Shown piece after piece: positions 1 through 64,000 of a DNA stretch of 64,000 nucleotides. Numbering within the stretch: position 1 is the first letter of the stretch; each line of letters opens with the position of its first letter. This stretch comes from an uncultured virus (IMG/VR IMGVR_UViG_3300027668_000012) (lineage: Duplodnaviria > Heunggongvirae > Uroviricota > Caudoviricetes): positions 1 through 64,000 of the IMG/VR virus record IMGVR_UViG_3300027668_000012, one strand, 5' to 3'. The notes beneath the pieces are model-generated. The model searched no databases and was not told where the DNA came from. It was given only the letters and a program-made list of their open reading frames with translations. The position numbers were made by a program, and so were the translations under genes.

Positions 1-485
1 TATTCTCCATTCTTATGATTTACATTAAAAACTTCTGTTGTTTTTGAGGCTTTTGGGATTTTATACTTCTTTCCATCTGACATTTGAGGATTGTAAACCA
101 TTATGTCATTTATCTTGTCACTACCTTTTGGAAAGTTTCTCGCATAGCCATTAGAAAAAACAATAACATCTTCAATATTATTTAATGGCTGAAATGATGC
201 TTGTGGAAAATTAGACTTTGTATCTTTTTTCCATATCCAATCATATTTAAACATATTTAAATTTGAGCATCTTAAAACACTTGAAAACGGTTCTTTTCCG
301 AATAATACAATCGCGCCGTTCGGTTTAATTAGTCGCTTCAAATGATCCCACATAGGTTCAAAAGGAATAACAATATCCCATTTACAAGCTGTAGTTCCAT
401 ATGGTGGGTCTGTCAGCACTAAGTCAACAGAACCATCAGGTATAGTCTTCATTAGTTCCAAGCAATCGCCTTGTAGTAGTTTCAC
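1..485 (-). CDS. DNA N6-adenine/N4-cytosine methyltransferase (N6_N4_Mtase family), 3' end outside window
   Basis: Not in ORF track. Manual translation from GTG at 485 (GTGA overlap with upstream stop): MKLLQGDCLELMKTIPDGSVDLVLTDPPYGTTACKWD..., with the catalytic DPPY motif near the N-terminus (beta class); open to the window edge. Confidence 0.9.
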   Translation of the reverse strand, partial: MKLLQGDCLELMKTIPDGSVDLVLTDPPYGTTACKWDIVIPFEPMWDHLKRLIKPNGAIVLFGKEPFSSVLRCSNLNMFKYDWIWKKDTKSNFPQASFQPLNNIEDVIVFSNGYARNFPKGSDKINDIMVYNPQMSDGKKYKIPKASKTTEVFNVNHKNGE

Positions 486-784
486 TTATCATCCTCTTTA
501 ACAAACACACCATCAACCATTCTACCTTTACGATCTTTAATATCGTTATAGGCAACTTCAAGACATTCATTTAAAGTTAAGTTATTACGTTCCATAATAT
601 TGATAAGGACAACCATCATATCACCGATGTCGTCACGAATGTCTTTACCTTTACAAATATTATCAGACAACTCACCAGCTTCTTGTATGAGCTTTAGGTA
701 CTGATCTTTGTCTGAACTTCCATCAATCAAATTACGATCATAATGCCATTGAATTATACTATTGATTGTATCTTGTAATTGCAT
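482..784 (-). CDS. MazG-like all-alpha NTP pyrophosphohydrolase
   Basis: KLIQEAGEL...DDIGD acidic metal-binding pattern, with a C-terminal AYNDIKDRKG...DGVFVKE typical of the phage MazG-like family. Confidence 0.8.
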   Translation of the reverse strand: MQLQDTINSIIQWHYDRNLIDGSSDKDQYLKLIQEAGELSDNICKGKDIRDDIGDMMVVLINIMERNNLTLNECLEVAYNDIKDRKGRMVDGVFVKEDDK

Positions 785-981
785 TATACATCCGCTCCTA
801 ATTCATTAACCATAGTAGATTCAATACGATCTGCCATGATCTCATATTCCTCAGCAATTAGACTAATCTCTTCAAGAATAGTGTAACGGCTTTTTCCGAA
901 AAGTGCTGAACGGCGATGCAGACTTCGCATGCGCTTTGCCATTTCTGTCACTGTTTGAATGTCTGTCATAATAAAACTCAT
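784..981 (-). CDS. hypothetical protein
   Basis: 65-aa ORF with TAATG coupling to the MazG-like gene. Confidence 0.65.
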   Translation of the reverse strand: MSFIMTDIQTVTEMAKRMRSLHRRSALFGKSRYTILEEISLIAEEYEIMADRIESTMVNELGADV

Positions 982-1030
982 CTTTCTGTTTATGTTTATA
1001 ATATGTGTCTACACGATAACTTGAGAGGTG

Positions 1031-1219
1031 TCAAGATTTTATTCCGACAGATCCTTCTGCCCATTCTTTACATTCTTCAAATGTTTCAAATGCGTTAGAT
1101 AGATTTGGTATACAAACGAACCATGTATTTTCTGAATAATCATCTTTAAAGATGTCCACTGGTTCAATCGAATTAGTTGCTTTGAACCATGTTTTAGGGC
1201 TTTCAATAAATTCCATCAT
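1031..1219 (-). CDS. hypothetical protein
   Basis: ORF track gives 1031..1246; start moved to ATG 1219 because AGGAGA lies 7 nt upstream and the -10 box abuts 1246. Confidence 0.6.
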   Translation of the reverse strand: MMEFIESPKTWFKATNSIEPVDIFKDDYSENTWFVCIPNLSNAFETFEECKEWAEGSVGIKS

Positions 1220-1248
1220 AGCATATTCTCCTATGTCAATATACATAT

Positions 1249-1277
1249 CTTATAGAATAAAATGATGGTGTTGTCAA
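1249..1277 (-). promoter_or_regulatory. sigma70-type (early) promoter
   Basis: TTGACA-N17-TATAAG on the minus strand upstream of the small ORF cluster. Confidence 0.6.
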
Positions 1278-1291
1278 GCACTAATATTGAT

Positions 1292-1378
1292 TGATGTCGG
1301 TTAAGGACTCGAACCTTAAAACTATTTAGTATGACGCCTGTGATACTAATAATAAAGTCTAGCAAACCTGCACCGACC
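1292..1378 (-). ncRNA. tRNA-like RNA (acceptor stem plus T-arm, non-canonical D and anticodon region)
   Basis: GTCGGT/ACCGAC acceptor-like stem; T-arm TAAGG-TTCGAGT-CCTTA; central hairpin TTAGTAT...ATACTAA with no 7-nt anticodon loop; intergenic. Confidence 0.6.
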
Positions 1379-1446
1379 ACAATTACTTTTAATTAGTGTA
1401 AAGCAGTTTTAATACATGCTTAGGTATTATGACTTGTCAAGTTTTA

Positions 1447-3306
1447 CTATCTAGGAAATCGTAGGCTTTCAGGATGATGTGACTCAGGAGCTGACAGAAA
1501 AACAGCATCACCGATAGCATTGTTATTATTATTTATCACAGGCGCATCAAGTTTAGCTCCATCGTTATTGGCATTAAATTGTGTTAGTTTACTATTGAAT
1601 ATTTCTGCTTTTAGTTTTTCTCGTCGTTCTTTTAATCGGGTAGAAAATTCTTGCTCTAAATCACTATTCAACATATAAGAACCACTTCCAGTCGCTCTAA
1701 CTTTAGCTAATCTCATATCAGCTCGAAGGTCTTTAATGTTATTAATGTCTTTTATGATTTCACGGATATCGCTGGTACTGTTAATTAAATCATTATTATG
1801 TTGTCGTGAATGTGTTAACCCTAATGCTTTTGCAACTCCTTCAGGAAGCCGATCAATGAAATACTGTGGACTTGGAATAAGGTCTTGTATGAAAAGAGCA
1901 AACTTGTTTATCTTTTCCATCATAGTAGTCTTTTCTCTATCCTGTCCATCCTTAGTGAAATTCTTTAAAAGTGCCTCTAATATTGTATTGACAGGAGAAT
2001 ATACTATTTCAAAGGCAACGCCAGCCATACTAGACACATTCTTTCCGAAACCATTCAGTGTCTTCCAGTTATTCCACCATGTAGTCCATGCGGCTTTTGA
2101 TTTAATTTTTTCGTCTTCAGTTCCAGTCCACCCAAGACCAGTTGTTATAGATGTGATTGCCTCACCCGTCTTTTCAAATGGAATTTGAATAAGGTCTTTA
2201 ATTAATTGATTGAAGTCGAGTGTTTCTATTCCACCTAAAATTTTAGTTAATAGGTTTTTATCTTTATTAATAGTAACATTACCATCTTTATCTGTTATTA
2301 AATAATCTTTTGGTAACAGTTTTTTGATAATAAAAATAGGTATATTTTTTAGCACGTTTGCAAACTCTCCAAAGAAAGAGCCAAGAGTTCCGCCTATCAA
2401 ACCACCTGTACCAGCAAATAATTTATCAACAATACCTTGTTCGTCTTCCATCTCTTTTCTGGCGGTTTTAATACCATCAAATACAGAAAGGATTGCGGCA
2501 AGCGGTTTTACAAACCTAACAATGTTTAGCAACATTCTATTATTTTTAATCGCTTCGAATACTGGTTTTAGTTTTTCTATCGCACTTTTTACTGTTTTGG
2601 TAGGCATAACATTTTTAATCATTCTGTTTATGTCACTAAAAAAACGAACTAAGGCACTTTGAGGTTTTTGTTTTTGAGTAAGCGAACTTTCTCTTGCATC
2701 TGCTAAATTAGTGACCTGTCCAAGTTTAACTAGCTCTCCACTCTTTGTTTTCAACCCCCTTGCAATATCACCTGGAGTCACTCGTCTTAAAAAGGGGCTA
2801 AAACGTTTTTCTACCGAATCCTCGATCAACTTAACATTTTTAAAGACTTTATCGTATATGGATTTTCCAGGAGCTACAACAAGGTCTGTTGCTAATCTTG
2901 CTGGCAAGAGGAATAATTTGTTCATACCTTTTGTAAATTTATTTAGATCTTTTATAGAAGGACCTAAACCTTCAGTAGCCAATGCAAACGCTCCAGCAAA
3001 TGCAACAAGCGAACCTATACTACTGAACAAACCTTTAAAAGGATTACCAAATACAGCTAAACTTTTACCATTACTACTACTTCTACTACTAGTGTTCGTA
3101 TCTGGTTTAGGTTGTTTATTTTTCTTATTGGCCTCAAGTAAAGCTTCACGATTCTTTAATGCGTCGCCTTCCATCTTTTCAAGCAACGCTCTTATGGTAC
3201 TAGACAAGTTTTTAACTGCATCTGTTGTGCTGTGTTGTTCTCTTAATTGTTTATCGTTATCAGCACGTAATTTTAATATTACGTCATTGAGTGTTGCATC
3301 AGCCAT
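1447..3306 (-). CDS. probable tail tape measure / baseplate hub protein (gp29-like position)
   Basis: 619 aa, helical low-complexity composition with Gly-rich hydrophobic stretches, directly downstream of gp26/gp51. Synteny-based call. Confidence 0.55.
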   Translation of the reverse strand: MADATLNDVILKLRADNDKQLREQHSTTDAVKNLSSTIRALLEKMEGDALKNREALLEANKKNKQPKPDTNTSSRSSSNGKSLAVFGNPFKGLFSSIGSLVAFAGAFALATEGLGPSIKDLNKFTKGMNKLFLLPARLATDLVVAPGKSIYDKVFKNVKLIEDSVEKRFSPFLRRVTPGDIARGLKTKSGELVKLGQVTNLADARESSLTQKQKPQSALVRFFSDINRMIKNVMPTKTVKSAIEKLKPVFEAIKNNRMLLNIVRFVKPLAAILSVFDGIKTARKEMEDEQGIVDKLFAGTGGLIGGTLGSFFGEFANVLKNIPIFIIKKLLPKDYLITDKDGNVTINKDKNLLTKILGGIETLDFNQLIKDLIQIPFEKTGEAITSITTGLGWTGTEDEKIKSKAAWTTWWNNWKTLNGFGKNVSSMAGVAFEIVYSPVNTILEALLKNFTKDGQDREKTTMMEKINKFALFIQDLIPSPQYFIDRLPEGVAKALGLTHSRQHNNDLINSTSDIREIIKDINNIKDLRADMRLAKVRATGSGSYMLNSDLEQEFSTRLKERREKLKAEIFNSKLTQFNANNDGAKLDAPVINNNNNAIGDAVFLSAPESHHPESLRFPR

Positions 3307-3307
3307 G

Positions 3308-3436
3308 TTAGGCGTTCCTTTGTCTTTCTGCTTCTTTTTCTTCTTTCAAATAATCCATTAACATATTCAAGTAGACTTCTCTTTCCCACGGAATCATTAG
3401 TTCTATTTCAGTCAATGAGTAACTATGATGTTGCAT
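3308..3436 (-). CDS. gp51: baseplate hub assembly catalyst gp51-like (frame stays open back to the gp26 stop)
   Basis: Not in ORF track. Manual translation ...SHDNLVNYYGTNFQLMQHHSYSLTEIELMIPWEREVYLNMLMDYLKEEKE..., with the hallmark MQHHxYSLTE.E.MIPWERE.Y motif. Confidence 0.8.
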   Translation of the reverse strand: MQHHSYSLTEIELMIPWEREVYLNMLMDYLKEEKEAERQRNA

Positions 3437-3489
3437 CAATTGAAAGTTTGTTCCGTAATAATTCACCAAGTTGTCGTGAGAAAGGCATA

Positions 3490-4203
3490 TTAAAAAAAAT
3501 CTGCCAAACCTTCTAAAACAATTTCGTTGGCATGTTTACATTTGTTACAATCGAAATTGACTGTGTGAGATAGTTTAGGCATAGATTCAATGTAGGCACT
3601 TACTTTAGAAAACTGGTCTTTAGTCATAGAGTCAATAAAGTCTGACACTTCTTTTTTTGGTACATCAGATGTCACAATTCTTTCTTCTTCTGTGACGATT
3701 GCACTAATACATTTAGCAATCATTGCAAACGCACCTTCGTTAGCTGATTGTGCATCTGTGATACCCAACTCTAACATATCAGAATACGAAGGCCATTTCA
3801 TTTCTATACTAATTTCATCAGTAATCTTAATGACATGATCAATATCAGGAACATCGATCGTGATACTTGAAATATCTACATCAATCTCGTTATCAACTTC
3901 ACATTCTTTATTAGAACATTTAAGGTTTATTTTGCTACTTTCGCCAACAGACTTTGCTCGTATCTGTGTGAACAAATATTCAATGTCGAATATAGCCAAC
4001 TCTTTCGTACTAATGTCATTCTCAATACAAGCATCGACTGTATCAGCCACGGCATTAAGAATTGCCGTCATGTCTTGTGATTCCATAGCCATCATCATAA
4101 CCTTTTCTTCTTTCACCAAGTAAGGTCTATATCTAATTTTTTGGTTGCTTGAAGGTATAACAAGTTCGTGCTTTGGAGTATCATTCAGTTTTGGTAGTGC
4201 CAT
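3490..4203 (-). CDS. gp26: baseplate hub subunit gp26
   Basis: MALPKL..., RPYLVKEEK, DIEYLFTQIRAKSVGE, two Cys-pair motifs, C-terminal LEGLADFF. Confidence 0.9.
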   Translation of the reverse strand: MALPKLNDTPKHELVIPSSNQKIRYRPYLVKEEKVMMMAMESQDMTAILNAVADTVDACIENDISTKELAIFDIEYLFTQIRAKSVGESSKINLKCSNKECEVDNEIDVDISSITIDVPDIDHVIKITDEISIEMKWPSYSDMLELGITDAQSANEGAFAMIAKCISAIVTEEERIVTSDVPKKEVSDFIDSMTKDQFSKVSAYIESMPKLSHTVNFDCNKCKHANEIVLEGLADFF

Positions 4204-4214
4204 TCAGGTAGTCC

Positions 4215-4922
4215 TCATATATTAGTTAATAATGTGCCAAGTTGTGACGTTATAAAATCACTGTTAGGTGTTGCTTGTCTGCTCTTTGTTATATTGTATT
4301 TAGTGTACGAGAAAGTGACGTTAAACTCAAGTATCTCACCATTAGCATTACCGAGTTCTACACCTGTTATAGTAGTAGGAAAAGCTTCCTCTAAAGAAAC
4401 TTCATACACTACTTTATCGTCCGTAATGAAATCTAAGTCGAATGTTCCTTGTGCAAGATCAAATCCACCTATACTTGGAAGTCTGTTCTGTATTTCTGCT
4501 GGTAACAAAGGCAGTCCCAATGGTGTAGAATACACAGGAAAACCAATACCTTTCTTTAATTGCTGTATCTTAATCTGTTTTGTATATGTGTTCTTATACT
4601 TTATCTGATAAGAGTCTTGATCTACGATTGCGTCTGTCCAAGTATCAAAATAGTTACGCACACCATAATCATTCAGTAAGAAGAAAGTCATAGTAACATC
4701 TTCATACAATTGTCTGTATGCAATTTTTTCCATCTTGTGACCAATTTCTCGATCATACGTAACAACCTGTTTGCCTGGAATATTTACTCTTGAGCATAAC
4801 AAATTTACATCTGTAGAAGTCGCACCGGGAAGTGACGGAAGTATAACTCTGTAGACATTGCCCATTGCAATGCCACCTTTACTAGACATCAATCCTTTTA
4901 ATTGATCTACACTATATGTCAT
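4215..4922 (-). CDS. gp54: baseplate tail tube initiator (gp54-like, gp19 fold)
   Basis: LLCSRVNIPG, VTMTF, AFPTTI...L...VTFSY tail-tube-family motifs; position next to gp26 and gp2. Confidence 0.65.
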   Translation of the reverse strand: MTYSVDQLKGLMSSKGGIAMGNVYRVILPSLPGATSTDVNLLCSRVNIPGKQVVTYDREIGHKMEKIAYRQLYEDVTMTFFLLNDYGVRNYFDTWTDAIVDQDSYQIKYKNTYTKQIKIQQLKKGIGFPVYSTPLGLPLLPAEIQNRLPSIGGFDLAQGTFDLDFITDDKVVYEVSLEEAFPTTITGVELGNANGEILEFNVTFSYTKYNITKSRQATPNSDFITSQLGTLLTNI

Positions 4923-5509
4923 TTATTAATCTTTCTTCTTGAATCTGCATGGACTTTAGTTGCAGACGCTTTCTGGAAATCGGCTGTTGGTAAGAAAGCG
5001 GCAATTTCCCACTCAGGTGCTTCTACAAATGCAAACTTACTTCTTACTTGACTAGACAAGTAATGCTTTAGACATGGTTTAAACTCTTTAAACTTTGCCG
5101 CACCTTGTAAAAGATCATACGTCACATCAAATCGAGTGCTTCTATTATATTTTTTATTGCTTGTCACATCAAGTAAATTGTCTAAAAACTTTGCTCGTAG
5201 AACTAATGGTAGGTAGTGTAAGTTCAATCCCATAAAACCACCTTTGGCAGGACCTAAAACGATAACTAAAGGGAATGAATCATAGAATGGTAAAGTGTCT
5301 TTACCTTTTGGGTCATAGAAAAACATACACATAGATCCAAGCACTGTTCTATTCTTTAGAACGATAGGGTCTTCTTTCATTAGAGTTGCACGATTGACTT
5401 TACCCATTGCAACAGCCTTCTTACGAAACCATTCACGCGACTGTTTAGTACGCGGCTGAATTCCGTTACGAAAGGCTTCTAATTCCATGTTTTTAAAAAT
5501 ATTACTCAT
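4919..5509 (-). CDS. gp2: DNA end protector protein
   Basis: FFYDPKGKDTLPFYDSFPLV, GLNLHYLP, CLKHYL, WEIAAFLPTADF. Confidence 0.92.
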   Translation of the reverse strand: MSNIFKNMELEAFRNGIQPRTKQSREWFRKKAVAMGKVNRATLMKEDPIVLKNRTVLGSMCMFFYDPKGKDTLPFYDSFPLVIVLGPAKGGFMGLNLHYLPLVLRAKFLDNLLDVTSNKKYNRSTRFDVTYDLLQGAAKFKEFKPCLKHYLSSQVRSKFAFVEAPEWEIAAFLPTADFQKASATKVHADSRRKINK

Positions 5510-5514
5510 GTAGT

Positions 5515-5522
5515 TATTTATA
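5515..5522 (-). promoter_or_regulatory. T4-type late promoter
   Basis: TATAAATA on the minus strand just upstream of gp2. Confidence 0.7.
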
Positions 5523-6012
5523 CCTTTTTCTTAGGTTTTTTCTTAGGTTTTCTAAGAGGTTTCAATGGCTTTAAGGCTTTTTTTAATATCCCCATTTGAG
5601 TCAAGGTGTCCTCAGTCCATATCTCAAAACCCCAATTACGATCCTTGGCGTATTCTCTTGCGGCGTCCCACTTATTCATATTCTTAATATAAGTCAATGA
5701 TTCATTCAAGTAACGTCTTGTCTTGTCAGGTCTTTTAGGCGGTTTAGTTTCTTTGTCTGGTTTAATCTCAACTAAACATGTTTTACCATTAGTATAAGTA
5801 ATCTTAAGATCCATGAAGTATCTATGGTACTTTTTATCAACATCATAGTAATATGGTATCACTGTTTCCTCAGAAGACCAATCTTTTATATTAGGGTTGT
5901 TTTCGCACCAAGCGAATGAGTTTCTTTCCCATAAAGAACGATAAGTGACACGTGTATGGTCACCTTTGTACTTAGATGGGTTTTTAACTATATACTTTCC
6001 AGAGTATGCCAT
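5518..6012 (-). CDS. gp4: head completion nuclease
   Basis: MAYSGKY..NPSKYKGD, YRSLWER, WSSEE, HRYFMD, EIKP, NMNKW (TnsA-like fold). Confidence 0.92.
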   Translation of the reverse strand: MAYSGKYIVKNPSKYKGDHTRVTYRSLWERNSFAWCENNPNIKDWSSEETVIPYYYDVDKKYHRYFMDLKITYTNGKTCLVEIKPDKETKPPKRPDKTRRYLNESLTYIKNMNKWDAAREYAKDRNWGFEIWTEDTLTQMGILKKALKPLKPLRKPKKKPKKKV

Positions 6013-6019
6013 TTTAGTG

Positions 6020-6027
6020 TATAAATA
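6020..6027 (+). promoter_or_regulatory. T4-type late promoter
   Basis: TATAAATA upstream of gp48 in the divergent intergenic region. Confidence 0.75.
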
Positions 6028-6064
6028 TCTTATATAATTCCTTTTTATTTATCAGGTTAAAAAC

Positions 6065-7075
6065 ATGACAAACGCCAATGCAAGTCCTTATACTTTTCCA
6101 TTTCATAAAAGAGATGATTACAAAGGCACCATTCGATTCACACCAGTTGTGTACACGGCACCTGAAATATCTGGTGCTAATATAGGTGCCGCCTTTAGGA
6201 GAGAAAATGGGGCTGGTGTATTATCACAGTTGGTAAACTCTGCTACAACGGCATATTTAGAAACGCAACGTGAAATTGCAAGAGCAAGTGAATTTGATAC
6301 AAGTGTAGGATTAGGTTCTCCAAATGACCTACAACCGATTGTCTCATCAGCCAAATCAATACCCCAGTATGATACTGGTGTTATACTATATCTTCCATCA
6401 AGTCTTAGGTTTGACGATCAGGTATCATATGAGAATATGGAACTTGGTGCAATAGGCGGTATTGCTTCTGCTGGTATTAAATCTGGTCTTGGTGCGGTAA
6501 GTTCATTAGCAAGAGGTGTTGGTCAAGCAACAGGTAGTACAATAAACTTGTTAAAAGGTGGTATTGCTGATCAAGCGGCGGCAAGATTAGCGGCAACTAG
6601 ATTAGCACAAAAAAGTGCTATAGCTGGTGGTGCCGTTACAAATGCTTTAGCAGTGACAGTAAACCCTAACACTATCAACCTATTTAAATCTGTTGCACTA
6701 AGAGAGTTCTCGTTTACTTTTAAATTAATAGCCACATCTCAAAGAGAAGCAATAGAGATTGAAAATATAATAAAATTCTTCCGTACAACTATGTATCCAG
6801 AAACAATTGATATTGATTTTGATGCACAAGAAGCAGGTGGTCTAAACGTTCCTATTGGTTATAAGTTTCCTGACAAGTTTGATATTACAATGAGATACAA
6901 TGATCAGCCAGTAGGTACTAAAATTCTTACTAGTGTACTTCGTGGATTTCAATCAGTGTATAACCCACAATCTATGAGTTGGCATGAAGATGGAAAACCA
7001 TCAGAAGTTGATATAACATTATCATTTGGAGAAGAAAGAACTCTTACTCGCAACGATATAACAGCTGGATATTAA
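6065..7075 (+). CDS. gp48: baseplate tail tube cap
   Basis: LYLPSSL, VNPN...LFKSVALREFSFTFKL, IIKFFR, PSEVDITLSFGE. Confidence 0.85.
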   Translation: MTNANASPYTFPFHKRDDYKGTIRFTPVVYTAPEISGANIGAAFRRENGAGVLSQLVNSATTAYLETQREIARASEFDTSVGLGSPNDLQPIVSSAKSIPQYDTGVILYLPSSLRFDDQVSYENMELGAIGGIASAGIKSGLGAVSSLARGVGQATGSTINLLKGGIADQAAARLAATRLAQKSAIAGGAVTNALAVTVNPNTINLFKSVALREFSFTFKLIATSQREAIEIENIIKFFRTTMYPETIDIDFDAQEAGGLNVPIGYKFPDKFDITMRYNDQPVGTKILTSVLRGFQSVYNPQSMSWHEDGKPSEVDITLSFGEERTLTRNDITAGY

Positions 7076-7077
7076 TA

Positions 7078-7815
7078 ATGTATTTTACAAATCACCCCAT
7101 ATCATTATACAAATTTGGAAACGAAAAATCACAAACTGCTATTCAAAATTTGTCTGTGTATGTAGATATTATAGATCAGATAAAAGACAATGTTAACTTT
7201 TATGAGTATTACAATATTCAAGATGGTGAAAGACCTGATACTGTTTCACAAGATATTTATGCCACTGTAAAATATTACTGGACTTTGTATTTATTGAATG
7301 ACAACCTACGAGAGCGTGGTTGGCCTTTGACAGTACAAGAGATTAGAGCAAAAGCAATTAAAGATTATCCTAACACTATTTTGACTACTCGTAATAGTAC
7401 AGAGCTTTTTATTCATTTTCAAGTGGGAGACGCATTAGTCGGTCAGACATCTGGTGCAACTGGTGTTATCATAAAAAGAAACTTGGATTTAGGTCAATTA
7501 GTTATTAGGACTACAAGTACGGAATCATTCACTAGTACAGAATTGGTCAGAGATAACAGTGATGTTGAATTCCCAGAAACTATTCAACTATCTGGATCTA
7601 CTTTAGAACATCTTGCACCACATCATTATGTAAATGGAGCAAATGAACGTACAGACGTTGATCCACATTCAGCAGTCAGTGCATTATTAACTCCTGTCAC
7701 ATACCTTGAAAGGTATCAAAAAGATAACGACACTTTAAGACAATTAAAAATCATTAAGCCTAATGCAATTGGGCAAGTCGTTAAAGCGTATCAAGATTCT
7801 GTTAGATCCACCTAA
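7078..7815 (+). CDS. gp53: baseplate wedge protein
   Basis: MYF..., YNIQDGERPDTVSQDIY...YYWTLYLLND...WP, HHY, ND.LRQLKIIKP. Confidence 0.88.
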   Translation: MYFTNHPISLYKFGNEKSQTAIQNLSVYVDIIDQIKDNVNFYEYYNIQDGERPDTVSQDIYATVKYYWTLYLLNDNLRERGWPLTVQEIRAKAIKDYPNTILTTRNSTELFIHFQVGDALVGQTSGATGVIIKRNLDLGQLVIRTTSTESFTSTELVRDNSDVEFPETIQLSGSTLEHLAPHHYVNGANERTDVDPHSAVSALLTPVTYLERYQKDNDTLRQLKIIKPNAIGQVVKAYQDSVRST

Positions 7816-9179
7816 TGAACGCAACAACTAAAAATAAAGCAATGAGTGCTCACGACTATGTATTGCAATCTGCAATCATAACGTCTTCTGTTGATACAAG
7901 CAATACTACAGTTGATATTAAAAACATCATTACTGATATTGACATATATGAACATTTAGATAAGCCGTACATTACAGGCGAAATATTGTTTATTGATGAC
8001 GCAAATGTATACAACTACATTGGATTTTCTGGTGCAGAGTTTATAGAATTGACGTTTAAGTTGCCAGACGAAGAAGCAGTAGCAATAACAAAAAAGTTTG
8101 TCATTGAGGACACAATCAAAAACGTAAGAAGCAATGATAGAACTTCAGCAGTCTTAATTCGTATAGTAGAAGTCCATGCGTTTAATTCTACATTGATTAA
8201 TGTAAACAAGGCGTACCAAGGTAAACCAGTTGATATAGTCCAGAACATCATTCGTGACAATCTAGGTAAAGACTTCTCTGGTCCTGTACAAGCTGACGCT
8301 CAATCGCCTATAAAGGTTCTAATACCAAACATGACGCCTCTACAAGCGGCAAGATGGGTAAATGAAAGAGCAACTACTATTGATGGTGTTCCATATTACT
8401 TCTTTTCGACTTTGGCTAATGATAAACTACATATAATACCTTTAAACTTGATGCTATCAACTAATCCTGATCCTGTGCCATACGTCTATTCACAAATTAC
8501 AACATCAATTGCGGCTTCAAAAGGCATAGAAGAACAAGCACAATTAATTCAAAGCTACACTTCAAAGAGTAATGACGAGATTGTTAGTTTAATACAAAAG
8601 GGTTTAGTCGGCGCACAGTACAAGTTCTATGATCCTACTATTGGTTCTGAAATTAAAAATGGTGGTGTGACACACAACCTAGACGATACTTTACAAGTAC
8701 TAAAGTCTAATCAAATCATAGCAAAAAATCAAAATGTGTTGACGTATTCAAATAACTACAAGTTAAATGAAATACCAGTCGCACAATTAAAATCCAGAGT
8801 CGTTACTAAGGTTGTGATGTCAGATGTATACAATTCTAAGAATAGTTATTCAGAAGCAGTCGATTTATCACAACACAAGTTAAAGGTGACAAACGAGGCG
8901 TTGAGAGAAACTATTATAAGAAATGCAATTGAAGTTATATTACCAGGAAGAAACTTTCTCAATGGTGCATATAGTAACACTATAGGCAATCAAATAACAT
9001 TAAAGTTTTTAGACACGGCAGTTAACCCTAGCAGAGAAGAAGAAAGCTTAGAAGATCAGAAAAAGTCTGGTGATTATCTAATGTATGCAGTCAGACATTC
9101 ATTTAAGAATGAGAGATATGATGTAATTGCTAGTTGTGTAAAACTAGCCGATCTTCCAAGGGAAACAAATATAAAATGA
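7815..9179 (+). CDS. baseplate hub protein (gp27-like)
   Basis: IDIYEHLDKPYITG, IPNMTPLQAARW, SGDYLMYAVRHSF; lies between gp53 and gp5. Confidence 0.6.
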   Translation: MNATTKNKAMSAHDYVLQSAIITSSVDTSNTTVDIKNIITDIDIYEHLDKPYITGEILFIDDANVYNYIGFSGAEFIELTFKLPDEEAVAITKKFVIEDTIKNVRSNDRTSAVLIRIVEVHAFNSTLINVNKAYQGKPVDIVQNIIRDNLGKDFSGPVQADAQSPIKVLIPNMTPLQAARWVNERATTIDGVPYYFFSTLANDKLHIIPLNLMLSTNPDPVPYVYSQITTSIAASKGIEEQAQLIQSYTSKSNDEIVSLIQKGLVGAQYKFYDPTIGSEIKNGGVTHNLDDTLQVLKSNQIIAKNQNVLTYSNNYKLNEIPVAQLKSRVVTKVVMSDVYNSKNSYSEAVDLSQHKLKVTNEALRETIIRNAIEVILPGRNFLNGAYSNTIGNQITLKFLDTAVNPSREEESLEDQKKSGDYLMYAVRHSFKNERYDVIASCVKLADLPRETNIK

Positions 9180-10009
9180 CGTGCGATAGTTTTTACGGAG
9201 ATGATATTAATAGGTTCTTTTTTGGGACTATTGTTAATAACAATGATGTTTTTTTATCTTTAGGCAGAGTTCAAATTAGAATTACTGGTATTCACAGTAA
9301 GGACATAAAAAATTCTGATCTTCCTTGGGCATCAGTTGTAGTTCCCACAACAGAACCTGGATTTGGTGGTCATGGATCAAACACTATGTTGGAAACTGGC
9401 GCACAAGTATTTGGTGTGTTCTTAGACGGCACAGATTCACAAGTACCATTAGTCTTAGGTACTATTCCTTCTATAATGCGTCCGTCTAGTGAATGCGAAT
9501 CAGTTTTTTCTGGCGAAACATACCAATTGCCACCTTTAAGACCGCCTGGATTATCTGGTGAATCATTGGTTAGTGACTTAGAAGGTAGTACAAATGCAGA
9601 GAAAAGTTTTAACTTTTTTACAGACCGAGGGTTTACTTTAGAACAAGCTGCTGGACTTGTAGGTAACTTTGCGGCAGAATCAGGTGTCTCTATTAGTCCG
9701 ACTGCATTTAATCCAAGTGATGAAGGTAAAGAAGCCTATGGTATAGCACAGTGGAGAGATACTAGATATACTGATCTTATAAACTATTCTCACGAAATCA
9801 ATAAATCAAAAGATTTGTTATCAACACAGCTTTCATTTGTACTGTATGAGCTTGTAGGAAAAGAGAAAAGGGCTTTGTCTAAAATAAGAGCATCTAGTGG
9901 TGTCGATAACGCCGCAATCACAGTAGATAAATATTATGAAAGAAGCGATGGTTCTGCAAGAGATAAAAGAATTGAACTTGCACGCGAAATCTTTAAGAGG
10001 TTCAAATAA
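9176..10009 (+). CDS. gp5: gp5 N-terminal OB-fold fused to a phage tail lysozyme domain
   Basis: LGRVQIRITGIH...LPWA...VFGVFLDG..SQVPLVLG (Gp5_OB); C-terminal QAAGLVGNFAAESG...AYGIAQW (Phage_lysozyme2-type). Start taken at ATG 9176 (ATGA overlap). Confidence 0.8.
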   Translation: MTCDSFYGDDINRFFFGTIVNNNDVFLSLGRVQIRITGIHSKDIKNSDLPWASVVVPTTEPGFGGHGSNTMLETGAQVFGVFLDGTDSQVPLVLGTIPSIMRPSSECESVFSGETYQLPPLRPPGLSGESLVSDLEGSTNAEKSFNFFTDRGFTLEQAAGLVGNFAAESGVSISPTAFNPSDEGKEAYGIAQWRDTRYTDLINYSHEINKSKDLLSTQLSFVLYELVGKEKRALSKIRASSGVDNAAITVDKYYERSDGSARDKRIELAREIFKRFK

Positions 10010-11574
10010 TGGTTACTACTCCTACAGTAAGTTTAAAAAATTTAAATCAAACAATCAAATCTTTAGCCAATACAAATAACTTTGATGTGATTCAAACTGC
10101 CGCTATATCTGCGCAATCAAAGTTTACTGCCTTACAGTCAACACAGGTTGGGCTTACTGTTGGTAAAATTCATGGTGGTTGGAAAGCATTGACGCAAGAG
10201 ATTGATGGATTAGTTGAAGCAGATACTACTGTTATTAACAAAGGAGTTGCTTTACTTGAAGAAAATCCTCAAGGTGTAAATCTTACGAATGATTTTGCTA
10301 GTGGCTCAAGTGATGCTTTAAAAACTATCACAGGACTTTCAGACGATATAAAGATAGGAATTAATAGCACTGTTTTAGCTATGCCCACACCAGAAGCTAT
10401 TGCGTCTGCTTTGCAACAACAATCGGGTCTTGCCTTAGACAAACTGTCAAGTGCAATGGAAAGTGTTGCACCTAATGCTACTAAAGCATTATCATCAAGT
10501 TCAGTTATAAGCCAATTTGCAAGCACTGTCGATGGTTTACCGAGTGGCATTTTTAAAGATTTAGAGACATCAACTAATAATATCACTTCTGGATTAACTA
10601 AGTTTTTTGATCAGGGGTTTAATCAATCTATTAAAGATATAATAGGTGCAACAATAGATCCTATAGGATATGCAATAGGTCAACTAACACAAGACACAGG
10701 CATCATAGTTCCTAACGAGACAAGGAAACAAGTGTCTGCGCTCTTAGATAAAAAAGATTATCTTACAGCCGCAAATCTATTAAATGGTTATTCTAACTTA
10801 ACTGCAATTCAAATTGAAACCGAACTATCTAATATTGACACATCAGTTGGCTCTTTAGTAAATCAATTGAACTCTGTCTATGCAAACCTTGGCATCTCTA
10901 CTGCACCAGTTTATACTATTGGATCACAAAATGGTGAATGGCAAGGTGCTTCGACTGTAATAAAAAGTCCAGCATCTAATAAGAAAGGCTATTCGTTTAG
11001 TATAGTTTCAAGTTTAGATGAATTAGAGGCAGAACTTTCTAATTGTACAAGAGAAATAACTGAGACAGTAATTCACTGGACAGGTAATTTTATTGATCAA
11101 CCACACATTGGTGCAGAAGATATTCATCAATGGCATACAGGTACAGGATTTTCTGGACTAGGTTATCACTATATAATTAAAAGAGACGGAACAATACAAC
11201 GAGGCAGACCTTTAAATATAGAAGGTGCGCATGCAAACGACTTTGGACACAACCAGTACAGTATTGGTATAGCCCACGTTGCAGGTTATAATTGTCTATC
11301 AGGAACAGACAACCCAGAGTCTTTCTTATCATCAGAATCAATTACAGTGGCACAAATGAAAGCACAGAAAGATTTCCTAAGAATATTCTATAAAGTATTT
11401 CAGAGTGGACAAGTATTAGGTCATAATCAATGTACAGAAAACAACGACATCGATCCTGGGTTTGACGTTGACGCATATATACTAAACACCTTTAGTAAAT
11501 CAAACGCAGTACAATACAATAATAATCTAGGACCTTTAAGTAGGTCTGCATTGATTACAGCGAGACAGAATTAA
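10009..11574 (+). CDS. virion protein with C-terminal N-acetylmuramoyl-L-alanine amidase (Amidase_2, T7 lysozyme-like)
   Basis: VIHWT, IHQWH, LGYHYIIKRDGTIQRGRP, GAHA, SIGI, GHNQ, DPGF: His/His/Asp Zn-ligand pattern. Confidence 0.8.
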   Translation: MVTTPTVSLKNLNQTIKSLANTNNFDVIQTAAISAQSKFTALQSTQVGLTVGKIHGGWKALTQEIDGLVEADTTVINKGVALLEENPQGVNLTNDFASGSSDALKTITGLSDDIKIGINSTVLAMPTPEAIASALQQQSGLALDKLSSAMESVAPNATKALSSSSVISQFASTVDGLPSGIFKDLETSTNNITSGLTKFFDQGFNQSIKDIIGATIDPIGYAIGQLTQDTGIIVPNETRKQVSALLDKKDYLTAANLLNGYSNLTAIQIETELSNIDTSVGSLVNQLNSVYANLGISTAPVYTIGSQNGEWQGASTVIKSPASNKKGYSFSIVSSLDELEAELSNCTREITETVIHWTGNFIDQPHIGAEDIHQWHTGTGFSGLGYHYIIKRDGTIQRGRPLNIEGAHANDFGHNQYSIGIAHVAGYNCLSGTDNPESFLSSESITVAQMKAQKDFLRIFYKVFQSGQVLGHNQCTENNDIDPGFDVDAYILNTFSKSNAVQYNNNLGPLSRSALITARQN

Positions 11575-13547
11575 TGACAACATCTAATGATAATCTTAAC
11601 GAAAGACAGCTAAGGCTAGGACCTATTGTAGTTCAGCAGGGCAAAGAGACAGATTTGTATTCTGACGTCACTGGCGTATACCCTCAGTTTAAAAATTGGT
11701 ATACAGGTACGACACCAAGAGTTTCTATTGGTGCAGATTATACAAGTCTCAGCCTTGTTGGTGGATTTGATAAGTTAATAAGTTCTGATCCAGTTCCATC
11801 TCAAAGAACATTGAATAGAGCAACCACGACTGCAACTGGTCATAGCTTTGAAATGGACGACACTCCTGGTAACGAAAGAATAATACTAAAGCACAATTCA
11901 GGTAATGGTGTTGAAATACGCCAAGACGGAAGAATGATAATCGCTTCGGGGTCTCAAATTATATCAGTATCAAAAGATCAACATATCACTATCTTAGGTG
12001 ACGCCAAAATAGTATATGGTGGTAACGTAGATATGGAGATAGCTGGTGATTACAATGTTAAAGTCAATGGTGAATATAAATTAACTGTTGGTGAAGATAA
12101 GATTGAGAATATAGAAGGTTCTTCCAGAACTATTGTAGAAAAGAACACTGGTCATATAACAAAAGGACACGCATCTAAAACTGTTATCAAATCAATGACT
12201 AACACTGTATTAGGTGATATGACACAAGTTATCAAAGGTGTTGCAAGAGTTACATCTCAAGGCGATATGCATCTTTCATCAGGCTCAGTTACGCAAATCA
12301 GTGCTAGAACTAGATTACATCAATCGTCTGCTAATATGAACATTGCGGCAACTAATCTATCAGTCTTTGGTGGAACAGGAACAATTGGTGGTACGGATAT
12401 TACAATGTACGGCAAAGGAGCTACGTTTGTAGCTGGAGTTACTGCACCTACATTCCACGGATCGTTAAAAGGTATAGCACAAATTGCAAGATCACAATCG
12501 TATGCCGCAACTGCAACATCAGGTGGTACTGCTATCACAGATACAGCAACTCCTACAACGGCTGCACCGACGACGGCTATTGTAAATGATTTATTATTCA
12601 ACACAACAATAGGTGCTGTAGATGTTAAAGTAGATATTGACGATCATCTATTAAGAGCATTAGATAAAACAAAAGCTACAGGTGGCTTCTCTACAAAAGA
12701 ATTGAATATACAAGAAGTGCGTGCGGCACTAAGAACTCCTAGTAATAAAACTAATACAGCATTTATTGGTCAAGCAATAGCGTCTGGAATTTTATCTCCA
12801 TCATATGCAAAAACCAACCCACCAAATTTAGTTGAGATTAAAAGTAAAAAGTCGTCACCAAGAACTAGTAGAAATTCTGCTGGCAGTGCATCAAGAGGTA
12901 ATAACATTGCTTTTGTTGTGCCAGATACTAATCCAAGTGTTAATTATCAACCAGAGATAGTTATAAAAAACGATGCTATTATTAATAATAAAACTAAGTT
13001 GTCAGGATCAATAACCTTGGCGACATATACTGGTGCTAAAGGTGCGACTGGAATAATATCTCAAGTTCCTAAAAAAGATAGAGCGCAGATAGCCAGAAAT
13101 TTTCAAGTGAACGCTGATATATTACAAAAGTATAATGACCCTCAATTTAAGAATGAGATGCATAATTATAGAATAGTTGTAATAGAAGGTCTTTACAATG
13201 TAAGACCAAACGATGTTGCATCAAAAGGGTGGTCAGATAGTGTTAATAAATACAAGTCAGAAGGACGTGCGGCTGTATGGGAAATACAAAACGAGTCTGG
13301 TATTGTAGATATTGAAAAAACGTTTTGGCTTGCTGATCTTTTAAAAGATTTAGCCACTACACAGAAAATAATATTAGACTATGATAGCTATGATCCTAAA
13401 GTGCCATTAAGTTGTCAGTTGATAATCATAAGCCCTATGTTAAACGAAAGTTATGATGTGACTGATGGTAATTTTAAAAGCGAAGTAGAAACAAGATATA
13501 ATGGTAATGTGTTATCTTCTAGTGATTTAATTTTACATGAATTATAA
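11574..13547 (+). CDS. gp5: gp5 C-terminal part (beta-helix spike) with extra C-terminal domain
   Basis: GHSFEMDDTPGNERIILKHNSG followed by V.G-periodic beta-helix repeats. Confidence 0.75.
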   Translation: MTTSNDNLNERQLRLGPIVVQQGKETDLYSDVTGVYPQFKNWYTGTTPRVSIGADYTSLSLVGGFDKLISSDPVPSQRTLNRATTTATGHSFEMDDTPGNERIILKHNSGNGVEIRQDGRMIIASGSQIISVSKDQHITILGDAKIVYGGNVDMEIAGDYNVKVNGEYKLTVGEDKIENIEGSSRTIVEKNTGHITKGHASKTVIKSMTNTVLGDMTQVIKGVARVTSQGDMHLSSGSVTQISARTRLHQSSANMNIAATNLSVFGGTGTIGGTDITMYGKGATFVAGVTAPTFHGSLKGIAQIARSQSYAATATSGGTAITDTATPTTAAPTTAIVNDLLFNTTIGAVDVKVDIDDHLLRALDKTKATGGFSTKELNIQEVRAALRTPSNKTNTAFIGQAIASGILSPSYAKTNPPNLVEIKSKKSSPRTSRNSAGSASRGNNIAFVVPDTNPSVNYQPEIVIKNDAIINNKTKLSGSITLATYTGAKGATGIISQVPKKDRAQIARNFQVNADILQKYNDPQFKNEMHNYRIVVIEGLYNVRPNDVASKGWSDSVNKYKSEGRAAVWEIQNESGIVDIEKTFWLADLLKDLATTQKIILDYDSYDPKVPLSCQLIIISPMLNESYDVTDGNFKSEVETRYNGNVLSSSDLILHEL

Positions 13548-13563
13548 GATTAGTAATAAGTGT

Positions 13564-13571
13564 TATAAATA
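13564..13571 (+). promoter_or_regulatory. T4-type late promoter
   Basis: TATAAATA upstream of gp25. Confidence 0.75.
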
Positions 13572-13603
13572 AACTTAATTAGTAATGATTCTAAAAGAGC
13601 TGA

Positions 13604-13663
13604 GTATATACTGGGCTTCATATATTACTTCTTTATTATATACACGTTATACTAAGTTGTCAA
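13604..13663 (-). promoter_or_regulatory. antisense consensus sigma70 promoter element, copy A
   Basis: TTGACA-N17-TATAAT on the minus strand; shares a 25-nt identical block with 53572..53596. Confidence 0.7.
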
Positions 13664-13691
13664 CCCTAAAGTTAATAAAAAGCGAATAAAA

Positions 13692-14135
13692 ATGGTATCA
13701 AGAGCATTTTCAGTGGAAGACGGCAACTTAGGTGCTAGATCTATTGTAACAACTCGTAATAAATTGTTCAGTGATATAGATTTAACATTTGCAAAGAAAC
13801 CTTCTGGTGAAATATTCAAGAAGACAGATGCAGCGGCTGTTAAACAAGCTGTTAAGAACCTACTATTGACTAATAAATATGAGAAGCCTTTTCAACCTAG
13901 TTTTGGTGGGGATTTAAACAACATTCTTTTTCAATTAGCAGATAACGACAGCATATTCGAAATTGATACTGTCATTAGATCAGTTCTAAATAGATACGAA
14001 CCAAGAGCAAAAGTAAAAAACGTCGTTACTAATCTACAACCTGATGCTAATAGTATCAGTATCAGCTTAACATTTCAAGTAGTAAGCTCCGATGAGATTG
14101 TAACACTCGAAACAAACATAACGAGGCTAAGATAA
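13692..14135 (+). CDS. gp25: baseplate wedge subunit
   Basis: SDIDLTF, AVKQAVKNLLLT..YEKPFQPSFG, RYEPRA. Confidence 0.92.
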   Translation: MVSRAFSVEDGNLGARSIVTTRNKLFSDIDLTFAKKPSGEIFKKTDAAAVKQAVKNLLLTNKYEKPFQPSFGGDLNNILFQLADNDSIFEIDTVIRSVLNRYEPRAKVKNVVTNLQPDANSISISLTFQVVSSDEIVTLETNITRLR

Positions 14136-14136
14136 T

Positions 14137-15972
14137 ATGGCTACTAATATCAAGTCAACCCAACTCGACTTTGCAACAATCAAAACAAGTCTTAAAACGC
14201 ACTTGTCACAACAAACCGAGTTCGCTGATTATAACTTTGAAGCATCTGGATTATCAAACATACTTGATGTCTTGGCACACAACACTCACTTCAATGGGTT
14301 AGTTGCAAACTTTGCCCTTAATGAATCATTTTTAAATACAGCACAATTACGATCATCTGTTGTGTCACATGCAGAAACACTTGGATACAATCCAAAATCA
14401 ATTACTTCTGCAACTGCACACGTAGCTCTATCGACTACTATTACTGCTGTAGGCAGACCAGCTACAATAACGCTACCAAAGTATTCTACTTTTACTACAA
14501 GTGTTGATGACATTTCATACACATTCTATACGCTTGAGGCACACACTGCTACTGATGACGGCACAGGTAACTATTCTTTCCTAAGTGCTCTTGGTACTAC
14601 GGCAATACCTTTAGTCGAAGGCACTCTAAAAACAAAAACATTCTATGTTGGTTCAGCCACAGATCGTCAGATTTATGTCATTCCTGAAACGTCCATTGAT
14701 ACAAAAACTGTTGCAATAAACGTATTCACTTCATCAGCTTCTTCTGATTTCATTGTGTACTCGGAATTACATAAGGCAATTACAGTTGACACAAGTTCAA
14801 GGCTTTTCCAATTAAGAGAATCCCCTAATGCTTTCTATGAATTATCATTCAGTGACGGCATTACAACTGGACTAGCTCCTGTTGCTGGCAATAAGATCGT
14901 TGTGTCGTACTTATCCTCTAAAGGTGCATTGTCAAATGGTGGTGCTACATACACTCCAACTAACACAATCACAGTTGATGGTACTGCTTATACTATTGTA
15001 TCAACGACATCTACAGTCGCAAGTGGCGGTGCAGACAAAGAAACAATAGAGTCTATTAGATCAAATGCTCCTATTGCATTCTCTGCTCAAAACAGACTTG
15101 TTACTGCCGACGACTATAAGGCTTTAATTCTTTCAAAATATCCAGCTGTATCTGATTGTATTGCTTGGGGCGGAGAAGATAACTTACCTACACCAGAATA
15201 TGGTAAAGTGTTTGTATCTCTCAAGTTTCCTGATACGACATCAGCCGCATCAAAGGTTGCTACTCAAGATGAAATCATAACTAATCTTATTAAGCCTTTG
15301 GCTATTATGACAATAGATACAAAGTTTGTTGATCCTGTTATAACGTTTCTTGAAACATCGACATTGTTTAACTTCAACCCTAATAAAACCAACGTCACAT
15401 TAAAAAGTGCCGAAACTAATGTTGCTACGATTGTGTCAAACTACTTTACAACTAATCTAAACGCATTCGGTAAAACATTCAGAAGGTCTAATTTACTTAC
15501 AGAGATTGATAACATAGGTGACTCTATTTTAAATTCAAAAATAGACCTAAAGTTGCAACGAAGGTTTGTGCCTACATTGGCAACATCCAAGGCATACGAT
15601 GTCACTTTCCCTGTCCAACTCGCCGTACCAGACGATGTTCACTATATTGTCAGTTCTAACACATTTACATTTAATAGTAAGCTATGTACTATACGCAATC
15701 TATTAAGTTCTACACAACTTCAAGTTGTTGATGCAGATGGTGGTATTCAAATCAGTAACGTGGGTACTTACAATGCTACGACTGGTGTTATTTCAATAAC
15801 AGGGTTTGCACCAGTATCAATTTCTGGTGGAGTTGATTATATTAGAATATCAGTAACTCCTGCAAATCAAGGAACTGTTACACCCCTTAGAAATTATGTA
15901 CTAAATATCGATACAACTAGATCGTTTACTGCTGGTACAGTAGATTACGGCAAGACACAAGTAGCCCTATAA
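14137..15972 (+). CDS. gp6: baseplate wedge subunit
   Basis: LDFATIKTSL, DYNFEASGLSNILDVLA, ESFLNTAQLRSSVVSHA, QNRLVTADDY, WGGEDN. Confidence 0.93.
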   Translation: MATNIKSTQLDFATIKTSLKTHLSQQTEFADYNFEASGLSNILDVLAHNTHFNGLVANFALNESFLNTAQLRSSVVSHAETLGYNPKSITSATAHVALSTTITAVGRPATITLPKYSTFTTSVDDISYTFYTLEAHTATDDGTGNYSFLSALGTTAIPLVEGTLKTKTFYVGSATDRQIYVIPETSIDTKTVAINVFTSSASSDFIVYSELHKAITVDTSSRLFQLRESPNAFYELSFSDGITTGLAPVAGNKIVVSYLSSKGALSNGGATYTPTNTITVDGTAYTIVSTTSTVASGGADKETIESIRSNAPIAFSAQNRLVTADDYKALILSKYPAVSDCIAWGGEDNLPTPEYGKVFVSLKFPDTTSAASKVATQDEIITNLIKPLAIMTIDTKFVDPVITFLETSTLFNFNPNKTNVTLKSAETNVATIVSNYFTTNLNAFGKTFRRSNLLTEIDNIGDSILNSKIDLKLQRRFVPTLATSKAYDVTFPVQLAVPDDVHYIVSSNTFTFNSKLCTIRNLLSSTQLQVVDADGGIQISNVGTYNATTGVISITGFAPVSISGGVDYIRISVTPANQGTVTPLRNYVLNIDTTRSFTAGTVDYGKTQVAL

Positions 15973-16967
15973 TGGTTCAACAAACATTACTTGATGAAGA
16001 TCGCAGAGGTCAGAATCTATCGACTAGCAAGATCCGAGAAGTTCTTCCTGAACACTACATAGCCGAGTATCCTAAGCTAGTAAGTTTTCTTGAGAAGTAT
16101 TACGACTATATGGATTCTGATGCAAATCATGGATTTGATAATGATATACAGAACTTATATAAGTTAAGAGACGTAAGGGCAACAGAACTTACCTATCTAA
16201 ATCAGATATTCGGAGAAATCGGTCAAGGTCTTGTGACTGCCGATTACTTTAAAGACCCACGGCTGATAGCTGGTATGCTTGCTGATAACTATAGAATTAA
16301 AGGTTCTTTATCTTCATCTGAAACTTTCTTTAGAACGTTCTATGGAGAGCAACCTGAGATTGTTTATCCTAAAGCTAACCTGTTTATTGTAGGTGAATCT
16401 AAAATTGGTTCTGAATCATTGAGATATATTCAGAATGGTGCGCTATATCAAGTATTATCTATATTAGTTCGTTCATCAGTACCAATTGCAAAGTGGAGAG
16501 ACTTATACAAATCGTTTGTGCATCCATCAGGCTTTTTTCTTGGTGGTGAAGTTATTCTTGAAAGTCTAGGAAACCTAAACTTAGGAACTCAACCTTTGGC
16601 TATCTTAGATAGTGATGCTGGTCAAGTTACATTACAACTTACAGGCACTCCATTAAGTATGACTGCCTTCACTTCTATCACTGGTATCTTTGATGATACA
16701 AGCGATTCAGGTCTTAATAAAGAACGTGTTGATCTTAATGCAACTGTTAAGGTATACAGCGAACTTACTGTTGCACAGTTTGATGCTATGTACAACGATA
16801 TTGAAGATGCTATTGACGCCAACTCACCTAGGTTCGATGAAGATAGTGACGGAACAATTAAAGCGGTTAAATTCTCTAACACATTCGAGACTATGGATCA
16901 ATCGTACTTTGACGGCAAGCATGGCTCTGTATTTGCAGACTCAGCTGGTGGTATATTAACTAGATAA
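15972..16967 (+). CDS. gp7: baseplate wedge protein (short gp7-like)
   Basis: LPEH...YPKLVSFLEKYY, YRIKGS...FFRTFYG, WRDLYKSFVHPSGF; follows gp6. Confidence 0.65.
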   Translation: MVQQTLLDEDRRGQNLSTSKIREVLPEHYIAEYPKLVSFLEKYYDYMDSDANHGFDNDIQNLYKLRDVRATELTYLNQIFGEIGQGLVTADYFKDPRLIAGMLADNYRIKGSLSSSETFFRTFYGEQPEIVYPKANLFIVGESKIGSESLRYIQNGALYQVLSILVRSSVPIAKWRDLYKSFVHPSGFFLGGEVILESLGNLNLGTQPLAILDSDAGQVTLQLTGTPLSMTAFTSITGIFDDTSDSGLNKERVDLNATVKVYSELTVAQFDAMYNDIEDAIDANSPRFDEDSDGTIKAVKFSNTFETMDQSYFDGKHGSVFADSAGGILTR

Positions 16968-17003
16968 AACAATAAGACTTGGCAAATCAACTCATATAAC
17001 TGT

Positions 17004-17011
17004 TATAAATA
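17004..17011 (+). promoter_or_regulatory. T4-type late promoter
   Basis: TATAAATA upstream of the gp9-like gene. Confidence 0.75.
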
Positions 17012-17043
17012 ACATTAATTAAAGCTTAAAGGATTAAAATTTA

Positions 17044-18033
17044 ATGACTAGGCAAAACATATCGATTGGAGCGGCTGCTAATGACGGCACAGGCGAAACT
17101 TTACGTTCTGCTGGTACTAAAATTAATTCCAATTTTGTAGAACTTTTTCAGAAATTAGGCGGAGACAGTGATGTTCTTTCGGCTGGTATCACTCTGACTT
17201 CAAACTCTATTGTCTTTGAAGGCGCATCTGCCGATAGCTTTGAAACAACATTACTTGTAACAGACCCGACTGCTGACAGAACAATAACAATACCCGATGC
17301 TGGTGGCACTGTAACATTAGATACAGGAACTTCAACGCTAACAAATAAGACTTTGACTTCTCCTGTCATAACAACACCACAAATTAATGACACGTCTGCC
17401 GATCACCAGTATGTGTTTGCTGTAAGTGAATTGAGTGCTGATAGGACTGTGACTTTACCTTTGTTGGCTGGAAATGATACGTTTGCTTTTGCTGGGTTTG
17501 CACAGACATTTACTAACAAGACTTTGACATCTCCTGTAATAAACACAGGTAAGTATGGCACGTCTTTAAATGACACTAATGGTAATGAGTTAGTTAAAGT
17601 AACTGCAACAGGTTCAGCAGTTAATGAAGTAACATTAGCCAATGCCGCAACAGGTAATAGTCCTACGATTATTGCAAGTGGTGGTGATACTAATGTTAAT
17701 GTTACAATTGGTGGTAAGGGTACTGGTTCTGCTGTACTTAATAAGCACGCAATCACATCTGCAACAATAACTGCAAATGGTGCGGCCTCTGCAACAGTAG
17801 GCTATATAATCTGTAATAAAGGTTCTGCATTAGCAGTGTCTTTAGCCGATGGTACAACAGTCGGTGAATCTAAAATATTTACAAACAAAGGAGCTGGAGT
17901 AGCTACTGTAACCCCTGCAAATTATGCACAGGGTTCTACATTTGCGCTAGCTCAATATGACGGCGCAACAGTTATCTGGGATGGTGCTAATTGGTATCTC
18001 GTTGGTAATCAATCAAGCGTTACAGTAGCTTAA
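17044..18033 (+). CDS. baseplate tail-fibre connector (gp9/gp10-like N-terminus)
   Basis: N-terminal QNISIGAAANDGTGETLRSAGTKINSNFVELF; LTNKTLTSP repeats. Confidence 0.7.
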   Translation: MTRQNISIGAAANDGTGETLRSAGTKINSNFVELFQKLGGDSDVLSAGITLTSNSIVFEGASADSFETTLLVTDPTADRTITIPDAGGTVTLDTGTSTLTNKTLTSPVITTPQINDTSADHQYVFAVSELSADRTVTLPLLAGNDTFAFAGFAQTFTNKTLTSPVINTGKYGTSLNDTNGNELVKVTATGSAVNEVTLANAATGNSPTIIASGGDTNVNVTIGGKGTGSAVLNKHAITSATITANGAASATVGYIICNKGSALAVSLADGTTVGESKIFTNKGAGVATVTPANYAQGSTFALAQYDGATVIWDGANWYLVGNQSSVTVA

Positions 18034-18045
18034 TAGGAAAAACAA

Positions 18046-19395
18046 ATGACAGGCATTATTACTGACAGTTTAAAAAGGGTACTTCTTGATAGTCTTATCG
18101 CAGAAGTTGGAACAACAGCAGCATCTTATTATATCGGTATAGGTAACTCTATCGATTGGGATAGTTCAGACACAGCTCCAACACCTGTTAATACTTTAAG
18201 AGAAGAACGTAATTTAAGATTGCAACTTCAATCAATTAAATCTGGTGAAGACGTTTCTTATGTTGTTCCTAGAAATAACTGGACAGCTGGTACACTTTAT
18301 GATGGTTGGGACGATAACATAGCTTCGCATCCTACTACACCATACTTTGTTATCACAGACGATAATGCAGTGTATATTTGCCTACAACAAGGTAAAGACT
18401 CGACTGGTGCGGCTGTAGCATCTACTGTAGAACCAACTGGCTCTGCAACATCATCATTCTTATTAGCCGATGGTTACACTTGGAAATTCCTTTACACCCT
18501 TTCTGCTACAGACGCAAACAAGTTTCTTTCTGCAAACTTTGTTCCTGTAAAATTGATTGGGACAACAGACAGTTCGTCAGCGGCGGCTTTAGTAGAACAA
18601 AAGGGCGTACAGACAGCGGCAATATCAGGTCAAATCGGTAGTATTCGTGTTGTATCTGGTGGTACTGGTTATTCATCAATTCCTACAGTCACAGTAGTTG
18701 GTGATGGTGACAGTTGTACAGCCACGGCAATTATAAGTGGTGGCGCAGTCGTAGACATCCTATTAGATTCAAATGGTACTGGTGGCATTAGACACGGACA
18801 TGATTTCACTAAAGCTACTATAACATTCGGTGCTGGTTCTGCTACGGCACGTGCTGTACTTTCTCCTAATAAGGGTTTTGGTGCAAACGCTTTAAATGAC
18901 CTTAGAGCAAAGGCTGTTATGTTCAATACAAAACCAGCTGGCAATGAAACAAACACATTTATAACTGATAATGATTTCCGTCAAGTAGCTTTAATTAAAA
19001 ATCCATTAGTCCCTACAACTGATTCCGACTTTACAGCGGCATCTGGATTTGCTCTTAAAAGTTTATTAGTAGCATCACAGACGACAGCATTCACTCCTGA
19101 TAATACTATCTTAGGTGGGTCTTCTGGTGCTAAAGCATACGTTGATACATATAGCACATCGACTAAGATAATACGTTACCATCAGACAGAGGACACAGGC
19201 TTTACTGCATTTACAACTGCCGAAGCCTTGACTGAGACAGATGGTAATGGTGCTGGAACACTAGATAGTGCAAGTACATGGACAACTCCAAACATTAACA
19301 TAAATTCAGGTGAAGTGTTGTATGTTGAAAATAGAGCCGCTATTACTAGAGCCACAGACCAAACCGAAGATATTAAAATCGTAATTCAATTGTAA
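18046..19395 (+). CDS. gp8: baseplate wedge subunit
   Basis: VVPRNNWTAGT.Y, VYICL, DGYTWKFLY, NDFRQVALIKNP, SGEVLYVENRAAITRATDQTEDIKIVIQL. Confidence 0.9.
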   Translation: MTGIITDSLKRVLLDSLIAEVGTTAASYYIGIGNSIDWDSSDTAPTPVNTLREERNLRLQLQSIKSGEDVSYVVPRNNWTAGTLYDGWDDNIASHPTTPYFVITDDNAVYICLQQGKDSTGAAVASTVEPTGSATSSFLLADGYTWKFLYTLSATDANKFLSANFVPVKLIGTTDSSSAAALVEQKGVQTAAISGQIGSIRVVSGGTGYSSIPTVTVVGDGDSCTATAIISGGAVVDILLDSNGTGGIRHGHDFTKATITFGAGSATARAVLSPNKGFGANALNDLRAKAVMFNTKPAGNETNTFITDNDFRQVALIKNPLVPTTDSDFTAASGFALKSLLVASQTTAFTPDNTILGGSSGAKAYVDTYSTSTKIIRYHQTEDTGFTAFTTAEALTETDGNGAGTLDSASTWTTPNININSGEVLYVENRAAITRATDQTEDIKIVIQL

Positions 19396-19407
19396 GAAGA
19401 GAAAATA

Positions 19408-22400
19408 ATGGTAAGCAACGTTACAAGCACCAGCTTTAGTCAGACATACAGAGATGATTTCGCAGACAGCGATAATTATCACAGAATACTTTTTAATTCG
19501 GGTTCAGCACTTCAAGCAAGAGAGTTAACCCAACTTCAAACGATTATTCAAAGAGAAGCAGAGCAACATGCTCGTTTTGTATTTAAAGAAGGTGCGCCTG
19601 TCCATTCGGGTGGTATTCAATTAGATACAAGATTTGAATTTGGTAAACTAGATACTACTACATATGCTTTACCTACAACGTTCTCTGCTTTAATCGGTGA
19701 AATTTTTACTGGACAAACATCTACTATTAAAGTTCGCATTGTTGAAATCAAAGCAGCGGCTGATGGTGACCCTGCAACAATCTTTGTTGAGTATGTAAAT
19801 AACAATTCAATTTCTGGTACCACCACACCTGTTCGTTTAACACCAGGTGAAGTTATCAATGGCGATGTCAGTGGAACAAACTTACAAGTACAATCTACTA
19901 ATACTACTGCAAATCCAGCTGTTGGGCGTGGTACAAGGCTCTCGGTAAAAGAATCAGTATTCTTCGTAAGCGGTCACTTCGTTCAGTCTAATGCGCAAAG
20001 CATTGTTATTTCTAAGTATTCAAGTACACCTACGGCTGTAGTTGGTTTTACTGTTTCAGAACAAGTTGTTAAAGCGGCTGATGATACTGCACTTTACGAC
20101 AATTCAACAGACACACCAAACTTGACTGCTCCTGGTGCAGACAGATATAAGATTACATTAGCACTGGCATTACAAGCTAATGTTTCTGCTGGTACTACAT
20201 TCATTCCATCCTTTGATATTGTCAATGGATTAATGGCGGCTGTTAAGTCTGCTGGTGATAGGAGCTTGAGTGTCGTAGGCGACATCTTGGCTCAAAGGAC
20301 ATTCGAAGAGTCTGGTAACTATACAGTTAAGCCATTCATAATAAAAACCCAAGCCAACGATTCTGATGCAACTAAACTTGATATAACAATCAATGCTGGT
20401 ATTGCTTATGTAAAAGGTAAAAGGTTCGAATCTTATAACCCAATACGAATTCCTATTGACAAGCCAAGAACAACTACTACAGTAAACAATGATGTTGTTG
20501 CCTCAGAGTATGGTAATTACATTTTATCTTTGACTAAGTTAGGCTTGCCAAACATTACAACTATGGCTAATGTCAATTTAAGATCGGCTGTTACTCATGG
20601 TGGTGCAACTATTGGTACGGCTAGAATAAGGTCTATTGAGAAATTTGGTTTGTATTATAGAATATACATCTTTGATGTTGTAATGGCTTCGGCTAAACAG
20701 TTTAGTGCTGTTAGAAGTATAGGTCTTAGCACTACTAACTATGCTGATCTTGTTCTTGAAAATAGTGTTGCTGTAATAAAAGACACTTCTAATAATAACT
20801 TATTGTTCCCTTTATCAGGTATCAGACCTTCTGCCATAACTGACATATCATTGACGACACAAAGACGTTTCACTGGTACTGCAGCGGCTAACGCTACATT
20901 GGCTCTTTCATTGTCTGCAACAGGCGAGACTTTTGCCAACTCTACAAATTGGTTACTATCAACAGATTCTTCTGGTGTAGAAAGTGCGATTACTGTGACT
21001 GCTGGTGGTAACGGAACTACAGGTGTTACATTAGGAACGCTTCAAAAATCTTCTGCTGTTTCATTGTTAGCCTATGTCAACAAAGGTGCTGCCACAGTAA
21101 AAACTAAAGCATTAACAAATAGAACGGCTACTATTTCTCCTGAAAGTGACGACACAGTTCAGCTAGAGCGTGGTGACATATTTAGAATTAATGAAGTACG
21201 AGATGCTACATCTGCTGGTAATGTCATTACAGACTATTATGTACTTGACAATGGACAAAGAGATAACTTCTATTCGGAAGGCATTCTAACATTACGTGCT
21301 GGCTTTTCTGCTCCAAGCGGTGATGTTTATGTTAACTTTGATCACTTTGCACACGGAGCTGGCGGAGACTTCTTTGCTGTAAATTCTTACACTGGTCAAG
21401 TTGAATATGAAGACATTCCATCATACAGACAAAAGAATGGTGAGACTGTTTCTTTAAGAGACGTATTAGACTTTAGACCTTTACGTGCTAACACTGCATC
21501 TGACTTTACTTCAACTGGTGCGGTAACTGTAGAAATTCCAGCTAACACTGATCTTATTACTACAGACATTGCTTACTATCTTGGTCAAGGTTACAGAATT
21601 GTATTGAATAAAGCAGGCACATTTGAAGCGGTTGCTGGTGAAAGGTCATTATTTCCTATACACCCATCCGTTCCTGATAATGCAATGGAACTTGCTAGAC
21701 TATCTATAAATCCTTACACATTGAATGATAGCGATGTATCTATGACGTATGTTGATAACAGACGTTACACTATGAGAGATATATCTGATCTTGAAACACG
21801 TATGGACAAGATTGAAGAAATTACTACATTAAACATGCTTGAGCTAGAAACTGCTACTTTAGAAGTTCTTGACTCGGCTGGTGTTAATCGTCTAAAAGTT
21901 GGCCTAACTGCCGACAACTTTACAGACCACTCACAAAGTTTAAGAACTGCATTAGATTATCGTGCATCTACTGATGTATTCAATAGAGAATTAAGACCAT
22001 CATTTGTTGCAAACAGTTCTGAACTTGTTTATGACTCTGATGCTTCTGATCGTGTGTCCTTAATAGGCGATACAGTATACCCTCTTTATGAAGAAGTTGT
22101 ATATGCTTCAAATACTCAGGCATCCAGTGCAACATCAGTAAACGCATTTAACTTAGGTGTGACTATTGGGCATATTAAAATGTCACCATCTACTGATACA
22201 TGGTTCGACACCTCTCGTTTACCTGCTAAGATTGTTGACGGCGGAACAAAGCTAGACCCAGCAAACACTTCCTTGTGGAATGATTGGGGCTTTAACTGGT
22301 CAGGTGTACAAGCAGATTCATTAAAAGCCGGTTACTCTGAAAGTAAGACTTCAAAGAATGGTCGAACGACTTCTACTGTAACAAGTACAATTGTCAAGAG

Positions 22401-23070
22401 TGAAACAGTCGTGACATCAATGGCAGACGAAATACTTTATGAAACATCTATTCAATACCAAAGAGAACGATTTATATTCTTTAAAGCGCAAGGCTTGAGA
22501 CCTAATACTCGTTACTTCCCATTCTATGACGAAACTGATATTTCTGCTTTTGTTCAAACAGGTTCAGGAAAGTTCCAATACTTTGCGGCACAAGCGACTA
22601 ATTCTAATTATCTTGATCCTGGTGATAAGTACATCAATGAAACAGAATTCCCACCTACTTTAGGCGGTAAGACTGCATCCATATTATCAGATGCTAATGG
22701 TGCAATTGAAGGTATTATCTTTGTGCCAAATAAGAATGCAACTAAATTCTTAACAGGAACAAGACAATTTACGCTTATAGATATTAGTGAGCTAAATAGA
22801 GTTAACGCAACATCATACGCATCGTCTGACTTTGTTTCAACTGGTACTATGCAACATTATCAAGAAGATATTAAACACACTAGAAGGCACGCTATTCAAA
22901 CAACAGTTCAAACTACACAAGATCCTAGTTACAACAACACTAGTTCTGGCGATAACGACCATCGTGATTTTGCTGGAAATGGGGCCAGTTATGATGATGG
23001 TGAGATAGGCGGTACAGATAAGTATGATGCTGTCAAAGCTGCAGCACATTACAGCACCAAGTGGGATTAA
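19408..23070 (+). CDS. large virion structural protein (VrlC/DUF4815-like), N-terminal part
   Basis: YRDDF...YHRILF...LQARELTQLQ, APGADRY, RTFEESGNY, DNGQRDNFY, NRRYTMRDI, DNF. Confidence 0.8.
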   Translation: MVSNVTSTSFSQTYRDDFADSDNYHRILFNSGSALQARELTQLQTIIQREAEQHARFVFKEGAPVHSGGIQLDTRFEFGKLDTTTYALPTTFSALIGEIFTGQTSTIKVRIVEIKAAADGDPATIFVEYVNNNSISGTTTPVRLTPGEVINGDVSGTNLQVQSTNTTANPAVGRGTRLSVKESVFFVSGHFVQSNAQSIVISKYSSTPTAVVGFTVSEQVVKAADDTALYDNSTDTPNLTAPGADRYKITLALALQANVSAGTTFIPSFDIVNGLMAAVKSAGDRSLSVVGDILAQRTFEESGNYTVKPFIIKTQANDSDATKLDITINAGIAYVKGKRFESYNPIRIPIDKPRTTTTVNNDVVASEYGNYILSLTKLGLPNITTMANVNLRSAVTHGGATIGTARIRSIEKFGLYYRIYIFDVVMASAKQFSAVRSIGLSTTNYADLVLENSVAVIKDTSNNNLLFPLSGIRPSAITDISLTTQRRFTGTAAANATLALSLSATGETFANSTNWLLSTDSSGVESAITVTAGGNGTTGVTLGTLQKSSAVSLLAYVNKGAATVKTKALTNRTATISPESDDTVQLERGDIFRINEVRDATSAGNVITDYYVLDNGQRDNFYSEGILTLRAGFSAPSGDVYVNFDHFAHGAGGDFFAVNSYTGQVEYEDIPSYRQKNGETVSLRDVLDFRPLRANTASDFTSTGAVTVEIPANTDLITTDIAYYLGQGYRIVLNKAGTFEAVAGERSLFPIHPSVPDNAMELARLSINPYTLNDSDVSMTYVDNRRYTMRDISDLETRMDKIEEITTLNMLELETATLEVLDSAGVNRLKVGLTADNFTDHSQSLRTALDYRASTDVFNRELRPSFVANSSELVYDSDASDRVSLIGDTVYPLYEEVVYASNTQASSATSVNAFNLGVTIGHIKMSPSTDTWFDTSRLPAKIVDGGTKLDPANTSLWNDWGFNWSGVQADSLKAGYSESKTSKNGRTTSTVTSTIVKSETVVTSMADEILYETSIQYQRERFIFFKAQGLRPNTRYFPFYDETDISAFVQTGSGKFQYFAAQATNSNYLDPGDKYINETEFPPTLGGKTASILSDANGAIEGIIFVPNKNATKFLTGTRQFTLIDISELNRVNATSYASSDFVSTGTMQHYQEDIKHTRRHAIQTTVQTTQDPSYNNTSSGDNDHRDFAGNGASYDDGEIGGTDKYDAVKAAAHYSTKWD

Positions 23071-23112
23071 TAAACTAAAAAATTATGGTAAAAACACTTA
23101 AAGGACTAATAA

Positions 23113-24714
23113 ATGTCATCTACTTCTGAATTAATCCAACCGATTGCCCAAACGTTTAGGGTCAATCAGGTTTCAGGAATATACATAACTAAAATAGGTA
23201 TCTATTTTGCAACTAAAGCGGCAGATGCAGACTATCCTGTTCAACTTAGTATAAGACCTACTGTTAATGGTGTTCCTGATTCTAGTAAGATAATCGAAAA
23301 CAGTGTCTCTTTTAAAGCGGCAAGTGACATAACTGTGTCTGCTACAGCGGCTACAGAAACAACTTTCACTTTTGAAGAACCAGTATACCTTGAAGGTGGC
23401 AAAGACTTTGCTATTTGCATACAATCAAATGCTCTTGGTAATGCATATCAAGTGTGGACTGCTAAGTTAGGTGACTTCAAACTAGGTTCAACAACAGAAA
23501 GACTTCAAACAGATCCATACGCAGGCATATTCTTTAAGTCTGCTAATGGTAGAGTATTTGAAGCGGATCAGACTCGTGATTTAACTTTTAAAGTATATAG
23601 AGCCAACTTCACAGGCACTAACGCATTAGTAAGATTTAATGCGGCTCCGCCACCTGTAAAATCATTAACAAGTAATCCGTTTCTATTTGCGGCAAGTGAT
23701 GCAACTGTTACTGTTGCACATCCTAACCACGGCTTTCAAGTAAATGACGTCGTACATATATCTTCTGACTCAAGTGGGTTAGATTCTGCTACTAGCATCA
23801 ATGGTGTTTTAGGTGCAAGTATCTTAGGATCAAGAGCTGTTACTCACATTGATGGTACTGGCTATAAATTTGAAATGGACAGTTCGGCAGACTCAGCTAT
23901 ATTCGGTGGTGGTAATAGCATCCTTGCTACACAACAATATATCATAGATAGCTTTAAGCCTAATATTGAAATACTTCAACCAAATGGCACAAATCATCGC
24001 ATGGTAGCTGGTCTAACAACTTCTAAATCTTTTGGTGGTGGTGAAACTGCTTATGGGACTTTACCTAAACACGCAACAGCAAACAAAATGGATACGTTCT
24101 TAAATTCTCCAGCTGTTATTGCGACTGCTGTTAGAGACACAGCCCTTACTAGGTCTTCTTATACTATTGATTTGGAGTTAGTGACAACAAGTTCATATGC
24201 GGCTCCTTCTGTAGACTTACAAAGAGCTTCTGTTATATCAGTCCACAACATTATTGATAATCCAGATTCAGCGGCAACAACTGGATTTAACGTCCCATTA
24301 AGCTATGTAGCTGAGACAGTTGCAAACTTTGGATCTACCTTGGCTAAACACATATCAATACCTGTTTTATTAGCTGAACCTGCAACTGGTATTAAAGTCC
24401 TTGTTGATGTCAATAGACCTCAGGGTACAGACTTTGATCTTTTCTATAAAGTGTTAGATGCTGGTGGTGACGTAAGCATTGAAGACACTGCTTGGATAGA
24501 GGCATCAAAAGTAGAACCTGATTCAAATCATAATACGCTTCCTATTGATACAAATTATAACGTATTCAGAGAGTATAAATATGTCATAGGTGGAACATAT
24601 CAAGGAGACCTTGCACCATTTACTACTTACCAAATTAAAATAGTAATGCGTTCAACATCGTCAACAGACGTACCTAGATTTAAAGCGTTAAGAACTATTG
24701 CATTAGGCACATAA
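23113..24714 (+). CDS. VrlC/DUF4815-like structural protein, C-terminal part
   Basis: PIAQTF, ITKIGIYFATK, FEEPVYL, FFKSANG...DLTFKVYRANF, FTTYQIKIVM...VPRFKALRTIAL. Confidence 0.75.
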   Translation: MSSTSELIQPIAQTFRVNQVSGIYITKIGIYFATKAADADYPVQLSIRPTVNGVPDSSKIIENSVSFKAASDITVSATAATETTFTFEEPVYLEGGKDFAICIQSNALGNAYQVWTAKLGDFKLGSTTERLQTDPYAGIFFKSANGRVFEADQTRDLTFKVYRANFTGTNALVRFNAAPPPVKSLTSNPFLFAASDATVTVAHPNHGFQVNDVVHISSDSSGLDSATSINGVLGASILGSRAVTHIDGTGYKFEMDSSADSAIFGGGNSILATQQYIIDSFKPNIEILQPNGTNHRMVAGLTTSKSFGGGETAYGTLPKHATANKMDTFLNSPAVIATAVRDTALTRSSYTIDLELVTTSSYAAPSVDLQRASVISVHNIIDNPDSAATTGFNVPLSYVAETVANFGSTLAKHISIPVLLAEPATGIKVLVDVNRPQGTDFDLFYKVLDAGGDVSIEDTAWIEASKVEPDSNHNTLPIDTNYNVFREYKYVIGGTYQGDLAPFTTYQIKIVMRSTSSTDVPRFKALRTIALGT

Positions 24715-24929
24715 TGGATTTAGTGAAGGTAGAAGGTCATAGCGGATTAGCAAGAGATAAAAATACAGGTGCTATAATTAATATAAATAGCACTGAGATC
24801 AATCGCATTAAGAACCTCAGGGTAAACCAAAGAGAGACTAAGGCGGCTGAAAGGGAAGAAATTAACCAGCTTAAAAGTGATGTAAAAGATATTAAAATGA
24901 TGTTAAGCCAGATTATAGAGAAGTTATGA
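24714..24929 (+). CDS. small conserved T4-like hypothetical protein (coiled-coil C-terminus)
   Basis: KVEGHSGLARDKNTGAIIN...EINQLKSDVKDIKMML; translationally coupled. Confidence 0.75.
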   Translation: MDLVKVEGHSGLARDKNTGAIININSTEINRIKNLRVNQRETKAAEREEINQLKSDVKDIKMMLSQIIEKL

Positions 24930-24930
24930 C

Positions 24931-25251
24931 ATGTCATTAATCAACGTTGATCTTTCAACTACAATTGCTAGTTGGAGAGATAAAACAAATCAACTTGGAA
25001 TATTGCAAGGTGATCTTACATCTTTGACGGACTCTGCAACATCACTTGTTGTTGCTGTTAATAAAGTCCACTCAGATGTTGATAGTGATGTATTATCATT
25101 AAGGACTAATTTTTATGGTGATAGTGGTGGAGTTCTTTCATTGGCATCTTTGACTACTACAAACAAAACATCGCTGGTAAGCTCTGTTAATGAGTTGAAT
25201 AGACGATTACCAAATGTGTATAACGCAGCTGGTACTTTACTGAACACATAA
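24931..25251 (+). CDS. short fibre/adaptor-like virion protein
   Basis: Fibre-like N-terminus TIASWRDKTN; C-terminal NVYNAAGTLLN shared with the 1292-aa fibre. Confidence 0.6.
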   Translation: MSLINVDLSTTIASWRDKTNQLGILQGDLTSLTDSATSLVVAVNKVHSDVDSDVLSLRTNFYGDSGGVLSLASLTTTNKTSLVSSVNELNRRLPNVYNAAGTLLNT

Positions 25252-25261
25252 GGAATAAAAG

Positions 25262-26467
25262 ATGAGTGTCCCAATTAAATTAAGTGATACCAATGGTAAC
25301 TTGAAAGAGATGACCACGACTGAGGAAGCATATCTTTCGTATCAAGCTGGATTACATCTTGCCGCACAAGCTCAAACTGCTGTAGCCGCTTTAACAACAT
25401 CTAATTCAAGTTCTACTAATATAGGAACGTACTCAAACACATTCTTCAACCAAGCAATTGGCACACATCCAGGTTCTGGTATCAGTACAGGTACAACTAA
25501 TACAGTTCTATTTCAAAAGTCTGGTTCTGTAGCAACTAATGGTGGCGATTTTCACAGACCTATAACGTGGGATGATGATAACACCGCAACAGATGAATTC
25601 ACAGATGCAAATATGAATACGCTTTTAGCTCGTTTGTCTGCTGTGGTATTCGCAGGCAATTATCCAGGCACTTACAAGTTAGCCTCGTCTACTCCTGGTT
25701 CAGATTACGACGAACATTTGGCAGACGTCTTTACTGACACACAAGCATCAAATGGTAGCACAATCACACATAGTATTTGGCAACGTCAAACAATGACGGC
25801 TCCTACAGCAGTTCGTCCTGTCAAGATAAAAAATGACGATTCAAGCTTCGATGGTCTACAAGAAATGGACGATGCAGAAATTAAACATACATTCGGTACT
25901 TGGTTACGAAAGTACACAATGGCGGCGGCAAATAATGTTGGTGCATATCAATTAAGATCATCTGCTAATGGTGTACCATCTGCAACTGGAACTTGGCAAG
26001 CACAAGGTACAGCAACAGATACAAAGAAAACAACTTCAGATGTAACCTACTCAGCAGATTATTCTGGGACTTATGCTGGTACCTACTCAGCAGATTATTC
26101 TGGTACTTACTCAGCTACTTACTCAGCAGATTATTCTGGTACTTATGCTGGTACTTACTCAGCAGGTTATGTAAATCCAAATGGTGCAAACTTTCAAAGA
26201 GTGCGTACAGTTATTTATTATGAAGGCGGTGGTCAACAATTCCAGTATGTGGCAAACTTCTTAGGTGCGGCAACGTTTACTGGTAACTATGTTGGTAACT
26301 ACACTGGTGCTTATACTGGTAACTATGTTGGCAACTACACTGGTGCTTATACTGGTAACTACGTTGGCAACTACACTGGTGCTTATACTGGTAACTATGC
26401 AGGCGAAACTATTGGTTCTGGCGTTGGTACAATTGAAACATATACTTTGTATGTACGTAAAGCTTAA
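25262..26467 (+). CDS. putative fibre/needle structural protein with two Tyr-based tetrapeptide repeat arms
   Basis: Thr/Ser/Gly-rich; repeats (YSAD/YSGT/YAGT) and (YTGN/YVGN/YTGA). Confidence 0.65.
   Translation: MSVPIKLSDTNGNLKEMTTTEEAYLSYQAGLHLAAQAQTAVAALTTSNSSSTNIGTYSNTFFNQAIGTHPGSGISTGTTNTVLFQKSGSVATNGGDFHRPITWDDDNTATDEFTDANMNTLLARLSAVVFAGNYPGTYKLASSTPGSDYDEHLADVFTDTQASNGSTITHSIWQRQTMTAPTAVRPVKIKNDDSSFDGLQEMDDAEIKHTFGTWLRKYTMAAANNVGAYQLRSSANGVPSATGTWQAQGTATDTKKTTSDVTYSADYSGTYAGTYSADYSGTYSATYSADYSGTYAGTYSAGYVNPNGANFQRVRTVIYYEGGGQQFQYVANFLGAATFTGNYVGNYTGAYTGNYVGNYTGAYTGNYVGNYTGAYTGNYAGETIGSGVGTIETYTLYVRKA
26045..26170 (+). repeat. coding tandem repeat, 36-nt unit x~3.5
   Basis: Unit ACCTACTCAGCAGATTATTCTGG(G/T)ACTTATGCTGGT with variants. 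Confidence 0.85.
26276..26407 (+). repeat. coding tandem repeat, 36-nt unit x~3.5
   Basis: Unit ACTGGTAACTA(T/C)GTTGG(T/C)AACTACACTGGTGCTTAT. Confidence 0.85.
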
Positions 26468-26503
26468 ATGTGTTATAATAACTGATATATATAATTAAAA
26501 GTA

Positions 26504-26974
26504 ATGGAGAATACTATGAATAATCGCACTTGGGATAAAAAGTCCTTTTGGGAAAGTTATGATCAAAATAGAATAACAACAATTTTAACGATTGTCGATG
26601 AGAATGAAAATTCTACTACTCAACAACTTACTGTAAATAAATTTGATGTTGATGGAAATGAAAATCCAGACTTTAAAGAAGTTCTTGATGCTATAACTTT
26701 TGAAGCAATCACTGCCAACACTAACGAACGTAACGAAAAGAAATTAGTTGAACGCACTGAAGCAGAACAAGCAAGATTAGAAAGAGCAAGAGCAAAAGAC
26801 CTTCAACAACTATTTGAAGCTAAGATTTCTGCTTTCGAGATAGACGCTATTAAAAATTCTACTAATAGAGTTTTAAAATCTAAATTAAGAAAAGCTCAAA
26901 ACGTCGTTGAAGTTAATGTATATTGTATGATGATTGTGATGGAAGTATTAAATAATGAAAACGGAACCGACTAA
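26504..26974 (+). CDS. hypothetical protein (possible fibre assembly chaperone)
   Basis: Charged, helical ORF directly after the repeat fibre; true start may be ATG 26516 after GGAG. Confidence 0.55.
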   Translation: MENTMNNRTWDKKSFWESYDQNRITTILTIVDENENSTTQQLTVNKFDVDGNENPDFKEVLDAITFEAITANTNERNEKKLVERTEAEQARLERARAKDLQQLFEAKISAFEIDAIKNSTNRVLKSKLRKAQNVVEVNVYCMMIVMEVLNNENGTD

Positions 26975-27698
26975 AGGGTTTTTACTTGTAGCATCTACTA
27001 AACCTAGGTTTTTTGATTTAGCTATAAACGCAATAAATTCTATTAGAGATAACTATCCAGACGCTAAAGTTTGTCTTGTTACAGAGGAAGCTTTCTGTGA
27101 TGGGCGCGAATCTATTGCGGACCACTTAATATATTGCGGTGACCATGTAAGAGAAAAGCTATGGGCTTTAGATAAGACTCCTTTTGATATTACAATGTAT
27201 GTTGACGCTGACGTAGAAATCATACATGAAGATATTGAGTTTGCATTTGATCAACTTAAAGGAAACGACATAGCCTTTGTTGATTTGCCTGTGGACAAAG
27301 ATTCTTTGTTTGCAATTCGTAAGTGGCGTGGTGGAGAAATGAAACTTTGTGGTGGCATAGTTCTTTATGATATTAGAAAACCTATAGTTCAAAGTTTTAT
27401 GAAAATGTGGAACGAATATTACCGCAATCAATTTGCTGGAAATTGGTGGCCTGCATATAAAGATGGTAAACAAGATTTTGATTTGCATCCAGAAGTATTA
27501 CGTCAATTCGATCAATTCACTTTATGGTTTTTAACAGAGGAACACCCTTATTATAAAGATCTTAAAGTAGGTTCCTTTGAAGATGGTGAGAGATGGAATT
27601 GGTATATGACGTATGAAATTAAAGGGTTTACAAAGCCAGAGAAAGGTGTTATAATCCAACACTACAGCGGTTTAATAGAAAAATATGATCGGTATTGA
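26955..27698 (+). CDS. GT-A fold glycosyltransferase
   Basis: FLLVAST...INSIR; KLWALDKTPFDITMYVDADV (DxD); DQFTLW; C-terminal HYS. Confidence 0.75.
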   Translation: MKTEPTKGFLLVASTKPRFFDLAINAINSIRDNYPDAKVCLVTEEAFCDGRESIADHLIYCGDHVREKLWALDKTPFDITMYVDADVEIIHEDIEFAFDQLKGNDIAFVDLPVDKDSLFAIRKWRGGEMKLCGGIVLYDIRKPIVQSFMKMWNEYYRNQFAGNWWPAYKDGKQDFDLHPEVLRQFDQFTLWFLTEEHPYYKDLKVGSFEDGERWNWYMTYEIKGFTKPEKGVIIQHYSGLIEKYDRY

Positions 27699-27701
27699 AG
27701 A

Positions 27702-28406
27702 ATGACAAAGACTATGACAAGTGTTAACATTGTTAATAACGAAGTTCTTGATACACTCAATGAGTTTAAAGACCTTTGGTATAACGATTTAGAATCTTTT
27801 AAAAAACATGCTTATCTTATAAATGCAAACAACGAAAAAAACAAACGTGAAGAAAATATAAGTGACGCATACAAAAAGAAAATCATGGCTGATTATAAAG
27901 ACCACGATGGTTATCCTGAATGTCTTTATGGGTATACATTTAAGCAAGTAAAAACATCTGATTATTGGGATAGAACTCCAAGGACAGACGATGATAAAAT
28001 CAAAGAGAAATACTTTAATGACAACTACATAAGGCTTAATAAAAAGTTGTCTTCTATTTTAAGCACTAGATCTAATGCTTTGGCGGCTGTGTACCCTCCT
28101 GGTGGCTACATTGGTTGGCATAATAATGCAAACGCACCAAGTTACAATATAGTTTTAACTTGGTCTGAAACTGGTGATGGGTATTGGAAACATGTAGATC
28201 CTAAAACTGGTGAAGAAGTTTTAGTAAAAGATAAAGTGGGTTGGCAAGCTAAAGCCTTTTACTTTGGATCATATGAAGATGGTCCTGAAAACTTGGTGTA
28301 TCATATGGCTTCTACTGATTGTTGGAGATTTACAGTGTCTTATGTATTTGATCAAACAAGTAAAGGCTTTTGGGAAGACGTACTAGAAGAAATAGGCATT
28401 GAATGA
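27702..28406 (+). CDS. 2OG-Fe(II) oxygenase-like (double-stranded beta-helix) protein
   Basis: YPPGGYIGWHNN...LVYH...CWRFTVSY: His...His...Arg layout. Confidence 0.6.
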   Translation: MTKTMTSVNIVNNEVLDTLNEFKDLWYNDLESFKKHAYLINANNEKNKREENISDAYKKKIMADYKDHDGYPECLYGYTFKQVKTSDYWDRTPRTDDDKIKEKYFNDNYIRLNKKLSSILSTRSNALAAVYPPGGYIGWHNNANAPSYNIVLTWSETGDGYWKHVDPKTGEEVLVKDKVGWQAKAFYFGSYEDGPENLVYHMASTDCWRFTVSYVFDQTSKGFWEDVLEEIGIE

Positions 28407-29068
28407 TTGATATATGCGTAACACATTTCGGTGAAAAGTATAGCTCAAAATATATTGACAATTTACAAAATGGCATAGCTAGGAATTATTCTGGCGATTT
28501 TAACTTTATTGTAAAGACTGATTGCCCTAATGGTCATTGGGATAAAATATCTTTTTTTAAACGCCAAGATCCTTGCATTGTTATGGACATAGATATTATT
28601 GTTAATGGAAGCCTAGATGAACTATTCAACTATGACATTGTAGAAAATCATATTGGAGCGTTTCCAAGATGGTGGAAAAACAGTGGTTGTAAATATAATG
28701 GTGGGTTTTATAAAATTAATCCTGGTTATAATCAACTTGCCGTTTACGACAAATTTTATTCTAATCCTGATTTCTGGATTAATCACTATGGAAAATTAAT
28801 TGGTATTATGGGAATGGGCGAACAAAACTTTGTTACTGATTCTAATTACTTTATAGAGGAACTCCCAGGCCAATGGTTAGGTGTTCATACAGAAGGTTCG
28901 TCCAGAAACAACAAGGATATAATAAATAAATACTACGATTACTATAACAAGCCTTTGATAACTCAAGAGAAGTTTGGCGATCAAATCAAGCTAGTACATT
29001 TCATATATGACGACAATATGATTGAGGACAAAGCAGAATGGGTACAAAAGATTTGGAACACAACGTAG
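28403..29068 (+). CDS. GT-A fold glycosyltransferase
   Basis: GEKYSSKYI, HWDKISFF, VMDIDII (DxD), YNGGF, GEQNFV, LVHF. Confidence 0.7.
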   Translation: MIDICVTHFGEKYSSKYIDNLQNGIARNYSGDFNFIVKTDCPNGHWDKISFFKRQDPCIVMDIDIIVNGSLDELFNYDIVENHIGAFPRWWKNSGCKYNGGFYKINPGYNQLAVYDKFYSNPDFWINHYGKLIGIMGMGEQNFVTDSNYFIEELPGQWLGVHTEGSSRNNKDIINKYYDYYNKPLITQEKFGDQIKLVHFIYDDNMIEDKAEWVQKIWNTT

Positions 29069-29820
29069 TATGTGTTAAATGGGGTGACAAGTTCACTGCT
29101 GAACATGTAAATAGACTCTATAGAATGGCAGAGAGAAACATCACTTTGCCATTTAACTTTTATTGTTATACAGAAGATTCTGAGGGTGTTGACGAAAGAA
29201 TAAGCATTGTTTCATTAGACACGCGACTCGATTTAAAAGCTTGGTGGTGGAAACTTACCATGTTTAAACAAAATGATTATGATGGTGTCAATCTTTATTT
29301 AGATTTAGATGTAGTGATACAAAATAATATCGATCATCTATTTGATGAAGCGTCACATAATAAACTAACTCTAATAGATCAAGTTTTTGAGGAAAGTTTA
29401 AATGATTATTCTAATGATTATTTTCAGGAGTTTTCGAAACATACCAAACCTTATTACAATTCTTCAATTATGGTTTGGTACAACAATGAGAATCAAGACT
29501 TATATAATAAGTTTGTAAAATCAATAAAACTTTATACTAATCTATATCATGGCATTGATAGATTTTTTAGCTATGAAATTCCTAGTGCTAATTTTTGTAG
29601 TTTAAGTGAAGATGATTGGTATTTTAGATGTAAACTTACACCTCACATTGATCCAGATAAATCTTACTTTATTAGATTAGACACAGAGTCTACATTAGCA
29701 GCTGGTGGAGCTGTGATCGGTAAAGTATTAGTTTTTTATGATGAAAGTAAAGCTATTTGTGTATTTAATTCTTGCCACGAATCTATTTTTTATTCTGGTA
29801 TGGGGAAATATTTGTTATAA
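29038..29820 (+). CDS. GT-A fold glycosyltransferase
   Basis: VVCVKWGDKF..EHVNRLY, WWWKLTMF, LYLDLDVVI (DxD), YNSSIMVW, GIDRF. Confidence 0.75.
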   Translation: MGTKDLEHNVVCVKWGDKFTAEHVNRLYRMAERNITLPFNFYCYTEDSEGVDERISIVSLDTRLDLKAWWWKLTMFKQNDYDGVNLYLDLDVVIQNNIDHLFDEASHNKLTLIDQVFEESLNDYSNDYFQEFSKHTKPYYNSSIMVWYNNENQDLYNKFVKSIKLYTNLYHGIDRFFSYEIPSANFCSLSEDDWYFRCKLTPHIDPDKSYFIRLDTESTLAAGGAVIGKVLVFYDESKAICVFNSCHESIFYSGMGKYLL

Positions 29821-29823
29821 ATA
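29816..29823 (+). promoter_or_regulatory. T4-type late promoter
   Basis: TATAAATA overlapping the GT stop, upstream of the fibre genes. Confidence 0.7.
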
Positions 29824-29853
29824 ATGTAAAGAACACAAGTAAAGGTACCATTC

Positions 29854-30210
29854 ATGGCACAATACGAAGAAATTGAAATAGATCAAGGTACTGACGTAGC
29901 TATTGAAGTACACTTAGTAAACTCAATAGATGATACTGCTAAGAATTTAACTAATTTTTCTGCTAAAGCAAAATTAAAAAGATCAATAAATTCTGATAGT
30001 GCAGATAGCCACGATTTCTTAGCCGTGATTACAAGCCCTGCGACATCAGGCATTGTAAATCTTTCTTTGACTAATGCTCAAACTGAAATACTTAAACCTG
30101 GTCGATACCTTTACGATGCTGAAATACAGTATCTTGATAGCTCTTCTACGTTAATTGTTGAAAGAGTGTTAGAAGGAAGAATTAACGTAAACGCATCGAT
30201 TACAAGGTAA
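29854..30210 (+). CDS. virion structural protein (Ig-like adaptor type)
   Basis: IDQGTD, LSLTNAQT..LKPGRYLYD, RVLEGRINV...ITR; conserved T4-like pattern. Confidence 0.65.
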   Translation: MAQYEEIEIDQGTDVAIEVHLVNSIDDTAKNLTNFSAKAKLKRSINSDSADSHDFLAVITSPATSGIVNLSLTNAQTEILKPGRYLYDAEIQYLDSSSTLIVERVLEGRINVNASITR

Positions 30211-30219
30211 TACAAAGCT

Positions 30220-31212
30220 ATGGTTGATAGAACTGTCATAATCGCTGGGTTGAATGAAACTCAAGTAAAAAAAGTGGTTGTTGGCGCACCAATACGTAGC
30301 ATTGTTCAATCTGGTGGATCATTTGCAAGTTTATCTGACGTAGATGTTTCGGGTGCATCACACGGCAACCTTCTTGCGTATGATTCGTCTGTTGGCAAAT
30401 GGGAAGCCTCGGATGCTTTACCTCCTGTTAATGTTACTGCTGGAACTTATGGTTCAGCCACAAAAATACCACAAATAAAAATACTTTCGGATGGTAGACT
30501 TGACTCTGCTGGAGAAATAAGTGTTGCTACTAACATTGCTTTGGCTGGCGACTCTGGAACTGATTCTGTATCAATCCTAGCTGACACTTTAACTTTTTCG
30601 GGTGGTAATGGTTTAAGAACAGTAGTAACTAATAACAACGTTGCTATTAATATTGACGACACTTTGTCTTTGGCAAATCTCACAATTACAGGTGGGCTTA
30701 CAGTTACAGGCACACAGACTGTTATTAATTCAGAGACTTTGAACCTTGCAGACCATCACATCAAGCTTAACTCTAATGACTCAGCTGGAAGCCCAAACGC
30801 TTCTATTGATATTGGTTATGCGGCTGGACGCAAAGAAGATAGTTCAGGTTTTGCGTTTACTGGTATGTTCAGAGACGCAACAGATAAGACATTTAAGGTG
30901 TATGATAACTATACACTAGATCCAACAGGATCGACTGCAATTAATATAGCACACTCGTCATTTTCACTTGCGCCATTTAAAGCGAGTACACTTGCTGGTT
31001 CATATTTAGGTTTCGATTCTGATGTAGGAGCAAAGATAACTACTGCTGATGCATCTATCGGTTTTAACTTGGATTCATCAAGCGGTAAGTTTAAAATCAA
31101 TGTATTTAACGCCTCATACACGCAAAGAGGTTTAGCTTTCTTTGATAATACTCAATTCACTGTAGTTAATGGTGGTGTAACTTTGAATATTGTTGACGGC
31201 GGCGAGTATTAA
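30220..31212 (+). CDS. tail fibre-like structural protein
   Basis: LSDVD, VTAGTYGS..KIP, GGLTVTGTQTVINS, C-terminal VDGGEY. Confidence 0.65.
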   Translation: MVDRTVIIAGLNETQVKKVVVGAPIRSIVQSGGSFASLSDVDVSGASHGNLLAYDSSVGKWEASDALPPVNVTAGTYGSATKIPQIKILSDGRLDSAGEISVATNIALAGDSGTDSVSILADTLTFSGGNGLRTVVTNNNVAINIDDTLSLANLTITGGLTVTGTQTVINSETLNLADHHIKLNSNDSAGSPNASIDIGYAAGRKEDSSGFAFTGMFRDATDKTFKVYDNYTLDPTGSTAINIAHSSFSLAPFKASTLAGSYLGFDSDVGAKITTADASIGFNLDSSSGKFKINVFNASYTQRGLAFFDNTQFTVVNGGVTLNIVDGGEY

Positions 31213-31216
31213 TCGT

Positions 31217-31224
31217 TATAAATA
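31217..31224 (+). promoter_or_regulatory. T4-type late promoter
   Basis: TATAAATA. Confidence 0.7.
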
Positions 31225-31267
31225 GAACTAATATTATATAGTTTTACTAAAAAGAAAAGAATAGACA

Positions 31268-31753
31268 TTGTCTAACGTAGAGATTAGATTACTTAAATCA
31301 GATTCGGCTGGCAAGATACCTCTTGTTGGCGATTTGGCCTATGGTGAATTGGCTATTAACTATAAAGACGGAAGACTTTTTTATAAAAATGCCGATAATG
31401 TAGTTAAATTTTTTACTGATTCTGATGCTATAAAGGCTCAAATAGATTCGGCACAATCAGAAACATTGCTCACATCTGGTGGAACAATGACTGGTCAGAT
31501 AAACATGAACAGTCTTAGGATTGTTAATTTATCTTCGCCTTCTGATAATAATGATGCGGTAAATAAAATATATGTAGATAACGCAGTCATAACAGGCGTT
31601 GGAGCAGTTAACTTTCCAGAAGGTAATTATGGAACAGTAGACTCAACAGGTCAAATTGATGCGTTTGGAATTTCAACAGGCGGAACATTTGAATGTATGA
31701 ATCCTGTAGGTTCGTTAGCAACAATAGATCTTGGCGTAGATTCAAGTGTATAG
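31268..31753 (+). CDS. fibre-associated structural protein
   Basis: P..GDLAYGELAINYKDGRLFYK; GGTMTGQINM; DAVNKIYVD. Confidence 0.65.
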   Translation: MSNVEIRLLKSDSAGKIPLVGDLAYGELAINYKDGRLFYKNADNVVKFFTDSDAIKAQIDSAQSETLLTSGGTMTGQINMNSLRIVNLSSPSDNNDAVNKIYVDNAVITGVGAVNFPEGNYGTVDSTGQIDAFGISTGGTFECMNPVGSLATIDLGVDSSV

Positions 31754-31771
31754 AAATAAGGAATTAAATAA

Positions 31772-32398
31772 ATGCCTACAGTAGTCCAGTTTAGACGAGG
31801 CACAACAGCTCAGAATAATAACTTTACTGGGGCTGCTGGTGAAATCTCATATGATAATCAATTAAATAGTATTAGAGTACATAATGGTTCGACCGCTGGT
31901 GGATTTGAATCTGTTACAACGTCGGGTGCACAAACACTAACTAATAAAACACTTGATAGTGCAACTATTTCTGGTGCATTATTTGCCTCTGATTCAGATG
32001 CGATTGATATTGGCACAGATGATATAAGATTTAGAGGTGCTTACATTGGCACTCTTTATACTAAGAATGGTATAGTTAAAGCACAACCAGTTGGTGTATC
32101 AGTAACAAGCGGATCAGCTACAATCGTTGCATCATATGTAACAGGTGGTGCATCCACTGCAATAGAATTTAATATTTCAGCATACAATGGCAGTTCTACA
32201 GAGACACAAATCTCTAAAATATTGACTGCATTTGACGGAACAAATATAGCAAGTACAGAATATGGTATAGTACATACTGGTGATAGTGATCTAGGATCTT
32301 TAGCTGTAACAAATAACTCAGGCACAATTGAAGTTAAATTTACACGTAATCCTGCAAATACAATATTAGTTAAAGCCCACCAAACAATTATCACATAA
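31772..32398 (+). CDS. fibre-associated structural protein (Mtd/hyaluronidase-type N-terminal module)
   Basis: MPTVVQFRRGTTAQNNNFTGAAGEI...RVHNGSTAGG. Confidence 0.65.
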   Translation: MPTVVQFRRGTTAQNNNFTGAAGEISYDNQLNSIRVHNGSTAGGFESVTTSGAQTLTNKTLDSATISGALFASDSDAIDIGTDDIRFRGAYIGTLYTKNGIVKAQPVGVSVTSGSATIVASYVTGGASTAIEFNISAYNGSSTETQISKILTAFDGTNIASTEYGIVHTGDSDLGSLAVTNNSGTIEVKFTRNPANTILVKAHQTIIT

Positions 32399-32417
32399 CC
32401 ATCGGGGACAATGAACC

Positions 32418-35400
32418 ATGGCAGACAAGAATTTTATAGTTAAGAATGGCATTACAGTCAAAGGACCTTCAACGTTTGATAGTTCAGTAAACGTAAGTGG
32501 CATTATAACTCAGGCAAACCTTCCAGTTGCTACGCAAGCATACGTTGCTACACAAATAGCATCAAAGGATAATACAGATGAGATTACTGAAGGCAGTAGC
32601 AATTTGTATCATACAACATCAAGAGTTGACTCTGCCTTTGATGTACGAATAGCTACAAAAAGCACTACCAACTTAGGCGAAGGTAATAATCTATACTACA
32701 CTACAGCAAGAGCTGATTCTGATGCAAAGAACGCAATCAGTCTAACAGACGCTGGTGGAGATGGTTCTTTTGCATATGTCCCTGCAACAGGCGTATTAAC
32801 ATATACAGGTCCTAGTGTAGCAGAAGTAAGAGCCAAGCTAGTAGCTTCCACAGGAATTACATACGACTCTGCCGCTGGTAAAATATCAATAACAAACACA
32901 GGTGTGACTGCTGGTACTTATGGTTCTGGTTCTTTAGTTCCAAAATTTACAGTAAACGCTCAAGGACTAATAGACTCTGCTGGAGTATTTCCAGTTGCAG
33001 GTGTTGCATCATTTGGATACGATAGTAGTAACGGCATCTTAACAATTGGTACAGCAGATGGTGGTACATTTACTGCAACTGCTACACTAGGTCCTTTCAC
33101 TACAGCTAATCTTACAGAAGGTAGTAACCTTTATTACACGACTGCTCGTGCAGACAGTGACGCTAAGAACGCTATAAGTGGTGGTACTGGTATTACATAC
33201 AATGATAGCACTGGTGTGATTACTACAACTGATGGTGACATTGTACATGACAGTCTAAGCGGATTTGTTGCAAATGAGCATATCGATCACTCAGGTGTTT
33301 CTGTTATTGCGGGCACTGGTTTAACAGGCGGTGGTACTATCGCCGCCAATCGTACACTTAATGTTATTGCTGGTACTGGTTTAACTGCAAATGCAGATAA
33401 CATCACAACTAATGACGGACAAATCGTACACGACAATCTAAGTGGATTTGTTGCAAACGAACATATTGATCACACCGGCGTAACAATTACTGCTGGTGCA
33501 GGTTTGACAGGCGGTGGTACTATTGCAGCTACACGCACATTAAACATTGGTGCTGGTACTGGTGTCACAGTAAATGCCAACGACATTGCTATTGGTCAAG
33601 CAGTTGCAACAACAGACGACGTAACATTCGATGTTGTCACTGCCACTTCAATTGCACCAGGCTTCTTAGATTATTCTGGTATTATCCCTGCACATGCAGA
33701 AGGTCGAGTATTTTACGACTCAGCATTCGGTGCTTTAGCAGTCTACAACGACGAAGCTGCTATGACTTTACAAGTTGGTCAAGAGCAAGTTACTAGAGTT
33801 TATAACGGATCTGGTGCAACAATCCTTGATGGTAAACCAGTCTATTATGTTGGTGTGCAAGGTACTACACCTACAATCGGACTTGCAAACGGATCAAACG
33901 CGGATCACTACGAAGTTTCTGGTCTTGCAACCCATGATATTGAGAATGGCACATTTGGGTACGTAACAAACTCAGGTCTAGTAAATAACATCGACACGTC
34001 TTCTTTGACTGCCAATGCCGCTGTATTCCTTGGAGCATCAGCTGGTGCATTGTCTAGTACAGAAAATTCATTCCCTAACTTTCCAATTACAGTTGGTCGT
34101 GTTTTAACAAGTCATGCAAGCACTGGACAAATTCTGGTCGAGTTAAGCCATGATACGACTCAAACTTTTAGAACTATTGGTGATGCTCACATAGGCACTA
34201 ATTTGGTTGTTGGTAATAACTTAACAGTTTTAGGTACTCAAGTAAACGCATCCACACAGAATATCAATATTGGTGGCGCATTTAATAATCTTAACCAAGG
34301 TGATACAATAGGTGATGCAAACACTGCATTGGTAACAGGTTCAGGTCTTGATGATGCGGTTCTTAAAGGTCACTTTACAGATATTGTCAACAGAGCTTTC
34401 TATCTTGCAATTGATAGTGCAGACTCGGCTGGTGACTCATTCAAGTTTTCTTATGACTCTGCATTTTCTACTGTCCTAGGTGAAAATATTAGAATTAACG
34501 ATAGTGCGCACACATTAGCAAATGGTATTAGTGTAGAATTTGGTGCAGTAACTGGTCACACATTAAATAACGCATGGCTAGGTTCAGCATCTCCTATCAA
34601 TGTTGATACTGGTATATTTACAAACAGAAACACTGGTAGCTCAGGTATAGGCCACACTCACGTGGGTCTATTCTTTGATGTGAGTGAGACTAAGTGGACA
34701 TTCTTAAACGCTTACGACTCTGATGTTTCAGGTACTATAAACATGGCTGATAGTTCAGTCACGTTGGGTATTGTTAAAGCTGGTACATTTGAGGGCGCAC
34801 TTACAGGTGAATTAACTGGTAATGCGGCAACTGCAACCATCTTAGCTACTCCAAGAACAATCGGTGGCGTATCCTTTAATGGATCAGCGAATATAAACCT
34901 TGCTGGTGTTAATGCTGCTGGTAATCAAAACACATCTGGCACTGCAGCAATAGGAACTGCAATTACGGCAACTGCTAACAATACAGCCAATGAAACAGTA
35001 TTTCCTACATTCGTAGATGGTGCAACAGGGACACAGGGTATTGAGACGGATACTGGCTTAACATATAACCCTAGCTCAGGCGTATTAACATCACTTGTGT
35101 CAGCAGTAACAGAACAAAGGTTCCTTGACAGTAACGCAAGTAACTATGTAGGATTTGGTCAACCAGTTTCTCCATCCGCTAACGTTATATGGACATTGCC
35201 AAATGCAGATGGTTCTGCTGGACAAGCCTTAGTAACAAGTGGTGACAAAACACTATCATGGGCAGCTGCTGGTGCTGTAACAACAGCAGACGAATCAACT
35301 AACACAAACTTTACAATTAAGTTTGACGCGGCAACAAGTGGCGCAGTTACGGCGATAAAACATGACACAGGGCTTACTTACAATCCAAGTACAGGTAAAA

Positions 35401-36296
35401 TAACAGCAACTAATTTTACTGGTGAAGTCACTGGTAATGCCGCAACTGCAACTACATTGGCAACTGCAAGAACTATTGGTGGCGTATCGTTTAATGGTGG
35501 TGCTAATATAAATCTTGCTGGTGTTAATGCAACTGGTAATCAAAACACATCTGGTTCAGCCGCTACGCTAACAACTGCAAGAACAATTGGCGGTACATCA
35601 TTTAATGGTAGTGCTAATATTGCAGTGGGTTTAGCGAATACCGCAACTACATTAGCAACTGCAAGGACTATTGGTGGTGTATCATTTAATGGATCAGCGA
35701 ATATAAACCTTGCTGGTGTTAATGCAACTGGTAATCAAAACACATCTGGTTCAGCCGCCACTTTAACAACTGCAAGGACTATTGGTGGAACATCATTTAA
35801 TGGTAGTGCTAATATTGCAGTAGATTTATCGGCAACTGCAACTGCATTAGCAACTGCAAGAACTATCGGTGGTACATCTTTCAATGGTACGGCTAATATT
35901 GATGTTGCTTTAGCAGCTGTTGCTACTGCTGTTACAGTAGCAGATGAATCAAGTGATACGACTTGTTTTCCATTATTTACAACTGGTGCGACAGGCGAAT
36001 TGCCGCCAAAGAGTGGTTCTAATCTTACCTTTAATTCTAGCTCAGGTACGTTAACTGTTGTCAACCTTGCCGCATCGGGAACAGTTGATGGTCGTGACGT
36101 TGCCGCCGATGGTACTAAACTAGACGGCATTGAATCAAGTGCTACAGCCGATCAGACAGCCGCACAGATACTAACTGCCCTTAGAACAGTTGATGTCAAC
36201 GGCACAAGTGGTGTTAATGCTGGTACTTTAGACGGACAAGCGGCTTCTCATTATAGAATTAATGTATATAATGCCGCTGGCAACCTATTAAACTAA
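32418..36296 (+). CDS. long tail fibre protein
   Basis: 1292 aa, Gly/Thr/Ala-rich; repeated EGSNLYYT, AGTGLTGGG and ATARTIGG.SFNGSANI modules. Confidence 0.8.
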   Translation: MADKNFIVKNGITVKGPSTFDSSVNVSGIITQANLPVATQAYVATQIASKDNTDEITEGSSNLYHTTSRVDSAFDVRIATKSTTNLGEGNNLYYTTARADSDAKNAISLTDAGGDGSFAYVPATGVLTYTGPSVAEVRAKLVASTGITYDSAAGKISITNTGVTAGTYGSGSLVPKFTVNAQGLIDSAGVFPVAGVASFGYDSSNGILTIGTADGGTFTATATLGPFTTANLTEGSNLYYTTARADSDAKNAISGGTGITYNDSTGVITTTDGDIVHDSLSGFVANEHIDHSGVSVIAGTGLTGGGTIAANRTLNVIAGTGLTANADNITTNDGQIVHDNLSGFVANEHIDHTGVTITAGAGLTGGGTIAATRTLNIGAGTGVTVNANDIAIGQAVATTDDVTFDVVTATSIAPGFLDYSGIIPAHAEGRVFYDSAFGALAVYNDEAAMTLQVGQEQVTRVYNGSGATILDGKPVYYVGVQGTTPTIGLANGSNADHYEVSGLATHDIENGTFGYVTNSGLVNNIDTSSLTANAAVFLGASAGALSSTENSFPNFPITVGRVLTSHASTGQILVELSHDTTQTFRTIGDAHIGTNLVVGNNLTVLGTQVNASTQNINIGGAFNNLNQGDTIGDANTALVTGSGLDDAVLKGHFTDIVNRAFYLAIDSADSAGDSFKFSYDSAFSTVLGENIRINDSAHTLANGISVEFGAVTGHTLNNAWLGSASPINVDTGIFTNRNTGSSGIGHTHVGLFFDVSETKWTFLNAYDSDVSGTINMADSSVTLGIVKAGTFEGALTGELTGNAATATILATPRTIGGVSFNGSANINLAGVNAAGNQNTSGTAAIGTAITATANNTANETVFPTFVDGATGTQGIETDTGLTYNPSSGVLTSLVSAVTEQRFLDSNASNYVGFGQPVSPSANVIWTLPNADGSAGQALVTSGDKTLSWAAAGAVTTADESTNTNFTIKFDAATSGAVTAIKHDTGLTYNPSTGKITATNFTGEVTGNAATATTLATARTIGGVSFNGGANINLAGVNATGNQNTSGSAATLTTARTIGGTSFNGSANIAVGLANTATTLATARTIGGVSFNGSANINLAGVNATGNQNTSGSAATLTTARTIGGTSFNGSANIAVDLSATATALATARTIGGTSFNGTANIDVALAAVATAVTVADESSDTTCFPLFTTGATGELPPKSGSNLTFNSSSGTLTVVNLAASGTVDGRDVAADGTKLDGIESSATADQTAAQILTALRTVDVNGTSGVNAGTLDGQAASHYRINVYNAAGNLLN
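35432..35905 (+). repeat. coding repeats in the tail fibre (TARTIGG(V/T)SFNG x5; another copy near 34820-34945)
   Basis: Near-identical DNA blocks such as CTTGCTGGTGTTAATGCAACTGGTAATCAAAACACATCTGGTTCAGCCGC occur twice. Confidence 0.8.
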
Positions 36297-36308
36297 GCTA
36301 AATAGAAT

Positions 36309-36332
36309 GGAGAGGGAATAATATCTCTCTCC
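36309..36332 (+). terminator. intergenic stem-loop (terminator or processing/stability site)
   Basis: GGAGAGGGA-ATAATA-TCTCTCTCC between the fibre gene and gp13; no clear U-tract. Confidence 0.45.
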
Positions 36333-36357
36333 TATTACACCAGAAGGATTATTTTTA

Positions 36358-37113
36358 ATGGCTATTGTTACAAGCAGAGTACAATTACAAGACCATGCTC
36401 TTCGTAGGCTAGGTGCTCCTGTCATTGAAATTAACGTAGACGAGGATCAAATAGACGATCGTATAGACGACGCTCTACAGTATTATGCAGAGTTTCATTC
36501 TGATGCAGTATCAAGAGGTTTTCATGTTCATTTAATGACTGCTACAGACATTACAAACGAATATATAACTTTACCTACCAATATATTGTATGTTATAAAA
36601 GCATTACCAATACAAACTGGTGCATCAGTTTCAAGAAACTTTTTTAGTATTAAATATCAATTGATGCTACAAGATGTGGCAAACCAAGGTAGCTTTATAG
36701 GTGATCTTGGTTACTTCACACAGATGCAACAATATCTATCTTTACTAGAAAGTCAATTGACTGGCACGCCACAAGTAAATTTCCGTAGACATCAGAATCG
36801 TCTAAAGTGGTTTAGTAACATGAATGATAAATCTATTAAAGCTGGTGATTACGTAGTTCTTGAAACAGACAACATAATTAATCCAGAAACTTTCACATCA
36901 GTCTATAATGATATGTTTGTAAAAGACTTCACCACACAGTTGATAAAACAACAATGGGGTGCAAACCTAATTAAGTTTGAAGGTATGCAACTTCCAGGCG
37001 GCGTTCTTCTTAATGGTAGACAATTGTATGACGATGCTACTGCCGAGATTGCAACACTAAAAGAAACAATGCGACTAGAACACGAATTTCCACCAGATTT
37101 CTTTGTAGGATAA
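36358..37113 (+). CDS. gp13: neck protein
   Basis: LRRLGAPVIEINVDEDQIDDRIDDALQYY, KQQWGANLIKFEGMQLPGGV.LNG. Confidence 0.93.
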   Translation: MAIVTSRVQLQDHALRRLGAPVIEINVDEDQIDDRIDDALQYYAEFHSDAVSRGFHVHLMTATDITNEYITLPTNILYVIKALPIQTGASVSRNFFSIKYQLMLQDVANQGSFIGDLGYFTQMQQYLSLLESQLTGTPQVNFRRHQNRLKWFSNMNDKSIKAGDYVVLETDNIINPETFTSVYNDMFVKDFTTQLIKQQWGANLIKFEGMQLPGGVLLNGRQLYDDATAEIATLKETMRLEHEFPPDFFVG

Positions 37114-37114
37114 T

Positions 37115-38032
37115 ATGGCAACCAATGCATACTTCAATGTCGGCGTTAAAAGCGAACAGACATTATATGAAGACATAATAATTGAGTCTCTACAAATGTA
37201 TGGTCAAGACGTTTTCTATATTCCTCGTGAATTAGTAAACGAAGATCGTATATTTGGTGACGACTCTGTTTCTAAATTTAAAAAATCTCATAAGATTGAA
37301 ATGTATATTGAGAACCTAGAAGGTTTTGATGGTGAAAGAGACTTGTTTTCAAAATTCGGTGTTGAGATAAGAGACGAAGCAACGTTTATTGTTGCACGAC
37401 GTCGCTTTGATCAATTAGTCGGTAAGAATGATATTGCTTTCTATAGACCTAGAGAAGGTGATTTAATACATTTGCCTATGTCAAACTCTACTTTTGAAAT
37501 TCAAAAGGTCGAAGACGAATCGCCTTTTTATCAGCTTAAGAATCTACCAACATTTAAAATGCGTTGTTCTCTATTCGAATACAATGATGAAGATTTTGAT
37601 ACAGGTGTCAAAGCTATTGATGATATTGAAAAGCATAGTGCCTATCAAATGGATCTTACATTACATCAAGATTCATCAAGCGCAACTTTGTTCCAAGTTG
37701 GCGAAAACGTTTCACAGACACTTGACAGTGACCTTGGAATATTTATGAGGGGTGAAGTCGTCGCATTTGCACCAGCGGCTAACTTTGCTTCTGATTCTGA
37801 TAGCGTGTTATCTTTGGCTCACATTGGTTCTACAGATGGTAAGTTCCGTGAATTCCTTGACTCTGGAACAATCACAGGTCTAACATCGGGTGCAAAAGGT
37901 GTCGTACAGGCTAGTGGTGTTGTAGAGGATAATAGAATTTCTGACGATGAACAAAATGCTGATTTTAAAACCATAGCTGGTGGCTTCTTAGACTTCTCTG
38001 AAAGCAACCCATTTGGTGACGTGGAGACTTAA
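37115..38032 (+). CDS. gp14: neck protein
   Basis: EQTLYEDIIIESLQMYGQDVFYIPR, SKFGVEIRDE, RPREGDLI, DFSESNPFG. Confidence 0.93.
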   Translation: MATNAYFNVGVKSEQTLYEDIIIESLQMYGQDVFYIPRELVNEDRIFGDDSVSKFKKSHKIEMYIENLEGFDGERDLFSKFGVEIRDEATFIVARRRFDQLVGKNDIAFYRPREGDLIHLPMSNSTFEIQKVEDESPFYQLKNLPTFKMRCSLFEYNDEDFDTGVKAIDDIEKHSAYQMDLTLHQDSSSATLFQVGENVSQTLDSDLGIFMRGEVVAFAPAANFASDSDSVLSLAHIGSTDGKFREFLDSGTITGLTSGAKGVVQASGVVEDNRISDDEQNADFKTIAGGFLDFSESNPFGDVET

Positions 38033-38035
38033 ATA

Positions 38036-38818
38036 ATGTTTGGTACATATTTCTATCATCAAAGAATTCGTAAATCAGTTGCCGTGTTTGGCAGTCTGTT
38101 TAATAACTTACATGTGTTACGTAAGAACTCTGCTGGCGCAGTAATAAGTCAAGTTAAAGTACCATTGACATATGCGCCTAAACGTGATTTTATTGAACGT
38201 CTTAGATCACAGACTAATGGTGAAGATGCTGAAAGACAATTGGCTATCAAACTTCCTCGCATATCATTCGAGATTGTTAATATTGTTTATGATCCAGTCA
38301 GACAATTAAGTAAGGTCAATCAGTTTAACACTACAGGCACTAGTGTTTACGATAGAAACAAAGTTAAAACACCAGTACCTTATAATATAAACTTTCAATT
38401 AAACATCTATGCAAAGTCTCAAGATGATGCGTTACAAATAGTTGAACAGATTGTTCCTTACTTTGCTCCACAATATACTTTAACAATAAAGCCTATTGCA
38501 GGTGAAGATATATTAGAAGACAGCCCTATTTCTTTGCAGAGTGTTTCATTCACAGACGACTATGAAGGTGCTTTAGAGCAAAGACGTAGTATTCTTTACA
38601 CTTTAGACTTTGAAATGAAAATTAATTTCTATGGTCCTGTTACAACTGGTAAGATTATACGTCAAGCAGACATGAAATTACACACTATAAATAGTGGTAT
38701 AAAAGACTCTGATGAGTTAGTTTCAACAATCAGAGTGATACCTAACCCAGCATCCGCAAGTCCAGATAGTGATTATGGATTTACGACAACATTCTATGGA
38801 GCTTTAGATAGCGCATGA
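38036..38818 (+). CDS. gp15: tail sheath stabilizer / tail terminator
   Basis: YFYHQRIRK...FGSLFNN, VPLTYAPK, LPRISFE, PVPYNI, LQIVEQIVPYFAP. Confidence 0.93.
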   Translation: MFGTYFYHQRIRKSVAVFGSLFNNLHVLRKNSAGAVISQVKVPLTYAPKRDFIERLRSQTNGEDAERQLAIKLPRISFEIVNIVYDPVRQLSKVNQFNTTGTSVYDRNKVKTPVPYNINFQLNIYAKSQDDALQIVEQIVPYFAPQYTLTIKPIAGEDILEDSPISLQSVSFTDDYEGALEQRRSILYTLDFEMKINFYGPVTTGKIIRQADMKLHTINSGIKDSDELVSTIRVIPNPASASPDSDYGFTTTFYGALDSA

Positions 38819-39177
38819 TTGATTCATCTGATAATGTAGATAATGATTTTGAGTATGCAAGACAAACTTACCACGACATCCTAGTAAAAGGTTCAGCAGC
38901 CTTAGAAGATATGATCGAAGTTGCAAGATCAACAGAACACCCTCGCGCATTTGAAGTGCTTTCTGGCCTAATGAAAACAATGGCAGATGTCAATGGTAAT
39001 CTATTAGATTTACACAAAAAGAAAAAAGATATTAAGAAGGAAGACCCTTCTGATATTCCAGCTGGTGGCATCACTAATAATTTATTAGTTGGGTCTACTG
39101 TAGAGATACAAAAAATGCTATCAGACTTACAGAAAAAAGAGGGTGACGTCATAGACGTACTACCAGACAAGGATTAA
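38815..39177 (+). CDS. gp16: terminase small subunit
   Basis: DFEYARQ, EHPRAFEV, NNLLVGSTVEIQKML. Confidence 0.9.
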   Translation: MIDSSDNVDNDFEYARQTYHDILVKGSAALEDMIEVARSTEHPRAFEVLSGLMKTMADVNGNLLDLHKKKKDIKKEDPSDIPAGGITNNLLVGSTVEIQKMLSDLQKKEGDVIDVLPDKD

Positions 39178-39179
39178 TA

Positions 39180-40799
39180 ATGGCTATTGTGATGGATACG
39201 AGTAAAAGTTATAATGGTAATAGACAAGTTAAAGCCGATAACGTTGTACAAGAATGGTCTGAATGGCAAGTCAAAGAGTATGCTAAGTGCATGCACGATG
39301 CTTCTTACTTTGCAAGAACATACTGTAAGGTTATCAGCTTAGATAGAGGGCTTGTTCCATTTGATTTGTATCCTTATCAAGAGCAAATGTTTAGTCACTT
39401 TCAAAATAATAGATTTTCTATTGTGCTTGCCTGTAGACAGTCTGGAAAATCAATAAGTTCTGTTGCTTACTTATTGTGGTATGCAATATTCCATGCCGAG
39501 AAAACTGTTGCTGTTTTAGCAAACAAGGGTGCTACTGCGCGTGAAATGTTGGCAAGAGTTACTTTGATGCTAGAGAACTTACCTTTCTTTTTACAACCAG
39601 GCACAAAGGCTTTAAATAAAGGTTCTTTAGAATTTTCTAATCTAAGCAGAATTATTGCAGCCGCAACTAGTGGTAGCTCAATTCGTGGTATGTCTGTTAA
39701 CCTATTGTACTTAGACGAGTTTGCATTTGTTGAACGTGCGGCAGAATTTTACACGTCTACATATCCAGTTGTTTCATCTGGTAAGGACACAAAGATTATT
39801 ATCACTTCTACTGCTAATGGTATAGGTAACATGTTCCATAAAATTTGGGAAGGTGCTATGCAAAACACAAGTGAATTTGTGCCATTCAGAGTTGATTGGT
39901 GGGACGTTCCTGGTCGTGATGAAAAATGGAAAGACAAGACTATTGGTAATACAAGCCAATTACAATTTGATCAAGAATTTGGTAACACTTTCTTTGGCAC
40001 AGGCGCAACTTTAATTTCAGCAGAACATTTATTACGACAAAAAGCCAAACCTCATGTACAAGTGTTAGAAGGCGGTAGTTTTTTAATGTATGAAAATCCT
40101 GATCCCAAACATAGCTACATAATGTTAGTTGATGTTGCGAGAGGTAGAGGATTGGACTATAGCACGTTTAACTTGATCGATATTAGCCAAAGACCTTTTA
40201 AGCAGGTTGCTGTGTATCGCTGTAATACTATCTCACCAATCCTCTACCCTACAATTATTTATAAGTATGCAAATCTCTACAATGAGGCTTATACTATTAT
40301 TGAAGCTAATGATCAAGGATCGCTGGTTTGTAACGGCCTATATAATGATTTAGAGTACGAAAACCTTCACATGGATTCTCTTATAAGAGCTGATCGTATT
40401 GGTGTAGAGATGACTAGGAAAACAAAACGTATTGGGTGTTCTGCCATTAAAGACATTATTGAACATGGCAAGTTAGATATTGTAGACCCTCAGACTATAT
40501 TAGAGATGTCCACGTTTGTAGCCAAAGGTGCATCATACGAAGCATCAGAAGGAAACCATGACGACTTAATGATGAACCTAGTGTTGTTTGGATATTTTGC
40601 CGTGGGTAATAACTTTGAAGAACTGACTGATGTTAATCTAAAGGAAATGATGTTTGAACAACGTATGAAAGAGATTGAAAACGATTTAGTGCCATTCGGG
40701 TTTATAAACGATGGTCAAGACGACGAAAGTAATATACTAGAAGAAGATATGGGTGTATGGACAGTCGATAAAAACGTTAAGGTAAATATGGGATTTTAA
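39180..40799 (+). CDS. gp17: terminase large subunit
   Basis: RQSGKS Walker A, LYLDEFAF Walker B, STANG, DVARGRGLDYS, HDDLMM. Confidence 0.96.
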   Translation: MAIVMDTSKSYNGNRQVKADNVVQEWSEWQVKEYAKCMHDASYFARTYCKVISLDRGLVPFDLYPYQEQMFSHFQNNRFSIVLACRQSGKSISSVAYLLWYAIFHAEKTVAVLANKGATAREMLARVTLMLENLPFFLQPGTKALNKGSLEFSNLSRIIAAATSGSSIRGMSVNLLYLDEFAFVERAAEFYTSTYPVVSSGKDTKIIITSTANGIGNMFHKIWEGAMQNTSEFVPFRVDWWDVPGRDEKWKDKTIGNTSQLQFDQEFGNTFFGTGATLISAEHLLRQKAKPHVQVLEGGSFLMYENPDPKHSYIMLVDVARGRGLDYSTFNLIDISQRPFKQVAVYRCNTISPILYPTIIYKYANLYNEAYTIIEANDQGSLVCNGLYNDLEYENLHMDSLIRADRIGVEMTRKTKRIGCSAIKDIIEHGKLDIVDPQTILEMSTFVAKGASYEASEGNHDDLMMNLVLFGYFAVGNNFEELTDVNLKEMMFEQRMKEIENDLVPFGFINDGQDDESNILEEDMGVWTVDKNVKVNMGF

Positions 40800-40802
40800 A
40801 TT

Positions 40803-41438
40803 ATGGACTTACCTGATTCTGGAATGGTCGGTGTTGGTATTTCTGGTGGATTAGATTCATTGGTTTTATTATTTTATATATGTGATATAATATCTCCAAA
40901 TGTGTCTATCCTTCCTATGCAATCAATTGGTAGTAGAGTTACAAACACTGCATCTATTACCAAAGGTATTTTATCTGATGCAAGAATTAAACATCCAAAT
41001 CTTAATATAAAAGAAATTGAAGTATTTCATTGGGAAGAGGATGGTATTAATGAACAACATGAAATTCATGGTATTTTTGATAAGAAAATGTATGAAAAGT
41101 ACAAGGATTTAAAAATAATTATAACTGGCCTTACTGCACTACCTTCATGGAACATTGTTAATACTTGGGGTAGTATGTACAAAGATGAAAGAAGAGTCAA
41201 TAAGACTAATACTATCTATCAAGTACATCATGCAACTGGTGCAAAAACCTATAGACCTTTTGCTCATATGGACAAACGAGACATAGCTCTTTTGTTTAAG
41301 CAATTAGATTTACCTGAAAGGTATATTAAAGAGAGTTGGTCTTGTACGTATTATGCTGAGAGAACTAATAATTACACAGAACCATGTAAAATATGCTATC
41401 ATTGTCAGGAGAAGAAATGGGCATTTGGACAATATTAA
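40803..41438 (+). CDS. QueC-like PP-loop ATP pyrophosphatase
   Basis: SGGLDS PP-loop; RPFAHMDK; SWSC...PCKICYHC Zn motif. Confidence 0.7.
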   Translation: MDLPDSGMVGVGISGGLDSLVLLFYICDIISPNVSILPMQSIGSRVTNTASITKGILSDARIKHPNLNIKEIEVFHWEEDGINEQHEIHGIFDKKMYEKYKDLKIIITGLTALPSWNIVNTWGSMYKDERRVNKTNTIYQVHHATGAKTYRPFAHMDKRDIALLFKQLDLPERYIKESWSCTYYAERTNNYTEPCKICYHCQEKKWAFGQY

Positions 41439-41443
41439 AATGT

Positions 41444-41451
41444 TATAAATA
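41444..41451 (+). promoter_or_regulatory. T4-type late promoter
   Basis: TATAAATA upstream of gp18. Confidence 0.78.
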
Positions 41452-41515
41452 CACATAATGATAAAGAACTCGTATTATGATAACTTATTAATTAATATCT
41501 GAAAAGGATCTATAC

Positions 41516-43255
41516 ATGGCAATATTCAGTCCATCAGAATCCCCAGCAATTGTAGTCAAAGAAGTTGATTTAACTGGCGTAGTGCCAAATGTACAATCGA
41601 CAACAGGCGCATTTGTAGGTGATTTTAGATGGGGACCAGTTAGAAAAGCTACTCTGATAGACACAGAGGCTAATCTTGCGGCGACATTCGCTTCCCCATC
41701 ATCTACTAAGGCTGTAGACTTTCTGTCTGCCGCATACTATTTAAAATATTCAAGTTCTCTACAAGTGGTACGAGAAGCTACAGCGCATGCATACAATGCA
41801 AACTCCGCAGGGCTAACGTTACTTGTGAGAGAAGAAGAGCACTTTGACTCGTTATCAAGTACGTTTGGTTCTGACTCTGGTGACACAAATGCTGGTGGTT
41901 GGATTGCAAGATATCCAGGCGCACTAGGTAACTCTTTAAGAGTTTCTTTATGTCCAGCAGGCTCAGATTCTTCAGGCACATACTTTTCAGTATGGGGTCA
42001 AAGAGCGGCTTTCGATTCACCACCAGTAACATCTGCCTATGGATTAGCAAGAAGTGCTGTAAATGACGAAGTACACGTTGCAGTTATAGACGAGGATGGT
42101 CTGTTTACAGGAACTCCTGGTACTATATTAGAGCGTTACGCATTTGTCTCTGTTGCATCTGATGCAAAATCTTCAGACGGATCATCTAATTATGTTAAAG
42201 ACGTAATTAATAGTGCATCTAAATATGTTTACCTTGCAACTTTTGAAGGTACATTAGCTGCACTAACTAATGCTGGCACAGCCGCTCAAGGTACAACGTA
42301 TCAAGCATCTGCATCTGCTCCAATAACATCTAGTTTAACTGCTGGTGCTGATTCAGCCGCACTTACTGCAAGTAAGTATGGCACAGGTATGGCATTGTTT
42401 AGTGACGTTGACACAATTACTGTTGACTTCTTAATCGCTCCTGGTATGTCAGCACAAGGTGATATGACAACTGTTGTTAATAACATGATTGTAATTGCTG
42501 GAACTACACGTAAAGATTGTGTCGTAGTAGCATCACCTAACAGAGCTGCAGTTGTGAATGCATCAACACCAGTTGCTACTTCAATTGTAACAACAGACAC
42601 GTTTACAAGGTCGTCTTACTTGGTTGTTTCAAACAACTATCTTAAAGTATATGACAAGTACAATGACCAATATATCCAAATTCCAGACGCATCTTCGGTT
42701 GCAGGTATTATGGCGGCTTCTGATCTTCAAGCGGCACCTTGGTTTTCACCAGCTGGTCAAAGACGTGGTTCAGTTTTAGGTATAACTGCCTTAACATATT
42801 CTCCGACTAAAGCAGAACGAGACACACTATATAAAGCTGGTATTAATCCAGTTGCAAATATTCCTGGTCAAGGCGTATTGTTATTTGGTGATAAAACATT
42901 CTTAGCCAGACCATCAGCTTTCGATCGTATCAACGTTCGTCGCTTGTTCCTGACTATGGAAAGAGCAATTGCAATTGCTGCAAGAAATGTTATGTTTGAA
43001 TTCAATGACGAATTTACACGTGCAGAATTTGTAAACATCGTAGAACCTTTCTTGAGAGAAATCCAAGGTCGTCGCGGTATTACAGATTTCCGTGTTGTTT
43101 GTGACGAATCAAATAACTCCGCAGCCGTTATAGATAGAAATGAATTCATAGCAAATATCTTCATCAAGCCTGCACGTTCAATCAACTACGTTACACTAAA
43201 TTTCGTAGCTGTTAGAACTGGTGTAGACTTCGAAGAAGTTGTTGGCTCGGTCTAA
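41516..43255 (+). CDS. gp18: tail sheath protein
   Basis: SPAIVVKEVDLT, FRWGP, PWFSPAG..RG, FDRINVRRLF, FEFNDEFTR, IKPARSINYVTLNFVAVRTG. Confidence 0.96.
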   Translation: MAIFSPSESPAIVVKEVDLTGVVPNVQSTTGAFVGDFRWGPVRKATLIDTEANLAATFASPSSTKAVDFLSAAYYLKYSSSLQVVREATAHAYNANSAGLTLLVREEEHFDSLSSTFGSDSGDTNAGGWIARYPGALGNSLRVSLCPAGSDSSGTYFSVWGQRAAFDSPPVTSAYGLARSAVNDEVHVAVIDEDGLFTGTPGTILERYAFVSVASDAKSSDGSSNYVKDVINSASKYVYLATFEGTLAALTNAGTAAQGTTYQASASAPITSSLTAGADSAALTASKYGTGMALFSDVDTITVDFLIAPGMSAQGDMTTVVNNMIVIAGTTRKDCVVVASPNRAAVVNASTPVATSIVTTDTFTRSSYLVVSNNYLKVYDKYNDQYIQIPDASSVAGIMAASDLQAAPWFSPAGQRRGSVLGITALTYSPTKAERDTLYKAGINPVANIPGQGVLLFGDKTFLARPSAFDRINVRRLFLTMERAIAIAARNVMFEFNDEFTRAEFVNIVEPFLREIQGRRGITDFRVVCDESNNSAAVIDRNEFIANIFIKPARSINYVTLNFVAVRTGVDFEEVVGSV

Positions 43256-43270
43256 GGGAGATATTAGAAA

Positions 43271-43801
43271 ATGGCAATATTAGGCGTTGATGACTTTAAG
43301 TCAAAACTAAGAGGTGGCGGAGCTAGACCAAATCTATTCAAAGCAACCATAAACTTTCCTGCTTATGCACAAGGTGATGTAGAAATTACTTCATTCCTTT
43401 GTTCAGCGGCACAGCTTCCTGGGTCTATACTTGGTACTATCATAGTACCATTTCGTGGACGACAGTTAAAAATGGCTGGCGATCGTACATTTGATGTATG
43501 GACACCGACTATTATCAATGACACAGACTTTGTTGTACGTGACTCAATGGAACGTTGGATGAATGGCATGAACAACCATCAAGCAAACACTGGCTTGACA
43601 AGTGTGAATGATTATTCAGCAGATCTTATCGTTGAACAACTTGATAAAGATGGTTCATCACTTAAGACATACAACTTCCGTGGTTGTTTTCCTACGAATG
43701 TATCACCAATTGATCTTAGTTATGGAGCTACTGATGTCATCGAAGAATTCCAAGTCGAATTCCAGATACAGTATTGGGAAGCGGCTGGCGTAACTAGCTA
43801 A
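43271..43801 (+). CDS. gp19: tail tube protein
   Basis: GGGARPNLF, PFRGRQLKMAGDRTF..W, INDTDF, FPTNVSPIDLSY, IEEFQVEFQIQYW. Confidence 0.96.
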   Translation: MAILGVDDFKSKLRGGGARPNLFKATINFPAYAQGDVEITSFLCSAAQLPGSILGTIIVPFRGRQLKMAGDRTFDVWTPTIINDTDFVVRDSMERWMNGMNNHQANTGLTSVNDYSADLIVEQLDKDGSSLKTYNFRGCFPTNVSPIDLSYGATDVIEEFQVEFQIQYWEAAGVTS

Positions 43802-43809
43802 AAAGCTGT

Positions 43810-43850
43810 TATAAATAAAGATATTAGAGGGGTGATTAACTTGCCCCTCT
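43810..43850 (+). promoter_or_regulatory. T4-type late promoter followed by a 5' stem-loop
   Basis: TATAAATA at 43810-43817; AGAGGGGTGA-TTAAC-TTGCCCCTCT hairpin at 43826-43850, upstream of gp20. Confidence 0.7.
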
Positions 43851-43875
43851 TTACTTACACTTAGAAGGATATATT

Positions 43876-45438
43876 ATGGCTGGTCCAATAGTTAAATTAT
43901 TTGGTTTTGAACTGCGTAAAGCAGAAAAGAATGCACAGGCTAAAGTAAAGTTACCCTCAATTGTACCACCTATCGACGATGATGGTGCTGGTTACGTAAC
44001 TGCATCTGGTTCACACACAGGTCAGTACATTGATTTTGAAGGCGATAACGCAAAAGGTTCTGTAGAGTTAGTCCAAAGATACAGGGCAGTTGGCATGCAC
44101 CCAGAAGTGGATATGGCAATTGATGAGATTTGTAACGAAGCGGTAAGCACATCTGAACTTGAAGCTCCTGTCAAAGTAAACCTTGATAAGATCAAAGGTA
44201 TGAGTGACAAGGTTAAGAAACAAATCTTTACTGAATTTGATGATGTTGTTTCTATGTTAAACTTTTCAGATTTAGGTTCTGATATGTTTAAACGTTGGTA
44301 TATTGACGGCAGAATGGTGCATCACCTAGTTGTTAATGAAGCCAACTTAAAAGCTGGTATACAAGAAATTCGTCCTATCGATGCGACTAAAATTCGCAAA
44401 GTAAAAGAGATTAAGAAAAAGAAAGATCCTGTTACTAATGCTGACATTGTAGAGAAAGTAAGTGAGTTTTTTGTCTACGAAGAAAAGCCTGGAAACGTAG
44501 CTACAAACGTTGTCAAGATAAACGTAGATGCGATAAGCTATGTGACATCTGGATTGCTTGATGAGCATCGTAAAAAAGTAGTATCATATCTACATAAGGC
44601 GTTAAAGCCTATCAACCAATTAAGAATGATGGAAGACTCATTAGTTATCTATCGTTTGGCACGTGCACCTGAGCGTAGAATATTCTACGTTGATGTCGGT
44701 AACTTACCGCGTGGTAAAGCCGAAGAGTACATGAAAAACATCATGGCTCGTTATAAGAATAAAATTGTCTATGATGCAACCACTGGTGAAGTCAAGGATG
44801 ATCGCAAGCACATGTCTATGCTAGAAGATTTCTGGCTTCCACGTCGTGAAGGCGGTAAAGGCACAGAGATTAGTACACTACCCGGTGGTGATAATCTAGG
44901 TCAAATCGAAGACATCATATACTTTCAAAAGAAATTATATCGTGCATTAAATGTTCCAGTACAAAGACTAGAGCAAGAGTCCACGTTCCAATTAGGTAGA
45001 TCGTCTGAAATAAGCAGAGAAGAACTTAAATTTCAAAAGTTTATCGACAAACTACGTCGTCGTTTTTCTTCTTTGTTCTTAAACATACTAAAGAAGCAAC
45101 TACTTCTAAAACAAATCATAGTCCAAGAAGATTGGGACGATTGGAAATCTAATATCAATATCGATTTTGTTCGTGACAATCACTTTACAGAATTGAAAGA
45201 AACAGAAATTCTACAGGGACGCCTAGGTATATTAAATGAAGTTCAATCATATGCTGGTGAATACTTCTCTAAAGAATGGATTATGAAAAATGTTCTTCAC
45301 TTTGATGAACAACAGATTAAAGAAATGGGCGATCAAATTGGTGCTGAAATAAAAGTAGGCGAAGTTGAAGACCCTAAAGATAAAGAAGATAAAGAAGTAG
45401 ATAATAACAATCAGTCTGATGAAAAAGAAGACGAATAA
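43876..45438 (+). CDS. gp20: portal vertex protein
   Basis: NQLRMMEDSLVIYRLARAPERRIFYVDVGNLP, MLEDFWLPRREGGKGTEISTLPGG. Confidence 0.97.
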   Translation: MAGPIVKLFGFELRKAEKNAQAKVKLPSIVPPIDDDGAGYVTASGSHTGQYIDFEGDNAKGSVELVQRYRAVGMHPEVDMAIDEICNEAVSTSELEAPVKVNLDKIKGMSDKVKKQIFTEFDDVVSMLNFSDLGSDMFKRWYIDGRMVHHLVVNEANLKAGIQEIRPIDATKIRKVKEIKKKKDPVTNADIVEKVSEFFVYEEKPGNVATNVVKINVDAISYVTSGLLDEHRKKVVSYLHKALKPINQLRMMEDSLVIYRLARAPERRIFYVDVGNLPRGKAEEYMKNIMARYKNKIVYDATTGEVKDDRKHMSMLEDFWLPRREGGKGTEISTLPGGDNLGQIEDIIYFQKKLYRALNVPVQRLEQESTFQLGRSSEISREELKFQKFIDKLRRRFSSLFLNILKKQLLLKQIIVQEDWDDWKSNINIDFVRDNHFTELKETEILQGRLGILNEVQSYAGEYFSKEWIMKNVLHFDEQQIKEMGDQIGAEIKVGEVEDPKDKEDKEVDNNNQSDEKEDE

Positions 45439-45453
45439 ACAAAGGTGATTATA

Positions 45454-45729
45454 ATGAGTACACAAGATTTTATAGACAGTGTTGTAGATAAAGATTTTAA
45501 TGCAGCAGAAAATAGCTTTGAACAAATGATGGGTCAACGTATCGATGATGCTTTAGCCCAACAAAAGGTCGTTGCGGCAGGACATATATTTGGTGAATTG
45601 CCAGATGATGTAGAAGATGTCGATCCTGAGGATTTAGAATTAGACGACGATGAAACAGAAGAAGAGTCTGACGACGACGATGACGACGATGAGGACGATG
45701 ATGAAGATGATGATGATGATGAAGATTAA
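45454..45729 (+). CDS. acidic prohead core protein (gp67-like)
   Basis: Directly after gp20; long Asp/Glu C-terminal tract; start at ATG 45454 after AAGG. Confidence 0.6.
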   Translation: MSTQDFIDSVVDKDFNAAENSFEQMMGQRIDDALAQQKVVAAGHIFGELPDDVEDVDPEDLELDDDETEEESDDDDDDDEDDDEDDDDDED

Positions 45730-45768
45730 AGAAGGTTGGAATTAATTAAAGTTGTAAACTTATTTTTG

Positions 45769-45776
45769 TATAAATA
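45769..45776 (+). promoter_or_regulatory. T4-type late promoter
   Basis: TATAAATA upstream of the prohead genes. Confidence 0.75.
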
Positions 45777-45798
45777 AAGATAACTGAATGGGATTGAA

Positions 45799-45999
45799 AT
45801 GAAAACCTTAAAAGAACTAAGAGCTGGACTTAAATCCACAAGTAAAAAGATTAATGGATACCCAGTTGTATTCACATCTAGTAAGCAAGGTATGATTGAT
45901 GTGTCTATAGACGGCGACAAGTTTGACACTTTTCCTAATCAAAAGACTGCTGAGAAAATGGCTAAAGAGTTCATCAAACAATTAAAGACAGGTAAGTAA
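45799..45999 (+). CDS. small basic head-module protein
   Basis: 66 aa, between the gp67-like gene and gp21. Confidence 0.6.
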   Translation: MKTLKELRAGLKSTSKKINGYPVVFTSSKQGMIDVSIDGDKFDTFPNQKTAEKMAKEFIKQLKTGK

Positions 46000-46290
46000 A
46001 TGGTAAACTTTGTAACACCCACAGGCGCAGAAATTGCAGCGGCTGTACACACTGACTCAGCTGGAGTGCCAGCATTATTGAATATAAATAAAGCCAGAAC
46101 AGTACGTTGTGTTAATACTAATGCAACCACAGCTTATCTTGTGACTATACAAACTGCTGGAAACGTACTTAAAGGATCAATGACATTAGCTCCTATGGAA
46201 TCTGTTGTCGTTATCAAAGCAAAGTCTGATGAGATATTTGCGGCAAATACAGCCGTAAAGCTTTCACCAGTAGATTTCCCTAGAGGATAA
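46000..46290 (+). CDS. hypothetical head-module protein
   Basis: 96 aa, beta-rich, coupled to its neighbours. Confidence 0.6.
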   Translation: MVNFVTPTGAEIAAAVHTDSAGVPALLNINKARTVRCVNTNATTAYLVTIQTAGNVLKGSMTLAPMESVVVIKAKSDEIFAANTAVKLSPVDFPRG

Positions 46291-46294
46291 TAGA

Positions 46295-46957
46295 ATGAAA
46301 CTGATTGCAGAATACACAGATAATAATCTTGAATGTTTTTCAGAGGCCAAAGCAGAAGGTGGTAAAGACCACTTTATTGAAGGCGTCTTTATGCAATCAG
46401 AATCAAAGAATAGAAATGGACGAGTTTATCCACGGAAGATCATGGAATCAGCCGTTAATAAATACGTTACAGAACAGGTAAAAACAAGACGTGCAGTTGG
46501 AGAACTTAACCATCCAGAAGGTCCCACTGTAAATCTTGATAAAGTTTCGCACATCATAGAAAGCCTTGATTGGAATGGAAATGATGTTGTAGGAAAAGCA
46601 CGCATATTGGAAACTCCTATGGGGCAGATTGTAAAAGGTCTTCTTGATGGTGGCGTTCAACTAGGTGTGTCAACTCGTGGTATGGGTAGTCTTGAGAATC
46701 GTAACGGCGTAATGTATGTCAAAGATGACTTCATTCTTAGTACAGTTGATATTGTACAAGATCCATCAGCTCCAACGGCTTTTGTCAATGGAATTATGGA
46801 AGGTGTGGAGTGGGTTTGGAACAACGGCATTATCGAATCTCAGGTAATTGAAAAAATGGAGACTGAAATTAAAAAGGCTTCTCGAACTGACCTCTATGAG
46901 GTACAGGCTCGTGAGTTTAAGAATTTCCTCTCGGAACTGAAAAATATAACTTATTAG
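46295..46957 (+). CDS. gp21: prohead core protease
   Basis: IEGVFMQ...NRNGRVYP, GELNHP, VSH, LGVSTRGMGSL, DIVQDPSAPTAFV. Confidence 0.96.
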   Translation: MKLIAEYTDNNLECFSEAKAEGGKDHFIEGVFMQSESKNRNGRVYPRKIMESAVNKYVTEQVKTRRAVGELNHPEGPTVNLDKVSHIIESLDWNGNDVVGKARILETPMGQIVKGLLDGGVQLGVSTRGMGSLENRNGVMYVKDDFILSTVDIVQDPSAPTAFVNGIMEGVEWVWNNGIIESQVIEKMETEIKKASRTDLYEVQAREFKNFLSELKNITY

Positions 46958-46966
46958 GAGTCATAC

Positions 46967-47887
46967 ATGACTGATCAAATCCAAGACCAGGATGTGGTGC
47001 TCGACGAGAATGAAATCGAAGAAGCTCACGATCCGAAGAACGCAGAAGAAGCCTCAATAGCTTCAGTAAAAGCTGCAGAAGGCAAAAGCCCCAAAGCTAA
47101 AAAGCGCAAGGGCGACAAATCAAATTCAGCGAAAGCTGAAAAAATGGATAAAGTGGTAGCCACAGAAGCTGCAGACTTACAAGTAGACTTCCATGACGAA
47201 CTTAACTCATTAGTAGAATCTGAGGCAACTCTTTCAGGAGAGTTTAAAGCTAAAGCAACTATTATCTTTGAAGCTAATGTGAAAGCAAAGCTTGCAGAAG
47301 AAGTTGATCGTTTGGAAGAATCATATGCCACTCAACTTGATGAAGAAGTATCCGCTACTAAAGCAGAGCTTGTTGAAAAAGTTGATAGCTATCTCAACTA
47401 CGTTGTTGAAGCTTGGGTAGAAGAGAACCAATTGGCAATCCAATCAGGTCTCCGTGCGGAAATAGCAGAAGACTTTATGACAGGTTTAAAGACCTTGTTC
47501 ACTGAATCTTATGTAGACATCCCAGAAGCCAAAGTTGATCTAGTAGATGATCTTGCAGAAAGTGTTGATACATTATCAGCTAAATTAAACGAAGCTACAG
47601 AGCAATTACTTGCATCTAAAGCTGAAGTTGCACACCATTTACGTGAAGCGGCTATCCGTGAAGCGTCAAGTGATTTAGCTGACACACAAGTTGACAAATT
47701 ACGCACCATGGTTGAAGGTTACGATTTCGATAATGAATTTGCAAATAAAGTTGCAACCATTAAAGAATCTGTCTTTGCCAAAAAAGCTACAACAAGCGAA
47801 GAATTGATTGAAGATGACACAACTACTCAGGTAGAGTTATCAGAATCAATGCAGCGTTACGTTGCCGCAATCAAATCAACCCAGTAA
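46967..47887 (+). CDS. gp22: prohead core scaffold protein
   Basis: LSGEFKAKATIIFEA, KVDSYLNYVVEAWVEENQLAI, FTESYVDIP. Confidence 0.92.
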   Translation: MTDQIQDQDVVLDENEIEEAHDPKNAEEASIASVKAAEGKSPKAKKRKGDKSNSAKAEKMDKVVATEAADLQVDFHDELNSLVESEATLSGEFKAKATIIFEANVKAKLAEEVDRLEESYATQLDEEVSATKAELVEKVDSYLNYVVEAWVEENQLAIQSGLRAEIAEDFMTGLKTLFTESYVDIPEAKVDLVDDLAESVDTLSAKLNEATEQLLASKAEVAHHLREAAIREASSDLADTQVDKLRTMVEGYDFDNEFANKVATIKESVFAKKATTSEELIEDDTTTQVELSESMQRYVAAIKSTQ

Positions 47888-47911
47888 ATTTAATTAATAG
47901 GAATACATCCA

Positions 47912-49267
47912 ATGATGGAATCATATGACAGTTTAGTCAAAAAATGGGCACCAGTTCTTAATGAAGAATCTGCGCCTTCAATCAAAGACAAGCATCGCCG
48001 TTCGGTTACTGCTGTCACTTTAGAAAACCAAGAGAAAGCACTAAATGAAGAGCGTGCTCAATCAGGTTTCTTAGCGGAAACACCAAACAACGTTGGTTCT
48101 TCTGCAGCTAATTGGGATCCAGTTTTAATCTCTTTAGTACGTCGTTCAATGCCAAACATGATCGCATACGATTTATGTGGTGTACAGCCAATGACAGGTC
48201 CAACTGGCTTGATCTTTGCAATGAAGTCACGTTATACAGCTGGTACAACTGGTTCAACAGAAGCTTTATTCAACGAAGCAGATACAGTATTCTCTGGTGA
48301 CTCAAGTGTGACACAAAGTGCTGGTGCATCTGGCTTAAATGGTTTAACAGATGACTCGTCTGCAACTTCTGGTGTAGCTAATTCATACAACCTAAAAGAC
48401 AGCTCAATCAACAATGAGCGTACAGGTCCAATATTTGCTGGTGGTATGCCAACAGGCGACGCAGAAGGATTAGGTAGCACAGCTTCTACTTTCAACGAGA
48501 TGGGTTTCACAATTGAAAAAGCTACTGTGACTGCAAAATCACGTGCTTTGAAAGCTGAATACTCATTAGAGCTTGCACAAGACTTGAAAGCAATTCACGG
48601 CTTAGACGCTGAAACTGAATTAGCTAACATCTTGTCAACAGAAATCTTAGCTGAGATTAACCGCGAAGTAATTCGTTCAATCAACAGCCAAGCTAAAACT
48701 GGTGCATTGTCAACTAACGTTGCTATCCAAGGTATCTTTGACTTGTCAACAGATGCAGATGGTCGTTGGTCAGTAGAGAAGTTCAAAGGTTTGATCATGC
48801 AGATCGAACGTGAAGCTAACGTAATTGCAAAAGAAACACGTCGCGGCAAGGGTAACTTCATCCTATGTTCATCTGACGTAGCTTCTGCATTAGCGGCTTC
48901 TGGTATGTTGGATTATACTCCAGCATTGTCAGTAGATCTACAAGTAGACGATACAGGCAACACATTCGCTGGTGTTATGAATGGTCGTACACGTGTGTAC
49001 ATCGATCCATATGCAGTTGCAGATTACGTAACTGTAGGCTATAAAGGTACAAACGCATACGATGCTGGTATCTTCTATTGCCCATACGTACCATTAACTA
49101 TGGTTCGTGCAGTTGGTGAGAATGACTTCCAACCGAAAATCGGATTTAAGACACGCTACGGCATGGTCTCAAACCCATTCGTTGGTTCAACACCAAATGA
49201 CGGATTAGCTACTGCTAAGACTAACCAATACTACCGAATCTTCCGTGTAGACAACATCCTACAGTAA
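47912..49267 (+). CDS. gp23: major capsid protein
   Basis: LVRRSMPNMIAYDLCGVQPMTGPTGLIFAM, TAKSRALKAEYSLELAQDLKAIHGLDAE, FQPKIGFKTRYG. Confidence 0.98.
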   Translation: MMESYDSLVKKWAPVLNEESAPSIKDKHRRSVTAVTLENQEKALNEERAQSGFLAETPNNVGSSAANWDPVLISLVRRSMPNMIAYDLCGVQPMTGPTGLIFAMKSRYTAGTTGSTEALFNEADTVFSGDSSVTQSAGASGLNGLTDDSSATSGVANSYNLKDSSINNERTGPIFAGGMPTGDAEGLGSTASTFNEMGFTIEKATVTAKSRALKAEYSLELAQDLKAIHGLDAETELANILSTEILAEINREVIRSINSQAKTGALSTNVAIQGIFDLSTDADGRWSVEKFKGLIMQIEREANVIAKETRRGKGNFILCSSDVASALAASGMLDYTPALSVDLQVDDTGNTFAGVMNGRTRVYIDPYAVADYVTVGYKGTNAYDAGIFYCPYVPLTMVRAVGENDFQPKIGFKTRYGMVSNPFVGSTPNDGLATAKTNQYYRIFRVDNILQ

Positions 49268-49274
49268 GAAATAC

Positions 49275-49303
49275 AAAAAAGGGATAGGTGTTTAACCTAT
49301 CCC
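49275..49303 (-). terminator. intrinsic terminator for the minus-strand ORF island
   Basis: GGGATAGGT/ACCTATCCC stem with A6 on its left, which is a U-tract on the minus strand. Confidence 0.7.
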
Positions 49304-49311
49304 ACTTAATT

Positions 49312-49337
49312 AAAGCTCACTTCGGTGGGCTTTTTTT
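49312..49337 (+). terminator. intrinsic terminator after gp23
   Basis: AAAGCTCAC-TTCG-GTGGGCTTT followed by TTTT; UUCG tetraloop typical of T4-like terminators. Confidence 0.88.
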
Positions 49338-49527
49338 ATGTCTTACTACCATTATATTTTTTGTAATACACCTCATTCTTTTTGTCTTCTTTAAACCTTT
49401 GTGATCCAGTGACAGTGTGTCCAGTTTTAATTTTTGTGACAGCATTGTTTTTTAAGAATTCAGCAATAAGTATACTTTCTTTAGTTGTAACCTCATCTCT
49501 TGGTTTAATTTTATATGCAGAACTCAT
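49336..49527 (-). CDS. hypothetical protein
   Basis: Likely start MSSAYK at 49527 (TAATG coupling, AAGGA upstream). Confidence 0.6.
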   Translation of the reverse strand: MSSAYKIKPRDEVTTKESILIAEFLKNNAVTKIKTGHTVTGSQRFKEDKKNEVYYKKYNGSKT

Positions 49528-49676
49528 TATTTTGTTCCTTCTAAGAATGATTGCACCATATACCATTTACCTGATATATGGTGTGTTGAATGTAACTCAC
49601 GTGCCTCACTGTATGTCAAGCCAGATGTCTTTTCTGTAGACCATTTACTACTAGCAATCACCGACCAACTTCTCAT
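49527..49676 (-). CDS. hypothetical 49-aa protein
   Basis: Not in track. MRSWSVIASSKWSTEKTSGLTYSEARELHSTHHISGKWYMVQSFLEGTK; ATGA and TAATG overlaps at its two ends. Confidence 0.6.
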   Translation of the reverse strand: MRSWSVIASSKWSTEKTSGLTYSEARELHSTHHISGKWYMVQSFLEGTK

Positions 49677-49981
49677 GCTACAACTCCTGTCCTACACATC
49701 TCACGCACCTTTTCATGGTCGATGATATGAGCCGCATGATTATCACACTCGGATCGCTTATTGCCCATAGGCGTATATGTTTGACGCGCAATCACGCCAG
49801 CATCTATCAGCTTTTCCATATCCAAGTAGTATTTCACATCTGCTTTAGAGCAGCTAGAATGAAAACCTTTCTTAATGTAGATTTCAGGAGCTACTACGAT
49901 TTGATCATAGGTTCTCCAATATGCGTCATAATAAGAGACTGCATATGAAAGAGCTTCACGTTGAGACTTAAGTAACTTCAT
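49673..49981 (-). CDS. hypothetical protein
   Basis: GGAGGA RBS; own upstream promoter. Confidence 0.7.
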   Translation of the reverse strand: MKLLKSQREALSYAVSYYDAYWRTYDQIVVAPEIYIKKGFHSSCSKADVKYYLDMEKLIDAGVIARQTYTPMGNKRSECDNHAAHIIDHEKVREMCRTGVVA

Positions 49982-50023
49982 CTATAATCCTCCAAGATTA
50001 TTAAAAATTTAACTCACATTATC

Positions 50024-50052
50024 TTTATATCACATATGATTTTATTTGTCAA
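50024..50052 (-). promoter_or_regulatory. sigma70-type early promoter
   Basis: TTGACA-N17-TATAAA(GAT). Confidence 0.65.
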
Positions 50053-50058
50053 CACATA

Positions 50059-50268
50059 CTATTTCATGTACCAACGTTCAATGTGGGCTTCTCCATTCCA
50101 TCCTTCGAAGTATCGGACAGTCCATGCACGATCATCATTGTCATCTCGATATACTTCTTGACCTTCTTCACCACAATATTTTAGTGCTACTACAGTTGCT
50201 TTTTTCCAACTAGTGAAAACACTAATGATACCATCTTGTGAACCTGTTACAATATAAGCATTTGACAT
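50059..50268 (-). CDS. hypothetical protein
   Basis: Likely start MSNAYIV at 50268 with an AAGGA RBS. Confidence 0.65.
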   Translation of the reverse strand: MSNAYIVTGSQDGIISVFTSWKKATVVALKYCGEEGQEVYRDDNDDRAWTVRYFEGWNGEAHIERWYMK

Positions 50269-50296
50269 AATACATTTCCTTATTGTTTCTATAATC

Positions 50297-50324
50297 TTTA
50301 TATAGAAAACTAGGATAATGTCAA
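50297..50324 (-). promoter_or_regulatory. sigma70-type early promoter
   Basis: TTGACA-N16-TATAAA(GAT). Confidence 0.55.
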
Positions 50325-50365
50325 CTACTATTTTCATTGTTTCAAATAAACCCTTTAATTTACCT

Positions 50366-50373
50366 TATAAATA
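50366..50373 (+). promoter_or_regulatory. T4-type late promoter
   Basis: TATAAATA upstream of gp3. Confidence 0.72.
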
Positions 50374-50400
50374 TAAGTGTAAGAAAAATAGGATACGATT

Positions 50401-50961
50401 ATGCCTCAGTTAAATCCAGTTAATACAAGTGTCTTGAATCCAAAAAAGAACATAAGCACTTTGACAACTACTAACTTTTTACAGCCAACAGGCTTTAAGA
50501 TGTTGATCAATCGTAAGAATTTTCCAAACTTAGAATACTTTGCGCAATCGTTTACGCATCCTGACATGACTGCATCTGCTGTAGAGTTACCATATTCACG
50601 TGTGAGTTCAGTGCCTTTTGCACCAGATAAAATATCATTCGGAGAGCTTAGTGTTAATGTTATCCTTGATGAAGAATTAAATTCATATCAAGAGATGCAG
50701 AATTGGCTTGAGAGATTAGTAGAAACAAAAGAAAAAAGACCTATGGGATTAAGTGGTACTGTGGACTATGATGTTAGCCCACCAACGTATGCAGACATTA
50801 CATTGTCAGTATTATCAAGTGCCAATAACACACTCAAACAAATAAGATATATAGACTGTATGCCAACATCGATAGGCTCTGTAAACTTTGAAGCGGTGTC
50901 TACTGAACAAAACATTGCATATCCTGTTAACTTCAGGTATACTTACTTTGAAATTAGATAA
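50401..50961 (+). CDS. gp3: tail completion / tube terminator protein
   Basis: NFLQPTGFK, LEYFAQS...P, ILDEELNSYQEMQNWL, ADITLSVLSSANN. Confidence 0.85.
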   Translation: MPQLNPVNTSVLNPKKNISTLTTTNFLQPTGFKMLINRKNFPNLEYFAQSFTHPDMTASAVELPYSRVSSVPFAPDKISFGELSVNVILDEELNSYQEMQNWLERLVETKEKRPMGLSGTVDYDVSPPTYADITLSVLSSANNTLKQIRYIDCMPTSIGSVNFEAVSTEQNIAYPVNFRYTYFEIR

Positions 50962-50977
50962 AATATGAAGGATTATT

Positions 50978-51421
50978 ATGATAGACTTAAATGTGATTTT
51001 AGATATGTGGCAAGAAGATTGCCAAATTAATACAAAGCTAGACGAAGCTTCAAGACTTACCCCAAAACTACACGCCAAGTATTTGAGACTTCTCTCAGAG
51101 GCTAAACTGATGTCTAAGAGATCAGAACAATCTCAAAAGATATTACTAAAGCAAAAATGGCTTTACTATAATGGTAAAATGTCTGGCGATGATATTGTGG
51201 CTAATGGTTGGGAGTACGATCCTTTTCATGGTCTTAAAGTATTAAAGGGTGAAATGGACTACTACTATAACGCTGATACTGATATTCAAAAATCAATAGA
51301 GAAACTTGAGTATTGGAAAACTGTTATAAGTACCTTGAGTGAAATAGTATCTAATATTAATTGGCGACATCAGACAATTGGTAATATGATTAAATGGAAA
51401 ACTTTTGAAGCAGGTGGATAA
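50978..51421 (+). CDS. uvsY: recombination mediator UvsY
   Basis: WQEDCQI...PKLHAKYL, KWLYYNGK, INWRHQTIGNMIKW..FEAG. Confidence 0.9.
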   Translation: MIDLNVILDMWQEDCQINTKLDEASRLTPKLHAKYLRLLSEAKLMSKRSEQSQKILLKQKWLYYNGKMSGDDIVANGWEYDPFHGLKVLKGEMDYYYNADTDIQKSIEKLEYWKTVISTLSEIVSNINWRHQTIGNMIKWKTFEAGG

Positions 51422-51672
51422 TGAGTAAGCACAACGATACATTTAAATTAGATGTAGAAGATTTGGATATTATAGATCACGCATTACGAATGTACGTGGC
51501 AAAGCTGTCCAGAAGGTATACCCTTGATGTAACTCCAACAGACGCAAATGTGCGAGTGTATGGTGAAGGTCGTGCTGAAGGTACTGAGCTTAGTAAGATA
51601 GAAAATCTCCTAGGTAGACTACACGATCAGAAACAATGGTACAGACCAAAAGGTTCTTATATTAGTGGCTGA
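51421..51672 (+). CDS. hypothetical protein
   Basis: 83 aa, coupled between uvsY and uvsW; C-terminal LGRLHDQKQWYRPK. Confidence 0.7.
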   Translation: MSKHNDTFKLDVEDLDIIDHALRMYVAKLSRRYTLDVTPTDANVRVYGEGRAEGTELSKIENLLGRLHDQKQWYRPKGSYISG

Positions 51673-53140
51673 TATTACATTAGAGCTTAAAGACTATAGC
51701 ATGCTCACGATAGACTGTGACCTTGGTATTGCTCAAGAGCTAAGTGATTACTTTTCCTTTTTTGTACCAGGTTACAAATTTATGCCAGCCTTTAAAGCAA
51801 AGGTTTGGGACGGAAAGATACGTCTATACAATTCTATGAATGGCGAGTTGTCTTCTGGACTTTACGTTTATGTTATTAAGTTCTGTGCAGAGCGTAAGTA
51901 TAGCATGGATACAATAGAGACCGCGTATGGGCTTCCAGCGGTGTTAGACGAGATAAATGAAGACCATTTGCTAGAGTTCTACAATTTATTGAATATGCCG
52001 TACACGCCTAGAGAATATCAGCACGATGCAGTTATGATTGGCCTTAGACGTAAGAACGCTATTCTACTATCTCCAACTGGTTCAGGTAAATCTTTAATCA
52101 TGTATATTTTAATGAGGTATATTTTAGCAACGTGTAAGAACAAAATACTTATTATTGTTCCTACAACATCGTTGGTTGAACAGTTGTATAAAGATGTTTC
52201 TGATTATGGATACGATGCTGATGCAAAAGTTCATAGAATATATTCTGGTAAAGATAAAGATACTAATAAACGTGTGATAATTTCTACATGGCAATCGATA
52301 TATAAAATGCCACGTAAATGGTTTCATCAGTTTGATGCGATATTTGGTGATGAGTGTCATGGATTTAAATCAAAGTCTTTGTCGTCTATTATGAACAAGG
52401 CAGTAGAAGCAAAATATAGATTTGGTCTTACAGGAACTTTAGATGGTACACAGACACACAAGCTAGTGTTAGAAGGTTTGTTTGGTCCTGTCTACCAAGT
52501 CACAAAAACAAAGACGTTACAAGATGCTGGAGACCTTGCTCAATTAAAAATTACTATGTTGATGTTGAAGTATGCAGACGAAACAAGACTTGATAATACA
52601 AATAACGATTATCAAAAGGAAATAGAATTTATAATAAAGCATGAAGGACGTAATAAATTTATACGTAACCTTGCCTTAAATCAAAAGGGCAACACTCTAG
52701 TATTGTATCTAAGAGTAGAAGGTCATGGAAAACCTTTGTTTGATATGATACAGGCTAAAGCATCAGAAGGTCGTAAGGTATTCTTTGTTTCTGGTGACGT
52801 TGATGCCAAAGTAAGAGAAACTATTAGAGGGATTGTTGAAACGCAATCTGATGCTATCATTGTGGCTTCTCTAGGGACGTTTTCTACTGGTATAAATATA
52901 CGTAACCTACACAATATAGTGTTCGCATCACCGAGTAAATCACAAATCAAGGTGTTACAATCTATTGGGCGTGGGCTTCGTAAGTCAGATAATGACACGA
53001 CTACACAGTTGTTTGATATAGCAGACGACTTACATTGGAAAGCAAAGAAGAACTTCACGCTCTTACATTCGGCTGAAAGAGTTAAGATTTATCATAAAGA
53101 ACAATTTGATTATAAAATAGTACAGGTGGACATAGAATGA
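51665..53140 (+). CDS. uvsW: SF2 DNA/RNA helicase UvsW
   Basis: SPTGSGKS, DECH, GLTGT, FSTGINI, QSIGRGLR. Confidence 0.96.
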   Translation: MADITLELKDYSMLTIDCDLGIAQELSDYFSFFVPGYKFMPAFKAKVWDGKIRLYNSMNGELSSGLYVYVIKFCAERKYSMDTIETAYGLPAVLDEINEDHLLEFYNLLNMPYTPREYQHDAVMIGLRRKNAILLSPTGSGKSLIMYILMRYILATCKNKILIIVPTTSLVEQLYKDVSDYGYDADAKVHRIYSGKDKDTNKRVIISTWQSIYKMPRKWFHQFDAIFGDECHGFKSKSLSSIMNKAVEAKYRFGLTGTLDGTQTHKLVLEGLFGPVYQVTKTKTLQDAGDLAQLKITMLMLKYADETRLDNTNNDYQKEIEFIIKHEGRNKFIRNLALNQKGNTLVLYLRVEGHGKPLFDMIQAKASEGRKVFFVSGDVDAKVRETIRGIVETQSDAIIVASLGTFSTGINIRNLHNIVFASPSKSQIKVLQSIGRGLRKSDNDTTTQLFDIADDLHWKAKKNFTLLHSAERVKIYHKEQFDYKIVQVDIE

Positions 53141-53550
53141 AACACATAAAGCATATGAAGTTAGGTGATGGTACAGAGATCGTTGCTGACATAGTAGAAT
53201 GGCCTACCGAAGAAGAACACTCATTTGTAATTAAAAATGTGTATGAGATTCATTGTGTAGATAATGAATTGACTGGTAGGTTCTTTCAGTTTAGAACATG
53301 GATGGTATACCAAGATCAGCAACAACTACAGGTATTAAACCCTGATTTTGTTATGGCAGAAGCCAACCCCACACAAGAACTCCTCAAGCACTACTATAAT
53401 GCAATCGAAGCAAAAGAGCTGACCGATGAAGAATTGGCACAGCGTATGAAAGAAATAAGTGGCTTTAAAATAACACATGAAGACGAAGAGATTACCGAAG
53501 AAAAAGATACAGACAATATTTTATCCTTTCCTGGAAAGACAGTACACTAG
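53137..53550 (+). CDS. conserved hypothetical protein (possible Sm-like fold)
   Basis: KLGDGTEIVA N-terminus and NILSFP..VH C-terminus; between uvsW and gp55. Confidence 0.65.
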   Translation: MKHIKHMKLGDGTEIVADIVEWPTEEEHSFVIKNVYEIHCVDNELTGRFFQFRTWMVYQDQQQLQVLNPDFVMAEANPTQELLKHYYNAIEAKELTDEELAQRMKEISGFKITHEDEEITEEKDTDNILSFPGKTVH

Positions 53551-53611
53551 GTATATACTACCCTTCAATACATTACTTCTTTATTATATACACGTTTGAA
53601 CAATCTGTCAA
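53551..53611 (-). promoter_or_regulatory. antisense consensus sigma70 promoter element, copy B
   Basis: TTGACA-N17-TATAAT on the minus strand; homologous to 13604..13663. Confidence 0.7.
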
Positions 53612-53645
53612 TAGCTAAATGAAGTGAGAAAAACCAATTTAAGGG

Positions 53646-53674
53646 TTTACAGTTTATTATTAATGGTTTATAAT
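53646..53674 (+). promoter_or_regulatory. promoter for gp55 (TTTACA class)
   Basis: TTTACA-N17-TATAAT. Confidence 0.7.
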
Positions 53675-53696
53675 TGAAAGAACATTAGGAGTTATC

Positions 53697-54293
53697 ATGG
53701 CTAGACGCACAAAAGAAAACATCCACTACGTCAACAATAAAGACTTTTCAAATGCAGTGGTAGAGTATTGCACAGTATTACAAGAGGCTCAGGCTAATGA
53801 AACATCTTTACCCATTGTGTACGATTATATTGCTAACTGCTTTCTAAAGATTGCAGAGGGTTTATCTCATAAGTCAAATTTTATTGGATACACATATCGT
53901 GAAGAAATGGTTATGGATGCAGTAGAGAATTGTCTAAGGGCAATTCAGAATTATAACATTGAAGCGGCGACACGTACTGGTAAACCAAATGCCTTTGGGT
54001 ACTTTACACAAATATCTTGGTACGCATTCTTACGGCGCATTGCTAAAGAAAAGAAGCAACAAGATACTAAGTTGAAGTATTTGTCGCAATCTGGTATGGA
54101 AGACTATGTGGTATCAGGTCAAATGGATGTAGGTTCTAGGCAAGTCGTCCAAGGGTTTATTGATACATTAAAGAGCCGTATTGATGCGGTAAAAGAAAAA
54201 GACACCGAAATTAAACAGTTTGCCAAAGATGAGAAGGTTCGTAAGAAGTATCAATTTAAAGTTGATTCAGACCTGTCAGATTTTCTTGACTAA
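53697..54293 (+). CDS. gp55: late transcription sigma factor
   Basis: HYVNNKDF, CFLKIAEGLSHKSNF.GYTYREEMVMDAVENC, NAFGYFTQI..YAFLRRIAKEKKQ. Confidence 0.95.
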   Translation: MARRTKENIHYVNNKDFSNAVVEYCTVLQEAQANETSLPIVYDYIANCFLKIAEGLSHKSNFIGYTYREEMVMDAVENCLRAIQNYNIEAATRTGKPNAFGYFTQISWYAFLRRIAKEKKQQDTKLKYLSQSGMEDYVVSGQMDVGSRQVVQGFIDTLKSRIDAVKEKDTEIKQFAKDEKVRKKYQFKVDSDLSDFLD

Positions 54294-54345
54294 GGAGAAT
54301 GAAAACGACAAGTATCTCATTTAAATAACCTTAGGAATTTATATT

Positions 54346-55407
54346 ATGAAAATAGCTTTACTGAATGATACACATTGTGGTAGCCGTAACAGCTCTAATA
54401 TACTATTAGATAATGCAGAAACATTCTATGAGAAAGTATTCTTTCCGTATTGTATTGAACACGACATAAAGCACATCATACATCTTGGCGATTATTACGA
54501 TAATAGAAAGTTTATAAACTTTAAATCATTGAATAGAAATCGTCACCACTTCCTTAACAAGTTGCGATTACATAATATGACTATGGATATTATTGTAGGC
54601 AACCATGATGTGTACTATAAGAATACTAACAATCTAAACTCTTTAAAAGAACTCTTAGGCCATTATATGGATGTGGTTACTATTATCCACAAGCCTACTA
54701 CTATGAAATATGATGAGTTTGAGATTGCTTTAGTCCCTTGGATAAACTCAGAGAATGAAGAAGAGTCGATGAATTTCATTCGTGATACACCAGCTAGATA
54801 TATGGGCGGTCACTTTGACATCATCGGATATGAAATGGCAAAAGGTGTAGAGAGTATTCATGGCATGGATTCTTCTGTCTTTGATAGATTTGATAGTGTT
54901 TACTCAGGTCACTTCCACACTAAGTCTTCTAAAAATAATATACATTACTTAGGTTCTCAAATGGAGTTCTTCTGGAATGATGCACATGATAAAAAATACT
55001 TCCATGTATTCGACACTTCTACTGAACAAATTGTGTCAATTCATAATCCCTATACATTGTTTGAGCGTATAAGTTATGACGATATAAACAAAGACATGAC
55101 AAACTTTGACTTTTCTAAAGTAGATAATAAGTTTGTAAAGATTAACGTGGTTAATAAGAAAGACATAAAAGCGTTTGATAAATTTGTAGACGATATACAA
55201 AGCAGAGACATACACGAATTAAAGATTGCAGAAAGCTTTGCAGAATTTATAGGAGAGAATGTTGTAGACGAGGATGTACTTTTAGAAGACACTTTTAGCC
55301 TATTGAATACATATGTAGATGCAGTAGATACTGAATTGGATCGTGATCGTATCAAGAAGCAAATGTCAGAGCTATTACAAGAAGCACAAACTTTTGAAAT
55401 AGTATAA
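54346..55407 (+). CDS. gp47: recombination endonuclease subunit (Mre11/SbcD-like)
   Basis: DTHCG, HLGD.YD, GNHD, SGHFH phosphoesterase motifs. Confidence 0.94.
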   Translation: MKIALLNDTHCGSRNSSNILLDNAETFYEKVFFPYCIEHDIKHIIHLGDYYDNRKFINFKSLNRNRHHFLNKLRLHNMTMDIIVGNHDVYYKNTNNLNSLKELLGHYMDVVTIIHKPTTMKYDEFEIALVPWINSENEEESMNFIRDTPARYMGGHFDIIGYEMAKGVESIHGMDSSVFDRFDSVYSGHFHTKSSKNNIHYLGSQMEFFWNDAHDKKYFHVFDTSTEQIVSIHNPYTLFERISYDDINKDMTNFDFSKVDNKFVKINVVNKKDIKAFDKFVDDIQSRDIHELKIAESFAEFIGENVVDEDVLLEDTFSLLNTYVDAVDTELDRDRIKKQMSELLQEAQTFEIV

Positions 55408-55414
55408 TTAACTG

Positions 55415-55443
55415 TTTACAATAGTCTGAAAATCTGTTATTAT
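55415..55443 (+). promoter_or_regulatory. promoter for gp46 (TTTACA class)
   Basis: TTTACA-N17-TATTAT. Confidence 0.6.
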
Positions 55444-55470
55444 ACTTTAATATTATGAAAGTTGTTTGAG

Positions 55471-57183
55471 TTGATTTTATTTAAAACATTAAAGTGGAAG
55501 AATTTTTTATCTACAGGTAATGCGTTTACCGAGATAGATTTCCAATCATTTAAGACTACGTTAATCGTAGGTCACAATGGTGCTGGAAAGTCCACATTAC
55601 TTGATGCCTTATCATTCGCATTGTTTGGTAAGCCTCATCGTAATATTAATAAACCACAGCTAGTCAACTCTATTAATAATAAAGACTGCTCTGTCGAAGT
55701 CGTGTTTGAAGCGGCTGGATCAGAGTTTAGGATTGTACGTGGGATTAAACCCGCAGTCTTTGCAATCTATAAGAATGGTGAGATGCTAAACCAAGAGTCA
55801 CATGCAACTCAGTACCAGAAGATCCTAGAACAAAACATCTTGAAACTCAATCATAAAAGCTTTCATCAAATTGTTGTGCTAGGATCTTCTTCATTCGTTC
55901 CGTTCATGCAGTTGCCTGCACAACATCGTAGAGATGTTATCGAAGACTTATTAGACATAGGTGTGTTCTCTAAGATGAACTCATTGATAAAGGAAAAGAA
56001 CTCTATTCTAAAAGGTGTCATTCGTGAAATAGACTACAAGATAGACATACAGAAAAATAAGATAGACGTACAAAAAAAGTATATATCTGATGTCAACAGA
56101 ATTAATAAAGATTTAAAAGACCAAAAACAAACAAATATCATTGAGATGCGTAAAGATATTACTGGCATTTTAAAAGATAACGACGAGTTATTGGACTTGG
56201 TAGAGGCTGGAGCTTCTATTCCTACTACTATTAATAGTACGCAGTCTACTAAATCAAAACTATTAGGTTATCAAAATCAATTCACTAAAGACGTTCGTAC
56301 AGTTGTCAAAGACGCTAAGTTTTTTGAAGACAATTCTACTTGTCCCACATGTAGTCAGGATATAGAAGAACATGTGAAGGCTGAAAAGTTAAATGATGCT
56401 AAGGCTAAAGCGAAAGAATTAAGCAAAGCGTTGACTGATATTGAAGTAAAGCTGACGAGTACACAGAAAGAATTAGAAGCGGCTGAACATAAGATGCAAG
56501 AGATACGCAACTTTCAAACACAGATGAACGCTAATCAATCTGCAATGTCTCGTATTGAATTACAGATTAAAGTATTGAGTGACGAAATAGATAACCTTAC
56601 CGATACAAGTAGTGACATCAATGTTGCCAAAGACGATCTTGAATCTTATGTGATGGAAAAGAACGCTCTTACAGAGACTAGGCTAGAGTCTAATGAACAG
56701 TTTCAGTATAACATAGCTATCACAGAAATGTTAAAAGACACTGGCATTAAGACTAAGATCGTCAAACAGTACATACCAGTTATTAATAAACTTGTGAATA
56801 ATTATTTACAAACCTTAGAATTTTTTGTGCATTTTGAATTGGACGAATCGTTTTCTGAAACGATCAAATCAAGGCACAGAGATAGTTTCTCTTACGCTTC
56901 ATTTTCTGAAGGGGAGAAACAACGTATCGATTTGGCTCTACTGTTCACATGGCGTCAAGTTGCAAAAATGAAGAACTCTGTCTCAACCAATCTTTTAATC
57001 TTAGACGAGACTTTTGATTCTTCTTTAGACTATGAAGGTGTTGATAATCTTATGAAGATAATCGAGACTTTGACTGCTGATACAAATGTATTTGTTATAT
57101 CACATAAGGGTGATATGCTTGAAAGTAAATTTGAAAAGAAACTAGAGTTTTTTAAAGATAAAAACTTTAGTAATATAAAGTGA
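55471..57183 (+). CDS. gp46: recombination endonuclease ATPase subunit (Rad50/SbcC-like)
   Basis: WKNFLSTGN, GHNGAGKST, CPTC hook, FSEGEKQRIDLAL, LILDE; TTG start at 55471 or 55462. Confidence 0.95.
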   Translation: MILFKTLKWKNFLSTGNAFTEIDFQSFKTTLIVGHNGAGKSTLLDALSFALFGKPHRNINKPQLVNSINNKDCSVEVVFEAAGSEFRIVRGIKPAVFAIYKNGEMLNQESHATQYQKILEQNILKLNHKSFHQIVVLGSSSFVPFMQLPAQHRRDVIEDLLDIGVFSKMNSLIKEKNSILKGVIREIDYKIDIQKNKIDVQKKYISDVNRINKDLKDQKQTNIIEMRKDITGILKDNDELLDLVEAGASIPTTINSTQSTKSKLLGYQNQFTKDVRTVVKDAKFFEDNSTCPTCSQDIEEHVKAEKLNDAKAKAKELSKALTDIEVKLTSTQKELEAAEHKMQEIRNFQTQMNANQSAMSRIELQIKVLSDEIDNLTDTSSDINVAKDDLESYVMEKNALTETRLESNEQFQYNIAITEMLKDTGIKTKIVKQYIPVINKLVNNYLQTLEFFVHFELDESFSETIKSRHRDSFSYASFSEGEKQRIDLALLFTWRQVAKMKNSVSTNLLILDETFDSSLDYEGVDNLMKIIETLTADTNVFVISHKGDMLESKFEKKLEFFKDKNFSNIK

Positions 57184-57192
57184 TAATATGTA

Positions 57193-57221
57193 TTTACAAA
57201 CATGCTTTGATGTGTTACTAT
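57193..57221 (+). promoter_or_regulatory. promoter for gp45 (TTTACA class)
   Basis: TTTACA-N17-TACTAT. Confidence 0.6.
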
Positions 57222-57249
57222 TCAAAGAACATAAATTGAAAGGTTAATT

Positions 57250-57924
57250 ATGGAACTAAATGAAAATGCTTTGCAGGTCTTAAAGAACTTTGCAACTATC
57301 AATCCAAACATAGTGGTTGAATCTGGGAATATTATTCGAACTCTTTCTGAGGGTAAGAATGTATTTGGTAAAGCCGTACTCGATATAAACTTCCCACAGA
57401 AGTTTGGTGTATACGATCTTAACGAGTTTTTGAATGTTATTGGACTTGTAGATAAACCAGCAATGTCTTTTGAGGACACTCATGTACTCATTAAAGACCA
57501 ATCAGGTCTATCTAAGGTTAAGTATTTCTTTACTGACAGTGAATACCTCACTACGTCTACTAAAGACATCACTATGCCAGACACAGAAATTAATTTTGCT
57601 ATCTCAAATGATACGCTAAATAAGATTAAACGTGCCGCTGGTGCGTTAGGTCATTCGACTTTATCCATTCGTGCAAACAATGGTTCTATAAGTCTAACTG
57701 TATTTGATGAAGCTAATCCTACATCAAACACTTTCTCTATCGATGTTGAAGGAACATATGACACTGATGAGTTCAATGTTGTTTTAAGTATCGCTAACAT
57801 GAAACTATTACCAGGAGACTATAAGGTAGAAATCTCGTCTAAACTAATCTCACATTTTATCAACACAACTTCTGATGCAGAATATTGGATAGCATTAGAA
57901 AAATCATCAAAGTATGGAGCATAA
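57250..57924 (+). CDS. gp45: sliding clamp
   Basis: LKNFATINPNI, FGVYDLNEFL, NMKLLPGDY.V, YWIALE. Confidence 0.94.
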   Translation: MELNENALQVLKNFATINPNIVVESGNIIRTLSEGKNVFGKAVLDINFPQKFGVYDLNEFLNVIGLVDKPAMSFEDTHVLIKDQSGLSKVKYFFTDSEYLTTSTKDITMPDTEINFAISNDTLNKIKRAAGALGHSTLSIRANNGSISLTVFDEANPTSNTFSIDVEGTYDTDEFNVVLSIANMKLLPGDYKVEISSKLISHFINTTSDAEYWIALEKSSKYGA

Positions 57925-57926
57925 TT

Positions 57927-58145
57927 ATGGCATCTAAAGTAGCCGAACAACAAGATCACTCACAGGTTTATGACCTTTCAAATCGTGTAGCACGTAGCTG
58001 TATCGCAGTAGTCGATACATTAACCCAACGTGGTGCATTTAAAGGTGAAGAACTTTCAACAATCGGTGGTCTTCGTGATCAAGCGGCACAACTAATTCAA
58101 GTAGCCGAAGCTTTTCAAGCAGAGAATGCCGCTAACAAAGAATAA
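57927..58145 (+). CDS. conserved hypothetical protein
   Basis: Start at ATG 57927 after GGAG; VVDTLTQRGAFKGEELSTIGGLR. Confidence 0.7.
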   Translation: MASKVAEQQDHSQVYDLSNRVARSCIAVVDTLTQRGAFKGEELSTIGGLRDQAAQLIQVAEAFQAENAANKE

Positions 58146-58149
58146 AGAG

Positions 58150-58178
58150 TTTACATACCGCTCTAATTGACTTACACT
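58150..58178 (+). promoter_or_regulatory. promoter for gp44 (TTTACA class)
   Basis: TTTACA-N17-TACACT. Confidence 0.55.
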
Positions 58179-58195
58179 TACAAATTATTTATATT

Positions 58196-59149
58196 ATGGA
58201 GAGCACAATGACTAAAGACTTTTTATGGGTTGAACGCTATCGTCCTACTAACATAGCTGATACTGTTTTACCTAAAAGCCTAAAGAAAACCTTTCAAGCT
58301 ATAGTAGATTCTGGTGAGATGCAAAACATGCTTTTCACTGGAACTGCTGGCCTTGGTAAGACTACTGTGGCTAAAGCGTTATGCAATGCAATCGGATGTG
58401 ATTACATTGTTGTTAACGGAAGTGAAGAAGGTAACATTGATACGTTACGCGGTAAGATAAAGCAGTTTGCATCTTCTATATCACTTACTGGTAGCTACAA
58501 AGTTGTTATTCTTGATGAGGCAGACTATCTTAATCCGCAATCAACACAACCAGCCCTTCGTGGGTTTATTGAAGAATTCAGTAACAACTGTCGTTTCATC
58601 CTTACTTGTAATTTTAAAAACCGCATTATTGAACCATTACATTCACGTTGTAGTATATATGAATTTAATACGACTAAGAAAAACCTTGCATCATTAGCTG
58701 GTCAATTCATGGCGCGACTAAAGTATATCCTTGATGAAGAAAACGTTAAGTATGAAGACAAAGCTTTAGTGCCAATTATTATGAAGCATGCACCAGATTG
58801 GCGACGTGTTGTCAATGAAGCACAAAGCTTGTCAATGAGTGATAATACAATTCATAACATTAATAATTTAGCCGAAAGCAGTGCTGACTCGTTTAAAGAA
58901 CTTATGCATCATCTAAAAAATAAAGACTGGAAAAAAATGCGTGGATGGGTGGTTAATCACCAAGACCTAGACACTTCTGCTATAATTCGTGGTATATATG
59001 ATAGCATGCTAGACTATCTAAAACCTGCATCAGTACCACAACTTGTGTTAATACTTGCTGATTATCAATACAAGTTTGCCTTCGTTGCAGACTATGAAAT
59101 AAACTTGGTTGCTTGTATGACTGAAGTTATGGATTTGGAGTTTTTATAA
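58196..59149 (+). CDS. gp44: clamp loader large subunit
   Basis: LWVERYRP, GTAGLGKTT, ILDEAD, PLHSRC; start possibly 58208. Confidence 0.95.
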   Translation: MESTMTKDFLWVERYRPTNIADTVLPKSLKKTFQAIVDSGEMQNMLFTGTAGLGKTTVAKALCNAIGCDYIVVNGSEEGNIDTLRGKIKQFASSISLTGSYKVVILDEADYLNPQSTQPALRGFIEEFSNNCRFILTCNFKNRIIEPLHSRCSIYEFNTTKKNLASLAGQFMARLKYILDEENVKYEDKALVPIIMKHAPDWRRVVNEAQSLSMSDNTIHNINNLAESSADSFKELMHHLKNKDWKKMRGWVVNHQDLDTSAIIRGIYDSMLDYLKPASVPQLVLILADYQYKFAFVADYEINLVACMTEVMDLEFL

Positions 59150-59526
59150 TGAACCCATTTGAATATTTAAACGCTATAAATTCAAGCAAAAAAGATATTA
59201 TGGTCGATGATATTACTGAGAAGGCGTATGCGCCTTTTATGATTAATAGATCGCTATCTTACTTTCAAGACACTGTATTTTTTGCAAATGTGATGAATCA
59301 GTACCATCATCTTGATAACAAACTGCAATTTGATTTTCTTATAAATACGATTAGGAAACGAAAACGTTTCTCTAAATGGATTAAACCTGAACTGAATAAT
59401 GACATGGACGTCGTGAAAGAATATTATGGTTATAGCAATGAAAAAGCTCGCCAAGCACTCACACTCTTATCATCTAGTCAAGTTGCAGAAATAAGAAAAA
59501 AGGTGAGTAAAGGTGGAAGAAAATAA
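59149..59526 (+). CDS. gp62: clamp loader small subunit
   Basis: YAPFMINRSLSYFQDT, LQFDFLINTIRKRKRFSKW, VKEYYGYSNEKA. Confidence 0.92.
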   Translation: MNPFEYLNAINSSKKDIMVDDITEKAYAPFMINRSLSYFQDTVFFANVMNQYHHLDNKLQFDFLINTIRKRKRFSKWIKPELNNDMDVVKEYYGYSNEKARQALTLLSSSQVAEIRKKVSKGGRK

Positions 59527-59920
59527 AATAGTTCATTGGACTCCTACAGATATGTTAGAGATCTTATTAAATGAACCAGACGACTTTTTAAAAGTTCGTG
59601 AAACGCTAACACGTATTGGTGTGGCATCAAGAAAAGAAAATAAACTGTATCAGTCATGCCACATCTTGCATAAGCAAGGTAGGTATTTTATTGTACACTT
59701 TAAAGAGTTGTTTTTACTTGATGGTAAGAAAGCTAATCTTGAAGAGAATGATATTAATCGTAGGAATACAATTGCAACTTTGCTTAGTGATTGGGGTCTA
59801 GTCTCATTCGCTGTAAAAGTTGAATTAGATTGTGCACCATTAAGACAGATTAAAATCATTCCTTATAAAGAAAAGACTAATTGGGAGCTATGTCCGAAAT
59901 ACAATATCGGTAATGGTTGA
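59513..59920 (+). CDS. regA: translational repressor RegA
   Basis: PDDFLKVRETLTRIGVAS, LYQSCHILHKQGRYFIVHFKELFLLDGK. Confidence 0.96.
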   Translation: MEENKIVHWTPTDMLEILLNEPDDFLKVRETLTRIGVASRKENKLYQSCHILHKQGRYFIVHFKELFLLDGKKANLEENDINRRNTIATLLSDWGLVSFAVKVELDCAPLRQIKIIPYKEKTNWELCPKYNIGNG

Positions 59921-60483
59921 TGTTTGATGAAACATTCTTAACGCATGTCAGGAATAGGGATTATTATTGCAGTAAACCTTATGACACAATTGACTATGAT
60001 ATGTATGACTTCACAAAGTATTTGGTATCGCATCCTTTAACTTTAACGGATTGGGTTAATCATAGGAAACGTGTAACTTTACGTGATATGCATTTACGAA
60101 GTGGTACACCATCTTTTGCTAAGGATATTCATAAAGCCCTAACAAAAACGTTTCATAAAAACCATATTACCTTGTATGGATTTGCAGGGTTCACTTCCGA
60201 TAGTGAAAGCCATAGTGTCCATAGAGATAAAGAAGATGTGTTGTTTCTTAACGTCATAGGTAGTATTAATTGGAGTATATGGGAATCAGAAGACTGGAAA
60301 GACTATACAATAGACGCAATTACTGATTGGTCAACTGGTGTCGTGAAGTTTGACAAGGTGTTTACTCCTGGTGATCTAATATGGATACCACGTGGCACAT
60401 GGCATTTGATTAAACCACATTGTGCGCGTGTAGGCTTTTCATTCGGAGTAGAAGGTGACATAGATCCTTCTACTTACATATAA
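59917..60483 (+). CDS. JmjC/cupin-type Fe(II)/2OG oxygenase
   Basis: HRD (HxD)...PGDLIWIPRGTWH. Confidence 0.75.
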   Translation: MMFDETFLTHVRNRDYYCSKPYDTIDYDMYDFTKYLVSHPLTLTDWVNHRKRVTLRDMHLRSGTPSFAKDIHKALTKTFHKNHITLYGFAGFTSDSESHSVHRDKEDVLFLNVIGSINWSIWESEDWKDYTIDAITDWSTGVVKFDKVFTPGDLIWIPRGTWHLIKPHCARVGFSFGVEGDIDPSTYI

Positions 60484-60513
60484 ATTCTTTCTTACTTAGA
60501 AATAAAAAAAAGG

Positions 60514-60544
60514 TTGACATCCCTTTATAATTCTGATATAAATA
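60514..60544 (+). promoter_or_regulatory. overlapping sigma70-type and late promoter for hsp20
   Basis: TTGACA-N17-TATAAA, whose -10 box is part of TATAAATA (60537-60544). Confidence 0.7.
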
Positions 60545-60549
60545 CAGAC

Positions 60550-60644
60550 AGACTAACTATGAACAATTTGTAGTAGTCTAATATACGTGAGATGCAGAAA
60601 TCTGGTCTCATAAATCTTGCTTGTAATTAAGGAGAAACTAAATG
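60550..60644 (+). promoter_or_regulatory. ROSE-like RNA thermometer in the hsp20 5' UTR
   Basis: Three hairpins; the last pairs TCTTGCTT with the SD AAGGAGA leaving a bulged G (U(U/C)GCU ROSE signature). Confidence 0.65.
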
Positions 60645-61124
60645 ACAGGCTTAACTCACACCACATTATTTCCACGTGCATCATTCGTTGGATTTGACCA
60701 CCTCTTTAGCGAACTAGACCATGTTGCAAGACATGCAAAAGATCATTACCCACCTCATAACATCATCAGAATTGGACAATCAGATTTTTTGATTGAATTG
60801 GCTGTTGCAGGTTTCGGTGAAGATGAACTCGACATAGAAGTGAAAGATCGAACATTGAGCATAACTGGTGAGCATATATCAAAGGGGAGAGACTTCGTAC
60901 ATCGTGGTATATCTACGAAGAAGTTTAGACGAACCTTTAGACTGTCGGAGCACGTAGAAGTGCATGGAGCCGATATTCAAGACGGCATACTCGCAATTAA
61001 CTTGAAGTATGTTATCCCAGAAGATCAGCGTCCTCGTAAAATTAACATTGGAAAAAACGAGGAATCCAAAAATGACACATACAATACTACTAGTAAACAA
61101 CTACTTAACGAATCCCCTAACTGA
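60642..61124 (+). CDS. hsp20: small heat shock protein (Hsp20/IbpA family)
   Basis: VGFDHLF, YPPHNII, IELAVAGF, HRGIS.KKFRRTFRL, DGILAI, RPRKINI. Confidence 0.93.
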   Translation: MTGLTHTTLFPRASFVGFDHLFSELDHVARHAKDHYPPHNIIRIGQSDFLIELAVAGFGEDELDIEVKDRTLSITGEHISKGRDFVHRGISTKKFRRTFRLSEHVEVHGADIQDGILAINLKYVIPEDQRPRKINIGKNEESKNDTYNTTSKQLLNESPN

Positions 61125-61308
61125 TGCGATCATGGCAGTGTGCCGTTTTTTCAAAGGTTGTCTTGAATCTCTGATTGAGGCTCGTCAAATACACGCCAAT
61201 TTCTACATTGCAAAACTATTGCATGAAAAAGATTACTACAAGACGCATTCATTCCATGCAGTGTATACAGCAGTGAATGAAGGTAAATTAGAGGACTTGA
61301 AGAAATGA
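61072..61308 (+). CDS. hypothetical protein
   Basis: Start MTHTILL at ATG 61072 after GAGGA, overlapping the hsp20 3' end by 53 nt. Confidence 0.6.
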   Translation: MTHTILLVNNYLTNPLTDAIMAVCRFFKGCLESLIEARQIHANFYIAKLLHEKDYYKTHSFHAVYTAVNEGKLEDLKK

Positions 61309-61505
61309 AACTTTTAACAGCAGTCACATCTGCAATATCCGGTGTCGTATTATCTGCACAAAAACCTGCCGACTATCGCAGAACGATAAAAGACTTATCT
61401 TCGCTTACAGATTATGAGCTAAGAGATATAGGTATCTACAGAGGCGACATCGAGACTATCGCCATGTCGAAAGAACCCTATGTTAGGCGTAGACGCTTCT
61501 TCTAA
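61305..61505 (+). CDS. DUF1127-family small protein
   Basis: YRRTIKDLSSLTDYELRDIGIYRGDI matches the L..L.D..L.DIG..R.DI signature. Confidence 0.8.
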   Translation: MKLLTAVTSAISGVVLSAQKPADYRRTIKDLSSLTDYELRDIGIYRGDIETIAMSKEPYVRRRRFF

Positions 61506-61525
61506 GTGGTATATATAGCTACTAT

Positions 61526-61549
61526 GATAGGCCAAATACTTGGCCTGTC
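61526..61549 (+). terminator. stem-loop after the DUF1127 gene
   Basis: GATAGGCCAA-ATAC-TTGGCCTGTC; weak U-tract. Confidence 0.45.
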
Positions 61550-61573
61550 ACTTAAAACACATTGGAGTATATT

Positions 61574-61738
61574 ATGAAACAGCAATTAAATGAAGTTGGT
61601 ACAAGAGTAGAAGTAAGTCGCAGACTTGTTAGTGCAGCCATAGATTTAAGCAAAGAATTAAGCACTGAACTGCATGAAGTCACCTATGATGACGGAAACA
61701 CGGCTATGATTGAAGTTGTTAGAAAGGTAGATTTGTAA
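61574..61738 (+). CDS. hypothetical 54-aa protein
   Basis: Not in track; GGAG RBS; MKQQLNEVGTRVEVSRRLVSAAIDLSKELSTELHEVTYDDGNTAMIEVVRKVDL. Confidence 0.6.
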   Translation: MKQQLNEVGTRVEVSRRLVSAAIDLSKELSTELHEVTYDDGNTAMIEVVRKVDL

Positions 61739-61756
61739 GTCATAAGGAAGATTGTA

Positions 61757-62410
61757 ATGAGCGTTACGGATTACACTGTATCACCAATAACTATACAAGA
61801 AGCTACACCATTTGTTGTTGATTGGCATTACTCCAAGAACACAAATGGCTTGGCTACTCGTTTCTGTTTCGGTCTTTTTGATAAGGCTGAAATGATTGGT
61901 GTTATGATATATGGGTATCTAGGCATGGCAAGTGTTTGGAAGAAGTATGGGGAAGTTGAAACAGACGTTGTTGAACTAAGACGATTGTGCTGTATTGATG
62001 ATACTCCGAAGAATACCGAAAGTTACTTCATATCTCAGACAATCAATTGGTTGAGACAGAACACAGACTGTAAAGTTGTTGTCAGTTATGCTGACAGTAT
62101 GCAAGGTCATGTAGGCACTATATACTATGCATCAAACTTTTACTATTTGGGTATGACTGCAAAGGGTAGATCGATAAAGATTAAAGGTAATGATCGTCTG
62201 TATCACGAAAAGACAATACGGACGTACTACACACCTAAGAATGGCGAGAGGCGTCTTAAACCATACGCACAAAAAATTAAGGAACAGCTAGAGAACGGCG
62301 AAGCAGAGTACGTTCATAGTAAAGGCAAACACATATTCGTATATCCTCTCAATAAGAAGGAAAGACGGAAGTACAAAATGAAAGCAACGAGTATCAAATA
62401 TATTATATAG
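61757..62410 (+). CDS. Mom-like GNAT DNA-modification protein
   Basis: HYS, VELRRLC..D..PKNTESYFI, VVSYAD..QGHVGTIYYASNFYYLG: Mu Mom family pattern. Confidence 0.75.
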   Translation: MSVTDYTVSPITIQEATPFVVDWHYSKNTNGLATRFCFGLFDKAEMIGVMIYGYLGMASVWKKYGEVETDVVELRRLCCIDDTPKNTESYFISQTINWLRQNTDCKVVVSYADSMQGHVGTIYYASNFYYLGMTAKGRSIKIKGNDRLYHEKTIRTYYTPKNGERRLKPYAQKIKEQLENGEAEYVHSKGKHIFVYPLNKKERRKYKMKATSIKYII

Positions 62411-62411
62411 C

Positions 62412-62440
62412 TTTACAAGTATACTAAATTATGATACAAT
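62412..62440 (+). promoter_or_regulatory. promoter for gp43 (TTTACA class)
   Basis: TTTACA-N17-TACAAT. Confidence 0.65.
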
Positions 62441-62464
62441 GCTTACAAATAAGGAGTTTGCGTT

Positions 62465-64000
62465 TTGAGTTTTTACACATCAGTTGAGATTATTGGTAAT
62501 CGTATTGCCTATAGAGGTTACAATGATTTAGGACGTCCTATATCAAACAAGTACAGTTATGAACCGACATTGTTTTTTCCATCTGCCGAAGACACTGGTT
62601 GGAAATCTATGTATGGTGATGATGTTAAACCTAGAACGTTTGGCTCTCCCAATGCAATGCGAGACTTTATTAAAGAACAATCAGAAGTGGCAAATCCTAC
62701 ATATCATGGTATGGACAGAGTTGTTATGCAATTCATTCAAGACAAGTTCCCTGGTGAAGTAAACTTTAAGAAGTCGCATATGAACATTGTCAACTTTGAC
62801 ATTGAGGTACATTCTGAAGATGGGTTTCCTGAGCCAGAAGACGCTCTACATCCTGTCACGGCTATTTGTTGTAAGTCTTCTCGTAATAGCATCTATCATG
62901 TTTGGGGTTGTGGCGAGTACGATTATAATAAATCTCCGCACAAGAATCTTCTTATACAATACCATAGGTGTAATGACGAAATTGATTTACTTACTAAGTG
63001 GATTACATGGTGGAAAGCAGACTATCCTGATGTTATCACAGGTTGGAATATCCGCTTCTTTGATGTGCCTTATCTAGTCAATCGTATTGAGCGACTTGCC
63101 TTAGAACACGATATGGATATTTCTTCAAAGAGTATGTCTCCTTGGAATGATGTGCGTCAAAAGACTGTACGTCTTAAATTCAAAGAGATGAAATCTTATC
63201 AACTCATGGGTATCAATCAATTAGATTACCTAGACTTGTTTCAAAAGTTTGGATACAGTTTCGGACCTCAGGCGTCGTATCGCCTAGATCATATTGCCCA
63301 CGTTGTGGTAGGTGAAAAGAAGTTGTCTTATGAAGAGTTCGGTAGCCTTCGCAACTTATACAAAGAAAACCACCAACTTTACATAGACTATAATGTAAAA
63401 GACGTAGAGCTTATTGAGCGTATAGACGATAAGATTGACTTGATGGGATTAGCCTTGACTATGGGCTATAAGGCTGGATGTAATTTGTCTGAAGTTTTCG
63501 GTACGACTGCAATATGGGATAGTATTGTCTATAGAGCATTACATGATCAAAACATTGTTGTCCCACGTGCAAAATCACATAAAGTCCTTTCGTCTATCGA
63601 TAGTACATTTCCTGGTGGCTACGTCAAAGATGTCACCCCTGGCATGTATGATTGGGTTGTGAGCTTTGACCTTGCGTCTCTATATCCTAACATAATTGCA
63701 CAATGGAATATGTCACCAGAAACGTTGACCATAGATCCTGATAGTAATCATTCTATGGCTGCGACAGGTCAGCGTTTTGACAATAGTAAGAAAGGTTTTA
63801 TGCCTTCTCTTATTGAAGAATACTATGATGATCGTAAGCGTTCTAAGACACGTATGCTTGAAGCGCAGTCAGAGTACCAAATAACACCTACCAAAGAACT
63901 TGAGCGTGAGATTGCTACTTTGACTAATCGTCAAATGGCTATTAAAATTCTTATGAATAGTCTATATGGTGCGATGGGTAATAAGTATTATCGTTACTTT
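62465..64000 (+). CDS. gp43: family B DNA polymerase, 3' end outside window
   Basis: Not in track. TTG start after AAGGAG; MSFYTSV..., FDIEV (ExoI), GWNIRFFD (ExoII), YNVKD (ExoIII), SFDLASLYP (motif A), KILMNSLYG (motif B); open to the window end. Confidence 0.96.
   Translation, partial: MSFYTSVEIIGNRIAYRGYNDLGRPISNKYSYEPTLFFPSAEDTGWKSMYGDDVKPRTFGSPNAMRDFIKEQSEVANPTYHGMDRVVMQFIQDKFPGEVNFKKSHMNIVNFDIEVHSEDGFPEPEDALHPVTAICCKSSRNSIYHVWGCGEYDYNKSPHKNLLIQYHRCNDEIDLLTKWITWWKADYPDVITGWNIRFFDVPYLVNRIERLALEHDMDISSKSMSPWNDVRQKTVRLKFKEMKSYQLMGINQLDYLDLFQKFGYSFGPQASYRLDHIAHVVVGEKKLSYEEFGSLRNLYKENHQLYIDYNVKDVELIERIDDKIDLMGLALTMGYKAGCNLSEVFGTTAIWDSIVYRALHDQNIVVPRAKSHKVLSSIDSTFPGGYVKDVTPGMYDWVVSFDLASLYPNIIAQWNMSPETLTIDPDSNHSMAATGQRFDNSKKGFMPSLIEEYYDDRKRSKTRMLEAQSEYQITPTKELEREIATLTNRQMAIKILMNSLYGAMGNKYYRYF

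Follow-up and report, generated by a model that had tools for sequence, protein, structure and literature searches.

We took a census of Asp-Ser (DS) motifs in the proteins encoded by a 64,000-nt stretch of DNA from an uncultured marine T4-like phage (the window). The virion set consists of 23 proteins (8,736 aa) encoded between positions 15972 and 49267, the remaining 43 window proteins (11,373 aa) served for comparison, and expected counts were computed from each protein's own composition. All features placed below between 15972 and 49267 lie on the + strand. The set begins with a baseplate wedge protein resembling the N-terminal part of gp7 (15972..16967; Pfam Baseplate_wedge, E 2.4e-11), whose five DS are all D-S-[ADG], a gp9/gp10-like baseplate protein with two DS (17044..18033; Pfam T4_gp9_10_N, E 5.4e-8), and the gp8 baseplate wedge protein with nine DS against 2.9 expected (18046..19395; Pfam Phage-Gp8; phrog_438, E 1.4e-86). 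A large DUF4815 virion protein follows (19408..23070; Pfam DUF4815, E 2.4e-47), in which DS occurs 7 times vs 7.8 expected, six of the seven as D-S-[ASDG]; its pooled orthologues contain 121 DS[ASDG] vs 41.8. The next proteins are a virion protein with a phrog_358 C-terminal part (23113..24714; 8 DS vs 3.1), a small fibre-like protein (24931..25251; 3 vs 1.1, all D-S-[ADG]) and a protein with Tyr/Gly-rich tandem repeats (GNYxG) that shows no enrichment (25262..26467; 1 vs 1.8).

Downstream of a cassette of transferase-like genes (26504-29820, see below), a 118-aa protein (29854..30210; phrog_1084/phrog_3304) has three DS, two of them at conserved positions, and its 85 unique orthologues together contain 146 DS[ASDG] vs 26.5 expected. 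It is followed by a fibre or baseplate-connector-like protein (30220..31212; 8 DS vs 3.0, seven of the eight as D-S-[ASDG]), a small fibre protein (31268..31753; 5 vs 1.4), a fibre protein with an Mtd_N-type N-terminus (31772..32398; Pfam Mtd_N, E 3.6e-9; 3 vs 1.1), and a 1292-aa tail fibre (32418..36296) that belongs to PHROG tail-fibre families and has 18 DS vs 6.1, 14 of them as D-S-[ASDG]. The stretch IDSADSAGDSFKFSYDSA corresponds to residues 665-682 of this fibre, for which a PDB search found no relative. The gp13 neck protein (36358..37113; phrog_211) is a contrast case with no DS at all, and its 68 pooled orthologues have only 6 DS[ASDG] vs 18.4. The gp14 neck protein (37115..38032; Pfam T4_neck-protein) has six DS vs 2.7, five of which are placed at inter-strand loops of a C-terminal beta-domain by an AF2 model of poor overall quality (pLDDT 54.4; 59-81 across approximately residues 190-270); its site 227 (DSD) is retained in 46 of 69 orthologues. 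In the gp15 tail terminator (38036..38818; Pfam T4-gp15_tss; 4 DS vs 1.4), three of the four DS lie in the C-terminal tail, the protein ending in ...LDSA, and sites 224, 244 and 258 are retained in 52-53 of 69 orthologues. These three conserved sites are acidic in outgroups, which read DDDFGF or GDDFGF where the clade reads DSDYGF. The tail sheath (41516..43255) has five DS vs 3.5 in Ser/Gly-rich loops (95 DS[ASDG] vs 42.0 in 34 pooled orthologues), and the major capsid protein (47912..49267; Pfam Gp23) has three DSS in a variable Ser/Gly-rich loop (residues 130-165), where the clade reads FSG-DS and C48C1, HTVC008M, P-SSM2 and T4 read FSGDA, FSGTG, FSGQP and FSGQG, respectively.

Taken together, the 23 virion proteins contain 96 DS vs 51.1 expected, a count reached by none of 2000 shuffles, and DS ranks first in over-representation among the dipeptides with an expectation above 3. 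The per-protein counts of an earlier sequence-only reading were all reproduced on recount, the enrichment being stronger than first stated. For DS[ASDG], we counted 70 vs 17.2-17.4 expected (z 13.1; 0/2000 shuffles), whereas the other 43 proteins have 34 DS vs 54.8 and 6 DS[ASDG] vs 14.0. An unbiased ranking of the 8000 possible tripeptides put DSD, DSA and DSS in first, second and fourth place. The same null model gave observed/expected (O/E) ratios of 0.87-1.11 for DS and 0.82-1.20 for DS[ASDG] in T4, P-SSM2, HTVC008M and C48C1, and is therefore calibrated. D-S-(Ala/Asp/Ser) is about five times more frequent than chance in the outer proteins of this phage. DS is encoded by 11 different hexamers; the motif acts at the protein level and does not reflect a DNA word. 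Since 60 of 62 sites share at most 6 of 14 flanking identities with any other site, one inherited repeat unit does not explain them.

The motif is sharply D-S-(D/A/S), for which Asn, Glu, Thr and Gly are no substitutes. At the first position only Asp is enriched in the virion proteins of the window (NS[ASDG] 14 vs 16.3, ES[ASDG] 8 vs 10.6), and at the middle position only Ser (DT[ASDG] 18 vs 19.5). At the third, DSD (21 vs 3.8, the most enriched variant), DSA (24 vs 4.9) and DSS (20 vs 4.5) stand out, but DSG (5 vs 4.1), DST (3 vs 5.0) and DSE (0 vs 2.4) are not enriched. Across the relatives (1,773 unique ORFs), DSA (1668 vs 319, 5.2-fold) and DSD (1429 vs 322, 4.4-fold) are likewise enriched and DTA is depleted (151 vs 364). 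The flanks of the sites favour hydrophobic residues at -3, -1 and +7/+8, and Gly at +3.

The motif is confined to the outer part of the virion, where proteins of several unrelated folds carry it: the peripheral baseplate, the fibres, gp14, the gp15 tail, the sheath loops and the capsid loop. The inner baseplate of the window has none vs 6.8 expected (P 0.001), and the low-DS contrasts include UvsW (0), TerL, portal, gp6 and the protein at 1447..3306 (1 each) and a gp46-like protein (2), which bears out the earlier impression that DS is dense in exposed virion proteins and scarce in internal and non-structural ones. In four records, DS[AD] was observed/expected 44/7.3, 51/9.4, 60/9.8 and 64/9.3 in homologues of the outer proteins vs 1/4.6, 1/4.0, 3/3.9 and 3/3.4 in those of the inner virion proteins. 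In the non-structural proteins of relatives, the motif shows no depletion (10/12.2, 13/9.9 and 16/17.4); it is therefore not generally avoided, which counts against its being a modification tag. The structural settings are varied: starts of short helix-like units, hairpin and inter-strand loops, Ser/Gly-rich capsid and sheath loops, and the extreme C-terminus of gp15. Enrichment is common to a whole clade of uncultured relatives, all of them IMG/VR viral contigs and called marine because they resemble marine cyanophages and pelagiphages, a label that their records do not state. It is absent in the outer-protein homologues of T4 (1/1.8), P-SSM2 (1/4.4) and HTVC008M (10/10.0) and weak in those of C48C1 (22/10.0, 2.2-fold).

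The cassette starts with P0 (26504..26974; phrog_27823 only; no DS), the first gene of a conserved trio, whose position upstream of GT1 is kept in relatives. GT1 (26955..27698) is a candidate nucleotide-sugar transferase with an invariant D84-A85-D86 (alignment A1). Its Protein Atlas features match, at 0.97, clusters with Nucleotid_trans or GT8, which is a lead only; none of eight family members matched Pfam, and a PDB search gave nothing significant (no glycosyltransferase among four matches, best E 0.64). A2 (27702..28406) has a 2OG-oxygenase fold, is closest to protein prolyl 4-hydroxylases and carries invariant H140-x-N142, H201 and R209. GT2 (28403..29068; phrog_1962, E 3.2e-5) is a GT8-like candidate glycosyltransferase with an invariant D62-I63-D64 (alignment A5); its Pfam GT8 score of 19.6 bits is under the 24.3 cut-off, and all 20 of its sub-threshold PDB profile matches are GT8 proteins, glycogenin or Skp1 alpha-GalT. 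GT3 (29038..29820; phrog_1962, E 2.6e-9; invariant D89-L90-D91, alignment A3) is its paralogue (hhalign of A5 against A3: probability 98.9%, E 1.1e-17), and none of 15 family members matched Pfam. Of the "three GT-A glycosyltransferases" proposed earlier, all thus have a D-x-D and two match a PHROG annotated as glycosyltransferase, but none exceeds a Pfam threshold, and from their sequences the three are only weakly recognisable as transferases. Similarly, the proposed oxygenase has the expected prolyl-hydroxylase-like fold but reads H-x-N where the canonical motif is H-x-D/E, so that its activity is uncertain. The cassette has no promoter box of its own and does sit, as proposed, inside the late virion (fibre) module: the nearest upstream T4-type late-promoter-like box is TATAAATA at 24782..24789, one of 19 such boxes in the window (7.8 expected; 0/100 shuffles reach 19), and 24931-29820 is probably co-transcribed.

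The enrichment, however, tracks neither the three transferase-like families nor the oxygenase-like gene, and the proposed link is not supported. Over 110 loci anchored on the gene of the 118-aa protein, which adjoins the cassette, the DS[ASDG] O/E ranges overlap: 1.3-5.9 with the conserved trio, 1.5-6.6 with GT2/GT3-type genes only, and 1.1-6.7 with none. Among 141 non-redundant loci, DS-rich and DS-poor ones are not told apart by any gene family; the differences for the GT3 family (medians 3.46 vs 2.74, Mann-Whitney p 0.0009) and the trio families (medians ~3.3 vs 2.8, p 0.03-0.08) are as large as those due to the part of the genome that a locus covers. G005 (152 kb, 86% complete) has no A1, A3 or A5 homologue and an O/E of 3.0 in its locus L119; its other glycan island holds GT8, two GT25, GLF and an epimerase. 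Conversely, trio-only records can show nearly no enrichment (1.3-1.7), and C48C1 has GT1, A2 and a GT3-like gene, yet is enriched only weakly. That the cassette has a separate job, namely remodelling of host envelope glycans or hydroxylation followed by glycosylation of one protein, has close to an even chance and is compatible with any reading of the motif, although its position in the late virion module, without a promoter box of its own, fits a virion role at least equally well, and the A2 triad makes the hydroxylase branch uncertain. In the available part of PMC7029224 (Zaragoza-Solas et al. 2020), a pelagimyophage host recognition cluster with GT8-type transferases is interpreted as modifying the host O-chain; like the present cassette, it places GT8-like candidates among tail-fibre genes of marine T4-like phages, but no virion-protein motif is named for it there.

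The main rival to a modification is structural: Asp-Ser plus a small residue may be this clade's starter of helix N-caps or beta-turns (an Asx/ST-turn) with nothing attached, its sites proposed to lie in surface loops and fibre repeat units. We take this possibility seriously and rank it only a little below a modification tag. The fibres of relatives open regular short units with the motif (for example VDSAYVxxR), as would fit a helix cap, TDSASIVGLIDSAYIQARQ and VDSAYVALRE being examples of the units repeated in tandem in the DS-rich fibres of G005; the conserved site of the 118-aa protein lies in a hairpin-like ...YDVEIS-x-x-DSDG-x-TIIERV..., the five sites in the C-terminal domain of gp14, modelled with moderate confidence, would all fall between strands, the flanking hydrophobic and Gly preferences agree, and several sites are kept over long divergence. 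Nevertheless, a generic cap would favour Asn, Thr, Gly and Glu too, T4, P-SSM2 and HTVC008M share these folds without using the motif, nearly all sites are independent, and some sites fall in flexible Ser/Gly-rich loops or form the final three residues of gp15. Far less likely is that acidic patches bind Ca2+ or Mg2+ and stabilise the outer proteins in seawater. The prominence of DSD and its alignment with acidic outgroup residues in gp15 would suit such sites, but DSA, with one acidic residue, is equally enriched, other DxD tripeptides show no enrichment in the relatives' ORFs (DGD 0.8, DAD 1.1, DND 0.5), and the marine phages P-SSM2 and HTVC008M lack the enrichment.

These data establish a motif of sharp residue specificity that occurs many times independently, in outer proteins only and in a single clade. 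Most likely it is a recognition tag whose serine is modified after translation, a reading that we hold tentatively and at somewhat less than an even chance. It is favoured by the sharp specificity, the independent origin of the sites (flanks and hexamers), their outer placement in varied settings, the one-clade restriction although the folds are shared, the transferase-like genes in the late fibre module and the precedent of phage-encoded virion glycosylation. Against it stand the failure of any gene family to track the motif, the cap-like fibre units of relatives and the acidic outgroup residues at three gp15 sites. We know of no transferase reported to read D-S-(A/D). In staphylococcal adhesins, Ser-Asp repeats are glycosylated by SdgA/SdgB, where an Asp-flanked serine would likewise be the acceptor for DSD; the phage sites, however, are isolated rather than tandem, and DSA is equally enriched. 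The Skp1 pathway, with prolyl hydroxylation followed by glycosylation, and the viral collagen prolyl hydroxylase are related examples, from which the present case differs in the H-x-N...H metal triad of A2 and in a trio that does not track the motif. The Bacteroidota O-glycosylation system works outside the cytoplasm on exported proteins, and virions assemble in the cytoplasm. Its sequon, given as D-(S/T)-(A/I/L/V/M/T) in the available part of PMC8550257, shares with the phage motif the Asp directly before the acceptor Ser, and DSA conforms to it. Yet the phage motif uses no Thr and favours Asp and Ser, not Ile, Val, Thr, Leu or Met, at +1; in the 23 virion proteins DT is not enriched (47 vs 56.3) and D[ST][AILVMT] not significantly so (57 vs 45.5; 96/2000 shuffles reach 57), so that the analogy with the D-(S/T)-X sequon drawn in the sequence-only reading does not fit.

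We infer three steps: that an enzyme reads the motif, that the modification would be a sugar, and which enzyme adds it. The leading candidate would be O-glycosylation of the D-S-(A/D/S) serine on outer virion proteins by a phage-encoded, late-expressed transferase, possibly the GT8-like GT2/GT3 pair or GT1 with the prolyl-hydroxylase-like protein; the comparative data single out neither pair. In mycobacteriophages, capsid and tail-tube subunits carry sugars on Ser/Thr-rich stretches at their C-termini. Phage-encoded glycosyltransferases reportedly glycosylate these virions, as Freeman et al. are said to have described in Cell Host Microbe in 2023. Unlike in that system, the candidate acceptor here is a defined tripeptide across many outer proteins of a myovirus; as in that system, phage-encoded transferases adjoin structural genes, and the proposed outcome would be sugar-coated virion proteins.

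The window covers part of a virus record of 78 kb with an estimated completeness of 46%, and, judged by its genes, the source is a marine T4-like myovirus. Assignments by Pfam and PHROGs place the inner baseplate and hub at 1447-15972, the outer baseplate at 15972-24714, the fibre module at 24931-36296, then the neck proteins gp13, gp14 and gp15, terminase, sheath, tube, portal, protease, scaffold and major capsid protein up to 49267, and replication genes after 49267. For the capsid protein, identity is 67.5% to the counterpart in Phage C48C1 and about 60% to the counterparts in cyanophages and pelagiphage HTVC008M. C48C1, with a gp15 identity of 56%, is the sole close relative among deposited phage genomes, where no relative of the window was found at the nucleotide level; a literature search on 'C48C1' returned nothing relevant. 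The window has 19 T4-type late-promoter boxes (TATAAATA) versus 7.8 expected, mostly directly 5' of virion genes on the + strand (for example at 6020, 13564, 17004, 24782, 29816, 31217, 41444 and 43810), and no tRNA genes were found. A 164-aa protein adjoining the baseplate genes (5518-6012, - strand) matches the N-terminal domain of a TnsA-like endonuclease (E 1.8e-19). A QueC-like gene (40803-41438, flanked by the terminase and sheath genes) and a Mom-family gene (61757-62410, near the DNA polymerase) together suggest DNA base hypermodification; oddly, nine QueC-like orthologues carry 10 D-S-[ASDG] motifs versus 1.6 expected.

The sequence-only reading had counted Asp-Ser (DS) dipeptides by eye in individual virion proteins and quoted a DS-rich string; every count was reproduced, and the string was found in the fibre. 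With expectations calculated from each protein's own composition, 23 virion proteins (8,736 aa, a set that leaves out the cassette, terminase and QueC-like proteins) contain 96 DS versus 51.1 expected, a value reached in 0/2000 shuffles, and DS is the strongest outlier of all dipeptides in this set. For the motif D-S-[A/S/D/G] the excess is sharper, at 70 versus 17.2 (z 13.1, 0/2000 shuffles), and the other 43 proteins have 34 DS versus 54.8 and 6 motifs versus 14.0. The null model is well behaved, giving observed/expected ratios (O/E) of 0.82 to 1.20 on T4, P-SSM2, HTVC008M and C48C1. When all tripeptides were ranked, DSD came first, DSA second and DSS fourth; the third, GNY, is due to a tandem repeat in the protein at 25262-26467. 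Long tandem repeats rich in Tyr and Gly (YSADYSGTY..., GNYVGNYTGAYTGNY...) run through this protein of 401 aa and make GNY the top over-represented tripeptide in the relatives; in Pfam it has only weak glycine-zipper hits.

Each of the three positions is selective. Asp alone is used before the serine (NS[ASDG] 14 versus 16.3; ES[ASDG] 8 versus 10.6), Ser alone in the middle (DT[ASDG] 18 versus 19.5; DG[ASDG] 15 versus 16.2), and D, A or S alone after it (DSD 21/3.8, 5.5-fold; DSA 24/4.9; DSS 20/4.5, 4.4-fold), the other residues at +1 not being enriched (DSG 5/4.1, DST 3/5.0, DSN 3/3.1, DSE 0/2.4, DSI 0/3.2, DSV 4/3.8). The flanks prefer hydrophobic residues at -3, -1 and +7/+8 and Gly at +3. 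A word selected at the DNA level is ruled out, DS being encoded by 11 different hexamers, as are copies of one repeat unit: of 62 fully flanked sites, 60 match every other site at no more than 6/14 flanking positions, and the last two form a single duplicated pair in the fibre.

The motif is concentrated in outer virion proteins, as had been proposed: the 15 proteins of 15972-38818 without the cassette carry 63 D-S-[ASDG] versus 13.2 expected. In the 13 inner baseplate and hub proteins (4,713 aa) the count is 0 versus 6.8 (Poisson P 0.001) and in the five proteins of the cassette 0 versus 1.2; gp13, tube, portal, protease and scaffold have 0-1 DS apiece. The capsid protein has three DSS motifs, all in a variable Ser/Gly-rich loop that starts with FSG-DS in the clade versus FSGDA in C48C1, FSGTG in HTVC008M, FSGQP in P-SSM2 and FSGQG in T4. 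The C-terminal tail of gp15 (38036-38818) holds three motifs; the protein encoded in the window ends ...LDSA, and the last residues are DSA or DSx in most of 69 orthologues. On the N-terminal side of this DSA, DSDYGF aligns with DDDFGF of HTVC008M and GDDFGF of P-SSM2. Sites 224, 244 and 258 of gp15 are kept in 52-53/69 orthologues and site 227 of gp14 in 46/69; these sites are old, and others are lineage-specific. In the predicted gp14 model, which is poor overall (mean pLDDT 54.4) and of which the C-terminal part alone was used, five sites fall between the strands of the C-terminal beta-domain (pLDDT about 59-81).

Relatives were collected from IMG/VR as 20-kb loci, 80 via gp14, 27 via GT3 (a transferase-like cassette gene) and 80 via the 118-aa gene that directly follows the cassette (29854..30210). 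After removal of near-identical copies of the window's phage, a simple longest-ORF rule gave 1,773 unique ORFs (670,637 aa), in which DSA occurs 1668 times versus 319 expected, DSD 1429 versus 322 and DSS 622 versus 359, the ratios of all remaining DSX are around 1 or lower, and DTA falls well short of expectation (151 versus 364). By family, in pooled counts that, like the others, come from related and not phylogenetically independent sequences, gp15 is enriched 6.7-fold, the 118-aa protein 5.5-fold, the capsid protein 4.6-fold (n=6), gp14 3.2-fold, DUF4815 2.9-fold and the sheath 2.3-fold, and values are low in gp13 (0.33), tube (0 versus 4.8), scaffold (0 versus 5.8), GT1 (0.18) and the oxygenase-like A2 (0.19). 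In four long records the outer-protein homologues contain 44/7.3 (own record), 51/9.4, 60/9.8 and 64/9.3 DS[AD] and the inner virion homologues 1/4.6, 1/4.0, 3/3.9 and 3/3.4. Non-structural proteins of three long records have 2/5.2, 10/12.2 and 13/9.9, and the remaining, mostly non-structural ORFs of G008, a record whose structural span is the whole record, 16/17.4. The outer-protein homologues of the outgroups have 1/1.8 (T4), 1/4.4 (P-SSM2), 10/10.0 (HTVC008M) and 22/10.0 (C48C1, 2.2-fold), which rules out a general trait of T4-like fibres. The idea that non-virion proteins avoid the motif was dropped as well: the window's non-outer proteins have 4 versus 13.3 (P 0.003), but the pattern fails for the relatives' non-structural proteins.

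The cassette (26504-29820) sits between baseplate and fibre genes, its nearest 5' late-promoter-like box lying at 24782, and is likely to be expressed late, together with the fibre genes. It had been described as a glycosyltransferase cassette, a description that holds in part: GT2 (28403..29068) and GT3 (29038..29820) match PHROG 1962 'glycosyltransferase' and a D-x-D motif is invariant, but no curated family model scores above its threshold. The invariant motif is D84-A85-D86 in the GT1 family, D89-L90-D91 in the GT3 family and D62-I63-D64 in the GT2 family. GT2 and GT3 are paralogous to each other (hhalign probability 98.9%). Against Pfam GT8 the score of GT2 is 19.6 bits, short of the 24.3 cut-off, and all 20 PDB profile matches of its family are glycogenin or Skp1 alpha-galactosyltransferase (GT8), at sub-threshold E of 0.06-0.49. 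Over family members, Pfam matched 0/15 for GT3, 0/8 for GT1 and 1/11 for GT2, that one below threshold. For GT1 (26955..27698) Protein Atlas gave a lead to nucleotide-sugar transferase clusters; no Pfam match, no PDB match and no detectable relation to GT3 were found. PDB sequence searches with the GT1, A2 and GT3 family profiles, the fibre and a DS-rich protein of the long record G005 returned nothing significant.

The protein A2 (27702..28406) has, in its predicted structure, the double-stranded beta-helix fold of 2OG-Fe(II) oxygenases of the prolyl-hydroxylase type. Its residues depart from the iron triad H-x-D/E...H: H140-N141-N142 and H201 are invariant in 11/11 sequences, with Asn replacing the carboxylate. 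H140 stands at the end of strand 136-140 and H201 at the start of strand 201-204, the canonical places, and the invariant R209, which opens strand 209-215, would be the 2-oxoglutarate ligand by position rather than by residue-level alignment. Searches gave 1,015 homologues of A2 and 302 of GT3; among the 120 matches listed for each, every name reads 'hypothetical protein' or merely describes a gene, and none has a Pfam domain recorded. A second oxygenase-type gene of the window, unrelated to A2, lies among the replication genes (59917-60483); its product of 188 aa contains a JmjC_2 (cupin oxygenase) domain. A2 belongs to a block of conserved gene order, consisting of a 156-aa protein (P0), a D-x-D transferase-like protein (GT1) and the H-x-N prolyl-hydroxylase-fold protein a short way 5' of the 118-aa gene (window 26504-28406; L043:1623-3476; L087:7479-9373), which is present in 55/110 loci anchored on that gene. 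A pathway in which this trio hydroxylates and then glycosylates is conceivable.

The motif had also been tied to the cassette, and here comparison of loci with and without the transferases showed no clean link. O/E is 1.30-5.92 in the 55/110 anchored loci with the trio, 1.48-6.64 in the 25 with GT2/GT3-type genes only and 1.11-6.69 in the 30 with none of these genes inside the locus; some of the 110 loci overlap on the same contigs, and those with none may have a transferase farther off. Across 141 non-redundant loci no gene family splits high from low enrichment: medians are 3.46 versus 2.74 for the GT3 family (p 0.0009) and about 3.3 versus 2.8 for the trio families, effects about as large as those from which genes a locus happens to cover. 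Profile searches of whole records found the GT3 family in 3/15 records and the GT1 and GT2 families in 0/5 records each. G005 (152 kb, 86% complete) is clearly enriched without any of these three transferase families; it has another glycan island with GT8, a methyltransferase, UDP-galactopyranose mutase, an NAD-epimerase and two GT25 genes (L199:6480-13765 and L197:9392-11018), and elsewhere a cupin, a cytidylyltransferase and UDP-glucose dehydrogenase. C48C1 has GT1, A2 and a GT3-like gene, yet shows weak enrichment. Because some transferase occurs in every large record examined, mere transferase presence has no discriminating power. Maf-type transferases (MptE-like, PF01973) were found in 0/5 records (G000, only 46% complete, G005, G008, G007 and C48C1), in a search whose control matched 5/14 known genomes.

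Freeman et al. reportedly described mycobacteriophage virion glycosylation in 2023. In phage-encoded virion glycosylation of that type the transferase genes lie in or beside the virion module, as GT2 and GT3 do in the window, where the likeness is one of genes alone. An earlier study of marine T4-like pelagiphages already describes GT8-type transferases among their fibre genes and reads them as modifying the host O-chain (PMC7029224). Among the papers listed in our searches of the literature on phage virion glycosylation, none was on a D-S motif in virion proteins of phages, which is not proof of absence. The analogy with Bacteroidota does not carry over. Their O-glycosylation motif, as stated in PMC8550257, is D-(S/T)-(A/I/L/V/M/T), with Ser or Thr as acceptor, whereas Thr is used neither in the window nor in the relatives (DT[ASDG] 18 versus 19.5 and DTA 151 versus 364, respectively). 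At +1 the window is enriched in DSD and DSS, unlike that motif, and not in DSI, DSV or DST. DT as a whole stands at 47 versus 56.3 in shuffles, and D[ST][AILVMT] at 57 versus 45.5, which 96/2000 shuffles reach. In the Bacteroidota system a host oligosaccharyltransferase carries out the transfer, on the outside of the cytoplasm. The original claim that this cassette writes sugars on DS sites in the Bacteroidota manner is unsupported in its details.

Our tentative reading is that D-S-(A/D/S) may be a tag for post-translational modification of its serine, glycosylation being the first candidate for the chemistry, because its three-residue specificity is sharp, it occurs many times independently, it is confined to outer proteins of unrelated folds and it marks one clade despite shared folds. 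These four features are expected of a recognition tag, not of generic turn or cap propensities. A structural cap specific to the lineage is the main alternative and a serious if somewhat doubtful one: the relatives' fibres contain regular units initiated by DS, sites occur in hairpin contexts, and conserved sites fall at positions where the outgroups have acidic residues. Cation binding is a weaker candidate, as DSA is enriched as much as DSD. As a fuller form of the tag reading, it is conceivable, if rather unlikely, that this large clade of uncultured marine T4-like phages coats its virion exterior by an undescribed serine-specific system, in which a D-S-(A/D) sequon would be read late and in the cytoplasm by an enzyme of an uncharacterised phage family, one that is GT8-like or else works together with a prolyl-hydroxylase-like protein.

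If the motif is a modification tag, the fibres, baseplate, neck, sheath and capsid of abundant ocean phages would be covered by a coat of sugar or something else, with a bearing on host recognition, resistance to proteases and grazers, particle stickiness and the reading of virion structural models, and a new sequon of bacterial type would be added. If it is a structural cap, it would still be a strikingly lineage-specific building rule, since T4, cyanophage P-SSM2 and pelagiphage HTVC008M have these folds and do not follow it. Under either reading, the motif provides a simple sequence marker by which the outer virion proteins of this clade can be distinguished from the inner ones.
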